From Eledone cirrhosa (lineage: Eukaryota), in contig OZ024742.1 of assembly GCA_964016885.1 (NCBI GenBank), forward strand, positions 276,396,001 through 276,460,000: DNA of 64,000 bases. The letters are read 5' to 3'. Shown here one piece after another: positions 1 to 64,000 of this stretch. Under the pieces are notes generated by a model. That model was not told the DNA's origin. It searched no databases and saw nothing but the letters and a program-made list of their open reading frames with translations. The position numbers and the translations under genes are program-made. Within the stretch, counting starts at the first letter, position 1. The number at the start of each line of letters is the position of its first letter.

Positions 1-179
1 TATTTACCACAACATTGCTTTTAACTGCTTCTATGGTGACTTCTGTGATACAATACACAAAGTACATACATTCTCAACACACACATATATATATCTTCTT
101 TTAACATCTTCCTCTAATAACTATCTTCTAAAACCCTATAACTGTCAATTTTAACAGCTGGACCCTATAACTGTCAATT

Positions 180-870
180 TTAACAGCTTGGGTATGTTGA
201 GTGTGGTCTTTCTTCCCCCCATTCATTCTCTACATTCATCAGTATCTCATAGTAACCTTTCCAGGCCCCTTTCTTTTGAGCACCAGTGGTGTTAAATCCA
301 CCAATGTCATTTCTATCAGACTTTTCCTTAACAACATCCCAATTCATACTGACACACTGCCTTGCAATATGAAACACTTCACGTCTCTGATCCTCACGTC
401 ACAAGGCATTGGCAAATTTCCTTTCTTCAGCCTCTTTCCGAGTTATGAATACCTGTTGTTTAGCTTCTCTCTTAGCTACTTGGTCTCACCCTCTGTCAGA
501 CTGGTGCTTTACTCTAGCCACAAGTCTTATCAGTAGTTCACAAAAGGTTGCCACATAAAAATTTTCAATTGTCTTTTAATGTCATATGAATCTTGCCTCT
601 TTTCATCAAATGCATCCCATAAGGCCTTTTTAAACCTATATTTCACAGAAAGGTCCTTTAGCTTCCAAACCTTTCATCCCCATATTTTCCTGTGTATCTT
701 GTTCTGTCTTATGTTCATCCTGATGTCACTAATAACTAACGGGGAAGGCCTTAGTATTTATTAATGTCCATCTATTTCGCTGTCTTACAAGTAAGAAAGC
801 AATCTGGCTTGTGTTTTTGCCTGATTGGTATGTGATCACATGGCTAGCCAGTTTCCTGAAAGCTGTATTA
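180..870 (-). mobile_element. Degraded RTE-clade LINE fragment (endonuclease to linker region)
   Basis: Minus-strand peptide 'ELTICNTAFRKLASHVITYQSGKNTSQIAFLLVRQR' resembles the APE endonuclease C-terminus; multiple stops. Confidence 0.7.
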
Positions 871-1162
871 CAAATGGTTAGTTCATTTGCATTACAGAAT
901 TTCAGGAGGCTCACTTCCTCCACCAACACTAGAGAGGTTGTCTTACTGGACTCAAGAGTCCTCTCCACCCTATATCACTTTATATTCAGAGTCTACTCTC
1001 CTAGATAGGTTATCTTCACTATGGCTTACAGTGTCCACATCTGTTCTGTGTAGTCATTTTGAATTGGAGTCACTGCATTCCTTGACATGTTGCCTTCATT
1101 ACGGCTTACAGAGCCCATGTCTGCCCCATGCAGTTGTTTTTGATTGGAGTCACTGCTCCGCT

Positions 1163-1194
<32 letters not shown>

Positions 1195-1199
1195 CATCC

Positions 1200-1945
1200 T
1201 CCTCATCATCATTTTACATTCATTTTTCCATGCTCACATGGGTTGGATGTGTCATTTCAAGTACAATCCCAGCCCACTCCCACCCACACATAGCATTCCT
1301 TCATCTCCTCTGTGTTTTGAAATCAGCTCTAACCACTTCTGCCCAGATTTTCCTTAGTTTTTCTCCACTACAACTTCCTTCCACTAGGATCTATTCGCAC
1401 TTCATACCTAACAATAATCATCCATATGCATCACGTCCATACTATCCATCTTCTCTCTTGCACACAGCATTTGATTTCTCTTATACCCAGTTTTTCTTTC
1501 AACTTACCTGTGTCTCATTATTCATGCACACTACATATCCAACAAAGTATGCACACTTCATTTCTCTCCCACCTTTACTTATCCTCTGCATTCACTACTC
1601 ATGTTTTACTTCTATCCAGCATTGCTCTTCTTACGCAGACATTGTACAATCTACTTTTCACTCATGGGGAGAAACCCTTTGTTGTCAACAAGGGTAATAG
1701 CTTTTTTTTCCATTCTTTTCTTATTCTAGCTACAATGCTTTCAGAGCAACCCCCGCACTGCTAATTAGGCTACCTAGATAACAAAAACTATCAACTACCT
1801 CTATAGTACCTTCCCAGGATTGGAAAACGTTTATTTTACTGGTTCTCTTGCTACCAACTATCCTTGTGCATCTGTCACATACAAAGTTTACTTTTTTTAT
1901 TAGCCCGTCGGCTATCCTACTACACCTCTTGTGTACCCATTATGT
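1200..1945 (-). mobile_element. Degraded RTE LINE 3' fragment
   Basis: Homologous to the better-preserved copies at 6460-7757 and 36908-39015 (KGFS/GRLY/WVHKRC segments) and ends in a (CAT)n tail. Confidence 0.7.
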
Positions 1946-2084
1946 AAGCAGCAGTTATGTTCGTTCTCTAAGGCTTTTGACCATCTAAGCACAAATAAGT
2001 GCCGGACACCCAGATTTCTTCATGTGCCTGGAGACTTTCCTGGATACATTCTGATTATTAGTATTAGGGAGTAAATGGAATAGT

Positions 2085-2460
2085 TGTGCATATATCGAGC
2101 AATGGCATTAGTTGGAATGAATTCCATACAGGGTGGATCATGTGAAGGATGCCATCTCCAACCCCTCAACCCGACCTTCCTATCCATGAAAACCAGTCAG
2201 CTTTGACCTTCCTAGAAAGCAATGGATGTTCCTTAATCAGGTCCCCACCACACATGCTAGGACAGGCCATCATCTCCATCGATGGACAATGAAAGACAGC
2301 CCAGCAAGTGACTGTGGGGACCCTGACCAGACAGTGCTGCAGGTTGTTCATTTTCCCAGCGGCCTGGAGGAAATCTATAATACTACAAATGATGCCTTAG
2401 TCTGGCTCACCAATCTCGATCTGTCTCTCTAACAATTTTGCATGTCATACAAGAAAAATT
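2085..2460 (+). mobile_element. Vingi/Ingi-like LINE 3' end
   Basis: Peptide 'RKQWMFLNQVPTTHARTGHHLHRWTMKDSPASDCGDPDQT...WLTNLDLSL*' matches the Vingi C-terminal pattern, followed by a short 'CATAC' plus A-rich tail. Confidence 0.6.
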
Positions 2461-2557
2461 AGAATAATACCTTAAATGCATACCAGGATTGAGTAAGGAT
2501 AGTGTTTAGGAGAGATTGCAAAAATCTTTTAAATCTGTTTAAATCTCTCTCTCTCTT

Positions 2558-2562
2558 GTATA

Positions 2563-2633
<71 letters not shown>
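2558..2633. repeat. (TA)n/(TG)n microsatellite
   Basis: Directly visible dinucleotide run. Confidence 0.95.
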
Positions 2634-2637
<4 letters not shown>

Positions 2638-2983
2638 GTCATCTTCATCAATATTCATTTTTCTATGTTGGCATGGGTTGGATGAAAGTTTTGGGGGCAG
2701 AATTCTACAGCTGGATGCACTTACTGATGCCAGCATTCACTTATATTACAAGTGCAATGAGCTTTCTTACACTTTTTGTTTACCCAAATTTACTCCAAAT
2801 TTACTCACAATGCAGTATTTTCACTGCTACCAAAACTTGCAAAGTCTTTTCTGGAAGCCTCCTTTATATTAACTATCAACTCCCCAAAATATCTAATGCT
2901 TTTTACAACTACTTCTTTACAATACCATACTGACTCTACTCTAATTTCTTTCTTTTCACACCCACACACCTACCAACTATTGT

Positions 2984-3145
2984 TTAACCCTTTAGCATTT
3001 AAAGCGGCCATATCCGACCAGAATTCTCTCACGTCTTTCTGTTCAAACCAGCTGTAACCGGCCGCTCATACCCACATTAAGGTATTGTTCTCAAAATAAA
3101 TAACATCAAAATCTCGTAGATTCGATATTATGTGAGATAATTGTG
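2984..3145 (+). mobile_element. piggyBac-type MITE family A, partial copy
   Basis: Starts TTAA-CCCTTTAGCATTTA and aligns with the full copy at 32451-32652. Confidence 0.75.
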
Positions 3146-3649
3146 AAAGAGAGAGAGAGAGATTTTTCTCTGCTGTACGAATAATTTCTTTTATAAAATA
3201 TGGGAAAATGGAGTTAACTCTCTTGCAACAAATAATCGCATGTTACAGTTGATTGTTATATGACAGCTGTAAATGGATTATTAAAAAGTATAACATTCGC
3301 TAAACGTTTTTAGGAAAAGTATTTTAATACTTTCATTGTACGTAACAACTATTTTAGATTCTTATCAGTAGCATAGCTAGATTATGCCATCTAGTGCAGC
3401 TCTTGATATTGTTCCTCCCCCACACACACTCATAGTAAAATATATACAACAGACCTAAAAATGTTGCCCCTATAAAAGTGTCAACAGGTGTAGACCACCT
3501 CCTTTAGTTACGATACTGGCTTTTATCTTTCTCAAAGTCAGTAAAAATGTATGCAAAGGGGAACAACTCTGACGGGCAGTATTGACAGTTTTTATATACA
3601 GTTGAAGAGTGAAAAACCGCGCCTATATACATCAAAACATAACGTAAAA

Positions 3650-4300
3650 TATAGGCCGGCAAATACGGTAAATTATTGATTTCTTTATTAGCCACAAGGG
3701 CGCAACAAGAAAGGGGACAATACAAAGACATGCCGGGGATTTTACATACAGTCGTGTAAAAAATATAAAAACAAACAATTTCAACAATCGAAATCCCCAA
3801 TAGGGGGGAGGCGCCACAAATGGGTTGTTTAATACCCCGTCGATAGAACAACCCTCAACTCAAGGAGCGTGTTGTGCAAGTGCTCCTTTCTTCCTTTTGC
3901 TCTCTTCCTCAACCTACAGGCTTATAAACAGAGAAGGCCCAATCACTCGGGCCATTTTCGCTTCATTCACCCACCTTTCAGTAAATTTACTGGGGTGCAG
4001 TGCCTCTCTCTCCACCCTGATTCTCCTTCTAAAGTGATACTTAAAGAATGGAATCAATTGTTGTCCGGAGAGAAAGGCATCTGTCCTCAGTCCTCTCAAC
4101 CTCGTCCACCATATAACTTCTTTCACCATAGCCACCGTACAGAGGAAAACCGCCTCTCTTTCGTTTTTGAAAGAGTCTGGCGGTTTGATCCTTACTATGG
4201 ATTCGGCAGTCAACTGTATTTGTCCCATACGCGACAGCAGTTGTTCTGCATAGTTCCACAGGTCGCTTACGCCCGGGCAGTGTACAATTGCGTGCAGAAC
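3650..4300 (-). mobile_element. L1/Tx1-clade LINE 3' end (ORF2 C-terminus and 3' UTR)
   Basis: ORF 3914-4228 'VAMVKEVIWWTR...FFKYHFRRRIRVERE...FTERWV' resembles Tx1/L1 ORF2 C-termini; downstream UTR ends near AATAAA. Confidence 0.6.
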
Positions 4301-4307
4301 TGTTTCA

Positions 4308-4500
4308 ATAAATTATTATTAATAATTTAGCGTCAAAAAGCGTGAAAAAATATATATTGCCATGAAAAAAGCCATAAAAAATTGCGGAAGATATTTACAA
4401 TTCCGCGAATATGCGGTGATTTCCACTATAAATTATTAGTTAGGTTCTAAGGAAAATTCTGCGACTAACCGGGAACGTGAATGACGGGATTACACTGTAA
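4308..4500 (-). mobile_element. Tigger/pogo-like MITE fragment
   Basis: Inverted homolog of 33028-33180; terminates ...ACACTG-TA. Confidence 0.55.
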
Positions 4501-4931
4501 TCAACAAGTACAAAAAGAAGGATTGAAAAATCCTTCAGTATCAAGAATTACTTTTCTATAAATTTAAATGGTTTATCTGTAACCCCGGCTCCGTTTTTTG
4601 AAAAAAGAATAGTTAGCTAGTGAGTCAGATGTCAGATCGTCCGAGTTTAAACGGGAAAAAAAACTAAAAAAAAAGAAAAAAATACCCACTAAAGAAATCT
4701 CCCAGGTTGGGATACTACGCTCACCCCATTCTGCTTTCGGAGAAAAAGTGGATTGCAAACACACAATAAACTTTAATTATTACCAATTTTATTTAGTGTT
4801 ATTAGTGGTTAACGTTCAAACAAACTTCCTTTAAATATATATATATATATATATATATACATTATGAAGAGAGAAGAAACATTTAGATATAATTAGTAAT
4901 AAAATGTATCATACCTAAACTGTTCCTAAAT

Positions 4932-5019
4932 TCCTCGACTACGTAGTTTCGTGGCATAAACAAAAACAATATATCAAAGATATAGAGTCCTTGCGAGGTC
5001 TGCCGACTTATCAAGAGGA
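4932..5019 (-). ncRNA. Minimal type I hammerhead ribozyme (U3:A8 variant), inverted copy
   Basis: Reverse complement of 5517-5604 within the inverted arm. Confidence 0.7.
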
Positions 5020-5516
5020 TACCTCATTTTACTAGTCTCAAGAACGCGTCTACACGACGTGAGAAAGAATCCCAAAAGGCGGAGGGGGAGATAGTCACGC
5101 GATATAACGGTCGAGAAACAGAGCTAAGCCTCCTATAACCACGAAAAAAATACCACGGAGGCGGAGGGGGCATTCATATCGAGGCCGTTGGGTGCGGATG
5201 CATTCATGTATATATGTGTGTGTCCGCATGTATCTGTGTGTTTCTAAATGTATTAATAACTCCCTCTGGTCGAGCAATCTTTGAAGTGTGGGGACAACTG
5301 GAAAGCTTCCATTACTCATACTTCTCGCCTTCTTCACTACCTCTTCTACGGCCTCGATATGAATGCCCCCTCCGCCTCCGTGGTATTTTTTTCGTGGTTA
5401 TAGGAGGCTTAGCTCTGTTTCTCGACCGTTATATCGCGTGACTATCTCCCCCTCCGCCTTTTGGGATTCTTTCTCACGTCGTGTAGACGCGTTCTTGAGA
5501 CTAGTAAAATGAGGTA

Positions 5517-5604
5517 TCCTCTTGATAAGTCGGCAGACCTCGCAAGGACTCTATATCTTTGATATATTGTTTTTGTTTATGCCACGAAACTACGTAGTCG
5601 AGGA
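5517..5604 (+). ncRNA. Minimal type I hammerhead ribozyme (U3:A8 variant)
   Basis: TCCTC-TTGATAA-GTCGGCA..44 nt..TGCCAC-GAAA-C-TACGTA-G-TC-GAGGA: stem I, core, stem II, GAAA, 1-bp stem III with palindromic loop, GUC cleavage triplet (C5599). Confidence 0.72.
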
Positions 5605-5838
5605 ATTTAGGAACAGTTTAGGTATGATACATTTTATTACTAATTATATCTAAATGTTTCTTCTCTCTTCATAATGTATTTTTAACTCTGATACTGGTTC
5701 AGTCTGGTTCAAACTGAATTGGTCTGTCCCAGTCATTCATTGAGCAACATCGGTGAAGTTGGCACCCTTAACTCACAGTTGGGTGCGGATGCATTCATGT
5801 ATATATGTGTGTGTCCGCATGTATCTGTGTGTTTCTAA

Positions 5839-5871
<33 letters not shown>

Positions 5872-5872
<1 letters not shown>

Positions 5873-6200
5873 CAAATTATAAAATAAGAAGAAGTAATAG
5901 ACACAGATATATACCTATTTTTTCTTCAAAGTCCCGACTGTACAGTTTCGCTGATCAGTTTGCAACCATTGCACATTATAGATGGACAATATTGTTGTGA
6001 GGCACACCAGCTTTTCAAGGAACTCCTCAGGGAAAGGACACTTTCCAGACACGTTCGTAGCAAGTGAGAAAATCTCAAAAGGCGGAGGGAGAAATTACCA
6101 CGTGATACACCGGTCAAGAGAGGGAACTGAATCCCTTGTAGGAAGTGAAAAATATCTTAGAAGGCAAAGAGAGAAATTAATACATGATACAGACGTTACA
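5872..6200 (-). mobile_element. Second, diverged Penelope-like pseudo-LTR fragment
   Basis: Shares the GC-rich block (AAAGGCGGAGGG-GA...CACG-GATA...CGGTC-AGA) with 5075-5120, carries a hammerhead and abuts (TA)n; a related piece lies at about 7870-7910. Confidence 0.65.
5930..6024 (-). ncRNA. Minimal type I hammerhead ribozyme (U3:A8 variant), second family
   Basis: Minus strand reads AGTTCC-TTGAAAA-GCTGGT..50 nt..ATCAGC-GAAA-C-TGTACA-G-TC-GGGACT; cleavage predicted after C at 5936. Confidence 0.75.
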
Positions 6201-6284
6201 GGCGGGTAGTAAGGTGGACTGAAAGCGATAATAGTGTTTGCTTAAGAAGCAGTTACTATACTTTTGGGTTAACTCAACCGTAAA

Positions 6285-6390
6285 TATTCACTTCCCTGAC
6301 ATTTTTGTATTATTCTATGTACTATACATGCATCTTTGACGAGTTGTAGTGCACCTGAGCACTTTACACAATAATTTCATTATTATTATG
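6285..6390 (+). mobile_element. CR1-like LINE 3' tail
   Basis: Matches 29940-30045 (GAGTTG-AGTGCACCTGAGCACT..ACACAATA..TTTCATTATTAT). Confidence 0.7.
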
Positions 6391-6459
6391 TAAGGGAGTT
6401 TGAGACAATATCATAATGAGAGACACACATATACATGTGTATACATACATACATACGTA

Positions 6460-7757
6460 TCATCATCATCATCTTCGTTTAACGTCCATCTTCCACGCTA
6501 GCATGGGTTAGACAGGAGTTGTCCCACTTGAGGCAAGGTTGGTCGGGTGACCATGTCTCACTCATATAGGACTATCTGGCAGGTTTTCTACGGCTGGATG
6601 CCCTTCCTAACACCAACCACATTTACAATGTGGACTGGGAACTTTTTACCATGTTACCTAAATGGCCACATTACAGCGTGGACTGTGTTTTTTTGTCATG
6701 ACACCTACATGATCTCGATCTCATCTCATTATTTGAACTGAATGTTGTAGTACCAACTTTACAGAGGTGGTGTTGGTGGGAGTGGGAGGATAGAGTAGGG
6801 GTAGTGGATTGGGTGTATATTTGGTTAAGAGGTGCCTACTGACTGTAGGTTTCGCTTTGTACATAGGCAAGGCAGGTCTTCTGTATTACTGCGTAGCGCC
6901 AAAGATCTCAGTCCAGTGAGATTGTCTTAGGGAGGTGCAAGTGTGTAAGGTCAGAATTTATCAAATCGTCTCAGGTTTTTCTGGGTCTGCCTACTATGTA
7001 GCTACCATCTATTTTGATCGCCCTGCACTTTTTTATACAGCTGTTAGTCTTTCATGCGCATCACGTGACCATACCAACATAGTCTTCTCTCAAGTAAACA
7101 GCATCTGATCCCTCTTATTCCTAATTTCTCACTTAGTTCATTTATGCTTTGCCATTCACGTATATTTCTATTACATATCCAACGGAACATGCATGCTTCG
7201 TTCCTTTCCAGTCTGCGCAGGTCCTCTGCATGCAATGCCCATGTCTCACTGCCATGTAGCATTGCTGGTCGTATACAGTCATCATACAATCTGCCTTTCA
7301 TTTTTAGAGAGAAACCTTTTGTGGCCAACAGCGGTATAAACTCTCTGAACTTTTTCCATCCCGTTCTGACTCTGCCTACTGTACTTTCAGAGCACCCTCC
7401 ACCACTGCTGATTTTGTCACCCAGGTAACGGAAAGTGTCCACTATTTCTATAGAACCATCTGAGTGATAGAAGGAGCTAGTATCCTGTGGGCACTTGCTA
7501 CTTATTGCATTTGAGCATCGGCCACATATAAAATCTACGTTCTTAGATAGTTTACCTATGATCCCACTACATCTTTTATGTACCCATAGTTTGCATTTGG
7601 GACATAAAATGGAATTTCTACCTACTCCTTTTCTACTCACTGAGCATGGCCATTTCCCTGAGGACACCTGTGCCCTATTTTCCTTTCTACAAACTAGAAC
7701 TTTAGTCTCAGACAAGTTAACTTTAAGGCCTTTTGATTCTAGGCCATGCTTCGTATA
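6460..7757 (-). mobile_element. RTE-clade LINE, 5'-truncated
   Basis: ORF 7044-7907 contains 'GLKVNLSETKVLV', a Cys-rich insert, 'FRYLGDKIS', 'MLHGSETWAL' and 'WYGHVMRM'; the 3' UTR ends in (TGA)n. Closely related to 36908-38175. Confidence 0.9.
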
Positions 7758-8054
7758 TATATATATTTTCACAAGCATGTGAGTGTGTGTGGTGTCGACC
7801 TTAACCAGTTTTGCTCTATGACTTTGAGAGACAAAATAATCGAAATAATTAAATTGACTCAATATCAGAGCTCTACAATAAATTATAAAATAAGAAGTAA
7901 TAGACATATATATATATATAAATTTATATATATAAGAAAATGCTGTTTTTTTTATTAAAAAAAAAACAAAAGAAAAAGATGAGATGTCCTACACGGGTGA
8001 AAGTATAAGGAAAAGAAATCTGTGCCTATGTTAGAAATCATTATTAATAGTAGA

Positions 8055-8275
8055 AAGACCGTGGATTGGCAGTATCAGTAGAGCATTGGAGATCATGCTT
8101 CGCAACATAGTATTACGGTCCTTTACGTTCTGAATTCAAATCCCACCAAGGTTAGCTTTGCCTTACAGGGTGGATAAAATAAAACACCAATAGTGAACTG
8201 GGGTTGATTTAATCGACTTGCACTTCCCCTTCAAATTGCTGGCCTTGTGCCTAAAGTAGAAACAATTATTATTAG
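8055..8275 (+). mobile_element. tRNA-derived SINE (octopod-type)
   Basis: A-box-like TGGCAGTATCAGTAG, B-box-like TTCAAATCC, body 'TTTGCCTT..GATAAAATAA..GATTTAATCGACT' and (ATT)n tail; many copies in the window. Confidence 0.75.
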
Positions 8276-9949
8276 TAGTATAGCTATCTTTGTAACAACA
8301 TAGTTGAATTAAATGTATTACAGTATTTAATTTCATCAATTTCAGTTTGCTTGGCCTTTCCTAATTTTGGAGTCAAGAGAATAGCTTCTAGTAAAGTATT
8401 AGAATAAATTCAATTGAGTGTATCTCTTCCTTGTGAAGGTGTATGGCCTAGTGGTTATGGTGTTGAACTTACAGTCATAATGTTATAGGTTGGATTCTTG
8501 GATGAAATGATGCAGTGTTCTTGAGCAAAAAAAAAACACTATCATGTCCAGGAAAGAGTCATGTACTCTTAGTCACTTAACACCAATGAAAAATGAAATC
8601 AGGGATAAATACCTACCTGATGAATCTGGTGGCTTGAAATATACTTCAACTTTTAACGAATATCTCTCCTTCATGGCAATTGTTTGAAGACCAAGACAAT
8701 GAAAGACATTAAGAGTCTATCATTTTAGTTATTTTTTATAGTAATTTTATTCACATTTCATCAATGAATTCTCCTTATATAAATTCTATATTAATTATCA
8801 TTTTAAACCAAAAATATCTAGAAATCAATGTAAAACAATAAATTCAAGGGAGAGAATATAAGGCTTTCAAAATTCATCTACGATTTATTTCCCTTACATG
8901 ATGTTCCTGCATTACAGACACATTTTAAGATATATTTAAGTAAATGCACAGGATTTTAACCAGATTTTAATCATGCATTTACAATAGCTGTAATCATTCA
9001 GTTTTTATATTGACTTCGACTTCTTTCTTCATTTGAAAAAATATTGATGGAATGAGCCCAAACTTATTAAATTAGATTACCCATTTCAACAAACATTTTA
9101 AAGCTATTTTCTTTGCTAATGTAGAGGTTAGCGTAGATGTGTGCATGTGTAGATAAGTCATCTAATGATCTATGAATTTATATATATGCATGTAAGTCTT
9201 TCTGTGCACACGTGTATGAGCGCGCACACACACACGTATCAGTAGTTGCAAACCAATATATGTTTGTGTGCATTCGTTAATCAATGTGTATGTAAAGATC
9301 CCCATAACATAATAAACTAAATGTAGTGATACTAATTATATCTACAATATAGCTGAGACAAAATATCTCATGAGAGTGTTCTGCATACTATATAAAAATA
9401 TACAAGGGTTTCACATTATAGTGAGTTTTTGTCAACTAATTACCTGCACCAGTGCTGACTCTTCAGGGGTGCCTGGAGTTATAAGTGAGGCAGCAGCCAA
9501 AATTATATTACAAGGGGACATTTAGGTGGATGAGAAAATGTTTACATCTTCATCAGTTAAGTAAAGATAAGTGACGAGCAACAAGCTGACAAATTTGATT
9601 ATATCTTATAAGATTAAAAAGAATTTTGTTTCTAACAATGTTTAGTTTTAAAAAATGTAAGGATGCCCCAGTGTGTTATTAATAGCAGTGTATTACATAC
9701 ACTAAGATGCAAAGATCTTTGGTGTATATTTGATATGTTGGTAGCATGGATTTGTCAATCAAAAGGGCGCTTGACACACCAACATTGGAAAATCTGTCCA
9801 CTCTGGCATGAAGTTTTCCTTGATGCTTTTTATTTCAATTAGTAATTTCTTTCATGTGATTAAATAGCTAATATCAAAATGAATTGTCTTTTATTAGGTA
9901 CATATGAGCAACAGCCTAGCATCGTTTTTATCTTTAACAGATGGCAGGT

Positions 9950-10215
9950 CATTCTTCTTCTTTACCCACTTAATCCTGAGAGGGTCGTAGGGGCAGAGTC
10001 CTTAAAAACTCGTTCCAGCAGGTCCTGTCAGAAGCAACCGTCTCCAACCGATCCAGCTGGATCCCCAAGTGTGACCAGCCAAGTTCATGAATGTTACCCT
10101 ACCATCTTGCTCAGGGTCTACCCCTGGGTCTTTTGCCAGTTGTTTTTATCCATAAAATCTGTCCAGCAATTCTTGCCTGAGACATTCTAACCACATGCCC
10201 ATAGTATAGGAGCTG
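9950..10215 (-). mobile_element. RTE-like LINE 3' end (second family)
   Basis: Homologous to 14600-14800 and 22526-22770 ('RPRGRPRARWLD..ELGWSRLGI'). Confidence 0.65.
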
Positions 10216-10821
10216 TCATTCAAGATACCTAATTCCCATTTTTAATAGTCTATTTTTGTTTCCTAAAATTCCAGGCATCTTGACATCACTTTAACTAAAA
10301 ATAGATAAGTTTGTTCCTCAGAAGAGTGGATGATCCTTTCAGCCACAGGTCAGTTAATCACAACATGACTTGAATTGATGAGTTTTAGGAAAAATTGTAT
10401 AATCAAGCATATGTAAACCTGAATTTATGTAGAGTTCTAATGAGAGCCATCCATTTTGAGTGTTCGAAGACAATAAGATTTTCATTCACATATGGAAGAT
10501 AGCAACTTCAAACCAAAGAGAGTAACTAAAATATTTAAATCAAAGTTTATTTCCATGCAATTTTTAAAAACTTTCGATCAGATTTTAAATAAAATATCTT
10601 GATTTTAAACCTACTTAAACTGCTGTTTTATCACAATTTGTAATAACTCATTTAAAAAAATACAAATCACATTATTCAATTGTAATGAAATTTCCAGTAC
10701 TTATCTAGAAAAAAAAAATGCAGAATTTTTTTTAAACAGGTTTTTTTTCATATAGACAAAATTTATTGGATAATGTGCCTGAAAATTGTATACAATAATG
10801 TTCATTCTTATTATTGTTGTT

Positions 10822-11055
10822 AGGACGGTGGATTGGCAGTATCAGTAGAGAGTTGGACGCCATGCTTTGCAGCATAGAGTTACAGCCCTTTGTGGTCTGG
10901 ATTCAAATTCCACCGAGGTTAACTTTGCCTTTCATCCTTATGGGTTAGAAAAAATAAAGCACTAGTAACGTACTGGGGTCGATTTAATCGACTTTCCCCT
11001 CCCCCCAAATTACTGGCCTTGTGCCTATACTACAAATCATTATTACGATTATTAT
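10822..11055 (+). mobile_element. tRNA-derived SINE
   Basis: Same family as 8055-8275. Confidence 0.75.
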
Positions 11056-11107
11056 TACTGTTCAATTCTCATATCTGGTGGGAAAAGAATTCAGTAATAG
11101 TGAGACC

Positions 11108-12995
11108 TCATCATCATCATCACCGTTTTACGTCTCTTCTTCCACGCTAGCATGGGTTAGACGGGTTGTCCTGTTGTGGGCAGTGTCCGGTCGGCTGACC
11201 TTGTCTTGCTCATACGGTAACTGATTCTGGCTTGATTTCTACAGATGGATGCCCTTCCTAACAGCAACGTCATTTACAGTGAGTGCTGGATGCTTTTTTT
11301 CCGTGGCGCCTACACGTCCACTTTACAGTGTGGGCTGGGTGCTTTTTTTTGCCGTGGCACCTCCACGACCACTTTACAGTGGGAGGGTGTGGGGGCATCT
11401 TGTCTATATGCTTCAGCTTGTACCTGTGGGGGGGTCAGGTCTTCTGTATTACTGCGTGACGCCAGAGGTCACGGTCGTGTGTCATCACCTTTGAGAGGTG
11501 TAATTGGGCAAGGTCGGCTTTTATCACCTCATCCCAGGTCTTCTTGGGTCTCCCCACTCCGCGGTTTCCATCGACTTCTAGTGCTCTGCACCTTTTTATG
11601 CAGCTGTCATCCTTCATATGCATCACATGTCCATACCAACGCAACCGCCTCTCTTGCACACAGCATTTGATTCCTCTTATGCTCAGTCTCTCTCTCAATT
11701 CATTTATGCTTTGTCGTTCGCGTATATTACTATTACACATCCATCGGAGCATGCAGGCTTCGTTTCTTTCTAATCTACGCAAGTCTTCCACGGTCAGCGC
11801 CCAAGTCTCACTACCATGTAACATTGCTGTTCGTATACACGCATCATTCAGTCTGCCTTTCATTTTGATGGTAAAGCCTTTTGCAGCTAGCAGTGGCAGT
11901 AGCTCCCTGAACTTCTTCCATCCCATTCTTATCCTAGTTATTGTACTTTCTGAACACCCACCTCCGCTGCTAATTCGGTCACCTAGGTAGCAGAAGCTGT
12001 CTACTGTTTCTACAGAGCCCTCTCAGAGTTTGGTGGTGCTTGTTTGCTGCTTGCTGTCCCAGTGTAGCTGCTACATGTGAAGCCTACATTCTTAGTTAAG
12101 CTTCCTGAGATCCCGCTACATCTCTTGTGTACCCATTGTTTGCATTTGGGGCAAAGAATGGAGTTCCGATCTACACCTTTCCTACATACTGAGCAAGGCC
12201 ATTTCCCTGAGAGGATCTGGGTTCTGTTTTCTCGTTACTTACAAGGACCTTAGTCTTTGAGACCCTTTCTTTCTAGTCCCTGCTTCCAAGTTTGGAATTT
12301 CTTCTCTAGTTCTACCATAGATTCAGCTATAAGTGCGAGGTCATCTGCATACAGGAGTTCCCATGGGCATCCGGTCTTAAACTCCTCCGTTATTGCCTGC
12401 AGGACTATGATGAACAGGAGAGGGCTAAGAATAGAGCCATGGTGGACACCGACCTGTACGCTAAATTCCTCGCTATACTCATTGCTAATCCTAACTTTGC
12501 TGACTGCTCCCCTATACATGGCTTGTACAGCTTTCACAAGCCCTTCATCTACTCCGAGTTTTCTAAGAGCCTATAGCACAGGGAACTCTGTCAAAGGCTT
12601 TCTCGAGATCAACGAATGCCAGGTAGAGTGGCTTACTTTTAGCTAGGTACTTTTCCTGTAACTGCCTCACAAGGAAGAGGGCATCAGTGGTGCCTCTTCC
12701 TGGCACAAACCCAAATTGCATCTTATCTAGTTTCACTCGGTCCCTAATCAACTGTGCTATAACTCTTTGTTACTTTCATTACCTGGTCCATCAGCTTTAT
12801 ACCTCTATAGTTTCCTCTATCTAGTGCATCACCTTTACCTTTGTAGCAGTTGACAATGATGCTACTGCACCAATCCTTTGGTATGACACCTTCTAGTATT
12901 ACCTGGTTAACAATACGTGTGGTTATAGTGTGACCTACCAACCCAAATGCCTTCAGCATCTCGGCAGCTATACCCGATGGACCGGTTGCCTTCCG
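11108..12995 (-). mobile_element. RTE-clade LINE RT region with frameshifts
   Basis: Motifs 'YKGKGDALDRGNYRGIKL', 'QFGFVPGRGTTDA', 'FVDLEKAFDRVP', 'GVHHGSILSPLLF', 'LLYADDLALIA' and 'RWYGHV'; (CAT)n tail. Confidence 0.92.
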
Positions 12996-13699
12996 TCTTC
13001 TGGGGTTAATAAATGGATTTGTTTCAGTTTTGCATCCCTAACTTCTATCCTATTTTATCTGGCACATGGTATACAGTGCACCAGTTTAGGTTATATGATT
13101 GGAAGAGAAAGGCACTGACTATAATTTTCAAGTCAGTTTGAAAATAATCCAGAATTTTGAGGGATTTAATAATATAACTTTCTCATTATTAGGTTGATGT
13201 TTGGAACATAACTTAACAACGATTCTTACATAAAATTATGATAGAATATTTCTAGATAAATATAAACAATTTAGAACAAACAGCTTTGTATCATAGAACC
13301 ATAGACGATTTCAGGTGGTTTGGTATCAAAAGAGTAAAACACTTGGTAATGAGGCTTTTTTTAAAACATAAAAGTACTGTGGTGATGAAGTCAAGGCGGA
13401 ACAAGTAAGGGGTGTTTTTGGAGGTTACTAGACTGAATTTTACAATCAAGTGACTGATGGGTAATGACCATTTTGTCTACGTGTTTCTAACTGAACATCA
13501 TTCTTAATAGGAGTGTCCATCATTGTTGTCATCAGCTCTTCCTCATTTCTGAGTATATTCTTTTCTTCTTTTAAGTCCTCTCATCCATAATGGTGCTTCT
13601 GGAGGCTGACAAATTCGATTTTTGCAAAGAAAAATTATCCACACAGGTCATATTTGATGCTCGGTGAAGGCACTGGTTTGATTTTTCATTGCAGCCTTT

Positions 13700-14000
13700 T
13701 ATCCTCCTCTGTTCTCCCATGATTTTCCTCAAAATATTCTGTTCTCAGGCCTTAGGGTTCATGTTGGTACTCTTCATTATCTGTTTCAGTTGGTTTTTGT
13801 AGCAATACATGGGGTGGCTGCATGATCTCCTGCCTGTGCTGAGTTCACTGGAGAGTATTTTATGTGGCAGTCTGGTGCTATTCATGTGACAGGCATGACC
13901 TGTCCATCTGAGATGATGTTTGATGATGATATACTCAATCCTATTGGCATCGGCCCATTCAAGGACTGCAAGGTTGCTGACATAATCCACCCAAATAATA
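13700..14000 (-). mobile_element. RTE/BovB-like LINE C-terminal fragment
   Basis: 'HLRWTGHACHMNSTRLPHKILSSELSTGRRS'. Confidence 0.65.
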
Positions 14001-14214
14001 AACTACAAGCACCAGCAACAAAAAGACCACTAACAAAACAAGTGTTACAATCACTACTACTAATACTCCTACTACCATCATTCTTACTACCACAACCATC
14101 ATCATGACCATAATAACATTGGTCTGAGGCCCAGAAAACCAAGGAAGAACCAATGTAAATATCTGCCATCCTTTTCCATATAAATACCTCACAGCCTCTT
14201 GAATTTTTTAGGAA

Positions 14215-14800
14215 GCCTGTGCAATGCACTCTACATGTGTGTGGAGTTCCACCAAAGCAGGTGGAGAAGTTCAAGTATCTCGGGGCTATGTTCATGAGTG
14301 ATGGAAGGCAGGAGGTTGAATTAAGTGCAAGAATTGTAGGAGCTGATGCAGTACTGCATCAGCTTCACCATTCAGCCATCAGAAGGGAAGTAGGTGTAAA
14401 TAACAAACTCTTCAGTTTTCCTGCCAACCCGTATCTATGGTCATGAATCTTGGGTAATGACTGAAAGAATATGAGAAGCTGAAATGGGGTTACTCCAAAG
14501 ACCCTTTGTTACTCAATAGAGTGTGTAGCTCAGAGATTAGAGAGTCACTCCAGGTGGAACTGCTACTTCACCAAATTGAGAGATCACAATTGCTATAATA
14601 CCAACATGTGGTCAGAATGTTTGAGGAAAGAATCACTGGACAGATTTTACGGGTAAAACAAACCAGCAAGAGACCCAGGGGCAGACCCCGAGCAAGATGG
14701 TTGGATACATCCATGAGCTTGGTTGCTTCTGACAAGACCTGCTGGAAGCCATGCTTGAAGACTCTGACCCATGACCCTCCCAGGAATAACTGGATGAACA
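14215..14800 (+). mobile_element. RTE-like LINE C-terminal fragment
   Basis: 'QVEKFKYLGAMFMSDGR' and 'RPRGRPRARWLD'. Confidence 0.7.
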
Positions 14801-16357
14801 AGAAGACTCTTTCCACCACATCCAACAGCCTCAAAGCTGTTTTGTTCTGCCTTGTAAAACTTCTCACCAAAGCTCTACTACCACCCACCACTACCACCCA
14901 CCACTACTGTCATCTACCACTACTACCATCCATCACTACCACTACTATTACCCACCACTACCACTACTATCATCATTGTATGGTTGTAGTTCAATGACTG
15001 AAACTAGTAAAACAATAAAGCAATAATTCATGCAAATTGAACACTTTAGTTTTATCACTGCTGTAAAGAGACAAATGACTTTATTTACAATTATTAACAA
15101 TCTAATAATGTTCAAGAAAATATTCAAATAGGTAATGGTTGAAAGGATGATAGCATACTTCATCACCATTCTTTTTAAACATTTTTTTTATTATTATAGT
15201 ATAAAGACAACATCAATAAAACACTAAAAATATAATGAAACACAAAGATATGTAATTTTCAACATATAATCTAGCTTAATATAAAGAAAATATTCAGCTG
15301 ATTACAGTGTGGGGATTCTTTTATAAACAATGAAATAATAAGACAATTAATGGGTAACTGAAATCTGCAAACAGCATAAGAAATAACATCTCATGAATTG
15401 TTGAAAATGAATAAGTTTTATGCATTTTATTATTGAAATTTAACATAAATTAAGTGCCAATTTTTGCTTTACAAAAATAATGTAAAAAAAGTAGTTGATG
15501 CTGACAGATTCCAACTTTGGACTAAGAGAGACGAAACAAAATCTTGATAATTTCAAAATAATAAATATAAAATAATGTGAAGAACAATCTGGAAAAGTTA
15601 ATGAGAAAGCAGTGAGTGAATAATACATTAAATCAATGAACCAAGATATTCAGTATAACACTTATGACATAATCATGGACAGCCCTGATCAAGCTGACCT
15701 AATTCGATATTATTTATTTTCAATCTCTTGAAAATTAAAACATTTATCTACTAAGGTATTATTGTAAGCAATATTTCAACTAGACAATGATCATAGGGTC
15801 ATAAGTTCAAACAATACTAAAAGATCTATTATTGTAATATGCTCTTCCACAAGGTGCAGCACTGTTAGCTAAGCAACAGGTTCTATTCTTAATTGATGGT
15901 TCTAATGGTTAGTAATAGAAAAGACATCTGTTGTAAAAATATTTCCCCCAAAACATGCAAATACAAAAAAAATCACAATAAACATCCCACCTATACTAAC
16001 AGAGAAAAACGCAACAAAACAAAACGTGTGTGTGTGTGTGTGTGGTGTGTGTGTGTAAATAAAAACAGGAAAGATCTGAAAAAAATTATTTTAAAAGAAA
16101 ATAACTTTGAAACCCAGATTGAAATAGTTGTTAGAGAATAAAGAATTTATAATAATAATATTGTTAGTATATTTATTTTTCATCAGATATATATATATAT
16201 ATATATGGGATAACAAGTTATCGTTTTAGGTAATCCAGTTAGAGGTTGTGAGTACTCTGTAGTATGGATAGTTTTAACGTACAGCGTTGTTTGACTCAAC
16301 AAGAGGTAGCGAGTTTGTGAGAATTCTCATGCAGGTTATTCTTGGAGTAATAGCAGT

Positions 16358-16598
16358 GGCTGTACAAAAAGGGTTTTATTTACAGTATTAACAATTGTTT
16401 CATTGATCAGGTGAGTCTAAAGGACGCTAATCACTCGACCTTAAATACAGTGTATGTCTCTAATCAAATCATCGGAATACTGGTATTCCAATGATTTGAT
16501 CAGAGACACACACAACTTCGAGTGATTAGTGGCCTTTAGACTCACCTGATCAATGAAACAATTGTTAATACTGTAAATAAAACCCTTTTTGTACAGCC
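16358..16598. repeat. 241-bp fold-back palindrome
   Basis: Perfect 66-bp arms (16358-16423 / 16533-16598) plus further imperfect inner stems; lies between two (TA)n runs. Confidence 0.9.
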
Positions 16599-16624
16599 GA
16601 CCATGTTATTCTTCACTCTTTCAC

Positions 16625-16665
<41 letters not shown>

Positions 16666-16779
16666 TAGTTGAAAAAGAGGATAAAGTTCTCTGCAAATTC
16701 AAGATTATAAGTAAAAAGTAAAACTGGAAAAGCACAGGGGTATTTTGGAGACACATTTCACACACAATTAAAAAAACAA

Positions 16780-17570
16780 CTGGAAAAGGTACCTCGATGA
16801 TTGCTTTATCTTTTGGCAGGAACACCTTGATATACTCACTAAATTCAAAAAACAACATTCGATTCACAATGGAGTTTAATACCAAGGAACTAGCCTTTTT
16901 AGATATTATAATCTCAAAAACAGACGGGAGAATAGAAACAAACATTTTCTATATACCCATGGACACCAAACAGTACCTTCTATTTACATCAAGTAACCCA
17001 AAACACACGAAATTGAACACTCCTTTTAATCTAGCAAAAAGAATATGCACAACAGTATCAAACCCGATCAAATGTGTGCAAAGCCTGGATGAACTGAAAA
17101 ATATCCAAAGAGCCTTCCCAATTGGCATAATCACCAACAGAATAAAAAGGGCAAAACATAGATATCCAAGAGCTAAGGAAAACAAAAAACAAAACTAGGG
17201 AAAATGTTTTACTCTATGTGTCAACTTTCATCCCCAGAAATATCAAAATGTTTGACCACCTGCACAAAAACTTCCCTATTCTATAGAAAGGTGAAAAGAT
17301 GAATAACATTTTAGAAACACACCAAATCATCAACAGCCCAAAGCACTAAAACATATTCTTACTGGGGCAAAAACTTACAAACAAATCCCCAACCCCACTG
17401 TTACAAAATACGCAAGAACAAACTGTGGTACTTGCTTATATCTAATTGAAGTACCCGAATTAAAAATTTCCTATTCTACCCATACTTAGACGCTTTCACT
17501 CAACAGAGAATAAATAAAAAACAAAAAACAATTCATTAACAAATATAAGCCATAATTAAATATGTAATTG
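16780..17570 (+). mobile_element. Penelope-like element (Neptune-type) RT thumb/linker remnant
   Basis: 'LAFLDIIISKTDGRIETNIFYIPMDTKQYLLFTSSNPKHTKLNTPFNLAKRICTTVS' and a downstream 'RTNCGTCLYL' Cys motif. Confidence 0.75.
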
Positions 17571-17667
17571 CCCCCTATTAGACAATAAATAATAATTCAT
17601 TGTCAGGTTAAAGAAAAAATAATCTTTAAATATACTTCTGTGCTTTTCACTTTACCCCCCCCTCTCT

Positions 17668-17699
<32 letters not shown>

Positions 17700-17703
<4 letters not shown>

Positions 17704-17928
17704 TCATCATCATCTTACGTCCGCTTTTTCCCTGCTTGCAAGGGTGGGACGGGAACTGATTCTGGCTTGATTTCTACAGCTGGATGCCCTTCCTAACACC
17801 AACCTCATTTACAGTGAGTGCTGGGTGCTTTTTTTGCTGTGGCACCTCCACGACACATCACCCGGTCTGAGAATTGAACTCACAACCTTTCGATTGCAAG
17901 GCCAATGCTCTAACCACTAAGCCATGTA
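17700..17928 (-). mobile_element. tRNA-head SINE with RTE-derived tail, internally deleted
   Basis: Near-identical to 33838-34160 but lacks the central ~100 bp. Confidence 0.75.
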
Positions 17929-18044
17929 CCTCTCTCTCTCTCTCTCTTTATATATATATATATATATATATATTTATAGTTTTTTTTGTTTTTTTTTTAC
18001 TCTCAACTATCACCCAAATTTGGTTAGAAGTTTAAAGTTATTTC

Positions 18045-18232
18045 ATCCTTTAGCATTTAAACCGGTTGTATCCACCCAGAAATCTCTCACACCTTTCTGT
18101 TCAAATTGGATGCTCATACCAGCATTCTGGTATTGTTCTCATCAACATTTCATAGATCCGATATTATGTGAGATAAAACCTTTACTGTGAAAATACAATA
18201 GTAAATATAGAGTAATGTAAATGCTAAAGGTA
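18045..18232 (+). mobile_element. piggyBac-type MITE family A
   Basis: CCTTTAGCATTTA...TAAATGCTAAAGG termini. Confidence 0.75.
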
Positions 18233-19434
18233 TAACTAAAATAATTAATATTTAAGAGTTTATTTGAAAAGACTTCTATAAAATTAAGATTGGGTTTTCC
18301 ACACACACACATACATACATATATACCTACATATATTATACATGTATACTTATTTTGAAATTTGTTACATACATTTCTTGGTGGAAAAATCTTAATAAAA
18401 AAAAATCCATTTTCAACTAAATTTCTACATTAAAACCAATGCCTACAAATGTATTTGTTCTTAAGAACCTTCTTTTCTTTGATTCAATGTTTTGTGTAAT
18501 TTCAATCAGTTAATATAAAGATGGTATATTTTAAAACATACCATATTTCTTATATTTCTGAAATTGGATATTTCTTGACAACATGATTAAGTTAATGTCT
18601 GATATTTCATTTCAAATAATTGTTTAATTAAGGAAAATTTAACTAAAATCTTTATATAGCATGCAACATTATTAAATAAAAACAATTAGCCCCTTCATTT
18701 TTTTAACATTGTTTTAGACTGCTATTTAAAGCTTTAAAAAAATGTATTCCTAAAACTAAAGACTAGTTGGTGCATCATTTAAGCATATCATTATGAATAT
18801 TAAAAATGTTATAGAGAAAAGGTGATACCGTGTACTTTGAACATTTGAAAATAATATTGTTTTACTGTAATCCAATACAAAAAAACCTTGAAACTAATTA
18901 AAAAATGTCTATTGTAAAATATGTCTTAAACATAAACTTTTTTCACAAAGTTCAAAAATAGAAATTAAAAGAAAATTAGTTATTATAAAATTTTCTCTGT
19001 AGACTAATCATGAAAAATAAAACCAAAATATCATTGCAGACATGAAACATCATCTATTTAATATACAATATCTCACACAAACTAAGAACATTGGTAGAGA
19101 AAATTTTGATGGGATAAAATTAAGAAAACATTTTTATCTTCTGAAATTGTTTTGTTTTATATTTTTGTTTTATTTCTTAAATGAAAATATTGTTTAACAA
19201 ATGTGTATTTAATTAATATTTGTATGAAATGAAAATCGTGTAAAATATCAAAGATATAACTGATAATTTACATTATGTAGTAATAACAAAACAAAAAAAA
19301 AAGAAGGATGATCCAAATTTTATCACAAATGATGATGAAGACCTTTCTGGCAAAATGGAATGCTTACTCGACAGAGAGCTTAAAACTAATCCCTTCATTT
19401 CTTGGAATTAAGTAACTAAGCTATCTGATTGGGG

Positions 19435-19437
<3 letters not shown>

Positions 19438-19503
<66 letters not shown>

Positions 19504-19511
19504 TATATATA
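19438..19511. repeat. (TA)n microsatellite
   Basis: Directly visible. Confidence 0.95.
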
Positions 19512-20240
19512 TCAAGCCAGATATTTAAGAAAAGAAATAATGAAATAATAACTAAACCATTAAAGGTATACCACCGAAAGTCTAAAAATGTTTTGATTTA
19601 AATATGAAAATTAACAAATGAATATTTACAGTGGAAATAAAAGGATTTTCGTTGTTAATAAGAGATGAAATATTATTACAATTAGTCAGCTTGAATTAAA
19701 AATTATAAACACTAAAAAAATTTCATGGTAGAATGAATAAAAAAAACATCTATAAACATTATTTCATTAATAAAATAGAAAGAAATGTAATAAATATTTC
19801 AGTATCATATGCAAGTACTGAGAAGCAAAAGCTCCTAGCAAATCACGATTGTAACCAAGTTTTAGTCATCTTTTAGTGGTTTTAATCCACCTATATAACA
19901 TAATTTATGCTCTTGAAAACAAGCATGATGTTACTTAATTTTATAGAAACTGGAGTGGGAATAAAGTTAAGTTATTACTGCTTGTTAAATGTATAAGCAG
20001 GATATATATTTACATGGTCTTTTGAAATGAAAAATAGTTTTATTTAAAAACCTCAATGATAAATAATTAAAAACAAACCATAATCATGACTTAAGCATTG
20101 CTGATGTTCAACTATACAAAGACGACTTGTTTTGAATGAAGGTGAAGATAGTGCACACATGATCAGTAAAAGTGGTTTCAATGTGAACAATTTATCTGTC
20201 ATGTAATAGCTAGGGAGATCAATGGATGGGAAGTTATTAT

Positions 20241-20461
20241 CCCTTTAGCATTTAAACCGGCCATATCCGGCCAGAATTCTTTCACCTCTTTCTGTTCAAA
20301 CTGGCCGTAATCGGCTGCTCATACTGATGTTAAGGTATAGTTCTCAAAATAAATAATATCAAAATCCCATAGATTCGATATTATGTGGGATAATCATGTG
20401 AGATAAAATGTTTACTATGAAAATACAATAGTAACTATAGAGTAATGTAAATGCCAAAGGG
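20241..20461 (+). mobile_element. piggyBac-type MITE family A
   Basis: CCCTTTAGCATTTA...TAAATGCCAAAGGG-TTAA; about 240 bp past the stop codon of the minus-strand gene. Confidence 0.8.
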
Positions 20462-20697
20462 TTAAGTTGGAAATTACTGAGATGTTTTGTCTAATCATTA
20501 GCAAATGATGTAAGCTGTTAAGCAATTTGTTTTAAAAAAATGTTATGACATTTCTATAGCATCTTTTTATATATAAAAGTGAATCATTTAACTATGTAAA
20601 AATTAAATCAAATCATAAAGTAAACTAAATCCCCACCCACCAATAAAAAAGTAAAATTCAGTCATACATTACTCTAATGACATTCTGTAAAATTTCT

Positions 20698-21959
20698 TTA
20701 GTGTCGAACTGTTATATTTTGAGCGTGATGTCTAGGCCAACCAAACTTACTACCTAGTAAATTAACGCCATAATGGAATTGTAGTTTAGAGTGAAAATTA
20801 CGAAAACTAGCAAGAATTTCTCGTTCAATTTTATGAAAATATTTCCGGGGTGTAAAGCCACTTCGAAGAGACCTTGCCAGAGTTATTAATCGTGGTCGGA
20901 ACTTAGCTTGAGACATGAATTTCTGAAAAAATTTGATACGTGTAATAACTTCTTGCTGTTGTAGTGAGTGAGGATGTCGCATACTGTTATTTAAAACACT
21001 TCCACCAATACAAAGCTGAAAGTGATACTCCAAATTAAGCGTCTTAGAAACAGGAGTAAAACAAAAACCAACTTCACGTAGAGCAAGCATCTGTTTCTCT
21101 TTTAATGAAGCTAATTTTAAAACAAATTTTTCTAAGTACTTTGAAGTGACTTTTTTCTTACAAGATAAACCAGGAGAAAGAGATGACAACGATTCAATAA
21201 AGACATGTTGTAATGACAAGAAATTATGGTTAACAGGAAATTTTGAACAATTTTTTGGATTTTCTTTTGTACAATAATACTGTCGCAGTTTAGATATTTC
21301 ATAGATTACCTTAGACAACAGATTGTCTGCTTTTATCTCATCTTTCATTACTTTTGGACATATTATTCGCTGAACATCTCTGTTTATAGAAGTTACATTG
21401 GCTATGGTAAGGCCTGCAGCAAACAAGGAGGCAACAGGTAGCTCATAACCAATATATTCTTCATCAATGTCTAATACAACATTTTCATCTTTTCGAATCA
21501 GCTTACCATTTCGTAGAAACTCCAAAGCTAAATCTTCACGAATTTTCTCAATTTTGGCAAGTCGTTTTATATTACATTGAGTAAAGGGAATTGATTTTTC
21601 TGCATATGGTGATTTGTTCCCATGTTGAACAGAGCAATTTTTTACACCTTTCTTAAAATAACTGATACAAAAGCAGGTGGTTGGTGTCTTTCCTGGAGGC
21701 TTCTTAGCATTAACTGTCCTTCCAAAAGATGCATAAACAATGCTGTGGGCTTTAATATNNNNNNNNNNNNNNNNNNNNNNNNNNNNNNNNNNNNNNNNNN
21801 NNNNNNNNNNNNNNNNNNNNNNNNNNNNNNNNNNNNNNNNNNNNNNNNNNNNNNNNNNNNNNNNNNNNNNNNNNNNNNNNNNNNNNNNNNNNNNNNNNNN
21901 NNNNNNNNNNNNNNNNNNNNNNNNNNNNNNNNNNNNNNNNNNNNNNNNNNNNNNNNNNC
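20698..21959 (-). CDS. UPF0489/C5orf22-family membrane-anchored protein, last coding exon (interrupted by 200 N)
   Basis: Frame is open from the gap edge (21758) to TAA at 20698 (~353 codons) and contains 'VVLDIDEEYIG', similar to the family LDIDxDxF motif. Candidate acceptor 'tatttcatAG' at 21961-21960 lies immediately before the gap. Confidence 0.75.
21759..21958. other. Assembly gap (200 N)
   Basis: Run of N. Confidence 0.99.
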
Positions 21960-22525
21960 CTATGAAATAGTTTTTACTTGATCTTGTTCAATATGGTTTG
22001 CATTTATAAATTAAAAAAATACAAGATTAATCAACCTGCAAGTATTATATATTAAACTCTAAAATATAGTTTTTAAGAAGTCGTTTTTTTTTTTATTTCC
22101 TCCGTCTTTTTTTTATTTATAACAGCTGTTCTATGAACATTTCAAATAAAGCAAACTAATTAAGACAGAATCAGCACATAAAATTAAATACTGTAATATG
22201 AATTTTTATTTTTTATTTTTTTCTAAAAAAGCATTCACATGCTGAGGCTGCAGATAAAAAGAAAGAAAAACTTATTGCTCCAGATATATGTTTCTGAAAA
22301 ATAAAAAATCAATGACCTTGGTTTTAAGTCAACAACCAGAACAGCCATTCACCTGTCAATGTACCAAATGATTGAAAGGTTAAATCTTTCAACTTAGATA
22401 ACACAAGGTGCAATACAACACAAACATCTGGTTTTAATTTTTTGTCCTGATGAATAATGCTAATTATGATATTTATTTTTACATAATTTAATCTTCAGAA
22501 TTAAAATATCGTCATCATCACAACA

Positions 22526-22770
22526 AAATGTCTCAGGAAAGAATCACTGGACAGATTTTAAGGGCAAAACCAACAGGTAGGAGACCTAGGGGTAGACCCC
22601 GAGCAAGATGGTTGGATAACATCCATGAGCTTGGTTGGTCACGCTTGGGGATCCAGCTGGATCAGTTGGAGACGGTTGCTTCTAACATGACCCGCTGGAA
22701 GGAATGTTTGATGACTGTGCCCCCACAACCCTCTCAGGAATAAGTGGGTAAAGAAAAGAAGAAGAAGATC
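22526..22770 (+). mobile_element. RTE-like LINE 3' end
   Basis: 'RPRGRPRARWLDNIHELGWSRLGI' followed by a (GAA)n tail. Confidence 0.7.
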
Positions 22771-22985
22771 ACCATCATCATAGATGATGGTGATGGCATT
22801 ATTTCTAAAAAAGATTAAATTTAAGTAACAAGAAATATCTTATAAAAATAGCTAGATAGTTTAATAATACTTTAAAGATTGATTTAAACATTATGATCCA
22901 AATATAGATCTCTATTGACTAGGGCTAATTTTTTGAAAATAGTTTTATGGATTGGGTTATTTATGTTACAGGCATTTATTTAATT

Positions 22986-23035
22986 TCTTATGTGTCAATG
23001 TCTCTATTATAGAATAGAGACATTGACACATAAGA
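22986..23035. repeat. Perfect 23-bp-stem hairpin in intron 2
   Basis: TCTTATGTGTCAATGTCTCTATT-ATAG-AATAGAGACATTGACACATAAGA. Confidence 0.9.
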
Positions 23036-23050
23036 TTAATATAGACATAC

Positions 23051-23112
23051 CAATGTGTTCCCATATTTTCGAATTGTCCCACTGTTGCCAGCTTCAATCC
23101 AAAGTGATAACA
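23051..23112 (-). CDS. UPF0489/C5orf22-family protein, coding exon 2 (62 nt)
   Basis: Acceptor 'tttttgttttttcAG' and donor GTATGT. The phase-1 join with exon 1 gives ...IVENHQE-V-LSLWIEAGNSGTIRKYGNTL, continuing the family pattern (VEDHQEVL...). Confidence 0.8.
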
Positions 23113-25419
23113 CTGAAAAAACAAAAAGTTGAAAAACTAAATATATTTTATAATGAAATACAAACCAAAAAAATCTTATTTTGAAGCAAAATAAAAAGAT
23201 TTCATTTGAAATATGTTGCAATTTGACAAAATGTCTGACATTAAATTTCCATAATCAATCCATTTATTTTCCACTAATTCCTAATTCTCCTTCATTCAGA
23301 ATGCCTATCATCACTGGCTTCACTCCTACTTCATATTTTAAAGAAGTGGCTGGAAGAGAATCTAGTTATAAACATTTTAGAAATGGTATGGAAATGTGAT
23401 GCATATAGATGATGATTATTGGGTAAAGAAGTGTCAGAAATTCCCAGTGGAAGGAAGTGACAGTAGAGGAAGGCCAAAGAAGACCTGGGTAGATGTGTTG
23501 AGAGCAAATCTCAAAATGCTAAACCTGATAGAGGAAATGAGAAAGGAACGCAGTAGGTAGAGGGAAGCTGTGCTGAAAAAAACTCATCCAACTCATGCAA
23601 GAATGGAAAAGTGGATGTAAAAGGATGAATAATGATAATGATCTCACAATATACAAACAAATATGTAAATAGTTTCTAAACTCATTTGTTTTAAAGGCCA
23701 ATGTTCAGCTATGATTCCATGGCCCTAGCAGATAAGAGAGATTTTTTTTTTCTAAAGGGAGAGGTAAAATGAGGTATCTTTTCTAAGACAAAATGAAATG
23801 CCTACTGTGCATTCAAATTCATGATATAATGTCTAACACATTTCATTTAGACTTTTTATGTCTGTGTAGTGATTTAACCGATAACAACTCAGCAGAATGT
23901 TTTCTTCCAACAAAAATCTCAAATGAGGATAATTTACCTGGAGTTATCTCCTATATTTGGTAATGAAAAAAATATTAGTTGCATTCTATTTCACTACATA
24001 TCTTATTTGAGCTTTTGTAATATTACAAACATTAAAATTACTTTAACACATTTAACTATCAAAGAGTCAGGAGGACTCTTCATTTGTGTTAAAGATATGA
24101 TAACCTGCTGGTGCAGCAATAAAATGCACCTAGTGCACTCTATAAAATTCCTTAGCATCAGTATGAGTGGCCAGTTATGGCCGGTTTGAACAGAAAGAGG
24201 TAAGAGAATTCTGGATGGATATGGCCAGTTTAAATACTTGTAGTTTAAAAGGGTTAAGCAAGATACAGGCCTCCAACCCATCTGAAATATTCAAATAATC
24301 ACTACTATAAGTCAGTAAGCTCAAAATCAACTTAACCCTTATTTTTACTATATTCCTAATTAACTACATGCTATTTCAATTTATCAATGGAGAAATTTGA
24401 GGTATTTACTAAAATTATGAATTAATTAATTAATAAGATAAGTAACCTAACATGTGGTTATTATATAAAATTATGTTGGAAGATTGTATTTTAAATAGAA
24501 GCCCTTTGAAGTGGGCAGTGTTATTTCATAGAACCAGAGTCAGTTCTGGGGAGGTTGGTATCAAAAAGCTTAATCTATAATAACTACAATGAGAGCTTTT
24601 GGGTTGCTTTGAAACTACACATCAGGTGAGTTAGACAAATTAGTTTCTCAGAGTGCTGACTTTAGTGCATTGCAGTTGGCTCTACACAAAGAAGAGAAAC
24701 GTCAACCAACATACTAATGTAGAAATGAAAACAAACACAAAACAGAAAAACATGGCAGTACTATAGCATAGTCATAAGCAGTGGTTTAAATCTTCAACAT
24801 GATCATGATCATCATTTTACATCTTTTTTCCATGTAGGCATGAGTTGGACAGGTCAGAGAAATGTGTGTTGCTTATACATTTCATATTTTGGCATGGTGT
24901 CTATGACTGGATGCCATTCCTAATACTAATCACTTTACAAACTGTACTGAGTGCATTTTAACATGGCACCAGTACTACTACTTTACAGAGTGGTCTAGGT
25001 ACATTTTATTGTGGCATCAACACTAGACAAGTTTTCTAAACAATGACAGGTTCAAAAGGTCCTCTCCACCCAATGTTATCTCTTGTTTTTCAAGGAAGTA
25101 TTGACTATTTTCCACCATGACACTAATACTAGAGAGGTTGTCTTGGCTTGTTGAAATATTTCAAATAAACCAAAACAAAACAATATATAAATTAAAACAA
25201 TTCTGACTTATAAAACTGAAATATTTTCACAGCACAACCAGAACTTGGGGATTCTTTTCAAATAGGAGGAAACTCAATCAATATCATGTTGTCTGTACAA
25301 ACAATGCCGGCACAATACATGCAGCAGATCTATCAGACTAACAAGGAACTGTAGTTTTAGGTGTACCAGAGGCACTGATTATGGTGATGAAGATATAAAT
25401 ATGAATATATAATTTAAGT

Positions 25420-25560
25420 ACAAAGCCAGTAATTTTCGGGAGGGGAAAGTCAATTAAATCAATCCCAGACTTGACTGGTACTTTATTTTATCAACCCTAG
25501 AAGGATGAAAGATAAAGTTGACCTCCGCAGGATTTGAACTCAGAAAGTAAAGACCCAAAA
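25420..25560 (-). mobile_element. tRNA-derived SINE fragment
   Basis: Reverse complement of the 8055-type SINE body. Confidence 0.65.
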
Positions 25561-27484
25561 TATGGAGATATAAGTATAACAAAAGGGCATATACCATAGA
25601 GTTATAGTGCAGCTTCAAAAATGCAAAATTTGTCAAACAGACAAATTATATTTATTCATAAATAATGAGGATTCAATGTTTTAGATACGTTTTCTGGAGA
25701 TAATTAATACAGTGTCTCCTCTTGGGTTTTTATGGAATTAATAAGATTAAGTCGAAATAGCTGTTTATCTGAAGATCTCCATTTGTGGATTGATGTTCAT
25801 ACCTTACATCAGAGGTTGATGTGTGGATGTCACTTCTAAGCAGAAGACACAAGAAGACTCTGAGGCACTACCTCCAGCATAGTTTATGTGTATGTCTGCA
25901 TGTAGTGTGGGTGTGTATGTGTGAGTCTACATGTAGTGTGTGTGTATGTAGTATACATGTGTGTATTCTGGTGCAGAGTTGATTTTTAATACACAGTTAG
26001 ATGGAATTCATGTATTTTATATTCAAACGAGAAGCTAATTTGCTATTTAAAATAGATTGTTATAAAGGTATCAAATTATCTCTTCAATAAACATCAGAAA
26101 ACAGAATTTTCACTATTCTATTTGAATACAAATAGTCTATAACTAACATGAAGGTAACATTTCAAAACCATATGTAAGTAAAATTTTGTGCAAACCAGAT
26201 TGTTCTGATTGAACAGTTTTGCATATCACACTTGATATACATTAGACAATATTGACATAGACATTGTTGAAAGAAATTTAAAAACAGATGTCAAAAGAAA
26301 CAAGTTTTCAAAAAGAGACAAACTTGCAGAAGTAGACAATGGGGGGTGAAAGACTCCAATATCCTCTCATGACATATATGTAATGCTTCAATGACAGTGT
26401 ACATTGTTTATAAATATATTTAAACAAGTAAAATAAACAGAAACAGAGACTTAAAGATGTATGTCAGTAATAGGCTTTACTAACACATCTACAACCACCA
26501 CAAAATGCTACAGCAAAGTGTTCTGTACATTGTTTATGAAATTACATTAAGTAAATGTTATACAACTAGGCAATTTGCCCATGGATTTGTGAAAACACAT
26601 TATATATAAGTTCAAGGACAGCTTCTACCTAACTTTCAATTGTTGACAGTTATAAATATAACAAATATATTTAAGACATGATATTTGTAAAAGATGCAGA
26701 AAAAAAATTTAAAAAAAAAAAAAATGAAATAATAAATTTGTGTAAGTTTTACTTGGATGCAATACTTTTCATTATTTTTTTTTCATGAATTGATTAATGA
26801 ATAAAATACTCTAAATTATTTCTATTTAATTAGTTCTTAATCTTCAACTCCCTAATCACCTTAAAATTAGTTAGTTTTCAATATAGCTTAGGAATAAACA
26901 TTAAGCTGCGTGGCTTTCAAAGAAGAAAAGGTCCATAACCTGAGGAAGTAGGATTTAATCAGGGGAATTAGAGTCAATATCTGACTGTTGAATGCCCACC
27001 TAAACTGGTGAAATTTGATGTAAATGATGTTCAGCATGAACATCAGTAGGTCAGTGTTTGCAAATAAAATGTAAGCGGGGAAGGAATTTCAGAGGATTGC
27101 AGCTCCTGCAAGGAAATATTGGATAAAATATTTTGTGTAGTATCTGGTGGCAGCAGTAGCAGTTGTAACAGTAGTAAAAGGAGAGGGTAGAGAGAACACA
27201 GATGTAAACCAAAAGTTGTAGAGTATTGGTGAGCATGTCTTTATCAATGAGTGGAAGTTTTTTGGGGTTGTGATCTAGGATGTCTGTGTGCTGTGGCAGA
27301 GCACTGTTTGATATGTGTGAGCAATACTTTAATATGGTAGTTATTTAAGCTTTGTAAAGTGTGTGTGTGAGTGGCGGGGAGGGGATTTGGGCTGAAGTAT
27401 TTCCTTTCTTCTAAAAACGTAATCCTACTCTTTGTGATGCAGTTTTGTCAATATGTGGGATGCAATGTATTTTTTAACAATACT

Positions 27485-28060
27485 ATCATCATTATTTTAC
27501 ATCCATTTTTCTATGCTTACATGGGTTAGACAGGTATAACACAGCATCCTGCTATCACTCCTCACCACTTCTTTCCATGTCTTTCTTAGTCTTCCTCTTC
27601 CATAGATTCCACCCACTTGTTTGGATTGCTTGCTAGTTCTTTACCTAACTGCTATACATACATATCAGATGTCTATACCTTGCTTGCACACTACAGCTGA
27701 TTTCTCATATACTCAGTTTTTCTCTCAACTTATTTGTGCCCCATCATTCATATCCATTGGAGCAAGATGGCCTCATTTCTTTCCAGCCTCTGTACATTGT
27801 CCATATTCAGTGTCTATGTTACACCACCATGAAATAAACTGTTAATACACAAACCTTGTACAATCTGCCCTTCACTTTGAGGAACAGAATCCTTACGTTA
27901 CCAGCAGTGATAATAGCTTTTGAAACTTTTCCACCCTGTTTTTATTCTAGAGGAACAGAATCCTTACGTTACCAACAGTGATAATAGCTTTTGAACCTTT
28001 TCCACCCTGTTTTTATTCTAACTTCTATGCTTTTAGAACATTCATCTTCACTGCTATCAA
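27485..28060 (-). mobile_element. Degraded RTE 3' fragment containing a 71-bp tandem duplication (27879-28019)
   Basis: RTE tail motif; GAGGAACAGAATCCTTACG...TTTTTATTCTA repeated twice. Confidence 0.65.
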
Positions 28061-28069
28061 GATTTCCTT

Positions 28070-30045
28070 GAGCTAGTGCTGGACTCAAACTGGTCACAAG
28101 TAGTCACCTCTCCAACAAGAGGTGACAACACTTTGGACTTGCTCTTCACCACTACTCCTGAAGTGGTTATCAGTTGTACTACTGAGGAACCTCTAGGCGA
28201 CTCTGATCATGCTATGATGATTGCCAATCTGGCTCTTGCGGGCAGCAACAAAAACCAGAACCATCTCCAATCTGCTTGCTTTGATTGGAAGAAAGCAGAT
28301 TGGAACTTGTACTGCACTGAGCTACAGCGCTCAAACTGGCATGAGTTCTATAACTCTGAAGATGTGAACACTATACTCCAGAGCATCCTGGACTCAATAT
28401 GGATAGCGTGTGCAGCATCAGTGCCACGTAAGCAGAAAAAAAACACCCCAAAAGTGCAATTTGGGAAACTTCAGCGGTCCGACTTGCCAGGAAAGAACAT
28501 CGGAATGCTGAACGGGAATATAAACTGCATAAATCAGATGCCAACAGAAAAAAGCGGAATAAATCTTCCAACCATCTCAAGCAAGTGAGAAAAAAGGCAG
28601 TTCTTGAATTTGAACAGTGCATAGCAACCAATCCTGACAGTAAGGTGTTATGGAAATATGTACATTCAAAGCAGAGACTTCACTCTCCAGTTGGGCCTGT
28701 TCGCAATCTCCACACAAGCCAGATCACTGACGATCCCAAAGAATGCGCAGAACTCATTGCTGAGTGCTATGCAAGCATTTTTACTGTTGAAAACCAGAAT
28801 GTACCATCTCCACCATCTCTAACATCAAATTCCATAACAACTATAGAATTTACACTTGCAATGCTGCAACGTCACCTTAAGAATAAGCGCAACTATGCCT
28901 CCCCTGGTCTTGATGGTGTTACATACCTGCTTCTCAAACGTGCGGGTACTTCCTTTTGCACCAGCTTTCTTTCTTCTTTCAATACTATCTCAACAATGGT
29001 GCTACTCCGGAGCAGTGGAAAACTGCCAGTGTCGTTCCTCTGTTCAAAAAGGGTGACCGCACGTCACCTGTCAACTATCGTCCAGTCAGTCTTACTAGCT
29101 GTATTGCCAAACTGATGGAATCCTGTGTCAGAGAAACACTTTGGAACTTCTGGAGCTCTCACAGCCTCATCCGGCCCTCGCAATTTGGATTTATCTCTAA
29201 CTCCAGCTGCTGTGATCAGCTTATTGAGTTCCTTGAAGACATTACCCGGATCACTGACAGCGGCTCATGGGTGGATGTTGTTTACCCTGACTTCGCTAAG
29301 GCTTTTAATTCTGTGCCACACAAAAGACTTATGGCGAAACTCTCTGCAATGGGTGTGAAGGATGATCTTTTTAACTGGTTGAAATCCTTCATTTTCAATT
29401 TGTCAAGAAGGCCAAGGGTGTCTTGGCATCACTCAGCAAGACCTTTGTTAGCCGCTCTCCAACAATCTATTTAAATCTGTATACAGCTATGGTACGACCA
29501 CACTTGGAATTCGCATCATCAATCTGGAACCCCTATCTTGCTCAGAACATTGACTTCCTGGAAACTGTTCAGAGACATGCAACCAAGCGCATACCCTCCA
29601 TCAGACACCAACCATACTCTGAACGCCTTGCTTCCCTGGGCATGGATTCATTGAAGCTACGACGTCTGGCAATGGACTTGGTAAACACCCACAAAGTTAT
29701 TAACCATCTCGCCAACAACAACCCTGAGCACCTTTTTGATCTCCATGTGTCTAACACACGTGGACATGCCTACAAAGTCAGAAAACAGCACAGCTCCCAT
29801 GACTTTCGGAAACATTTTTTCACGCTTAGAGTTGCTGAAGCATGGAACAAACTGCATCCTTTAAAACGCTCATGCTTCCCGAAATTCGCCAAAACTATAC
29901 TTGATGTCCCCCCTTCCATACACATGCACTCATGCACTGTTCATTTTCCTGACGTTTGTACATTACCCTATGTACTATATATACACTTTTGATGAGTTGC
30001 AGTGCACCTGAGCACTGTACACAATATTTTCATTATTATATTATT
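28070..30045 (+). mobile_element. CR1-clade LINE, 5'-truncated and internally deleted
   Basis: 'PTRGDNTLDLLFT..LGDSDH' (APE), 'ASPGLDGV', 'PLFKKGDRTSPVNYRPVSLTS', 'DFAKAFNSVPH', 'VRPHLEFASSIWNP' and 'TRGH..K'; (ATT)n tail; the QG/YADD core is missing near 29400. Confidence 0.9.
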
Positions 30046-30239
30046 AAGTTTCTGGTAACAGAAGCTACCAACTACTTCTTGGGTATCTTCCCATGTTTTC
30101 ATTCAGCTTTAAACTTGTATATATTCAAGATGAAAAATAACTGCATCAGCCCCTTCTTCTAATAAAAGGTAAACATTAAATATGATGTGTCTTCAATTTT
30201 TTTCCTTTTGAAAATAAGCTATGTAGAATGATGTAAATA

Positions 30240-30852
30240 TATCTCTATGCAGATGATTTGGTCTTTATAGCTGAAACCAAAAGAGAACTAGAAAATAAAT
30301 TCTGATTATGGAAACGGAATTTGGAATCAAAAGGTCTGAGAGTAAATTTAGCCAAAACTAAAGTGCTAGTGAGTAGGAAAGAAGACAGGACCCAGTTTTC
30401 CTCAGGGAAGTGGCCATGCTTAATATGCAAAAAAGGAGTAGGCATAAATTCCATACAATGTACACAATGTAAATCTTGGGTTCATGGGTTCACAAAAGAT
30501 GTAGTGGGATAACGAGTAGACTAACAGGAAGAGAGAACTTTGCTTGTAGAAGATGTACAGAAGAAATCGAGAAGAGTGCTAATTATATAAGCCCTTTCCA
30601 GTCACAGGAAGGATCCATAGACGTGGTTGATAGTTTTCTGCCCTCTAGGTGACCTAATTAGTAGCAGAGGAAGGTGCACCAAGAGTATAATAGCTAAAAT
30701 AAGGATAGGATGGAAGAAGTTTAGAGTAATGCTCCAATTGCTGACAACAAAAGGTTTCTCCCTACGTACAAAAGGAAGGCTGTATAACACCTCTGTGCTT
30801 CCAACACATGGAGGCATGGAAAAGCTGATGTAAAGACCATGATGATGATGAT
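30240..30852 (+). mobile_element. RTE LINE fragment
   Basis: 'YADDLVFIAE', 'GLRVNLAKTKVLV' and 'GWKKFR'. Confidence 0.8.
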
Positions 30853-31261
30853 ATATATATATATACACATGTATATAAGTGTGTATATTCCTTGTAAATC
30901 ATTAAAAAAAAAGTACCAGTTCAGTCCAGGAGAGGGGGTGGGCTGTATGCGAATGTAAATAGTTGTTCAACCCTATCTATTCATTCAAAGATGTTTCTGT
31001 TGACAAAAGATTCCTATTTATGAGGGAGGTAGAAACAATTTTTATTTATTATTGCAGGGAAAATTCACAGTGCTTCTAACCATCCAAACTGGTGAAATCA
31101 ATGGTTGCTTTGAATTTCAATACAGAAAATAAAAGGAAAATGTAGGATGAATGATTAGATAAAGTGTTTATTTAATGCAGAGTTTTGGAAGTGAGACACA
31201 GGATGGTGTGAGAAGAAGTATGCATGGAATAAGTTTGAATATTGTTAGTACACATATTGCA

Positions 31262-31470
31262 TTTAGCATTTAAACTGGCCACATCTGGCCAGAATTCTCT
31301 CACTTCTTTCTGTTCAAACCGGCCATAACCAGCCCCTCATACTAATGTAAAGGTATTGTTCTCAAAATAAATAATATCAAAATCCCATAGATTCAACATT
31401 ATGTGAGATAAAGCCATCACCGTGAAAATACAATAGTAAATATAGAGTAATGTAAATGCTAAAGGGTTAA
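31262..31470 (+). mobile_element. piggyBac-type MITE family A
   Basis: Same body as 32451-32652; right end TAAATGCTAAAGGG-TTAA. Confidence 0.8.
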
Positions 31471-31866
31471 GGGAACAAGAACTACTGTAGCAGAAAGAAA
31501 AAGAGACAATAGGAGGATAAAATATGTCTGTAGGCAAATGGTTGGACTGTTTTGCTCATCAGTTGAATGCTTGTGCATGTGGTAACTACATTCCCACAAG
31601 TAACCGAGTAGTGAAATTTCCACTTGTACCTTGCAGAAAATCAACAACTTCAGAGCTGAAGTATTTTCTGAATTAGAAAGGAGAGGCTAGCTCTTGGAAT
31701 TCAGTCTTATTCAAGATCTCTGTTCATAATGAGACCTTTCAGGCATGAGTTATCTATTATTCATGGGCAGGATATGAAAGGTTTTTGAAGATTCAGTAGC
31801 AGTACCACAAATATGTATGTGTATGTTTGGTTGGTTAGAAGTAACAATGAAGACAAGGTTATTTAA

Positions 31867-32077
31867 ACCCTTTTGTTACCATATTTCTTATGAAAGATTT
31901 GAAAATAACCAAGAATTAGGAGGGATTTTCTCATTATAAATCTGGTATTTGGAACAACTCAAAAGTTCTTATATAAAATTAAAATGTAAGGTTTGAGATG
32001 AATATAAAGCCATTAAAGTAAACAATTTTGTACCATAGCACCAGGGGGAGTTTTAGGTAGTTTGGTATCAAAAGGGT
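31867..32077 (+). mobile_element. piggyBac-type MITE family B
   Basis: CCCTTTTGTTACCA...TGGTATCAAAAGGG termini; related degraded copies near 13115-13340, 24335-24572, 32838-33000 and 47880-48062 (-). Confidence 0.6.
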
Positions 32078-32450
32078 TACATAAAAAAAAACTAATTGTT
32101 TTAATAAAGGAAAATATATTCAGTAGGCATTTCTTTGCCTGACTATTATCACACCCACACACAAAGGAGGGGGGTTTCAGTGGGAACAAAAACCTAATTC
32201 TAAGTAACTACATTAATAAATACATTAAGGTCAAGATTGCTTTATACAAAGTTTCACAATGCAGCGAATAACAATGCTACCATCTGCAATCGTTCACACA
32301 TTTGAGGCTAAATAAAAACGCTGTCTCAAATATCATGTGTGAACATTATAACTTATTCTATCAATAGACAGTTTCATAAGAAAATGTTATCTAGTTATTA
32401 AAAGTTTTTGAAGAGAAGGGGTATTAGTTTTTGTTTTGTGTAGTCATTAA

Positions 32451-32652
32451 CCCTTTAGCATTTAAACTGGCTGTATCTCTTTCTGTTCAAACCAGCTGTA
32501 ACCGGCCACTCATACAGATGTTAAGGTATTGTTCTCGAAATAAATAATATCAAAATCTCATAGATTCGATATTATGTGAGATAATTATGTGAGGTAAAGC
32601 CTTTACCATGAAAATGTAATAGTAAATATAGAGTAATGTAAATGCTAAAGGG
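32451..32652 (+). mobile_element. Full-length piggyBac-type MITE family A (202 bp)
   Basis: 14-bp TIRs CCCTTTAGCATTTA/TAAATGCTAAAGGG with TTAA on both flanks. Confidence 0.88.
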
Positions 32653-33027
32653 TTAAACATATGCAGAATTTGGGAATCATAAAGCACAGGTACAAGTGTC
32701 TGTAAGTAGCAAGGCTAATGTATAAATGAACATTATTCAATTAGCTCTTAGTGTATCCCCCGGCTCTTAACAGAAACAAGATGGCTGCAAGAATAAAGTA
32801 TTGGCCCACTTTTTTTATTAGGTTGTGATTGCTATACCCCTTTTGTGGCCATATTTCTAATTAAAAACATTACCTATGGTTTTTAAAATATTTTGAAAAT
32901 AATCAAGGATTTGGAATGATTTACTAACTTTCTTATTATTAAGCAGAGGTTTAAAACATGACTTAAGAAATGTTCTTACATAAAATTATGATGGAAAGGG
33001 TCTTCCTATAAAGGAAAATTGTATATA

Positions 33028-33362
33028 CAGTGTACCCCTGTCATTTGCAGTCCGGTTATTCACGAAATTTTCTTTAGAACCTAACTAATAATTGTTCATG
33101 GAAACCACGGCATATTTGCGGAATCGTAAATATCTTGCACAATTTTTTAATGGCATTTTTAATGCTAAATTATTAATAACAATATACCATATTTTCCGAC
33201 CTATTGGACGCCTCTTCACACTCGCTTTTTTTTTAAAATTATATTTTACGTTATATTTTGACGCTTATAGGCATTTTTATGGACCACGTCGAATATTTGC
33301 TATTTTTCACTCTTCGCGAGTGCGCTAGGAACATAATCCCCGCAAATACTGGGGAACAACTG
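33028..33362 (+). mobile_element. Tigger/pogo-like MITE
   Basis: TA-CAGTGTACCCCTGTCATTTGC...GCAAATACTGGGGAACAACTG imperfect TIRs. Confidence 0.55.
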
Positions 33363-33837
33363 AATACATATATAAGGAAGATAGTATATATACATATATA
33401 AAGATTGTAAAGTCTAAATTTTTTATACACTTGCATTATTATATGGAGGACTTTATACAGAATTTTTGTTAAAGATCATAACAAAAACAATACCAAACTG
33501 TTGATGTAGTTTGGTAAAAAATAATTATTATAACCATTATTATAATTGTTGTTAGGGTGGTAGATTAGCAGTATTTGCTCCTGCTCCTTACGTCCTAAGT
33601 TCTAATGCCGCTGAGGTGATCTTTGCCTTTCATCCTTCTAAGGTCGATAAAATAATGTACCAGTCAAATACTGTATCGATATAATTGACTGTCCAAACCC
33701 CTCAAAATTGATGGTCATGTGCCTAAATGATTGTTGTTGGAGCATAACCCACTTGAGGGTTTTCTGTCTTGTGGTGGAGAATACACAAATCCTTCCTTGT
33801 CCCTCTTATCAGCACAGAGCTGTATCATCATCATTCA

Positions 33838-34160
33838 TCATCATTTTACGTCCGCTTTTCCCTGCTTGCAAGGGTGGGACGGGAACTGATTCTGGCTTGA
33901 TTTCTACAGCTGGATGCCCTTCCTAACACCAACCTCATTTACAGTGAGTGCTGGGTGCTTTTTTGCCGTGGCACCTGCACGACCACTTTACAGTGGAATG
34001 ATATGGACCCCAGTCCTATCATCTCATTTCTACAGCTGAGTAAACTGGAGCAATGTGAAATAAAGTGTCTTGCTCAAGGAAACAACACATCACCCGGTCT
34101 GAGAATTGAACTCACAACCTTTTGATTGCAAGGCCAATGCTCTAACCACTAAGCCATGTG
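33838..34160 (-). mobile_element. tRNA-head SINE with RTE-derived 3' tail
   Basis: Minus strand starts ACATGGCTTAGTGGTTAGAGCA (A box) and has GAGTTCAATTCTC (B box); the tail shares 'GGAAGGGCATCCAGCTGTAGAAA' with RTE 3' UTRs. Confidence 0.8.
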
Positions 34161-36479
34161 CCTCCATGTAGTGACCAAAATAGTGGAAGTAACATCACTA
34201 TGAACAACCAGCACAAAGACCACGAGCAACAATGGCATCCAGCACAGTAGCTATGCTGAAGATGACAAACCACATCAGCAAAAATATATTTAACATGAAC
34301 CCTACCCACCAAAGAATGTAGTGTATTAACACAAAAAAATAGAAACAGAATAGACACATGTGCAGACATACTGCTATCCCTCACTCTATCCTCTCTCTCC
34401 CAAAGCACGGCATTAAATGATGAAAAAGAGAACAGACCACGGTAAAAACTAGTGGTACAGGCAGAGCCTCCAAGAGAAACTTTGGAAGGTGGCACAAGAC
34501 TCCTTTGAGGTCCGAAGCAGGCAAAGATTTTTCTCAAAATGGATGTTGCATAGTTGCTGTGGAGTCTTCTTAGCTCATGGGCCCCCAGAACAAAAGTATC
34601 CCCCCCCCCTCTCATGGGCTCTGGGTACAGGTAGAGAAGAAGCAAGAAAACCAGCAACAGTTATGCAATAAGATTTGATGAGACATCAAAGAACTTGAAC
34701 ACCACCACTACCATCACTATCACCACCACAATAACAACAGAACTAAACCCACAATCACAACCACAGCAAAAACAACTATAGAATCAACAATAAGAATATA
34801 AACAACAGCAAAACACACAAATAACAAAAAGAAATAAAGAAATAACAACGAAACACACACAACTTCTTTCAACTTTACTGTTGTATAAAAATAGAAACAG
34901 TGATACAAAATGCTGAAGGTAAGATTTGGTGAGACATCAAAGAACCTGATAACCACCACTAGCCTCGTATGCCCCCCCCCCCCCTGTCACCGCCTTCACT
35001 ATCACCACCAAAACGAGCAAAAACAACTATAGATACAACAACAGCAAAACACAAAAAAAGCAGAAAAATACACAAACATAAAAAAATACATAAAAAGAAA
35101 CAACAAAAACAACAGTGAGCTGGGGGACTATTCAAAACAATTCAACAGCAAAATATAAACTAAAGCAGCGGTCGCCAACCTCGTCTGTGAGAAGATTTTG
35201 GTGGTCTGCAGAAAAATTTTAATGCATCTATCTTTTTTAAAAAATTCATAATAGTGGTCTACAGGATTTAAAATTATGAATTTAGTGGTCCATGAGGTTG
35301 GAAAGGTTGGCGGCCGCTGAACTAATGGATAGGATTTTCAGGAGTTTGTCCTAAAAACACCATTAGATATATTTCTGTGGAAAATACCACCAGAGCTACA
35401 TTTTCATAAATCCATGTCAGGCTTGTTTTCCACACACTAATCACAACTGACAACAGACTGAGCACATTCCAAACAATGTTAGCAAAAGAACAATGTTGCT
35501 GCAGGGTAAGGCTATGAACATGACTGTAGAATACAGAGTTTAAGATTTTGACTAAAGTATGATCAGCAGCATGCAGACTGGTACTTCCAGCAGATCTATC
35601 CACAACAACCACCCCCTAATGTGATACATCATAGAGAGGATGGGCAATATACCTGGCATCAATCCAAAGACTTCAGTAGCATTGATCATCAATGCCTGAA
35701 GGCTATCCTCAGTACAACTGGCTTCTGCCTCATTTTCAAAGGCTAGATTACATCAATGTACTACGAAATCTGCTCAGTGATCAGATTAAATAATCATTTA
35801 TTGGAACGTTTTTGAATCACATGCTTAGTCTATCAAAGTTAACCTCTTTCATTGTGCCTGTACATTTTTGCTCTTGAGCATTTGCTACAGGAGCTCATCC
35901 CTTACAAACCTAGATGCAGGTTGAAGCTCATCCCTTACAAACCTAAATGCAGGAAGGTTTCCTTGGCATATCCAGGTATAATTGAAACAAGGTGCTGAAC
36001 TAGGTGGTTAGTCATACACGGAGATGGGCTTAGAAGAGACTATTCCTGAAAGGTCAAACAGAAGTGATAAATGTATGGAGGGTTTCATATGCTACAGCTA
36101 ACTACACAGGCATACAAAAATTGAGATCACTGTTTGTGGGTCACATTTTCACACAGCTTATCTCTTTTAAAGGGCTACAATCCTCGGTCATGCAAAGATT
36201 GTGCACCTGGTATCTGTAATCAGGCACACGGTCTGCTTGTTTATACAATGTCAATGAGGCGGTCAATGATTTAAAAGGTTTTGGAATCTCTGCTCTACAC
36301 TCATGGATGCGTGGCATATTTCAGCTATGCTCTGCAGACAAGATGGCAAAGGTGTTACTGTGGAAAATGGCTAGTGATACCTATTGTATCAGCCATTCCA
36401 CCTCATCCAAACTCAGTGGAGGAAAATGGCAGTCTAGGGATCAAGAATACTGAAGGTATCAATAGCAACTGACACAAAA

Positions 36480-36885
36480 GAGAACAGGCTAGTCAATGCT
36501 AATTCTAACCTTGTTGACTGCTCCTCTATACATGGCTTGTACTGCCCTCACAAGCTATTTATCTATTCCAAGCTTTCTAAGAGCCCACTAGATAATGGAA
36601 CAGGGGGAGGGAGCTTTGTCAAAAGCTTTCTCCAGGTCAACAAATGCCAAGTAGAGGGGTTTACCTTTAGCTAGGTACTTTTCCTGTGGTTGCCTCACAA
36701 CAAAGAGGGCATCAGTGGTACTTTTACATGGCACAAAACTGCATATCTAGGTTCATTCAGTCCCTAATCAACTGTGCTATAACTTCCTGTGACATTCATG
36801 ACCTGGTCCATTAAGTTGATGCCTCTATAGTTTTCTCTGTCTAGAGAACCTCCTTTGCCATTGTAGCAGTTGACAATGATGCTGT
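36480..36885 (-). mobile_element. Older RTE RT fragment interrupted by a younger RTE
   Basis: 'LAFVDLEKAL' and 'NYRGINLMDQVM'; sequence appears to resume near 39020. Confidence 0.7.
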
Positions 36886-36907
36886 GACACCAGTCATTGG
36901 GTATAAC

Positions 36908-39015
36908 ACATCATCATCGTTTAACGTCCATCTTCCACGCTTGCATGGGTTTGGACAGGAATTTTCCCACTTGAGGCAAGATTGGTTGTCTTGCTCGTAT
37001 AGGACTGCCTGGCGGGTTTTCTATGGCTGGATGCCCTTCCTAACACCAACCATGTTTACAGTGTGGACTGGGAGGTTTTTACCGTGTTACCTACACGGCC
37101 ACATTACAGCATGGACTGTGTGTTTTTTTGTCGTGACACCTACACGACCTCATTTATTTCGGACTAGATGTTGTGGCACCAATATAACTTTACATCGAAA
37201 GGGGTGGTGTGGATGGGGTGGGGGTAGTGGGACGGGGGGTGTATTTTTGTTAAGAGGTGCCTACTGACTGTAGGTTTCGCTTTGTACTTAGGCAAGGCGG
37301 GTCTTCTGTATTACTGTGTAGCGCCAAAGATCTCAGTCCAGTGACATTGTCTTAGAGAGGTGTAAGTGTATGAGGTCGGAATTTATCAAGTCGTCCCAGG
37401 TTTTTCAGGGTCTGCCTACTCCGTGGCTACCGTCTATTTTTATCGCCCTGCATTTTTTTATACAGCTGTCGTCTTTCATGCGCCTCACATGACCATACCA
37501 ACGTAGTCTTCTCTCGAGTAAACAACATCTGATCCCTCTTATTCCTAATTTCTCCCTTATCTCATTTATGCTTTGCCGTTCACGTATATTACTATTACAC
37601 ATCCAACGGAGCATGCAAGCTTCGTTCCTCTCCAGTCTGCGTATATCCTCTGCACACAATGCCCAAGTCTCACTGCCATGTAACATTGCTGTTCGTATGC
37701 AGGCATCATACAGCCTGCCTTTCATTTTTAGAGAAAACCCTTTAGCGGCCAATAGTGGTATAAGCTCTCTGAACTTTTTCCATCCCGTTCTGACTCTAGC
37801 TACTGTACTTTCAGAGCACCCTCCACCACTGCTGATTTTGTCACCCAGGTAACGGAAGGTGTCCACTATTTCTATAGAACCATCTGTGCAATGGAATGAG
37901 TTAGTATTCTGTGGGCACTTGCTGCTACTTATTGCACCTGAGCACCGGCCACATATAAAATCTATATTCTTAGTTAGCTTACCTGTGATCCCACTACATT
38001 ATGCACCCATACTTTGCATTTGGGACATAAAATGGAGTTTCTGCCTACACCTTTCCTACACACTGAGCATGGCCATTTCCCAGATGGGACCAGTGCCATA
38101 TTTTCCTTCCTACAAACTAGAACTTTAGTCTTAGACAGGTTAATTTTAAGGCCTTTTGATTCTAGGCCATGCTTCCAATGTTTGGAATTTCTTCTCTAAT
38201 TCAGCCATTGATTCAGCTATGAGCGTTAGATCATCTGCATATAGGAGTTCCCATGGGCAGCCGGTCTTGAACTCCTCTGTTATAGCCTGAAGGGCAATAA
38301 TAAATAGTAGGGGGCTAAGGATGGAGCCCTGATGAACACCAACTTTTACGCTAAACACCTAGTTTTCTAAGAGCCCACCAGATAATGGAGCGGGGGACTC
38401 TGTCAAAGGCTTTCTACATGTCAACAAAAGCTAAGTATAGGGGTTTACTTTTAGCTAGGTACTTCTGTAGTTGTCGTGCAATGAAGAGCGTCTGTGGTAC
38501 TTTTACCTGACACAAACCCGAACTGCATTTCATCTAGATCGATTCGCTCTCTGATTAGTTGTGCTATTACTTTTTCTGTGACCTTCATGACCTGGTCAAT
38601 TAATTTAATGCCTCTATAGTTTCCCCTAGCTAGGGCATCTCCTTTACCCTTGTAGCAGTTAATGATGATGCTGCTACGCCAGTCCTTCGGAACGACCCCA
38701 TTCTGTATGACTTGGTTTACTATCCGGGTGACCATAGTGTGTCCCACCGTTCCAGATGCTTTCAGCATTTCAGCAACTATTTCTGAAGGCCCAGCCGCCT
38801 TGCCTGTCTTCATATCTTTGATCGCCTTACTTATTATACTACCTTCAACTTGCACTGCTGGTCCCTCTATTGGATCGATGTGGGGGAGACTGGCTTTCTC
38901 CCAATTATTCTCCTCATTTAGTAGCCTTTCGTAGTGACACTTCCAAGCTACCTTCTTATCAGCGTCAGTGATGGTAAGTACACCATCATCATTAAGGACA
39001 CACTTCTCCCCGACA
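36908..39015 (-). mobile_element. RTE-clade LINE (RT to 3' UTR)
   Basis: 'KAAGPSEIVAEMLK', 'YKGKGDALARGNYRGIKL', 'GVHQGSILSPLLF', 'LLYADDL' and 'RWYGHV'; (CAT)n tail. Confidence 0.92.
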
Positions 39016-39019
39016 TCTG

Positions 39020-40380
39020 GTATAATTTGGAGTACAATACAGGTGATTAAGGCGTGGCCCACCATCCCAGATGATTTCAACATGGGGCAAACTATTTTTC
39101 TCCCATGCATTCACTTCATTCAGTATTCTTTCACAGAGGCACTTCCATGCTATTTTCTTTTTCAGTGTCAGTAGGAGCAAGTATGCCATTATCATCTTAG
39201 ACACACTTCTCCCCCATCAATATCTCAATTTTCCAACACACTGCCTTGCAATCCTGAACACCTCACAACTTTGGTACTCACATTGCAGAACAAGCTTCAA
39301 TTTTTTATTTTCTGCTTCCCTTCTTGCAAAGTATACTTGTCAGCTAGCCTGCTGGTAGTGTTCTCTACTTCCCCCATTCTGCCATTCTTTCCATGCTTGT
39401 CTCTTAGCCTTAATTGTTTCATCCACCCTACATTTCTCCCACCAAGTCACTCTCCTCACTAGAGACCTGCTCCAACCACAGATTTTGTTTGTTACCTTCA
39501 GCAGATTATCTTCAAGAACATCCACTGCTCCTCTATATTGTATGTCTTTATTTGCTTTTCCTTACTGTCAAAAGTATCAAGCAACATACCTCTACATTTG
39601 TTACTGGTTGAGGGGTCCCTTAACTTCCACATTCTTCTCCTCCAGGCTGTTCTTTGTTGCCAAGTTCACCTAGACCTAACTATAAAGTTGCTAACTACTA
39701 GGTTATGTTGAGAGGTGCATTCCTCACAAGAGAGGGACTTTGTGCTTACAACCATCACTCTATCTCGTCTTCTCGTAGAGTAAAATCTATCTGGCTGGCA
39801 TGCCCACCTTATCTATAGGTGATCAAGTGATTGTCTGGGATTTTATTTTACAGATAGATAGATCATCAGAATTCTAGGAGCCCGAAACCTTCCTCGTTTC
39901 TTGTGCCAAACCTAAAACTTCCATGGACTTTGTAGAAGCCATCACAATGTTGCCCAACATGCCCATTAAAGTCACCTGAAATGATTATGAAGTCACCTTC
40001 GCTTATTTGGGAAGTAGTGTGCATTAGAGATTTGTAAAACCTGCCTTTAAGTTCATCTAACAGTCCACATTGAGGTGTGTATGCAGAAATGATTGTTACA
40101 GTTCTATTTAGGACTAGTCAAAGTTAAACGATTCTGTCAATCACTCTATTTACAACAATCACCTTATTTACCCATTTTTCTGCTAACAAATACCTACACC
40201 ACCCAGCCCGTTGTCATTGCCCACACAGAAAAATTTGTGACATCGTTTTTTGCCCACAAGGAATCTGGCTGACATTCCTGTTCATCTAGTCTCATGTACA
40301 CAGCACACATCAATTTTCTTTCGTTCTAGCATCACTACAATCTCTCCTGATCTTCCTTTCATCATGTCTACATTGTGATA
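39020..40380 (-). mobile_element. Degraded RTE LINE endonuclease/linker region
   Basis: Recognisable remnants of APE motifs (GDFxxxxGDFNGHVG, ISAYTPQCG) with many stops. Confidence 0.7.
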
Positions 40381-40719
40381 GACATTGAGTTAACAGTTAC
40401 AACATATTTGCACTACTGTAGTTTGATTTGTCTAGGTAGCTATGGTGGTGTGTGGGAGGGAAAATGCGAGATGAGCTATAGACACCAATTGTAATAGGAG
40501 TAGAGAAGAGCCATTAAAGAACGAAAAGAACCTTAATCAAAGTTATATGAGCTGAAGTGTAATGTAATTAATGGATCATATGAATAACTGGAAATAAAAT
40601 ATTTTTACATACTTTCAATTTTTCAAGTACACCAAATAAATGAGAATAGGGTTATATTTAGTCTTCATATATATATTTATTATATATATTCCCCCCTATA
40701 TACACACTTTCCACAACTG

Positions 40720-41285
40720 ATGCACCGCTCCTGACCAACCCAAGCATACAAGCATGGAAAGCCGGACGGCCAAAAGCTCTCAGTCCATCTTGTAAGGTAG
40801 TCATGTTGCTGACACATCATAAGCCCTTAGTCCACCATGTAAGGTGCTCATACTGGTGACATGACAAAGGAGCACCTAGTCCTCAGTGTAAGGTGGTTGT
40901 GTTGGTGATATGACAAATAAGCACTCAGTCCACCCTGTAATGTGGTCGTATTGGTGGCTCGACAGAAGGTCCCCGGGTCGTTCTGCAGTCGTCGGGTTGG
41001 TGATACGACAAAAGGCACCCAGACTGTACTATAAGGTGTTCATCTTGACGACAAAACGAAAGCATACAGCCCACACTGAAAAGTGGTCGTTTTGGTGCCA
41101 AGGTTAAAAGTATCCTATCCACGCTGTAAATGTGGTTGACATTAGGAAATATGCATCTAGCTGTAGAAACCAAGCCAGAAACAATTCTGTATGAGCAAGA
41201 CACGGTCATCTGATCTAACTTGTCTCACAACAGGAAAATTCGTCTAACCCACGTTAGCCTGGAAAAGTGGACGTTTAAGTCATGA
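40720..41285 (+). mobile_element. RTE 3' end with ~44-bp tandem repeat array
   Basis: About seven diverged units of AGTCCAC..TGTAAGGTGGTC..TTGGTG.CA.GACAAAA.GCAC; similar arrays at 11270-11390, 49190-49400 and 63280-63380. Confidence 0.65.
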
Positions 41286-42031
41286 TATATGGGGGGGGGG
41301 GGGTCAAAACTAGTTTAATGTCTTCATTTGATTACAATTGATTAGGCTTTTTTTGTTTCCTGGTTGATATTCGTTATCAAGATAAAATTCTAAAGTACAA
41401 ATTTCTGGATGGGTTTCACGTTTAGTCTACTATGATACAAACAAAAATAGAATTTAGTAAACGAAAACATTAACGATACTGAAAGTAAACTATTGAAAAA
41501 ATTAATTCTATTTTATTTTACATTTCATCAACATAATCATCAACATATTTTTTTAAATATATAATTTAATAGAGTTATGAGGAAAGAAAGTTGGGAGGAG
41601 GGCTCTAAATTGTAGCTATGCATAAATCCACAAATAGATTTGTTACAATTTCGTGAAGAAACTGAATATTACTTATTCCCCAAGTAAAACAAGAGATTAT
41701 GTACGGGTATATAATAATTTATATATGTATTTATTCTGATTAAGCAGTGACTTGGTCTGTAACGACCTGTCCATATCATGTCAGCGTGGATAAATGACGA
41801 TGGTGCTGATAGTTCATTTCTGTTGTTCTAATAATAACAACGAGTTTTTCTTTAAGCACAAGGCCAGTAATATTAGGAAGAGGAAGTCAATTATAACGAC
41901 CCAGGACTTAACTGGTACTTTTATTTTATCGAAGGTTGAAAGGCAAAGTTGATCTAGGCAGGATTTGAACACATAACATAAAAAGTCTTCACTAAATACC
42001 GCAAAATAATAATAATAAAATCTTTTCCTAC

Positions 42032-42377
42032 CTTCTTGGTGATTTTCAACGATAAAAATGGGCAATTCGTGAGAGATGGTAATTTTTTTACCTTTCGCGT
42101 GACCCACTAGCATACTTGCATTGTGTTTATTTACTTTCTTGTGTACACGGTTTTTCTTCTGGAGACGAAATACAGAACCAGAAGACTTACTGGATCTTAA
42201 AAGAGCAGCATAAACAACAACGACACAACATAGAACAAGAAGTAGAAAAAAAGATCCTACAGCTCGCCTTCGCAGGCGGCAAATTTTCATGTTACAAAAC
42301 ATGTATCTACACTGGGTTATGTGTCGGCAAAAAGAATTAGTAGCAGAATTTCTGCTGCTCTTATTTGATACAAGCAT
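42032..42377 (-). CDS. UPF0489/C5orf22-family protein, coding exon 1 with signal-anchor
   Basis: Basic 'RLRRR', then hydrophobic 'AVGSFFLLLVLCCVVVVYAALL', a Lys-rich stem and 'HELPIFIVENHQE' (C5orf22-like 'LPVWVVEDHQE'); donor GTAGGA at 42031. The start could instead be the ATG at 42302 or 42290. Confidence 0.8.
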
Positions 42378-43089
42378 ATAATTTTAGCGAGCAGTTTTTT
42401 CCCTTCAGCCGACGCTTCGATCGAAGAAGTAAAATTCATTGACAATTCAATACTAAAATCAATGCTCTAATAACAAGGCACCTAATAAATAGAACATGCG
42501 TATTGGTTTGGTTTGTTGTTATGAATAGGTATACACCCAATTAACAATGGTGACAGACGAATGACGGCATTTAGCCAGAAAACGTTTTACCTTTGCTAAT
42601 TCAAGTTTAACGACAGTTGTACACCGAATTGCCGTAAATCATCAATTCACCCGAAAAACACACGCATCGTTTTCTCTTATACATAGACCGTCTACTGAAC
42701 CAGCAGGTTGCTTCATTCATATTAATAGAGTAAGTAGAATTCAATTACGTGGCGTTCTTGCCCTTCGCAAAGGCTTACAAATCGTAAGAGAAATACTAGT
42801 TTCAACTGGGAAACGAAATAGAGTTTTGGATTAGTTAATTGGTTGTTTACATCTAAATTCAAACTATAACTAGTTTTGTTTCCTCATAACTTTCTTATTA
42901 ATGCATAGATTTTAGTTTTTATTTTCTAAGTAAAAAAACCTTTTTCTCTCCGTTTTTATCTGTCAGCTAAATATGTTTTATTAATAAAAATTTGAAAAAG
43001 ATCGTCAATAAATCTATTTCAAATAACAACACTACCGATATTTAAAAACGGAAAATGATGGGAAGGGCAATAGCTCTGCTCTAGGGGTC

Positions 43090-43400
43090 ACCGAAGAATG
43101 TGGGGGTGGGGGTGATGGGCTCTAGGCCTAGAGCGCGGCGGTGTTGGGATTGCGCCCCTCGGACAAGACCGCAAAAGCTTTTCCGCGGACAATCGCCAGC
43201 GACACCCGCTGCAACAGCCACCCCACCTCGCGGAGCTCCTTCCATAGAATGGCTGTTGACGCATCGATCTTGCTGAGAAGCTCGGCAGTACGGGGTCCAA
43301 GTACGCCTGAGGTCTTGACGGCGACCCGTACAAAGAGGAAGCAGCCGGACAATCCCCGGTATTTGTTGGTCTTCCTTTCCGAGGTTTGTTGCCGAAGATG
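43090..43400 (-). mobile_element. CRE-clade non-LTR retrotransposon 3' fragment (restriction-like endonuclease)
   Basis: 'FVRVAVKTSGVLGPR...LLQRVSLAIVRGKA'. Confidence 0.7.
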
Positions 43401-43550
43401 CGAAATTTCCAAAGATATATTTTCAAAGGTATAGATTACGAGAGTATTGATGAAATGTTTTTAAAATGTTTTGTACAAATGACAATGTTCAAGGACAAAA
43501 AATAAAAGAAAAAAAGCCTATGACATACTCTTGATTTATATTATTCATTA

Positions 43551-46510
43551 CACTGGTCAACAAAATTTTGCTTTTTTTCCTGCTGACTTAAGTTTGAGAC
43601 CTGTTCTTGAGTTATTTGGGGCCTCTGAGTTTAAAAATGACAATACTTTTTTTTCTATCACGTAGCTATGGTTTGGTCCATATTGGCCCCACCCATAACT
43701 ACAAGAGATATAGGTAATATTTTATGTTGACATTTTATTTTATCTATGTATTGAGACATATTTTTATCTATCTAGATACACCTAGATATAATATATAATA
43801 TATTAATATATCTATTATATAATATACAGGGTGTCCCAAAAAATTTGACATCATTTCGCAGACCAATAATTTTGGCAATTCTTGTTGAAATAACCTCAAA
43901 TTTTCACAGAATGTATAGAAACAGATCAAGATTTTATATTTAATCTTTTATATTTTTCTTTTTTCAGGTTGAGAAATGCCGTTCACTTCTAAAGAAAAGT
44001 CATTTTGCATCTTGGAATATGCTCGAACACAGTCACCCAAGACTGTGCAGCATGCCTTCAATGCAAAATTTGGAAAAAAGTCACCAACTGGCAAACAAAT
44101 TTGGACCTGGTACCAAAAATTTAAAGAGAAAGGCTGCTTATGCAGGGCTAAAGGATCTGGAAGACCATCATCAACATCAGAAGAGAAGGTTGAGCAAGTT
44201 CGTGAAAAACTCTTGCGAAGCCCCAAGAAGTCCGTAAGGAGAACAAGTTTGGAAACCCAGATTCCTTGAATGACGGTTTGGCGTATCCGGAGGAAACGAT
44301 TGGAAATGAAACCCTACCGTCTGCAGCTCGTTCAGGCTTTAAAAGCAGATGACAAGCGAAAACGTCAAGAATTCTGTGTTGACATGCTACAGAAACTTGA
44401 AGAAGACGAGTTCGACGAACGTCTAATTTTCAGTGATGAAGCCACATTTCATACGAATGGAAAAGTCAATAGGCACAATGTTCGCATTTGGGGTGTAGAA
44501 AATCCCCATACCACAATTGAACATGAGAGGGACTCGCCAAAAGTGAATGTGTTCTGTGCCATCTCCATCAACCAAATTCACGGCCCGTTTTTCTTTGACG
44601 AAAATGTGACCGGAGAGGGTTATCTGCCAATGCTTCGGAACTGGCTAATTGATGAGCTCATTGAAAGTGAACATGAGAACTTCATTTTTCAACAGGATGA
44701 GGCTCCACCCCACTGGAAGAAGACAGTATGTGCTTATCTCAATGAGAATCTGCCAGGCAGATAGATCGGGCGTGGTGGAGATGAAGACAGTTTGCTGATG
44801 AAATGGCCGCCGTGATCACCGGACCTGTCCCCGTGTGATTTCTTTTTATGGGAATATGTGAAGGGACTGGTCCATGTCCCCCTCTTCCTGCTAACATTGA
44901 TGAACTCAAGCAGAGAATCACTTCCGCACTGGATAATGTTATTGGAGACATGCTACAGTGTGTTTGGCAAGAGCTTGACTACCGACTTGACGTGTGCCGT
45001 GTCACAGGCGGTGCACATATTGAACACTTGTGAAATCGGTCGCAAAATTTGAGTGAATAAAATTGACGTTCAGCACCTAAACTGTTCAATTTCATTGAGC
45101 TAGACCTAGTAGTTTTCGAGATATTTGCTTTTAAAATGATGTCAAATTTTTTGGGACACCCTGTATTATACAATAGATATATTATATAATATATTATTTC
45201 TAATAATCACTTTCCCCCTTTTCAGATTGATTTTAAGAAATATCACAGGTGTTCAGTAGCATGGCTTCATTACAAAGAAAATGTTTGCATTCCCCTGACT
45301 CTTTTTGCTATATATGTGGTAGTTTTACAATACCAAGTCAAAGAAAGAACATTAATGAATTTGTGAAAAGAGCATACTTTGCTTACTTTAAGCTTAAAAT
45401 TGGTGATCAGGATAAATCGTGGACCACGCACAATGTATGTAAACCATGTGTCAAAAATATATGCCAATGGACAAAGGGCACAAGGAAACAACTAGCATTT
45501 GGCATTCCTATGGTATGGAGGGAACCAAAGAACCATGCAGAAGATTGCTACTTTTGTCTCACAAAGACTTCTGGTTATAGCAAGAAAACTCAACACAAAA
45601 TAAGTTACCCAAATCTAGATTCAACAATTCATCCCTTCACTCAGATGAAGTACCAGTACCCGTTTACATAGAATTACCTTCACTGGAAGATGAAAGTGAT
45701 ATATGTGTATCAGATGAAAATCATGAACATAAGAGTGATACAGACTTTGTAGATACAGCAACCAAGGAATGTAAAAAATTCAACCACGCAGAGCTGAATG
45801 ATTTAGTTAGAGACTTAGGCCTGTCAAATGAGTTATCAGAACTGTTAGCTTCTAGACTCAAAGAGAAGAATATGCTGCAGAAAGAAACAAATGTAGCTTT
45901 TTAGTGGAACAGGGAAAAAGATCTCTTATCATTCTTTAAAGCTGAAAAAGATTTTGTTTACTGTTGTGGCATGACAGGACTGTTAAAATCGATGGGTTCT
46001 CTACAGTATGATCCTCATGAATGGAGACTCTTTATAGATAGTTCAAAGAAGTGTCTAAAATGCGTATTACTCCATAATGGAAACTTATTAGGTGCAAGTC
46101 CTATTGGTCACTCTGTGCACTTAAAAGAGAAGCATGAAAACAAAAACTGTATTAGATTTACTCAAGTATGATGAACACTAATGGGACATATGTGTGGATC
46201 TGAAAATGGTCAACTTTTTACTTGGCCAACAAGGAGGGTATACAAAATATCCGTGTTTCCTGTGTTTATGGGATAGCCGAGTGAAAGACAAACATTGGGA
46301 ACAGAAGCACTGGCCAGTTAGAAAAAGGTTGACTGTTGGGGAGAATATCATACATCAACCACTTGTTGGGCAGGAGAAAATCATCTTCCCACCCCTTCAT
46401 ATTAAACTAGGACTAATGAAGCAGTTTGTCAAAGCTAGAGGGTGTAGAGGGCGACTGTTTCAAATTCATATGTACAACATTTCCTGGCCTAAGTTAGGAT
46501 AAAATAAAAA
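43551..46510 (+). mobile_element. Chapaev3-like DNA transposon, 3'-truncated, with decayed transposase (about 45260-46510)
   Basis: Left end TTA-CACTGGTCAACAAAA. Transposase motifs 'PDSFCYICG', 'GDQDKSW', 'PMVWREPKNH..DCYFC', 'WRLFIDSSK..LKCVLLHNGN', 'DLKMVNFLLGQQGGYTKYPCFLCLWDSR' and 'PPLHIKLGLMKQFVKA' occur across frameshifts. Confidence 0.8.
43827..45163 (+). mobile_element. Full-length Tc1/mariner element (rosa/Visitor-like, DD46D) with inactivated transposase 43976-45033
   Basis: Perfect 30-bp TIRs CAGGGTGTCCCAAAAAATTTGACATCATTT and TA TSDs; 'FSDEATFH', 'FQQDEAPPH' and 'WPP*SPDLSPCDFF'; three in-frame stops and one frameshift near 44880. Confidence 0.93.
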
Positions 46511-46539
46511 AGCATCCCCCCCCCCCCCGGGGGGGGGGG

Positions 46540-47450
46540 GTAGCACCAAGGCATACAACACACCAAAATACCCAAACCAAATCACTTTTTTAAAAAAGCA
46601 ACAACAGTGACAAACACAAGATCTACAGTAACAAAAAAAAAAGTGCACCACCAGAGAAAGATACAACAACGACAACCACAACAACTACAAGAGACACACC
46701 AAGGATAACAACAGCAGCAACATCAAGAATATCAACCACAACTCCATGAACCACTAAAAATAGACAAACTCCTCAACTACACAGAAGAGAATGAGGAGTT
46801 GATGAAGTTTGTGCAAACAAACAAAAGCAAATTTTTTACTTCAGACAAGGGCTTGGATGAAGCAACCCTCTCTACAACTTCACAAGGAAGAGTTTTAATG
46901 AGGATAATTTCTGAAGTGTATTGGTCCCTTAGAAAGCTTTTCCCCATAAAATATGGAAAACTTAAATTTTTTTTTAGTTTAAAGAATCTTGAAGGGCTCT
47001 GTAAAAGATGAACAGTTAGATGAAGTTCAGTGACCCACTAACATTTTTTAGGGAGTTTCTTTTCTTCCTCTTTTAATGGGGATATTCAGTATAGGCTACA
47101 TAAATGGATGTGGCTTGGGGATGGTGTGGAAACGGACACCTGCTGAACAACCTCATCATTATATCTGGACGTAGTAGCCATTAGTGAAACCAAGATGCAC
47201 TTGTTTGTTTCTGAACCACTATTACATGTAAGCCACTTTCAGTTGACCCAGATAGAGTAGTGTGATGGTGCTGTTTTGAAAAAGCTTAGACATAGGCATA
47301 AGAACCCTTTTTCTGGAACTGGATGGTAGGTTGGTGATCTTAGATGTCAATAGCAGTGAAGGTGACAATGGTGGCATGAGACTGGTGGATGTGTACGACC
47401 CAACAGTTGGGAGGGAGGAGGGTGTCCTCAAACTGAAGACCAGGCCTGAA
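46540..47450 (+). mobile_element. Degraded L1/Tx1-like 5' region and endonuclease remnant
   Basis: CA-rich low-complexity leader similar to 34200-35150; 'LDVVAISETK' and 'RLVDVY' APE-like remnants. Confidence 0.4.
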
Positions 47451-50274
47451 CAACAGATTAAGTCTACCATCAAATTAGGCCTTGGTAGCCCAGTATGTAG
47501 CAGGTCAGGTCAATCTTCTAATCTAAAACAGCTGCAGCCAAATCTTTCTGAAACCCTAACCTACTTGTTTTAAATGAAGAAAAAACATATTAGGTAATGT
47601 GGTCTTACATTACCTAGTATGATAATTGTTTCTACAATTAATAATAATTGTTAACTGGAATTCCTTTGATAATTGATCTATTCAAGCAGGGTTCATCTAG
47701 AGCAAAACAATAACCTTAATGTTAATACCTACACCACTCCCTCAGTAGCAGAGATGACAGTTATAAGACAATAATATTTAACTTTATTTCAATTCAGATT
47801 TCTCAATCACTGTTTTCTTAAAACTTTTGACACAACCTACTGCAAAACACCACAATTCTACGATGACAAACCTCTTGTTAAGTATTCCTATTTAAATATA
47901 ATAAAATGGTATTGTAGAATATCTTTGCTGAGTTATCTACCAAACGCCAGCTTATTAAAATGGATAACTATATTACTAAATCTCTTCAAATTGTTGATTA
48001 CAAAATTCATTGGAAAACATATGTGGTGTATTCCATTAGAAATATTGTAATGAAAGGGTTAATAAATATTACATTCTGTTGTTAACAGCCTCCTGACAAG
48101 ATCAACTAAATTAGTAAACTCCAATTTAATGTTAGAGTGCATTGAAGGTAATATCACATTAGCCAGTAACATTTACTAGTGAATTAGACAAGCTAATGAA
48201 AGAGACTGTACATGGTCACTTGATCTTCTAAAAACATCAGCCAAATCTCTCTCAACTCACACCATAACATTTTAAATACACGGAAGGCCACATCGAAAGA
48301 TTTATGTCTGAAAACAATATGGGGTGCTCATGGTTGGAATTCCTTTGATCATAATCATAGGCCTGCTCAACCAGGGCTGATGAAAAACTAAAAAAAACAT
48401 CAAAATAATGAGCATGGTCTCTACCTCAGATGTTTTCTCAAGCCACCCTTGTGTAGCATTAGTGACTTTAATGTAGATACCTTGAAGATCTCGGAAGGTT
48501 GACTTCAATTCAGGAACAGTATTTTAGAATTAGTGTCACTCTTTTACTAGAACAACTGGACAAAACAAAAAACTTAAAACCAAATAGTGAACAGCCTTGT
48601 TTTATTGATAACTACCCAGTCTCTTTGAAATTAAAGTGAAATGATGTATAGAAATGTTATTTCAATAGTGAGCATAACATTATCTAATGTTCCTTTGAAA
48701 TAGAATAAAGTGATATGAGTCACAATCTCAGTTGGCTCTGGCTGACAGTATCTGGAATGGAGCCCTTCAAAATGCTTGGTTAGTTTTCAGCCTGTATTGA
48801 GAAAGAAGGAGGGATGGTGAACAAGGCTAGCAAGCTTACTTCCATTAATAAAAATTACAACAGAAATGATAAACAGATACTTGGCCTGTGACAAGGCTGT
48901 AACTGTGGAATAGTAATCTCATTGGTCAATGCTACATTGGGAGAAAAAAGAATTAAAGAAAACATACCAAGTAATCCAGCTGTTGAACTGGTTTCTCAAT
49001 TTCCATATTTTAGAGAATAACTTACTGAAAGGAATTACTTAAAAATGATATCATCATCATTACCATTTAATGTCCATTTTTCTACGTTAGCATGAGTTAG
49101 ATGAGCAATGCCAGGTCAGGTGATCATGTCTTGCTCATACAGAACTGATTTTGGCTTCGTTTCTACAGCTGGATGCCCTTTCTAACAACAACCTCATTTA
49201 CAGTGAGTACTGGGTGCTTTTTGTCTGACACCTACATAACCACTTTACAGTGTGGTCTGGGTGCCTTTTGTCATGGCACCAAAACAACCACTTTGCAGTT
49301 TGGGCTGGGTGCTTTTTATTGTGTTGCCATCATAACCACTTTACAGTGTGAGCTGGGTGCTTTTTGTCATGTTGCCATCACGACCACTTTCAGTGTGGGC
49401 TGGAGGCCATCCTCATGAAAAACAAATCAAGTTATATTTGTCATTGACTAATATTTGTTCTTCATCACATTATTATTTACAATTAGCTTTGTAATGATCA
49501 CTATATTAAATACACTATCAATAATGTGACTATACACTTTTCTTGTTGATGGTGTCTTTGAAATATGCTAATTTTATGTTTATCTGCGTACAATATTGTG
49601 CATTGAATTAGTGATTGTTTCATCACTATTTCAACAAACGGCAATACTTTACTTTGTTAAGAAGGTTTAATAATACCGAAACTTTTCTGGAGTTGTCTCC
49701 TGTACTTACCAGAATAACAAAAATAACATTAGTCATTGACTGATATTATTTTTTCCTACTTGTATAATTAAATTATTTCTAATTAACTTTTTTAAGGCTC
49801 ACTAATTTCTTTATTTTCAACTGACTCTTATCTACGAAACGAGATGATACCTTGATAGGGCCATGAAAGCTAAGAGCCAGTCTTTGAAAATCTGGAAGCT
49901 GGAGTGCACCAGAGAAGTGGAGTATAGCCTTTTTTAAGTGCAGTCATTATTTACTTGTGGGAAGATTAACTATAATTCATTTAAGAACGTGGATTCTGTA
50001 TTATGAGATCTAAGGGAGATAACTTTTGTTATATTTTCTTTACAGAAAATAATCTGTTCATGAAAATTATTTCAGGGACACAGTTCTGTCTATTAGATAC
50101 AAATATGGTAGGTTATTTACCTATGTAATGCGGTGAGCTGAAAAACTTTGATTAACGCTACAATTAATTTGATTACCCATACAATTAATAAACAAAATCT
50201 CACTCGCTGCTTTTGAATTGACCAAATGTATATGGTATCACTCGATTCCCAACGACACCGAAAGTAAAGTTATG

Positions 50275-50575
50275 TACAAGGAGGCTTCAAAAAGTTCGGG
50301 GGAAAAGGACAGTTTGTTATGGTGTTTATTCTTCATCATATGCTCTAACTAGGTCAATACACTTCTGCAAGCGTTGATACCAGCCTTTAACTCCATCTGT
50401 GTAAAACTGAGGGCCATGCAATTTAAGCCATATCAAAGCGGCTTTTTTACATCAACTGGTAGGAAATGGGTACGTTTCAATGATTTTTTTTTTCAGGTTT
50501 GGAAACATTAAGTGGTCGGATGGCACTAAATCGGGACTGTAAGGTGGGTGTCGGATGATTACCCATTCGCGTGAC
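50275..50575 (-). mobile_element. mariner (DD34D-type) 3' fragment
   Basis: Minus strand encodes 'HPPYSPDLVPSD' and 'FYTDGVKGWYQRLQKCIDL...EE*'; ends with a TIR-like sequence followed by TA. Confidence 0.7.
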
Positions 50576-50624
50576 ACAGTTCGTGGTGCAATTATTAACG
50601 GCACGGGACCAGCTAGTATTAAGG

Positions 50625-50853
50625 GAAGTGGATTGGCAGTATCGGTAGCGCGTTAGACACAATGCTTTGCAGCATAGTTATGGCCCTTTACATTCTGAGT
50701 TCAAATCCCGCCGAGGTTAACTTTGCCTTTCATCCTTATGGGGTTGATAAAATAATGCACTGGGATATTTGCTGGCCTTGTGCCAAAAGTAGAAACAATT
50801 ATTATGCACTGGGATAATTGCTGGCCTTGTGCCAAATATAGAAACAATTATTA
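50625..50853 (+). mobile_element. tRNA-derived SINE with duplicated 3' end
   Basis: 8055-type SINE; the terminal ~50 bp is tandemly repeated. Confidence 0.75.
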
Positions 50854-52321
50854 TAAACAATAATAAACAAATAATATTAGAGTTCAAAGGGAGGTAACTC
50901 AGATATCACAGCATAAAACTTTCTTGGGAATCATCGAGCTGAAATGAAAAAAATTATCAACAAACAGGTTGTAGAATGTCTTGCTGCATTCCAATCTTGA
51001 TGAACAGGGTCAGAGATTCCATCAAGACATAACATTCTGAATACGACGGGAGATTTCTGTTGACACAAAAACAAATGCCTGAAACATTATTCATAAATAT
51101 AATAAAAACAAAATACAATCATTGAAAAATATTTATCTAAATTGCAGTCATAATTTTAATAATAAAGAGTATATTAGTTGCTTGAATAAATTTTCATGTA
51201 TGGTTTAAAAGTATTTACTGTAGGTGTATAAAACCTTATGTTTTGAAAACACAATGTGATGTCTAAAATTTGAGATCAGGAGCCAACTTTTAGTTAAACG
51301 AAGAAAAATAGCGGCAGATCAAAATTATTTTTTGTTGTACAGTGTAATCATTGAGTCATGAATGTACGTTCTGCAACTAATCTATCGCAGGCTATTAAAA
51401 AATGCTTCCAGTAACTAATAACATTGATTCCTTACAATGGCTCAAGGCCACGCTTTTATGGAGGAGTAAGTTTTCTAGTATAATTCCTTTCAGATCTAGG
51501 TTGCATTGTAGAAATCGAAATGATTAATTACCGCTTCTGGAAAGATGGATGTTATTTCGTTTTTAGTATACAACAATCGCCGTACATAATAAAATGAAAA
51601 GAAATGGTGTCTGATAGATCAGTTGTACATGTAAATTCCGAATAATTTATTTGTAAAAGAAGAGGAAACATCGTAATATCCATGGATATCTTTTCCACAT
51701 ATCCACAGGAATTTTGTATATGTAATTTTTTTTTATAGTTAAAGCATACAGTTTTTTTTTATTCACAGTTGTATAAAAATATAATAATATAATGCTTACA
51801 GAACGAAAACGCAAATACATGATATATACAAAAGGGATTAAAAAAACCGTGAAAAAATGAAAAAAGTGGAGGGCAAGTCACCACCAAGTGTGACAATCGG
51901 CCGCACATCATAATTCAAAATGATTTATGAGTAAAAGAAAATGTTTGAAATTAGATTTTGTTTCAAAATAATTAAAGGAAGTGCGAAAGAATATTATTCT
52001 AATTACATGAATATAAACTTAAATTACTGAGAGGAGATGGCCGTCTAGTTAAAGCAAAAAAAAATCAAAAAACGCCGAAGGATGACTCGCAACTTTAATA
52101 TCGGTACGATTTGAACTCAGAACATAAAAGGTTGTAACGAAATGTTGCAGGCATTTTTGCTCCACGTTCTATCCATTCGTGTCAGTTGAATCAACTTCCA
52201 GAATATTACTAATAAATATTTTATCAACTATCAGATGTTTGAAAGGCAAAATTTGAACTCAGAACATTATGTATCGTATGGCATTTGTCCAGCTGACTCT
52301 ATCTCTCCTTGTGCAATATTA

Positions 52322-52762
52322 ATGGTTTCTGATTTAGGCACAAACCCAGCAATTTGGGGGCGGGGAAAGTCGATTAAATCGACCCAAGTGCGTTACTAGT
52401 ACTTTATTTGATCTACCCCATAAAGATGAAAGGCAAAGCTAACCTCGGCGGCTTTGGAACTCAGAACGTAAAGGGCCATAACTCCACGTCACAAAGCATG
52501 TCCGACGCTTTAACGATACTGCCAATCCACCCGCCCTTATGCACTAATAATTGTTTCTGATTTAGGCACAAGGCCACCACTATTGCGGAAGGAGAAAGTC
52601 GATTAAATCGACCCTAGTACGTTACTGGTACTTTATTTTGTCGACCTCATAAGGATGAAAGACAAAGCTAACCTCGTCAGGATTTGAATTCAGAAAGTAA
52701 AGGGAGTTAACTTTATGCGATGAAGCATGGTGTCCGATACTCTACCAATCTACCGCCTTTAT
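52322..52762 (-). mobile_element. Tandem pair of tRNA-derived SINEs
   Basis: Two head-to-tail copies (about 52322-52540 and 52548-52762) of the 8055-type SINE. Confidence 0.8.
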
Positions 52763-53039
52763 GCATTAATAATAAGAATGTGTAGCGATACTCATGCAAC
52801 CAGTTCAAGGATTGACATTCACCACTCGTCACGGGTTTATTGATCAGAGAGCAGTACTTCTCGGCCATGCATTGACTATATAAACAGAACTAATAGTTCA
52901 CCGTTATCAATAGTCAACTGTGTGTAACAGGCAGTAAGCAGACCAGTGTGACACCTGACTGTGAGGTTTCATCTGATAATATATATATATATATGAATCA
53001 CTATTTCCTTACGGACAATTGACGCTGCACACCAGGTCC

Positions 53040-53680
53040 GAACACAGAAGAGCCGAACTCCCACTGTCATTGCATCCATCTCTCTCGCCCTCCCCATCTC
53101 TCTGTATTATGAGCAAATGGGGTCCCACGTGCTGGCTGTCCCACGGCAACAGCGGATAGAATGGAGAAGGCGTTTCCCCGGAGGATGGTGGGGGATATAC
53201 GCTGGAAGAGCCATTCCATCTCGCGAGACTCACACCTGCGGCTAGCCAGCTCAGATCCTATGGTGGTAAGTAGGGAAGTAGCCCTAGGGCCAAAGACACC
53301 AGAAGTCTCCACTGCTAGGGGCTCGACTGCAAACCTGTCGGAGAGCAACCGATACTTAGAGAGTTTACCCTCCTGAGCCCGAAGTGCAGCAGAACCTGGT
53401 TTAGTCGCAGACTCCACCAGGTTGCAGCTGGAGAATGTGTCGCTGCAAGTGACATCACAGACGAGGGGTTTACCACCGCGGAACAGGAAGATGATCATAC
53501 CGTCTGGCCTTTTGCCGTCTCCTCGGTCCAGTCCCACCGGCTCGAGCTGGGAGGGGAAGCCTGCAGCATCCAAACCATGCTTTATGACCTCATTGAGGGC
53601 AGCATGGCGTGGAAGGCGGCAAGCACTGTAGCGACAAGAAAGCGGGTATAGGCCGAAAGAGTCCACGATGGATCCGCGTT
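53040..53680 (-). mobile_element. CRE-clade retrotransposon 3' end (Zn knuckle and restriction-like endonuclease)
   Basis: 'RH..LNEVI', 'KRPDG', 'DVTCSDT', 'K..KY', 'PLAVETSGVFGP' and 'LFQRIS..ILRGNA'. Confidence 0.82.
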
Positions 53681-54180
53681 GTTATCTCTTTTCTACACAC
53701 TTTAGTGGAATCGGTTGTTTTCTACACCTGATTCAGCTAATCTTAATACTCTTCCCTTGAACAACATCAATTTGTCTTTTTCTGACATTCCAAGTGCATT
53801 CATATACACAACACTACCTCTACAACTCATGTTAACTCAAAGAGTAGAACCCGCCGTTTTCATTTCCGCGAACTTTATCTTTCTTTTCAGTTTCGCAAAT
53901 ATCAATAACACTCAAACAAGAATAATTTTAAACGAAAAGCCATAGTTAATATTTTTACACATAACAAGAATTTTTGTCCGACCACCTTTACGCTTATATT
54001 TGTAATTTACAAAAAATCCAACTACTTTTATATTATAGAACAAGAAATTAATGAAATAAATAAACAATTACAGAACACGTGTCCTTGTCAAGCTGAAATT
54101 TAAATGCCCAGAGGAAAACATCATCTAAATGGAAGGCTAATAAATTACTTGTGTCAAACCCCAGGGAAACTAAAACCTTT

Positions 54181-54242
54181 TGTCAGTCGAAACTGTTTCG
54201 ACTGACAGACAATAACTATCAAGAAAAACCGGAAGTCACGTG
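54181..54242 (+). promoter_or_regulatory. Candidate promoter of the metallophosphoesterase gene: palindrome plus ETS site plus E-box
   Basis: TGTCAGTCGAAAC-T-GTTTCGACTGACA (54181-54207) and CCGGAAGT (54229-54236) abutting CACGTG (54237-54242), about 80 bp upstream of a strong donor AG/GTAAGA. Confidence 0.55.
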
Positions 54243-54244
54243 GT

Positions 54245-54324
54245 TATTTCAGAATTTTTCACGAACCAATATTTTGTTCAGCAAAGAATTGGTGATACAT
54301 TTAATTAGAAACATGTGTAATTAG
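54245..54324 (+). other. Probable non-coding first exon of the metallophosphoesterase gene
   Basis: Follows the promoter motifs and ends at GTAAGA (54325). The first coding exon begins with an acceptor, so an upstream exon is expected. Start position is approximate. Confidence 0.45.
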
Positions 54325-56019
54325 GTAAGAAGTTAACATTTATTTAAGCAAAACCGTTCTGTGTCATTATCTTAAATTATTTTTGTTTCTAATTACCGCC
54401 ACTCATCAATTTACAAATAACAGCAGGTGTTTAAATATTTTCTTCATGTCTTCATCCAAGTGAATTATACAATCGCACTTTAAGAAACATAGAAATTAAA
54501 TTACATGTCTAATTATCTATTTTGAAGTCTAAATATGAATTTCGGATTCAGGATCAATATTACTAATACAAATGGTTAAAATTACGGTTATCTATTACTG
54601 CTATTATTAAATTTGTCCTTGTCATTTCATTTATTTCGATAAAGTAAAAAAAAAAAATCTATTATATTCAGTTCACTTGTCATAATTATATTCACCTCAT
54701 CATTAATTTTTTAATATAAAAAGAATGAAATGTAGGTTAAATGGTTTCAAAAATGTAGTTGTTTGGGTCTAAACAAGGCTTGATTCACCAAACATACGAA
54801 CTAAGCATTCTAGCCCTGGCACCCCATGTTTTAGGTATATTTCACCTAGGGCTACATCATCTAACGTGTCTTTTCTTTTTTTTAAGATGGGAGGGCATCA
54901 GTTAATTGTAATTTGGCTACTTTTTCTAGTCGTGTGCGCGACTACCTAAAATAATAAATGCGAAATTCTATGCATGTGCCTGTATGGCTTCGGCAAATAT
55001 GTATTGTACATAAATATGAAAGTAAATATAGTGAATAAATCAAATATGTTGTATGTTATAATGCTTTTTAATTATAAGCGATTCTAATTATATTATAAGC
55101 TATTTAATTATACGCACTCCTAGAATAGAGTCGATTTAAAAAGAAATTGCTTTATTCGAAAATCGGAACGGGTTTGAATGTCGTCGAAGATGTTGGGCAA
55201 GGCTGTTTCAACCATGCCTCTGCTTATTACATCTTTGCTCAATTACTCTGCTTATTACATCTTTTCTCAATTAAGTTGGTGGAGATGGGCAATTATTTTG
55301 TAAATAAAAGTCGCTTTATTAAATGAAATAAACCGCAAATACGAAATATGTTGGTGCGAGTTTATTATTTGCATGCCAACATTAGTTTTCCCTTTACATA
55401 CATTTATATACATTGATACATTACGAAACACACGCATACACATACTAGCAGAAAGCCGCCGCGGGATACGGTGTTTCTGATAATATGTAATATTCTGTGG
55501 TAAATAAATAATTCTTAGTAAAATTTTTCAATATAAAATCCATCCCATTGCACTGTTTCACAACGACAGCACTTTCAAGTTATAAAGCGTTAAGTACCTC
55601 TAATCTTTATTTAGAATTCGCATCTTTATCAATTTGAGCAATGATGTAAATATACCAATTTTGCAAGGCCTCTTGTCAGTGCCAGCCCAGATGAAATAAA
55701 TTATTCTATTGTAGTTATCTAATCAATAAACATGCTATGATCATGTTAATACACTCATCAAGCAAAATAAATAAGCACATATTTAGGGCATCAAGGGATG
55801 AAAGGCACCATTTTATTCAAATGAGTTGTATTTGGCTTCTTCATTCCTAATAATTATAGACTTTATATATGGGGACACACACACCAAAATCTTTTGAGTA
55901 CATAAGGAAGGTTTTAAAAAAATTTACTCCAGCCCTGATGCTGCTAAAGCTTTGGAAAATCATTGGAGATTATTTTCCCAACAATTCAGTATTTTCATTA
56001 TTTCAATTTTTTTAAATCA

Positions 56020-58020
56020 TTTTAAGGCGCCTTGGATCCTCACGTCTGAGGCCTCTTTTTTCGGCTAGCCTGGCCACTCTCAGGAAGAAAAAGGGTGGCA
56101 TACGCCCCATCGCTGTGGGCAATGTCTTCCGGAGGCTGGCTGCTAAGGTGGTCTGCAGGTCGATAACACCTGAACTGGGTGAGGAGTTCAGTCCGGTGCA
56201 ATTGGTGTTGGCGTGTCCGGTGGCTGTGAGGGAGCCGCACATGCAACCAGGCAGTTCTTCAATAGCTGCCCACCGGAACTGGCATCCAGGGACTCCCGGC
56301 ACCTCATTGTCAATCTTGACATGATGAATGCCTTTAATTGCATACGCTGGGACCATCTGCTCGATGCCTGCCTCAGCTGAGCCCCCTCCGCCTACCCACT
56401 GGCCTACTTGTCATATGGAGCCCCAAGCATGCTCCTTGCTGCTGATACGGTCATACCTTCGGCCACTGGGGTCCAACAGGGCGACCCTTTGGGCCCCTCC
56501 TGTTTGCCCTTGGTATAGACCACATTGGCCGGAGTATCATGGCCCCTCTCAACGTTTAGTACCTGGACGATGCTACGCTGGGCGGGCTCATGCAGACTGT
56601 CTGCCATGACTTTCAATCGGTGGTTCCTGCCCTGGCAGGAATTGGCCTCCAGTGCAAGTCGGAGGTGGTGAATGTGGCCATGATGCTGAGAGCTTTGCAG
56701 CCTCCGTTTCCGACGTGCAGTCCATTCTCCACCAGGTACAAGTGTTCCCCAAAGAAGATGTCCTCATCCTCGGGTCACTGATCCATCTGCTCCACCATCA
56801 GGTCTAGGCTGCAACAACTCCAGACCCTCACGAGCCGACTGGGCTTGATCGACGGCCACCCAGCTCTCTTCCTGTTGAGGAACTGATTCGCCATGCCGAA
56901 GCTCCTCTACACCCTTCACAGCGCTCCGTGCTACAGCCATGCATCTCTCCTCGCTGACCTCGATACTTGTAACCGAGTGGCAGCTAAGGAGATATGCTAC
57001 GTCAGGTTTGACGACATTAGATGGCAACAGGCCACTTTACCTGTCAGATATGGCGGACTTGGCCTCCGGTCCCCGATCTCGCTGGCTTTGCCGGCGTTTC
57101 TTTCATCGGTAACCTCATGCCGCATCCTCGTCAGTAGGGTTCTCCAAAACAATAGAACCCTCTGTGTTCAGGGAACGTGAGGTCGCCTGTGAGATGTGGG
57201 ACTTTGCCCAGTAGACGTCCCTCCTCTTTCTCCCCCTGCTGACGTCAAGTCCCCCCAAACTGTATGGGATGCCATCCAGTGCAGCCTGGCCTCAGACAGG
57301 CTCACGCGCCAGCTCCACCAGCTCTGTCTTGCCTGTTTTCGCGTGGCCTCCAAATGCCACAGTGGTGTCTAGCTCCATGCCTTTCCCCTTTCTCCACTGG
57401 CATGCAGCTGGATAACGATAGCCTGCGCATCAGTGTTTCCTTGAGGCTTAGACTCCGGATCTGCAATCCACATAAATGTCGCTGTGGCTCCACCTGCTTT
57501 CCTGTCGCCACAGTGCCATCTGCCTTCCACGCCATGCTGCCCTCAACGAGGTCATTAAGCATGGGTTTGACGCTGCAGGCTTCTCCCAGCTTGAGCCGAT
57601 GGGGATGGCAAAAGGTCAGACGGTATGACCATCTTCCCGTTCCGCAGTGACAAACCCCTCGTCTGGCATGCTACTTACAGCGACACTTTCTCCTGGTGCA
57701 GTCTGCAACTAACCAAGGTACTGCTGTACATTGGGCTGAGGAGGCCAAACTCTCCAAGTACTGTCACTCTCTGACAGGTTCGCGGTCATGCCCTTGGCAG
57801 TGGAGACTTCTGGTGTCCTTGGCTCTAGGGTTCCCTCCCTATTCACCACCATAGGCACTGAGTTGGCCAGCCGCAGGTGTGAGCCTTGCAAGTTGGAATG
57901 GCTCTTCCAGCGCATCTCCCTTACCATCCTCCGGGGAAACGCCGTCTCCATCCTGTCCACCAGGGCTGTGGGGAACCCAGCACGTGGATCCCATTTGCTC
58001 ACCATACGGATTAATAGGCA
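56020..58020 (+). mobile_element. CRE-clade non-LTR retrotransposon (RT plus RLE), frameshifted
   Basis: 'RPIAVGNVFRRLAAK', 'PVQLGVGVSGGCE', 'LDMMNAFN', 'GVQQGDPLGP', 'YLDDATL', 'QATLPVRYGGLGLR' and 'PLAVETSG...LFQRISLTILRGNA'. Confidence 0.85.
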
Positions 58021-60226
58021 AAGTTATAAACTATTGTAAATAAACCTCATCATTAGACCTGGAAGAAAAAGAAAAAAAAATACAAACGAATAGGCTATGT
58101 AGCCAGTAAACCATAAAGGGACGCCACACACATCACTATAGAGTCTCACCAGCCCCTTCCTTCTGTTGTCTGTATCTGTAGATGTGTGTGTATGTAACCA
58201 AAGCATAGCATACGTTACAAATGGACAACTAAATGATTTTAACTTGTTTTTTTAACAATTGATGATGGAAAAGATTTCAAATTATCTTAACTCGAGTTGC
58301 AACTTATAGTGTCTGACACTCTTACTGGCTACATAGCATGTTCCTTTTTTAAATGTCTGAAATGTAATATGCCAGACATTCAGTTACATCTCTTTATGTT
58401 CTCAGTACCCCTTAAACACAAACAGCACACAATTAGAGCTTTTGTGTTTGCTCCACATGCTAAGCCCCACTCACTAAAGATCTCTCATATCGAATGCACA
58501 TCCTAATTCAGAGCTAAAAATTACTTAGGCCCTTAACAACTTTTAATCCTTTACAAAGATCAGATAATACCCACAATAAAGTACTGCTCCCACATCAAGG
58601 ACAGTGCTGCTGCTACACACACAAACATCCTAGATTGCATCCAGAGGGTTATTTGTCTGATTAATATCAAATTATTGACAGATATGCTACAGCCTCTGGC
58701 CTTCAGATGTCTCCTCTCTGTGCCTTTTCTATCTCTACTACAATGGCTTCTGATCCACATACAACCTTCACTCAGACACCTCTCCTTCTCTCATCACCTA
58801 TATTGTATCTAACTTCCCAGTCATCACACTAATCATTATGCCAAGTCATTCCTCTACAAAATGTTGTCCCTCATGCAGGAGTTGATCAGCAACAATTTGA
58901 ACTGAACATAAAAAGCATCAATCTCATCTGTCATGGGCTCAGCTTCTTCCTTCAGACCTAGCAAAGAAATAAACACAAAAAGACTTGTAAATCATTAATT
59001 GAACTGTATGTGTGAGCAAAAATGTTTGATATTACATGTGCATCTACTCTGCACAATATATATATTTACATGCATATGTGCATATACATATTGTCTGTTA
59101 ATGAAATAACTTTTCATATGCAGAGTAAAAATATGTTCCAAAGTAGTGAAAGAGAGAGAGATTAAAAAATGGGAAAGAGAAATGCATAAAAATAAATGTA
59201 GATAGCGTTTGTGACAACATAACAGCAGCACCTTTGAGCAACAGAGACAGAATGTGTTAGTCTAGAGGTAAGTATGCAAAAGAAGGAGAGATAAAAGAGA
59301 GAAATAGATATCCATAGAGAGAGCAAATGATAAAAAAAGGGAGAAATAAAACAAATGGAATCTAAATTGAGGCGGCTGGTGGGGAACAAGCAATTGTTAC
59401 ATTAAAATGAAAGAGGAGGAGAAACAGACAGATACACAAAGTTTTAGAAATGTTATATATTACAGCTTGCATACACTTAGTTTATATATTATTCATGGTG
59501 TTTCCCTCAATGAGTTCACTGTGCTGGAGGAATTTAATTCATTTCTTGCATCATTAAGTGCATAGGGACTGCCTCAGATAATTCAACTTGTGTTGCCTTG
59601 ATGCAATTAGAACTTGGATGTAAAACTTAAAATTATGTATTATCGTTTAACATCTGTTTTCACTGATAGCAAGGGTTGGGCAGATCATCAGCAGACTGGG
59701 TTGGTACTAAAATTGGAGGTACTGACCCCTCAGTGAGCCATGAACCTGCACCATGCTTACGTTCTCGCACCCTACTGAGTGCTCAAACGGGCCGGTGGCC
59801 TGCAACTCAGATATGATCCTGCGCACTACCAAATGCATTTTATGGTGACACCAGCACTAGAGAGGTTGACATGGAAAATAGATGTTAAATAGTAATGATG
59901 ATATTCTTGCTAACAAGGAAAGCAAACATTAAATGATGTTGATATACATTTATATATATATACACACACACTCACTGACATATATGTATATATATATATA
60001 TAAACACACACATACATATATGATATTTACATTGCTGTAATATCTCTCAGGCCAATCATTAGTAGCCCCTAGTTGGTGCAATGAATTCAAAACTCAATTT
60101 AAACTTCACTTCAATGTCGTTATGACCCATAAGAGTAAATAAACAGCATTAGTTTTGAGAAAATCCATGAGAAGCATTATGTGAATAATTTTTTCTTTTT
60201 TGTAATTTGCAGCATGACTGGAACAA

Positions 60227-60384
60227 ATGGGTATTAAGGGGCCAAACATTGTTTTTCGCCTCATTAAAAGAATTACAAGCAAAAGTTTTTTGTTTCTATC
60301 TGGTTTACTATTATTAATTAGTAATGAATATATTCTACATTTTGCCCACTACCTCCAGTGGCCACCTGTCCCTGTGGAAACAAG
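60227..60384 (+). CDS. MPPE1/PGAP5/Cdc1-like metallophosphoesterase, first coding exon
   Basis: Acceptor 'tttgcAG' at 60211-60212, in-frame TGA upstream of the ATG, 'MGIKGPNIVFRLIKRITSKSFLFLSGLLLLISNEYILHFAHYLQWPPVPVETR' (TM segment and NEY..WP), donor GTAATG. Confidence 0.85.
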
Positions 60385-60731
60385 GTAATGATATTTTCCA
60401 TCTCTAATATTTCTATTTTATGTCATACAGTTAATGTTAACATCATAATCCTCTATCTATATATAATGAATACCATAGGCTAAGCTGTAAGCTCCTAGTG
60501 ACTTGGTTTTATTTCATGGCTGTAACTTATTTGATCCACTTAAGTCATTAATGCTTGAGAAGGGCCTAAAATTATGCACTCTAATTTAAGATTTCTCCTA
60601 TACATCAATTTTTAGTCAAGTTGCCTACAAAAATTGGCTTTGTGCCAAGTCAAATGAAATTATTATTAATTATGGCAAATAATTGAAAAAATAGCAGAGT
60701 GCCAAACTAGTATTAGTGTCATTTCTTTTAA

Positions 60732-60924
60732 ACCTTTAGCATTTACTATTGTATTTTCACAGTAAAGGTTTTACCTGACATGATATCGAATCTATGAGAT
60801 TTTGATATTATTTATTTTGAGAACAATACCTTTACATTATTTTGAGTGGCCAGTTACAACTGGTTTGAACAGAAAAGGGTGAGAGAATTCTGGCCAGATA
60901 CGGCTGGTTTAAATGCTAAAGGGC
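60732..60924 (-). mobile_element. piggyBac-type MITE family A (intronic)
   Basis: Inverted copy with family A TIRs. Confidence 0.8.
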
Positions 60925-61642
60925 TAAATGTAAGATAAAATATTGACTGGGTTGTTTGTCTTTGCTTTCATCACTTCAGTATTATTAAAATATGCACTAC
61001 TATAGCCAACTAAAATTTGACTTTATGGCTTGTTAAAATAAATTATTAGATGCAATGGTGGTAGTATAGTTAAATGGATTCATAATGCTCAAAGGAAGAC
61101 AGAACAAATATCTTCAAGAATATGTATAATTTGCTTTGTGTACTCAGATATATTTTTACAAAATTTTAAATAATACCTTCCATTTCATAGTGTACAATCT
61201 CTAATATGCTTCATCTCAAAAGGGTTAATATCTTTATTTTTTACTCAGTAAGCACAATATTTGCTTCATAATAAATCTTTTAATATTCATTTATTTATTC
61301 TAGATTAGAAGTGTTGAAGGGATGTGTAACAAGTCTCATTGACTTAATGGATATGGTGGTAATTTGAGTTGAAACATTGTCCCTAATATTTTGGTGTGTC
61401 ATTTTTACATCAGATTATATTATTCAATTTATTTGACACAAAGTTCCAAATCTTGTTTATTGGCATGTGTCATAAACCTTAGTAATTTAGCAACTATACA
61501 AAGCATGACACTAGAATACCTGGTCAGCATTGTTTTGACCTAATAATTTTCTCAACCAAGCATGTGTCTGATAAATTTCGATATTAACAATGGAGTGTTC
61601 ATTGAACTGGCTAAAATAATGATTTTTTTTTATGTTGCTTAA

Positions 61643-61822
61643 CCCTTTAGCAATGACATTACTCTATATTTACTATTATATTTTCATAATCTATACGATT
61701 TTGATATTATTTATTTTGAGAACAAGACCTTAACATCAGTATGAGCAGCTAGTTACAGCTGGTTTGAATAGAAAGAGGTGAGAGAATTATGGTCGCATAT
61801 GGCTGGTTTAAATGCTAAAGGG
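61643..61822 (-). mobile_element. piggyBac-type MITE family A (intronic)
   Basis: Inverted copy with TTAA at the left flank. Confidence 0.8.
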
Positions 61823-62042
61823 ATATATTCAAGGCCAAATTTTTCTGGAGTGAAGTATGGTTAATTATTTTAATCAATCTTACTGTATATAGTTGAATAT
61901 AATCTCCCTCCCATTTTATGCTTGAGAAATGGGAAAAATCCAAACCCTGTGTATAAGCTGAGGCAACTAGTCAACACATTGTTTAGGTGTTTTGAAATTA
62001 TTATGAGTGGAAAATATATTTATGAAGTTTTAATATTTTGAT

Positions 62043-62242
62043 ATTTAAACCAGATGTATCCGGCCAGAATTCTCTCACCTCTTTCTGTTCAAACCGGCTG
62101 GAACTGGCCACTCATATTGATGTTAAGGTATTGTTCTCGAAATAAATAACATCAAAACCTCAGATTCGATATTATGTGAGATAAAGCCTTTACCACAAAA
62201 ATACAATAGTATATATAGAATAATGTAAATGCTAAAGGGTTA
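62043..62242 (+). mobile_element. piggyBac-type MITE family A (intronic)
   Basis: Right TIR followed by TTAA. Confidence 0.8.
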
Positions 62243-62884
62243 AAGTGTTTTAAATGTAGAGTATAGTTTTTGTTTCACAACTCTTTTACATAATGATTTT
62301 TTTTTACCAATTCCAACTGTTTTGAAAACATAAAAATCACTAGGAAAAACAAATTTCCTTTCCAAAGTGAAAATATTTTAGCACCCTATTTTCGCCGAAT
62401 TTGAAGTTGGTGAAAATTGGCAAAATAGGCAAAATATCGACCTCAAATATATGCCAACCTCCTCCCCATCAAATTTTTTTTGTAGCTTATATGTATCTTT
62501 ATGTATCTTATATAGGAGTGTATGCTGTAACTCTTAACATCCTGTAATGATTAAGCAGAAAATATCTAAAAATGAATTTATTAATACAAATTTTTGTAGT
62601 ATCTTTATTAGTGGACAGATTGTTGTGAAATTTTTCAGTAAAAAAGTAAAGATTTTAAATTTTAATGTGATGCGTCATAGTGCTGTTTTGTATTTTTCAA
62701 GAATGTCTTACTAACATGGTTTTATGCTGTACAGGATGTTGAGAGTTAAAGGAATGAAAAGTGAGATTGAATCTAACTAGATTTGAATATAGAAATATAA
62801 GATATGAAAACATAATATATAGTATCTTGTCCAATACTTTATCATTTACAATAAATTCCTTGCTATCATATTGTGTAGAAACAG

Positions 62885-63045
62885 ATTTAAACTGACCGTA
62901 TGCAGCCAGAATTCTCTCACTTCTTTCTCTTCAAACTGACTGTAACTGGTTGCTCATATTTATGTTAAAGTATTGTTCTCAAAACAAATAATATCAAAAT
63001 CTCATAGATTTGATATGTGAGATAAGGTGTTTAACCATGAAAATA
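62885..63045 (+). mobile_element. piggyBac-type MITE family A, partial (intronic)
   Basis: Family body without intact termini. Confidence 0.7.
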
Positions 63046-63118
63046 TTAATCTAGAAATTTAATCCATGTTGATATTACTCAAAATTCTCTATCTTCTTTT
63101 TTTTATCTTCTCATTTAG

Positions 63119-63226
63119 ACATGATGGGGACATGGTGCTCCTTCTTGTTTCAGACCCACAAATACAAGGTTACCAAAGAGAGCCACCTTTCCCAATGGGA
63201 TATTTTTCACGGTGGGATGCAGACAG
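63119..63226 (+). CDS. MPPE1-like metallophosphoesterase, coding exon 2
   Basis: AG/GT boundaries and matching phases; 'HDGDMVLLLVSDPQIQGYQREPPFPMGYFSRWDADR' carries the first metal-binding motif (DPQ). Confidence 0.88.
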
Positions 63227-63620
63227 GTTTGTATAAATATATATATATCCAACCCATACTAATATACAAACATCAATACATCCTGTAAGGTGGTCGTACT
63301 AGTACCATGACAATAAACACTCAGTGCATCCTGTAAGGTGGTAGTGTTGGTGCTACAAAAAAAGACCTTTATACATGCTGTAAAATGGTTGGCAGAAGGG
63401 TATCCTGCTGTAGAAAACCAAGCCAAAAACAGAATGTATGAGCAAGACATGGCCACTTGACCTGTCTAGCCTCAACATGATAGCCTGGCATATAGAAAAA
63501 TAGATGTTAAATGGTTATGATGATGATAAAAAAAGTCTACATTTATAAATCTCTATTGCAAATAGAAGCTTTGTTCTGTTACATTAAAAAATGAATTTTA
63601 TTTTTCATTTTTTTCTCCAG

Positions 63621-63783
63621 GTATATAAGCCGTTCTTTTAGTATGGCATTTCTCCACACCTCACCTGATATCATCCTGTTTCTTGGTGATCTAATGGATG
63701 AAGGCAGTATTGCAACTAATGAAGAATATGAATTATACTACAAAAGGTTGCAGAATATTTTCCAGGATGCTGCTGAAACGAAA
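63621..63783 (+). CDS. MPPE1-like metallophosphoesterase, coding exon 3 (gene continues beyond the window)
   Basis: Acceptor 'ttttctccAG' and donor GTGAGT; 'YISRSFSMAFLHTSPDIILFLGDLMDEGSIATNEEYELYYKRLQNIF' has the GDLxDEG motif. Confidence 0.9.
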
Positions 63784-64000
63784 GTGAGTTGAATACATGC
63801 TTAGTTTTTGGAAAATAATGTAGTTATAGTTGGATAGGACAGATAAAACTGACCATGCATCTAGAAAGTTCCTCTTTGAGGCACAAACCCGGACAAGGAT
63901 TTTTTGTAGAAGACCAGTAGTCTCCCACCTTGCTCAAGGACACAACACACTGCCCAGCCCAGCCCAGGAATTGAACTTACAACCTCCTGATTTTGAGCCC

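Follow-up and report, generated by a model that had tools for sequence, protein, structure and literature searches.

Minimal type I hammerhead ribozymes in which core positions 3 and 8 form a compensated pair have been described before. Natural U3/A8 covariation, in "several" examples and with in vitro activity cited, is reported in the available part of Perreault et al. (2011, PMC3088659), and about 1,300 motifs in the Penelope-like elements (PLEs) of Schistosoma were recovered with a descriptor specific to U3-A8, in a study that also described the palindromic helix III and pairs of motifs on opposite strands (Cervera and de la Pena 2014, PMC4209133). The minimal motifs of Schistosoma do not cut as monomers and cut poorly as dimers (PMC4209133). 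Non-LTR retrozymes were defined by Cervera and de la Pena (2020, PMC7229834), with circles in coral, mussel and axolotl and with PLEs as likely helpers; this definition has the canonical contacts between loop 1 and loop 2, and minimal motifs are also admitted by Li, Clavereau and Pollet (2026, 10.64898/2026.07.22.740005). The latter argue that retrozymes are non-autonomous PLE derivatives with units of 51-972 bp, and among their Xenopus retrozyme dimers 8 of 9 did not cut and 1 of 9 did. Both a partnership with PLEs and a tandem cDNA templated by a circle have been proposed (PMC7229834; 10.64898/2026.07.22.740005). The layout of PLEs, with an inverted arm and a one-sided tail of 30-40 bp, is given together with the definition of Hydra in the available text of Craig et al. 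(2021, PMC8557442), where, as in 10.64898/2026.07.22.740005, the mechanism of PLE or retrozyme transposition is stated to be unresolved.

Like animal non-LTR retrozymes (PMC7229834; 10.64898/2026.07.22.740005), the repeat that we call family A is non-coding and arranged head to tail, has one type I hammerhead in each unit and a GC content below 50%, is dispersed as monomers to multimers, is predicted to form a self-paired circle and co-occurs with PLEs. It departs from them in length, its 591 bp being outside the 170-400 nt of PMC7229834 and inside the range of 10.64898/2026.07.22.740005, and in its ribozyme, which is a PLE-type minimal U3:A8 motif with a long helix II and not the canonical motif; circles have been detected for animal retrozymes (PMC7229834), whereas family A is known here from genome sequence alone. 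Family A further differs in its targeting of (TA)n and in having fixed ends at two sites, one for each inverted arm, features undescribed in the available parts of the retrozyme texts (PMC7229834; 10.64898/2026.07.22.740005). With the minimal hammerheads of PLEs (PMC4209133), among them the U3-A8 variant of Cercyon in Schistosoma and the type with a small palindromic helix III known from Drosophila, rotifers and shrimp, it shares the type I core, the G10.1-C11.1 pair, a helix I of 5-6 bp, the palindromic helix III, a bulge in helix II, U3-A8 covariation and opposite-strand motifs 100-700 bp apart; unlike them, it has no extra nucleotide between A9 and G10.1 and carries its motif on a protein-free unit, not in the pLTR of an RT/endonuclease ORF.

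The compensatory 3:8 pair is the same as in the variants of Perreault et al. (PMC3088659), but the "several" examples in the available part of that paper contrast with tens of thousands of copies here, near parity with C3:G8 under one pattern. As in PLEs of the Neptune and Hydra clades, so far as the available text of PMC8557442 describes them, the targets are microsatellites, the copies are tandem and inverted with 5' truncation, and the tail is at one end only; unlike in those PLEs, the unit has no protein and the tail measures 165 bp, against 30-40 bp in that text and tails of about 65 bp and 95 bp in the present genome's two autonomous PLE families. The same source describes non-autonomous Chlamys elements, e.g. 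MRC1, which resemble family A as PLE passengers whose insertions are multicopy and head-to-tail, and which differ from it in that most lack hammerheads and have 3' sequence in common with their partner, a homology not found here among the blastn matches listed. Among the papers listed in literature searches, none describes family A or two-site ends in retrozymes; motifs from cephalopods or of the U3:A8 type may be included in the supplements of PMC4209133 and of PMC8557442. The U3:A8 minimal hammerhead is a published type and not a new ribozyme class, contrary to the novelty implied in the preliminary description of this DNA; what is new is family A, an animal non-LTR retrozyme.

Three motifs and two insertions in the window

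The window (the whole 64-kb stretch of DNA analysed here) was scanned for type I minimal hammerheads with any Watson-Crick 3:8 pair, a stem I of at least 4, a stem II and a palindromic helix III. The output consisted of three motifs, all with a U3:A8 core and at the positions and with the stems originally proposed, plus an alternative register of the third; 100 dinucleotide shuffles gave none. In the motif at 5517-5604 (+), stem I is formed by 5517-5521/5600-5604, followed by the core UUGAUAA (5522-5528), a stem II at 5529-5535/5580-5585 with a bulged C5531, GAAA (5586-5589), the C-hexamer-G at 5590-5597, U5598 and C17, which is C5599 and after which the cut is predicted. The motif at 4932-5019 (-) is identical to it. 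The third, at 5930-6024 (-), belongs to a second subfamily, B, and has the core UUGAAAA with C17 at C5936, again followed by the predicted cut.

By their sequence, the motifs of A and B are type I hammerheads, and self-cleavage is predicted. The isolated motifs have folding energies that are ordinary in comparison with shuffles (z -1.49 for A and, for the B copy in the window, +0.08); stem II does not form in the minimum-energy fold of this B copy, and no loop 1 is evident in the subfamily alignment. What had been taken for a loop II of 44-50 nt is, by prediction, a covarying helix that extends helix II. Two copies are predicted to pair with each other through the 10-nt palindrome at 5589-5598 (-12.9 kcal/mol in a duplex prediction). 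G10.1 follows directly after A9 in family A, the extra nucleotide being absent, and the long-stem pattern with an extra base after A9 has 14 matches genome-wide against 23 in the control; this junction, as read from the predicted motif, rules out the strict min-HHR descriptor, not the palindromic helix III variants of PMC4209133. An Rfam scan of 1-12000 at E<=5 gave 11 weak miRNA/snoRNA matches and no hammerhead.

The supposition of three separate ribozymes does not survive a comparison of the arms, which yields two insertions, one of them counted twice. An inverted repeat of 337 nt and 99% identity (4852-5188/5348-5684) encloses the first two motifs, which by this comparison are carried by the two arms of one inverted family A insertion; what had been called a mirror is indeed the identical motif on the minus strand, and it represents the second arm of that one insertion. 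A (TA)n target tract (4835-4856) lies on the left. The inverted arm (4857-5188, -) corresponds to unit positions 5348-5679 with 100% identity, has its outer end at site S1 and overlaps the forward arm by 2 nt (5187-5188). The forward arm (5187-5844, +) amounts to 1.11 units, 5187-5253 repeating 5778-5844, and has its outer end at site S2; it includes one complete 591-bp non-coding unit (5254-5844, +) with 42% GC, in which the longest overlapping ATG frame is 75 aa. Each arm of this copy has one motif. The two fixed 3' ends, which would be priming sites, are S1 (5673-5679, +), 80 nt past the predicted cut, and S2 (5838-5844, +), 245 nt past it. In the next (TA)n tract (5845-5871), the right end of family A meets the 3' end of an older copy of subfamily B (5872-6281, -), which ends at its own S1 and whose unit measures about 559 bp in locus L061. 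Sequence comparison places the continuation of this copy, past a 112-bp interruption, at 6394-6417 (-), and a B segment running from S1 to S2 at 7757-7916 (-) is likely part of this insertion too, separated from the rest by a 1.3-kb repeat that came in later. The three motifs are clustered within 1.1 kb because the target of one inverted insertion was the (TA)n tail of an older B copy. Elsewhere in the window, 16778-17450 (+) holds a fragment of a Neptune-like PLE reading frame with 43-55% identity to the protein of locus L225.

The 591-bp unit, its subfamilies and the 3:8 pair

The carrier of the motif had been overlooked: it is a retrozyme unit of 591 bp, present in thousands of copies. The helix-III string of family A has 8,071 exact matches in the genome (control 0), and the full long-stem U3:A8 pattern has 7,799 (control 18). 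A search of the arm against its own 3.0-Gb genome gave 1,456 first-look candidates, the best 40 of which were scored and are full-length matches at 100% identity (rounded) on 11 contigs, many at 591-bp spacing. In 13 loci of 10 kb the unit forms head-to-tail arrays, often two arrays head-to-head, with up to about 8 units spaced by 587-595 bp, and consecutive units each have a complete type I hammerhead, as in the tandem arrangement of an animal non-LTR retrozyme. Neither in the window nor in the 13 loci is there an RT or GIY-YIG ORF in or beside the unit, only unrelated neighbouring fragments, and the unit gave no match to PLE proteins. It thus lacks the ORF with RT and GIY-YIG of an autonomous PLE and has the traits of a retrozyme: no protein, no evident LTR/PBS/PPT layout and a GC content under one half. 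On sequence grounds, family A is a non-coding non-LTR retrozyme with a PLE-type minimal motif, not an autonomous PLE. Folded as a predicted circle, the unit 5254-5844 reaches -173 kcal/mol in the sense orientation (z -6.1 against 60 shuffles) and -132 kcal/mol in the antisense. Contigs from two of four sequencing runs, of unspecified kind, contain the unit and a 591-nt go-back joint, which tandem DNA gives as well. Its thousands of near-identical copies make family A a recent mutagen of (TA)n tracts in this genome, probably that of an octopus.

Subfamilies A and B had been presented as two families. Their sequences differ and their pairing is kept, as was claimed, and they are nevertheless homologous subfamilies of one element, with 68% identity over 300 nt, flanks included. 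B copies across the genome are 86-94% identical to the one in the window, and an older B branch is present. At four B loci (L046, L049, L062, L064), an 81-bp sub-repeat upstream of the hammerhead is found in tandem up to about 10 times. In an alignment of seven representatives, which cover A and B and the older forms of both, 95.5% of cells are paired, against 38-58% in slid controls, and 8 of 22 pairs have changed on both sides (three in helix I, one in helix II, two in its extension and two in the palindrome). Helix I, with its three two-sided changes, is 94% paired; U3:A8 and GUC are found in 7/7, G10.1-C11.1 is G-C in 7/7, and the 10-nt palindromes of A and B are altered on both sides. The conservation of pairing through compensatory change across subfamilies, which the preliminary description had proposed for the stems and the palindrome, appears therefore supported, with the proviso that these are few events among seven related sequences, scored on a structure derived from the same sequences.

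A survey of 52 loci, i.e. those with the first 100 exact matches on contig C1, points the same way. Variants common to at least two loci affect 0/15 core, 3/28 stem and 149/512 other positions, and the three stem variants keep pairing (5520/5601 compensatory, 5534 wobble), in line with the expected conservation of core and pairing across genomic copies; 8 of the 15 core positions are fixed by the query string, and the remaining 0/7, set against a background of 29%, is not significant alone.

The stronger evidence of selection seems to come from the 3:8 pair itself, counted genome-wide with a short-stem pattern that excludes families A and B. There were 30,638 matches with U3:A8 (control 4,538), 36,875 with C3:G8 (control 6,568) and 73,741 with all four combinations (control 13,383), which leaves by subtraction 6,228 with a mismatched pair (control 2,277); the first 100 mismatched matches listed are mostly one string that lacks helix II and resembles LINE coding sequence. 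The genome-wide search allowing U3:A8 that had been recommended for this locus thus finds a pair that covaries. The U3:A8 matches come from many families that are unrelated to one another, differ in the sequence of helix II and mostly have a palindromic helix III; being near C3:G8 in number, these matches make U3:A8 a major type in this genome. The warning that standard searches miss such motifs holds for Rfam in the range scanned, and a search restricted to CUGANGA, hence to C3:G8, would lose roughly 45% of the short-stem hammerhead-like motifs here, not all of them. Among the loci seen, L201 (3802-5870) has a second U3:A8 tandem family with a 316-bp unit, 6.5 copies at 99% identity and a (TA)n end, and the helix III palindrome varies in its relatives (L202-L204, L212-L215); a 466-bp C3:G8 retrozyme array with 31 units and one inverted copy was found at G000:C1:5738326-5752444 (L227, L228).

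Insertion ends, autonomous PLEs and the probable route of spread

In all classifiable family A copies the end lies in (TA)n, either at 5679 (S1) or at 5844 (S2), two positions 165 nt apart. Among the 52 loci, 27 are inverted and 25 have a single orientation. The inverted loci combine S1 with S2 in 25 cases, S1 with S1 or S2 with S2 in none, and have one odd end in two; the others end at S1 (13), at S2 (10) or elsewhere (2). Under an independent choice of ends, 25 unlike pairs out of 25 would have a probability of about 3e-8. The two arms of an insertion disagree at 15 of 1,532 diagnostic sites (1.0%), against 8,850 of 38,654 (22.9%) between insertions, and 29 variants that are private to one locus (private among 65 loci only) are present in every unit of their own array, 17 of them in both arms; those found in a single unit (65) or in some units (9) are as expected from later mutation. 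Both arms are longer than one unit in 6 of the 25 S1+S2 insertions. Both ends of the insertion are inside (TA)n, where a target-site duplication would be illegible, and the footprint as a whole is that of a PLE: a microsatellite target, a partial tandem, an inverted 5'-truncated arm and a one-sided tail.

Of 50 inner ends, none falls at 5595-5605, and a position no more than 30 nt from the priming site of the other arm was found in 2 of 25 cases, about 5 being expected by chance. Matches lacking C17 before the downstream string number 37 genome-wide, and 19 of the 30 inspected are truncations; copies starting exactly at G5600 are rare and are estimated at about 23, against a rough expectation near 10 per position that carries no neighbouring-position control. 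In L1 twin priming on one linear RNA, inner ends are expected near the priming site of the other arm. We considered such a mechanism, which fits poorly, inner ends being seldom found there.

The two ends and the single haplotype suggest that both ends of the cut DNA are extended by a PLE enzyme on one RNA template, which is probably circular. The two-end footprint alone does not prove a circular template, nor does it separate a circle from a linear multimer, because autonomous PLEs of 4 kb leave the same footprint; the lean towards a circle comes only from the arm lengths, the positions of the inner ends and the homogeneous private haplotypes.

Two autonomous PLE families of this genome share the (TA)n two-end layout of family A, and the association with Penelope that had been suggested from the palindromic helix III of the minimal hammerheads is supported. 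The Neptune-type family C has intact 775-aa RVT_1+GIY-YIG frames and a U3:A8 motif, and of its nine inverted loci seven are S1+S2 and two ambiguous. A young intact copy at locus L225 (1108-5850; also L224, L226) has an ORF1 of about 410 aa, the 775-aa ORF2 and a short U3:A8 hammerhead at the 3' end. The 775-aa frame was found in at least 17 of the 150 matches listed, and the motif of the Neptune-type family accounts for about half of the first 100 short-stem matches with U3:A8. The other family, represented by locus L138 (2115-4211) and relatives, is abundant and mostly decayed (78,189 first-look candidates), has a C3:G8 motif and is S1+S2 in three of four inverted loci. A Neptune identity was ruled out for it by its DKT and CxCX5C motifs, which make it Hydra-type; a Pfam search of its protein gave no match.

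We consider it probable that family A, a 591-bp non-LTR retrozyme with U3:A8 hammerheads, spreads as a non-autonomous passenger of PLEs by way of the predicted cutting and circles. From the observed unit, arrays, copy number, covariation, (TA)n targets, ends and haplotypes, we infer the remaining steps as follows. An array would give a multimeric transcript in which neighbouring motifs pair through the 10-nt palindrome to form helix III; cleavage after C5599 would release 591-nt monomers, which a host ligase would join into circles. The GIY-YIG endonuclease of a PLE would cut a (TA)n tract, and its reverse transcriptase would prime from both DNA ends on the same template, once at S1 and once at S2; each cDNA would extend over a variable distance, often more than one round of the circle, and the two 5' ends would join head to head. 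Extension from a single end would leave a plain array ending at S1 or S2, and subfamily B would be an older relative that moved in the same way. A reading as double rolling-circle integration, in which a dimeric hammerhead provides one 591-nt circle, PLE-cut ends prime at S1 and S2, 165 nt apart, and the "tail" of PLEs is the distance between two such priming sites, is proposed tentatively: we believe it almost as much as we doubt it.

The same element could use the same PLE partner with an uncut linear multimer, transcribed from existing arrays, as template, the hammerhead cutting rarely or trimming read-through transcripts and the arrays being remade by tandem duplication of DNA. Nearly all copies are intact across the cut site, the in vitro activity of this class of hammerheads is low (PMC4209133; 10.64898/2026.07.22.740005), unequal crossover is the preferred origin of arrays in 10.64898/2026.07.22.740005, a multimer route is described in the available part of the review PMC6765202, and similar insertions would be expected if a homogeneous array were transcribed into a multimer that stays uncut. 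We nonetheless hold this unlikely: one linear template needs inner ends beside the other arm's priming site, as seen in just 2 of 25; the many distinct haplotypes, each filling a whole two-armed array, would need repeated amplification of a single unit; and the strong fold of the sense-strand circle (see the energies and z score above, -173 against -132 kcal/mol and -6.1) speaks against it.

It is considerably less probable that the motif is a non-catalytic structural signal bound by the PLE protein, or a device for RNA dimerisation that serves the two DNA ends. Such a role agrees with genomic ends that do not pile up at the cut site, with the non-cleavage roles left possible in PMC4209133 and with the mobility of Naiad PLEs that lack canonical hammerheads, as described in the available text of PMC8557442, but it leaves unaccounted for the catalytic positions, the 3:8 pair and the NUH triplet, all kept across A, B and many unrelated families, and the in vitro activity of U3:A8 cores that the available part of PMC3088659 cites. 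It is hardly credible that the motifs are three separate ribozymes selected by the host for a role at this locus, or that a satellite matches the pattern by chance. Clustering within 1.1 kb, and nothing more, favours it, and this is accounted for by the inverted insertion into the (TA)n tail of the older copy; the thousands of dispersed, near-identical copies have retroposon ends, and chance is excluded by the shuffles (0/100) and by the 7,799 matches against 18 in the control.

Being young and abundant, family A offers a footprint that can be counted (fixed ends at two sites, one for each arm, a single haplotype, arms of more than a unit), together with candidate intact enzymes, for testing the transposition of PLEs and retrozymes. 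If double rolling-circle integration holds, the one-sided tail of all PLEs would be the distance between two protein-positioned priming sites, and the element would provide a 0.6-kb substrate for reconstituting PLE transposition; the genome that holds it also has an intact Neptune-type PLE.

As to which PLE may be the partner, no homology of the unit to the ends of the Neptune-type family C or of the Hydra-type family was found among the blastn matches listed. The U3:A8 core that they have in common would favour the Neptune-type family. A short ACTCC...GTCGAG-like motif, spotted by eye and without statistics, is found just 3' of S2 of family A (window 5254-5280), at the sites of B and at S1 of the Hydra-type family (L013, L080). 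It is a candidate for a protein-positioning signal, and its occurrence after the priming sites gives a weak hint that A and B may use the Hydra-type enzyme.

Follow-up and report, generated by a model that had tools for sequence, protein, structure and literature searches.

The UPF0489 family (PF12640) is a family of di-Mn peptide arginases, in which bacterial members are proven enzymes and OspR converts arginine to ornithine and urea (PMC10028609); the description of this family as uncharacterised, in an initial annotation of the locus considered here, was therefore wrong. Proof of such enzymes is confined to bacterial RiPP pathways, and for C5orf22 this activity is a hypothesis (PMC10028609; TAMALE preprint). 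A literature search returned no publication describing an animal member with a membrane anchor, and the supplements of PMC10028609, PMC5454378 and the TAMALE preprint may list such proteins. Among ureohydrolases that have lost their activity, MetCb has a demonstrated non-catalytic partner role, and provides a precedent for a ureohydrolase pseudoenzyme that serves as a scaffold (PMC11271267).

The gene described below lies within a 64,000-nucleotide stretch of the genome of the octopod Eledone cirrhosa (the whole of which is termed the window). On balance, its product is best explained as a type II lumenal protein that derives from a clade of peptide arginases and is now a pseudo-arginase, acting as a non-catalytic binder or scaffold.

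Gene structure and an assembly gap

The gene is real: in its exons and splice sites, as well as in its motifs and its signal anchor, it agrees with full-length orthologues (Table 1). When the orthologue from Argonauta (P0002) was compared with the window by tblastn, its residues 1-117 aligned to exon 1 (E 9e-37), 117-139 to exon 2 (E 2e-5) and 203-551 to the last coding stretch (E 5e-162); no further match below E 0.4 was found within the window, which thus holds no second copy of the gene. Exon 1 begins with an ATG at 42377 and ends in phase 1 (G/GT at 42032), exon 2 is flanked by a polypyrimidine tract with CAG on the acceptor side and by GT on the donor side, and the first junction is backed by collinear orthologue proteins, two of which come from contigs of 2-3 kb. 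The exon boundaries initially placed at 42032, 23112, 23051 and 21959 were confirmed by canonical splice sites, the tblastn matches fall exactly on the three sequenced coding pieces, and the basic N-terminal tail, single hydrophobic helix, lysine-rich stem and motifs quoted with them were all found in the sequence. Comparison with orthologues suggests that Met26 (42302), which is also present in P0002, P0006 and P0007, may be the true start. An Rfam search gave 0 matches. The locus corresponds to a conserved cephalopod gene that is unannotated (‘uncharacterized protein’).

Table 1. Positions of gene and protein features in the window, in the direction of transcription
Feature	Positions	Strand	Remarks
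Exon 1 coding part	42032..42377	-	aa 1-115 + 1 nt; encodes the cytosolic tail, the signal anchor, the stem and motif 1
Single hydrophobic helix, aa 39-60 (22 aa)	42198..42263	-	Arg-rich cluster before it; type II signal anchor
Motif 1, E-N-H-Q-E (family EEH(N/H)E)	42033..42047	-	MnA His retained; Asn in place of the guanidinium-positioning Glu (OspR E11)
Intron 1	23113..42031	-	18,919 nt, GT-AG, phase 1; LINE remnants inside
Exon 2	23051..23112	-	62 nt; covers the helix that follows motif 1 and the beginning of the strand towards DxHxD
Intron 2	21960..23050	-	1,091 nt, GT-AG, phase 0
Exon 3 acceptor AG/G and first base 21959, then 200-N gap	21759..21959	-	
Last coding stretch	20698..21758	-	352 aa and TAA stop; beta insert with Cys, then motif 3, the helical insert and the C-terminal arginase strands
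Motif 3, L-D-I-D-E-E-Y	21454..21474	-	Metal-ligand Asp pair (OspR D165, D167) kept; next conserved Asp replaced by Glu
Helical, Cys-bearing insert of ~160 aa	20971..21453	-	At the place of the OspR dimerisation domain
N-glycosylation sequon	20983..20991	-	Most conserved sequon column of the clade (24/52 rows)
R-S-x-R-x-G motif (OspR S264 region)	20854..20874	-	Clade Asp replaced by Ser, same as OspR
First AATAAA downstream of stop	20039..20044	-	Candidate polyA signal

The initial description of three exons encoding 555 residues was not confirmed, since a run of 200 N (21958-21759) breaks the frame and only 488 residues (136 + 352) are sequenced. Joining the pieces as that description had done yields a coding sequence of 1670 nt with 22 stops in the start frame, which demonstrates that the reading frame is not preserved across the gap. 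Approximately 64 codons are absent (residues 139-202 of P0002), and with them the DxHxD and NDxF motifs and the WxWP strand. Eight of the 60 N-terminally incomplete rows listed open with residues that resemble translated intron and end in Q directly ahead of position 180 of P0002, and an octopod fragment (P0008) begins exactly at that position; together these starts point to a fourth exon boundary inside the gap, which probably conceals an intron. That the locus might instead be a pseudogene or a set of mis-joined fragments is scarcely credible: while the frame is broken across the gap, and a divergent second copy (P0005) exists in O. bimaculoides, the break falls inside the N’s, and the 488 sequenced codons are all open, collinear with P0002 and bounded by canonical splice sites. 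The intact reading frame, together with an identity to P0002 of approximately 72% (96/136 and 253/348), indicates that the gene is under constraint.

Family membership and fold

The assignment of the protein to UPF0489 has been substantiated through its orthologues and a purpose-built profile, although none of the three window pieces matched PF12640 in a Pfam search, because the family core falls in the gap. All 52 rows of the clade to which it belongs match PF12640 at E<=0.001; relative to the gathering cut-off of 27 bits, P0002 (40.1), P0006 (42.8) and P0007 (46.8) score above and P0001 (22.4) below. With a profile made from 54 bacterial OspR-like proteins, the window pieces themselves reach 64.7 bits, compared with at most 7.5 bits among the 158 of 200 shuffles listed, and the homology to those proteins spans the N-terminal, middle and C-terminal core. 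OspR and P0002 match directly at E 5e-11, and a profile of the clade matches OspR at E 1.6e-32.

Fold matching was conducted on a model of an orthologue (pLDDT 82.9) in place of the window protein. The arginase fold that had been proposed was borne out: the model superimposes on OspR (8BRP) with a Z score of 18.4 and an rmsd of 3.5 over 249 aligned residues (Foldseek E 4e-9), and ureohydrolases come next, at Z 6-8. A homodimer prediction for the lumenal domain of P0002, run without an alignment, scored 0.00, a value that speaks neither for nor against a dimer.

These comparisons also bear on the chemistry, which had been left as that of ‘a deacetylase or amidinohydrolase’. The second alternative stands as the ancestral activity, since bacterial members of the family are proven peptide arginases, and the first is disfavoured. 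An HDAC-type deacetylase acting on glycans or proteins in the Golgi would share the arginase fold, as HDACs do (PMC5454378), and would suit a topology similar to that of Golgi glycan-modifying enzymes. It is nevertheless very unlikely: the HDAC zinc site corresponds to the arginase MnB site (PMC5454378), whose histidine the cephalopod orthologues have lost, intact members of the clade display a six-ligand di-Mn signature, and OspR is the best match in both sequence and structure. No HDAC-type entry was found among the 50 structure matches listed for the orthologue model, in which OspR ranks far ahead of the rest.

A membrane-anchored clade

Phylogenetic analysis placed the window protein in a distinct eukaryotic clade of type II membrane proteins with 98% support, in a tree of 78 rows that was built by a quick method and evaluated by SH-aLRT only. 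Besides the window, this tree took in 51 of 158 collected proteins, for the most part those that span the N-terminal core, together with 26 of 60 open reading frames from bacteria. The clade is eukaryotic and, where labelled, largely molluscan; its Atlas cluster is labelled as 100% Eukaryota, with Mollusca commonest among the 66 of 97 entries of known phylum. Stem branches of 0.52 and 0.34 are long, which counts towards degeneracy of the cephalopod lineage. Neither a profile search (no new member among 7,999 candidates scored) nor a tblastn search of plasmids and phages with an intact member, P0012 (no match), extended the clade.

The protein may, as had been proposed, be a paralogue of C5orf22. 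A soluble C5orf22 homologue (P0158), which lacks an anchor before motif 1 and displays about 27% identity to P0002 over 37% of the latter, falls outside the membrane clade; however, a joint grouping was not rejected by an AU test that included this single C5orf22 row (p-AU 0.457).

Outside of the cephalopods, all six metal ligands are kept in 46 of 48 rows (in 44 together with the guanidinium glutamate), and an N-terminal anchor is found in 40, with 39 combining the anchor and all six ligands. These non-cephalopod members are thus candidate peptide arginases of the secretory pathway.

Topology and the lumenal domain

The proposed type II secretory topology was upheld across the clade. A hydrophobic N-terminal helix is present in 43 of 52 rows, and 34 of those 43 carry more positive charge on its N-terminal side; the cephalopod rows are neutral around the anchor (5 vs 5), and a weak second hydrophobic stretch also occurs in 12 of 52 rows. 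Sequons are enriched in the clade (174 vs 133+/-11, z 3.7), whereas 60 bacterial proteins give z 0.6, and five are found in the C-terminal part of the window protein. That remainder had been termed ‘Cys-rich’; its overall content is modest (10 cysteines in 352 residues), but eight structural cysteines, nearly invariant in the clade, are all retained. The hydropathy-based layout (a short basic tail, one transmembrane helix, a stem, and a predicted glycosylated, cysteine-bearing lumenal domain) is that of Golgi type II proteins, and we infer that the window protein resides in that compartment. The helical insert, modelled alone, adopts a confident predicted fold (pLDDT 87.8); structure searches gave no match at Z>=8 among 48,161 chains (the best, at Z 6.9, was among helical bundles), and Foldseek gave none at E<=0.001, results from which neither the novelty of the fold nor its kinship with a known one follows.

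The hydrophobic segment might instead be a cleaved or shed signal, such that a basic domain is secreted into mucus, matrix or gland secretions; this reading, which is compatible with a pseudoenzyme, appears unlikely. The stem is long and disordered (pLDDT<50 at residues 65-85) and might be cleaved, signal-like N-termini occur in two of 60 bacterial relatives (L018 and L048), and a basic surface would fit matrix binding. On the other hand, a helix of 22 residues behind an arginine-rich tail of 13-38 residues is long by the standard of cleaved signals. The anchor helix (residues 34-62 in the orthologue model) is nearly identical among cephalopod orthologues, and tail and anchor together are almost invariant, as a retention signal would be; membrane-proximal basic tails are the signals of GOLPH3 clients (PMC8421267).

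Loss of active-site residues in cephalopods

The initial annotation had proposed an active hydrolase; the cephalopod branch, including the window protein, has instead lost conserved active-site residues. The histidine of DxHxD (MnB) is present in all 48 non-cephalopod rows, and is replaced by K, N, N and K in the four cephalopod-branch orthologues (D-x-K/N-x-D/N), from which its state in the window, where the motif sits in the gap, was taken. The NDxF motif is likewise eroded in this branch. Visible changes within the active-site motifs of the window protein are E11 to N, H to Q and D to E, and overall it alters five of 17 visible conserved polar positions, as compared to four of 32 structural ones. 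An aspartate-to-serine change in RSxRDG was dropped as a sign of degeneracy, since OspR itself has serine there.

Mutational precedents are available for several of these positions. In E. coli agmatinase, the equivalent histidine-to-asparagine change abolishes activity (PMC7313459), and loss of the guanidinium glutamate leaves 1-2% (PMC8125230); in OspR, a DxHxD triple mutant retained about 1% and D43N left 5% (PMC10028609). We infer from the sequence comparisons that the cephalopod branch is degenerate and that its active site is apparently disabled.

It is rather less probable that amidinohydrolase activity persists in the cephalopod protein, on a changed guanidino substrate and by way of a remodelled site (mononuclear at MnA, or modified by Lys or Asn). 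Sequence constraint is strong, and the equivalents of H12, D39, D165, D167 (the D-I-D ligand residues of the window lie at 21471-21463) and S264 are kept in every cephalopod row that covers them, as is D43 in three of four, and P0006 and P0007 retain both D43 and E11; this preservation of acidic ligands across the branch suggests that metal is still bound. Against such activity, the lost histidine is the very residue whose replacement inactivates agmatinase, and Argonauta also lacks D43. Moreover, the changes vary by lineage (K vs N; D, N or E at E11), a pattern that looks like relaxed constraint rather than new, fixed chemistry.

Proposed function and its implications

Under the favoured reading of a lumenal pseudo-arginase, the gene would encode a type II protein of ~550 residues, with a short arginine-rich cytosolic tail, one anchor, a stem, and a disulfide-rich, N-glycosylated lumenal domain that combines the PF12640 peptide-arginase fold with a clade-specific helical insert. 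Typical clade members, with their full di-Mn site, would most likely hydrolyse peptidyl-arginine, with ornithine plus urea as the products, on proteins in Golgi transit. Within the cephalopod branch, the MnB histidine would have been lost, as would the guanidinium glutamate in octopods such as this one, and NDxF would have eroded, while the fold was retained and the surface turned strongly basic (the cephalopod lumenal domains, at a net charge of about +9 per 100 residues, are the top four of 52 rows, and the window protein joins them). A mononuclear site may persist, because four or five of the six ligand positions remain, more than in MetCb. The ligand of the window protein is probably polyanionic cargo (sulfated glycans or acidic proteins), to judge from amino-acid composition, or else a partner enzyme.

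A broader and more tentative proposal, which we regard as somewhat doubtful, is that invertebrates possess Golgi-lumenal peptide arginases that act on prohormones or secreted proteins and turn their arginine into ornithine, and that the cephalopod copy became a cationic, polyanion-binding pseudoenzyme. If so, a RiPP-like modification would occur in the animal secretory pathway, where it could mask dibasic cleavage sites (ornithine blocked trypsin in the OspR study; PMC10028609) or tune charge. Ornithination of secretory-pathway proteins, the prediction that follows from an anchored eukaryotic clade whose di-Mn site is complete, would have as its signature a shift of -42.02 Da in mollusc secretomes; a literature search found no ornithine-containing secreted substrate from an animal. 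The cephalopod branch would offer a natural enzyme-to-pseudoenzyme pair with charge reversal, and for the window gene alone its likely inactivity tempers the earlier claim of a hydrolase.

Comparison with known systems

The closest counterparts are the OspR-type peptide arginases (PDB 8BRP; BipC, PbsE, FlmR and OhkR), which resemble the clade in fold, in three motif positions and in a C-terminal RSxxxG; where OspR has its dimerisation domain the clade carries an insert, and its intact members also keep all six Mn ligands. The clade differs in being eukaryotic, spliced and type II anchored, in its eight conserved cysteines, its sequons and its inserts (~160 residues of helix, plus beta), in having DIDED rather than DIDLD, in its lack of a RiPP precursor context and, in the cephalopod branch, in the absence of the MnB histidine. 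C5orf22 and insect UPF0489 homologues (P0158, and Atlas clusters that bear the name Misexpression suppressor of ras 6) share the Pfam family and motifs, but P0158 is without the N-terminal anchor, of 22 residues, that the window protein has.

Classical ureohydrolases (arginase, agmatinase and proclavaminate amidinohydrolase) have the alpha-beta-alpha sandwich in common with the clade, but are soluble, act on small molecules and display GGDHS where motif 1 of the clade is EEHxE. The pseudo-ureohydrolases, MetCb of metformin hydrolase and an arginase-like protein of T. brucei (4RHI), parallel the window protein in that the arginase fold has been kept while metal ligands have decayed; they differ in being soluble and of PF00491 type, and in a more extensive loss of ligands, which in MetCb amounts to five of six, as compared to one or two of six, along with the guanidinium glutamate, here.

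Gene structure and genomic setting

The initial annotation joined three exons into a protein of about 555 residues, and the canonical splice ends and the reading frame uphold this from exon 1 through exon 2 to the acceptor of exon 3. P0002, the full-length Argonauta orthologue (553 aa), aligns by tblastn exactly on the gene's three pieces, through its residues 1-117, 117-139 and 203-551. The straight join across the 200-N gap, on the other hand, is out of frame with 22 stops, and the full length is given by homology only: 488 residues of the window protein are sequenced, and P0002 residues 139-202, the DxHxD motif among them, have no counterpart in the window sequence. The gap probably contains a further intron, because 8 of 60 N-terminally incomplete relatives, among those listed, open with an intron-like stretch whose last residue, immediately ahead of position 180, is Q; the octopod fragment P0008 begins at 180 itself. 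The gene is real, and a pseudogene is extremely improbable. An octopod is the probable source of the DNA, since the C-terminal piece shares 74% identity with LOC106873836 of Octopus bimaculoides and 72% with a protein of Argonauta hians.

The window DNA is AT-rich, repeat-laden and eukaryotic. One arm of the larger inverted repeat runs on imperfectly into its spacer; the structure may be a mobile element of foldback or MITE-like type, or may have arisen in assembly. One copy of the SINE/MITE-like family lies directly downstream of the gene's stop codon. Pfam searches returned no credible match for the frames that follow the DDE transposase fragment, and none for the GC-rich remnants.

Features of the gene and of the mobile and repetitive DNA around it
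Feature	Position	Strand	Remarks
Exon 1	42377-42032	-	canonical GT-AG end; in-frame join to exon 2
Exon 2	23112-23051	-	canonical GT-AG ends; in-frame join
Exon 3 acceptor	21959	-	canonical AG; in-frame join to exon 2
Run of 200 N (assembly gap)	21958-21759		between exon 3 acceptor and last coding stretch
Near-perfect inverted repeat	4852-5684		arms 337 nt, 99% complementary; spacer 159 nt
Second small inverted repeat	16358-16598		
One LINE, three decayed copies	6554-7988, 11383-12992, 36744-39110		reverse-transcriptase pieces; one copy inside intron 1
LINE remnant	28037-29992	+	endonuclease and reverse-transcriptase frames; antisense in intron 1
DDE (mariner-like) transposase fragment	44270-44764	+	upstream of gene
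Frames, probably of a transposon-derived protein	45237-46502	+	after the DDE transposase fragment
Related GC-rich retroelement-like remnants	43081-43460, 53067-53681, 56012-58023		inverted copies 53120-53647 and 57492-57992
Dispersed ~230-nt SINE/MITE-like family	2980-3212, 20233-20465, 31251-31483, 32441-32656, 60741-63016		

Family and fold

The proposed membership of UPF0489 (PF12640) was recovered through relatives and not through the window pieces themselves: none of the three matched in a Pfam search, the gene core falling in the gap, while three full orthologues passed the cut-off and 52 of 52 clade rows matched. Against a profile built from 54 of 60 bacterial relatives, the window pieces scored 64.7 bits (shuffles at most 7.5, among the 158 of 200 listed), and by sequence homology the protein is a PF12640 member. 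The bacterial enzyme OspR (PDB 8BRP) was the only significant PDB sequence match, at E 1.6e-32 for the clade profile. The AlphaFold model of P0002 (pLDDT 82.9) places a single long N-terminal helix and a disordered stem before a folded domain, which matched OspR with Z 18.4 (rmsd 3.5, 249 aligned), ureohydrolases following at Z 6-8; the model thus favours the arginase-like fold that had been suggested.

The description of the family as uncharacterised has been overtaken. Passages of PMC10028609 show pfam12640 enzymes to be peptide arginases of the di-Mn type, marked by the motifs EEH(N/H)EAF, DXHXD and LDIDLDYFSC, assign the OspR metal ligands to H12, D39, H41, D43, D165 and D167, propose E11 as the guanidinium holder, and hypothesise that C5orf22 is also a peptide arginase, with which a passage of the TAMALE preprint (10.64898/2026.05.28.728550) agrees. 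BipC is another proven member, according to part of PMC12707348.

A membrane-anchored clade

Among 1.84 billion representatives searched, 344 matched and 150 of these were listed; the clade alignment comprises 52 mostly full-length rows. A hydrophobic helix precedes motif 1 in 43 of the 52; its N side is the more positive in 34 of those 43 (six ties, three reversed), and sequons are enriched (z 3.7, against 0.6 in 60 bacterial proteins), all of which is consistent with the type II topology predicted initially. Eight cysteines are each 94-100% conserved. As read from sequence, this anatomy is the one seen in type II proteins of the Golgi; GOLPH3 binds the basic tails of such proteins (abstract of PMC8421267).

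Outside the cephalopods, all six ligands are kept in 46 of 48 rows, the ligands plus E11 in 44 and the ligands plus the anchor in 39, and such intact members are credible candidates for secretory-pathway peptide arginases. The taxa of the clade, from the Atlas label, are Eukaryota, Mollusca being commonest. The larger prize is the set of intact members, and with it the idea, less likely than not, that animals edit Arg to Orn in their secretory pathway. The literature searches, covering main texts and few subscription papers, turned up no account of an animal clade with a membrane anchor; in the passages searched of PMC12703449, 'transmembrane', 'signal peptide', 'animal' and 'mollus' do not occur.

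In a tree of 78 rows, a branch with 98% support divides the 50 clade members from the peptide arginases of bacteria and from P0158, an insect homologue of C5orf22. That branch would separate the clade from a soluble C5orf22 homologue, as first envisaged; union of the clade with P0158 was not rejected (p 0.457). The window protein groups with P0001, P0002, P0005 and P0006/P0007 on a cephalopod branch (100%), whose stem is long (0.52, and a further 0.34 to the octopods); P0006/P0007 would be cephalopod from tree position only. P0005, P0004 and P0008 represent a second, faster-evolving Octopus copy (O. bimaculoides LOC128248350; branch 0.4), a lineage-specific duplication.

On the bacterial side, a 1,068-nt contig of a Chromatiales MAG (L001:148-1053) codes for the C-terminal ~290 aa of the eukaryotic clade (35% identity, E 1e-46); it is probably host DNA contaminating the bin and not a bacterial gene. 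The match regions L018 (Planctomycetota) and L048 (Spirochaetota) encode PF12640-like proteins with signal-peptide-like N-termini, and therefore exported members in bacteria too.

Active-site decay and proposed role

At the place of H41, four cephalopod-branch orthologues have K, N, N and K, and the 48 other rows all have His; each of the four also has an eroded NDxF motif, and D43 is Asn in Argonauta. When the positions shared by 80% or more of the other rows are taken, 64 in all, 17 are altered in at least one cephalopod row, all cysteines being retained. In the window, Asn takes the place of E11 and Gln that of the His after it, and motif 3 has Glu as its third acidic residue; changes at conserved positions affect 5 of 17 visible polar sites versus 4 of 32 structural ones. 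According to passages of the respective papers, H151N abolished and H126N halved E. coli agmatinase activity (PMC7313459; the distance between H151 and D153 identifies H151 as the His of DxHxD), E274A leaves 1-2% activity in that enzyme (PMC8125230), and OspR D43N leaves 5% (PMC10028609).

We lean, by a modest degree, towards a Golgi-held type II protein whose arginase-fold domain has lost the ability to hydrolyse guanidinium groups. Entering the ER through its type II anchor, it would be retained in the Golgi through its Arg-rich tail and expose to the lumen a disulfide-bonded, glycosylated domain. This domain would serve in binding or scaffolding, its target probably being a partner enzyme or cargo of polyanionic nature; MetCb is a comparable case in metformin hydrolase (part of PMC11271267), and the T. 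brucei arginase-like protein (PDB 4RHI), going by titles, is a further arginase fold with decayed metal ligands. In the window and four orthologues the C-terminal part carries a charge of about +9 per 100 residues, the top of 52 rows (next 5.6), and the polyanionic ligand is a guess from composition. Against this reading, the window's own DxHxD His falls in the gap, four or five ligands are still present, P0006 and P0007 keep E11 and D43, and the charge asymmetry is absent around cephalopod tails. Continued enzyme activity through a remodelled site is doubtful. A shed or secreted form, itself compatible with loss of hydrolysis, seems rather improbable. The deacetylase option raised initially fares worse still: the HDAC Zn site corresponds to the MnB site (passages of PMC5454378), the one lost here, its His being gone in the orthologues, and an HDAC-like activity is very improbable.

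Comparison with known systems

The window protein resembles OspR-type peptide arginases as a decayed counterpart. It falls outside the active peptide arginases because its E11 is replaced and DxHxD is broken in its orthologues; and because it is anchored, it is not a plain C5orf22 orthologue.
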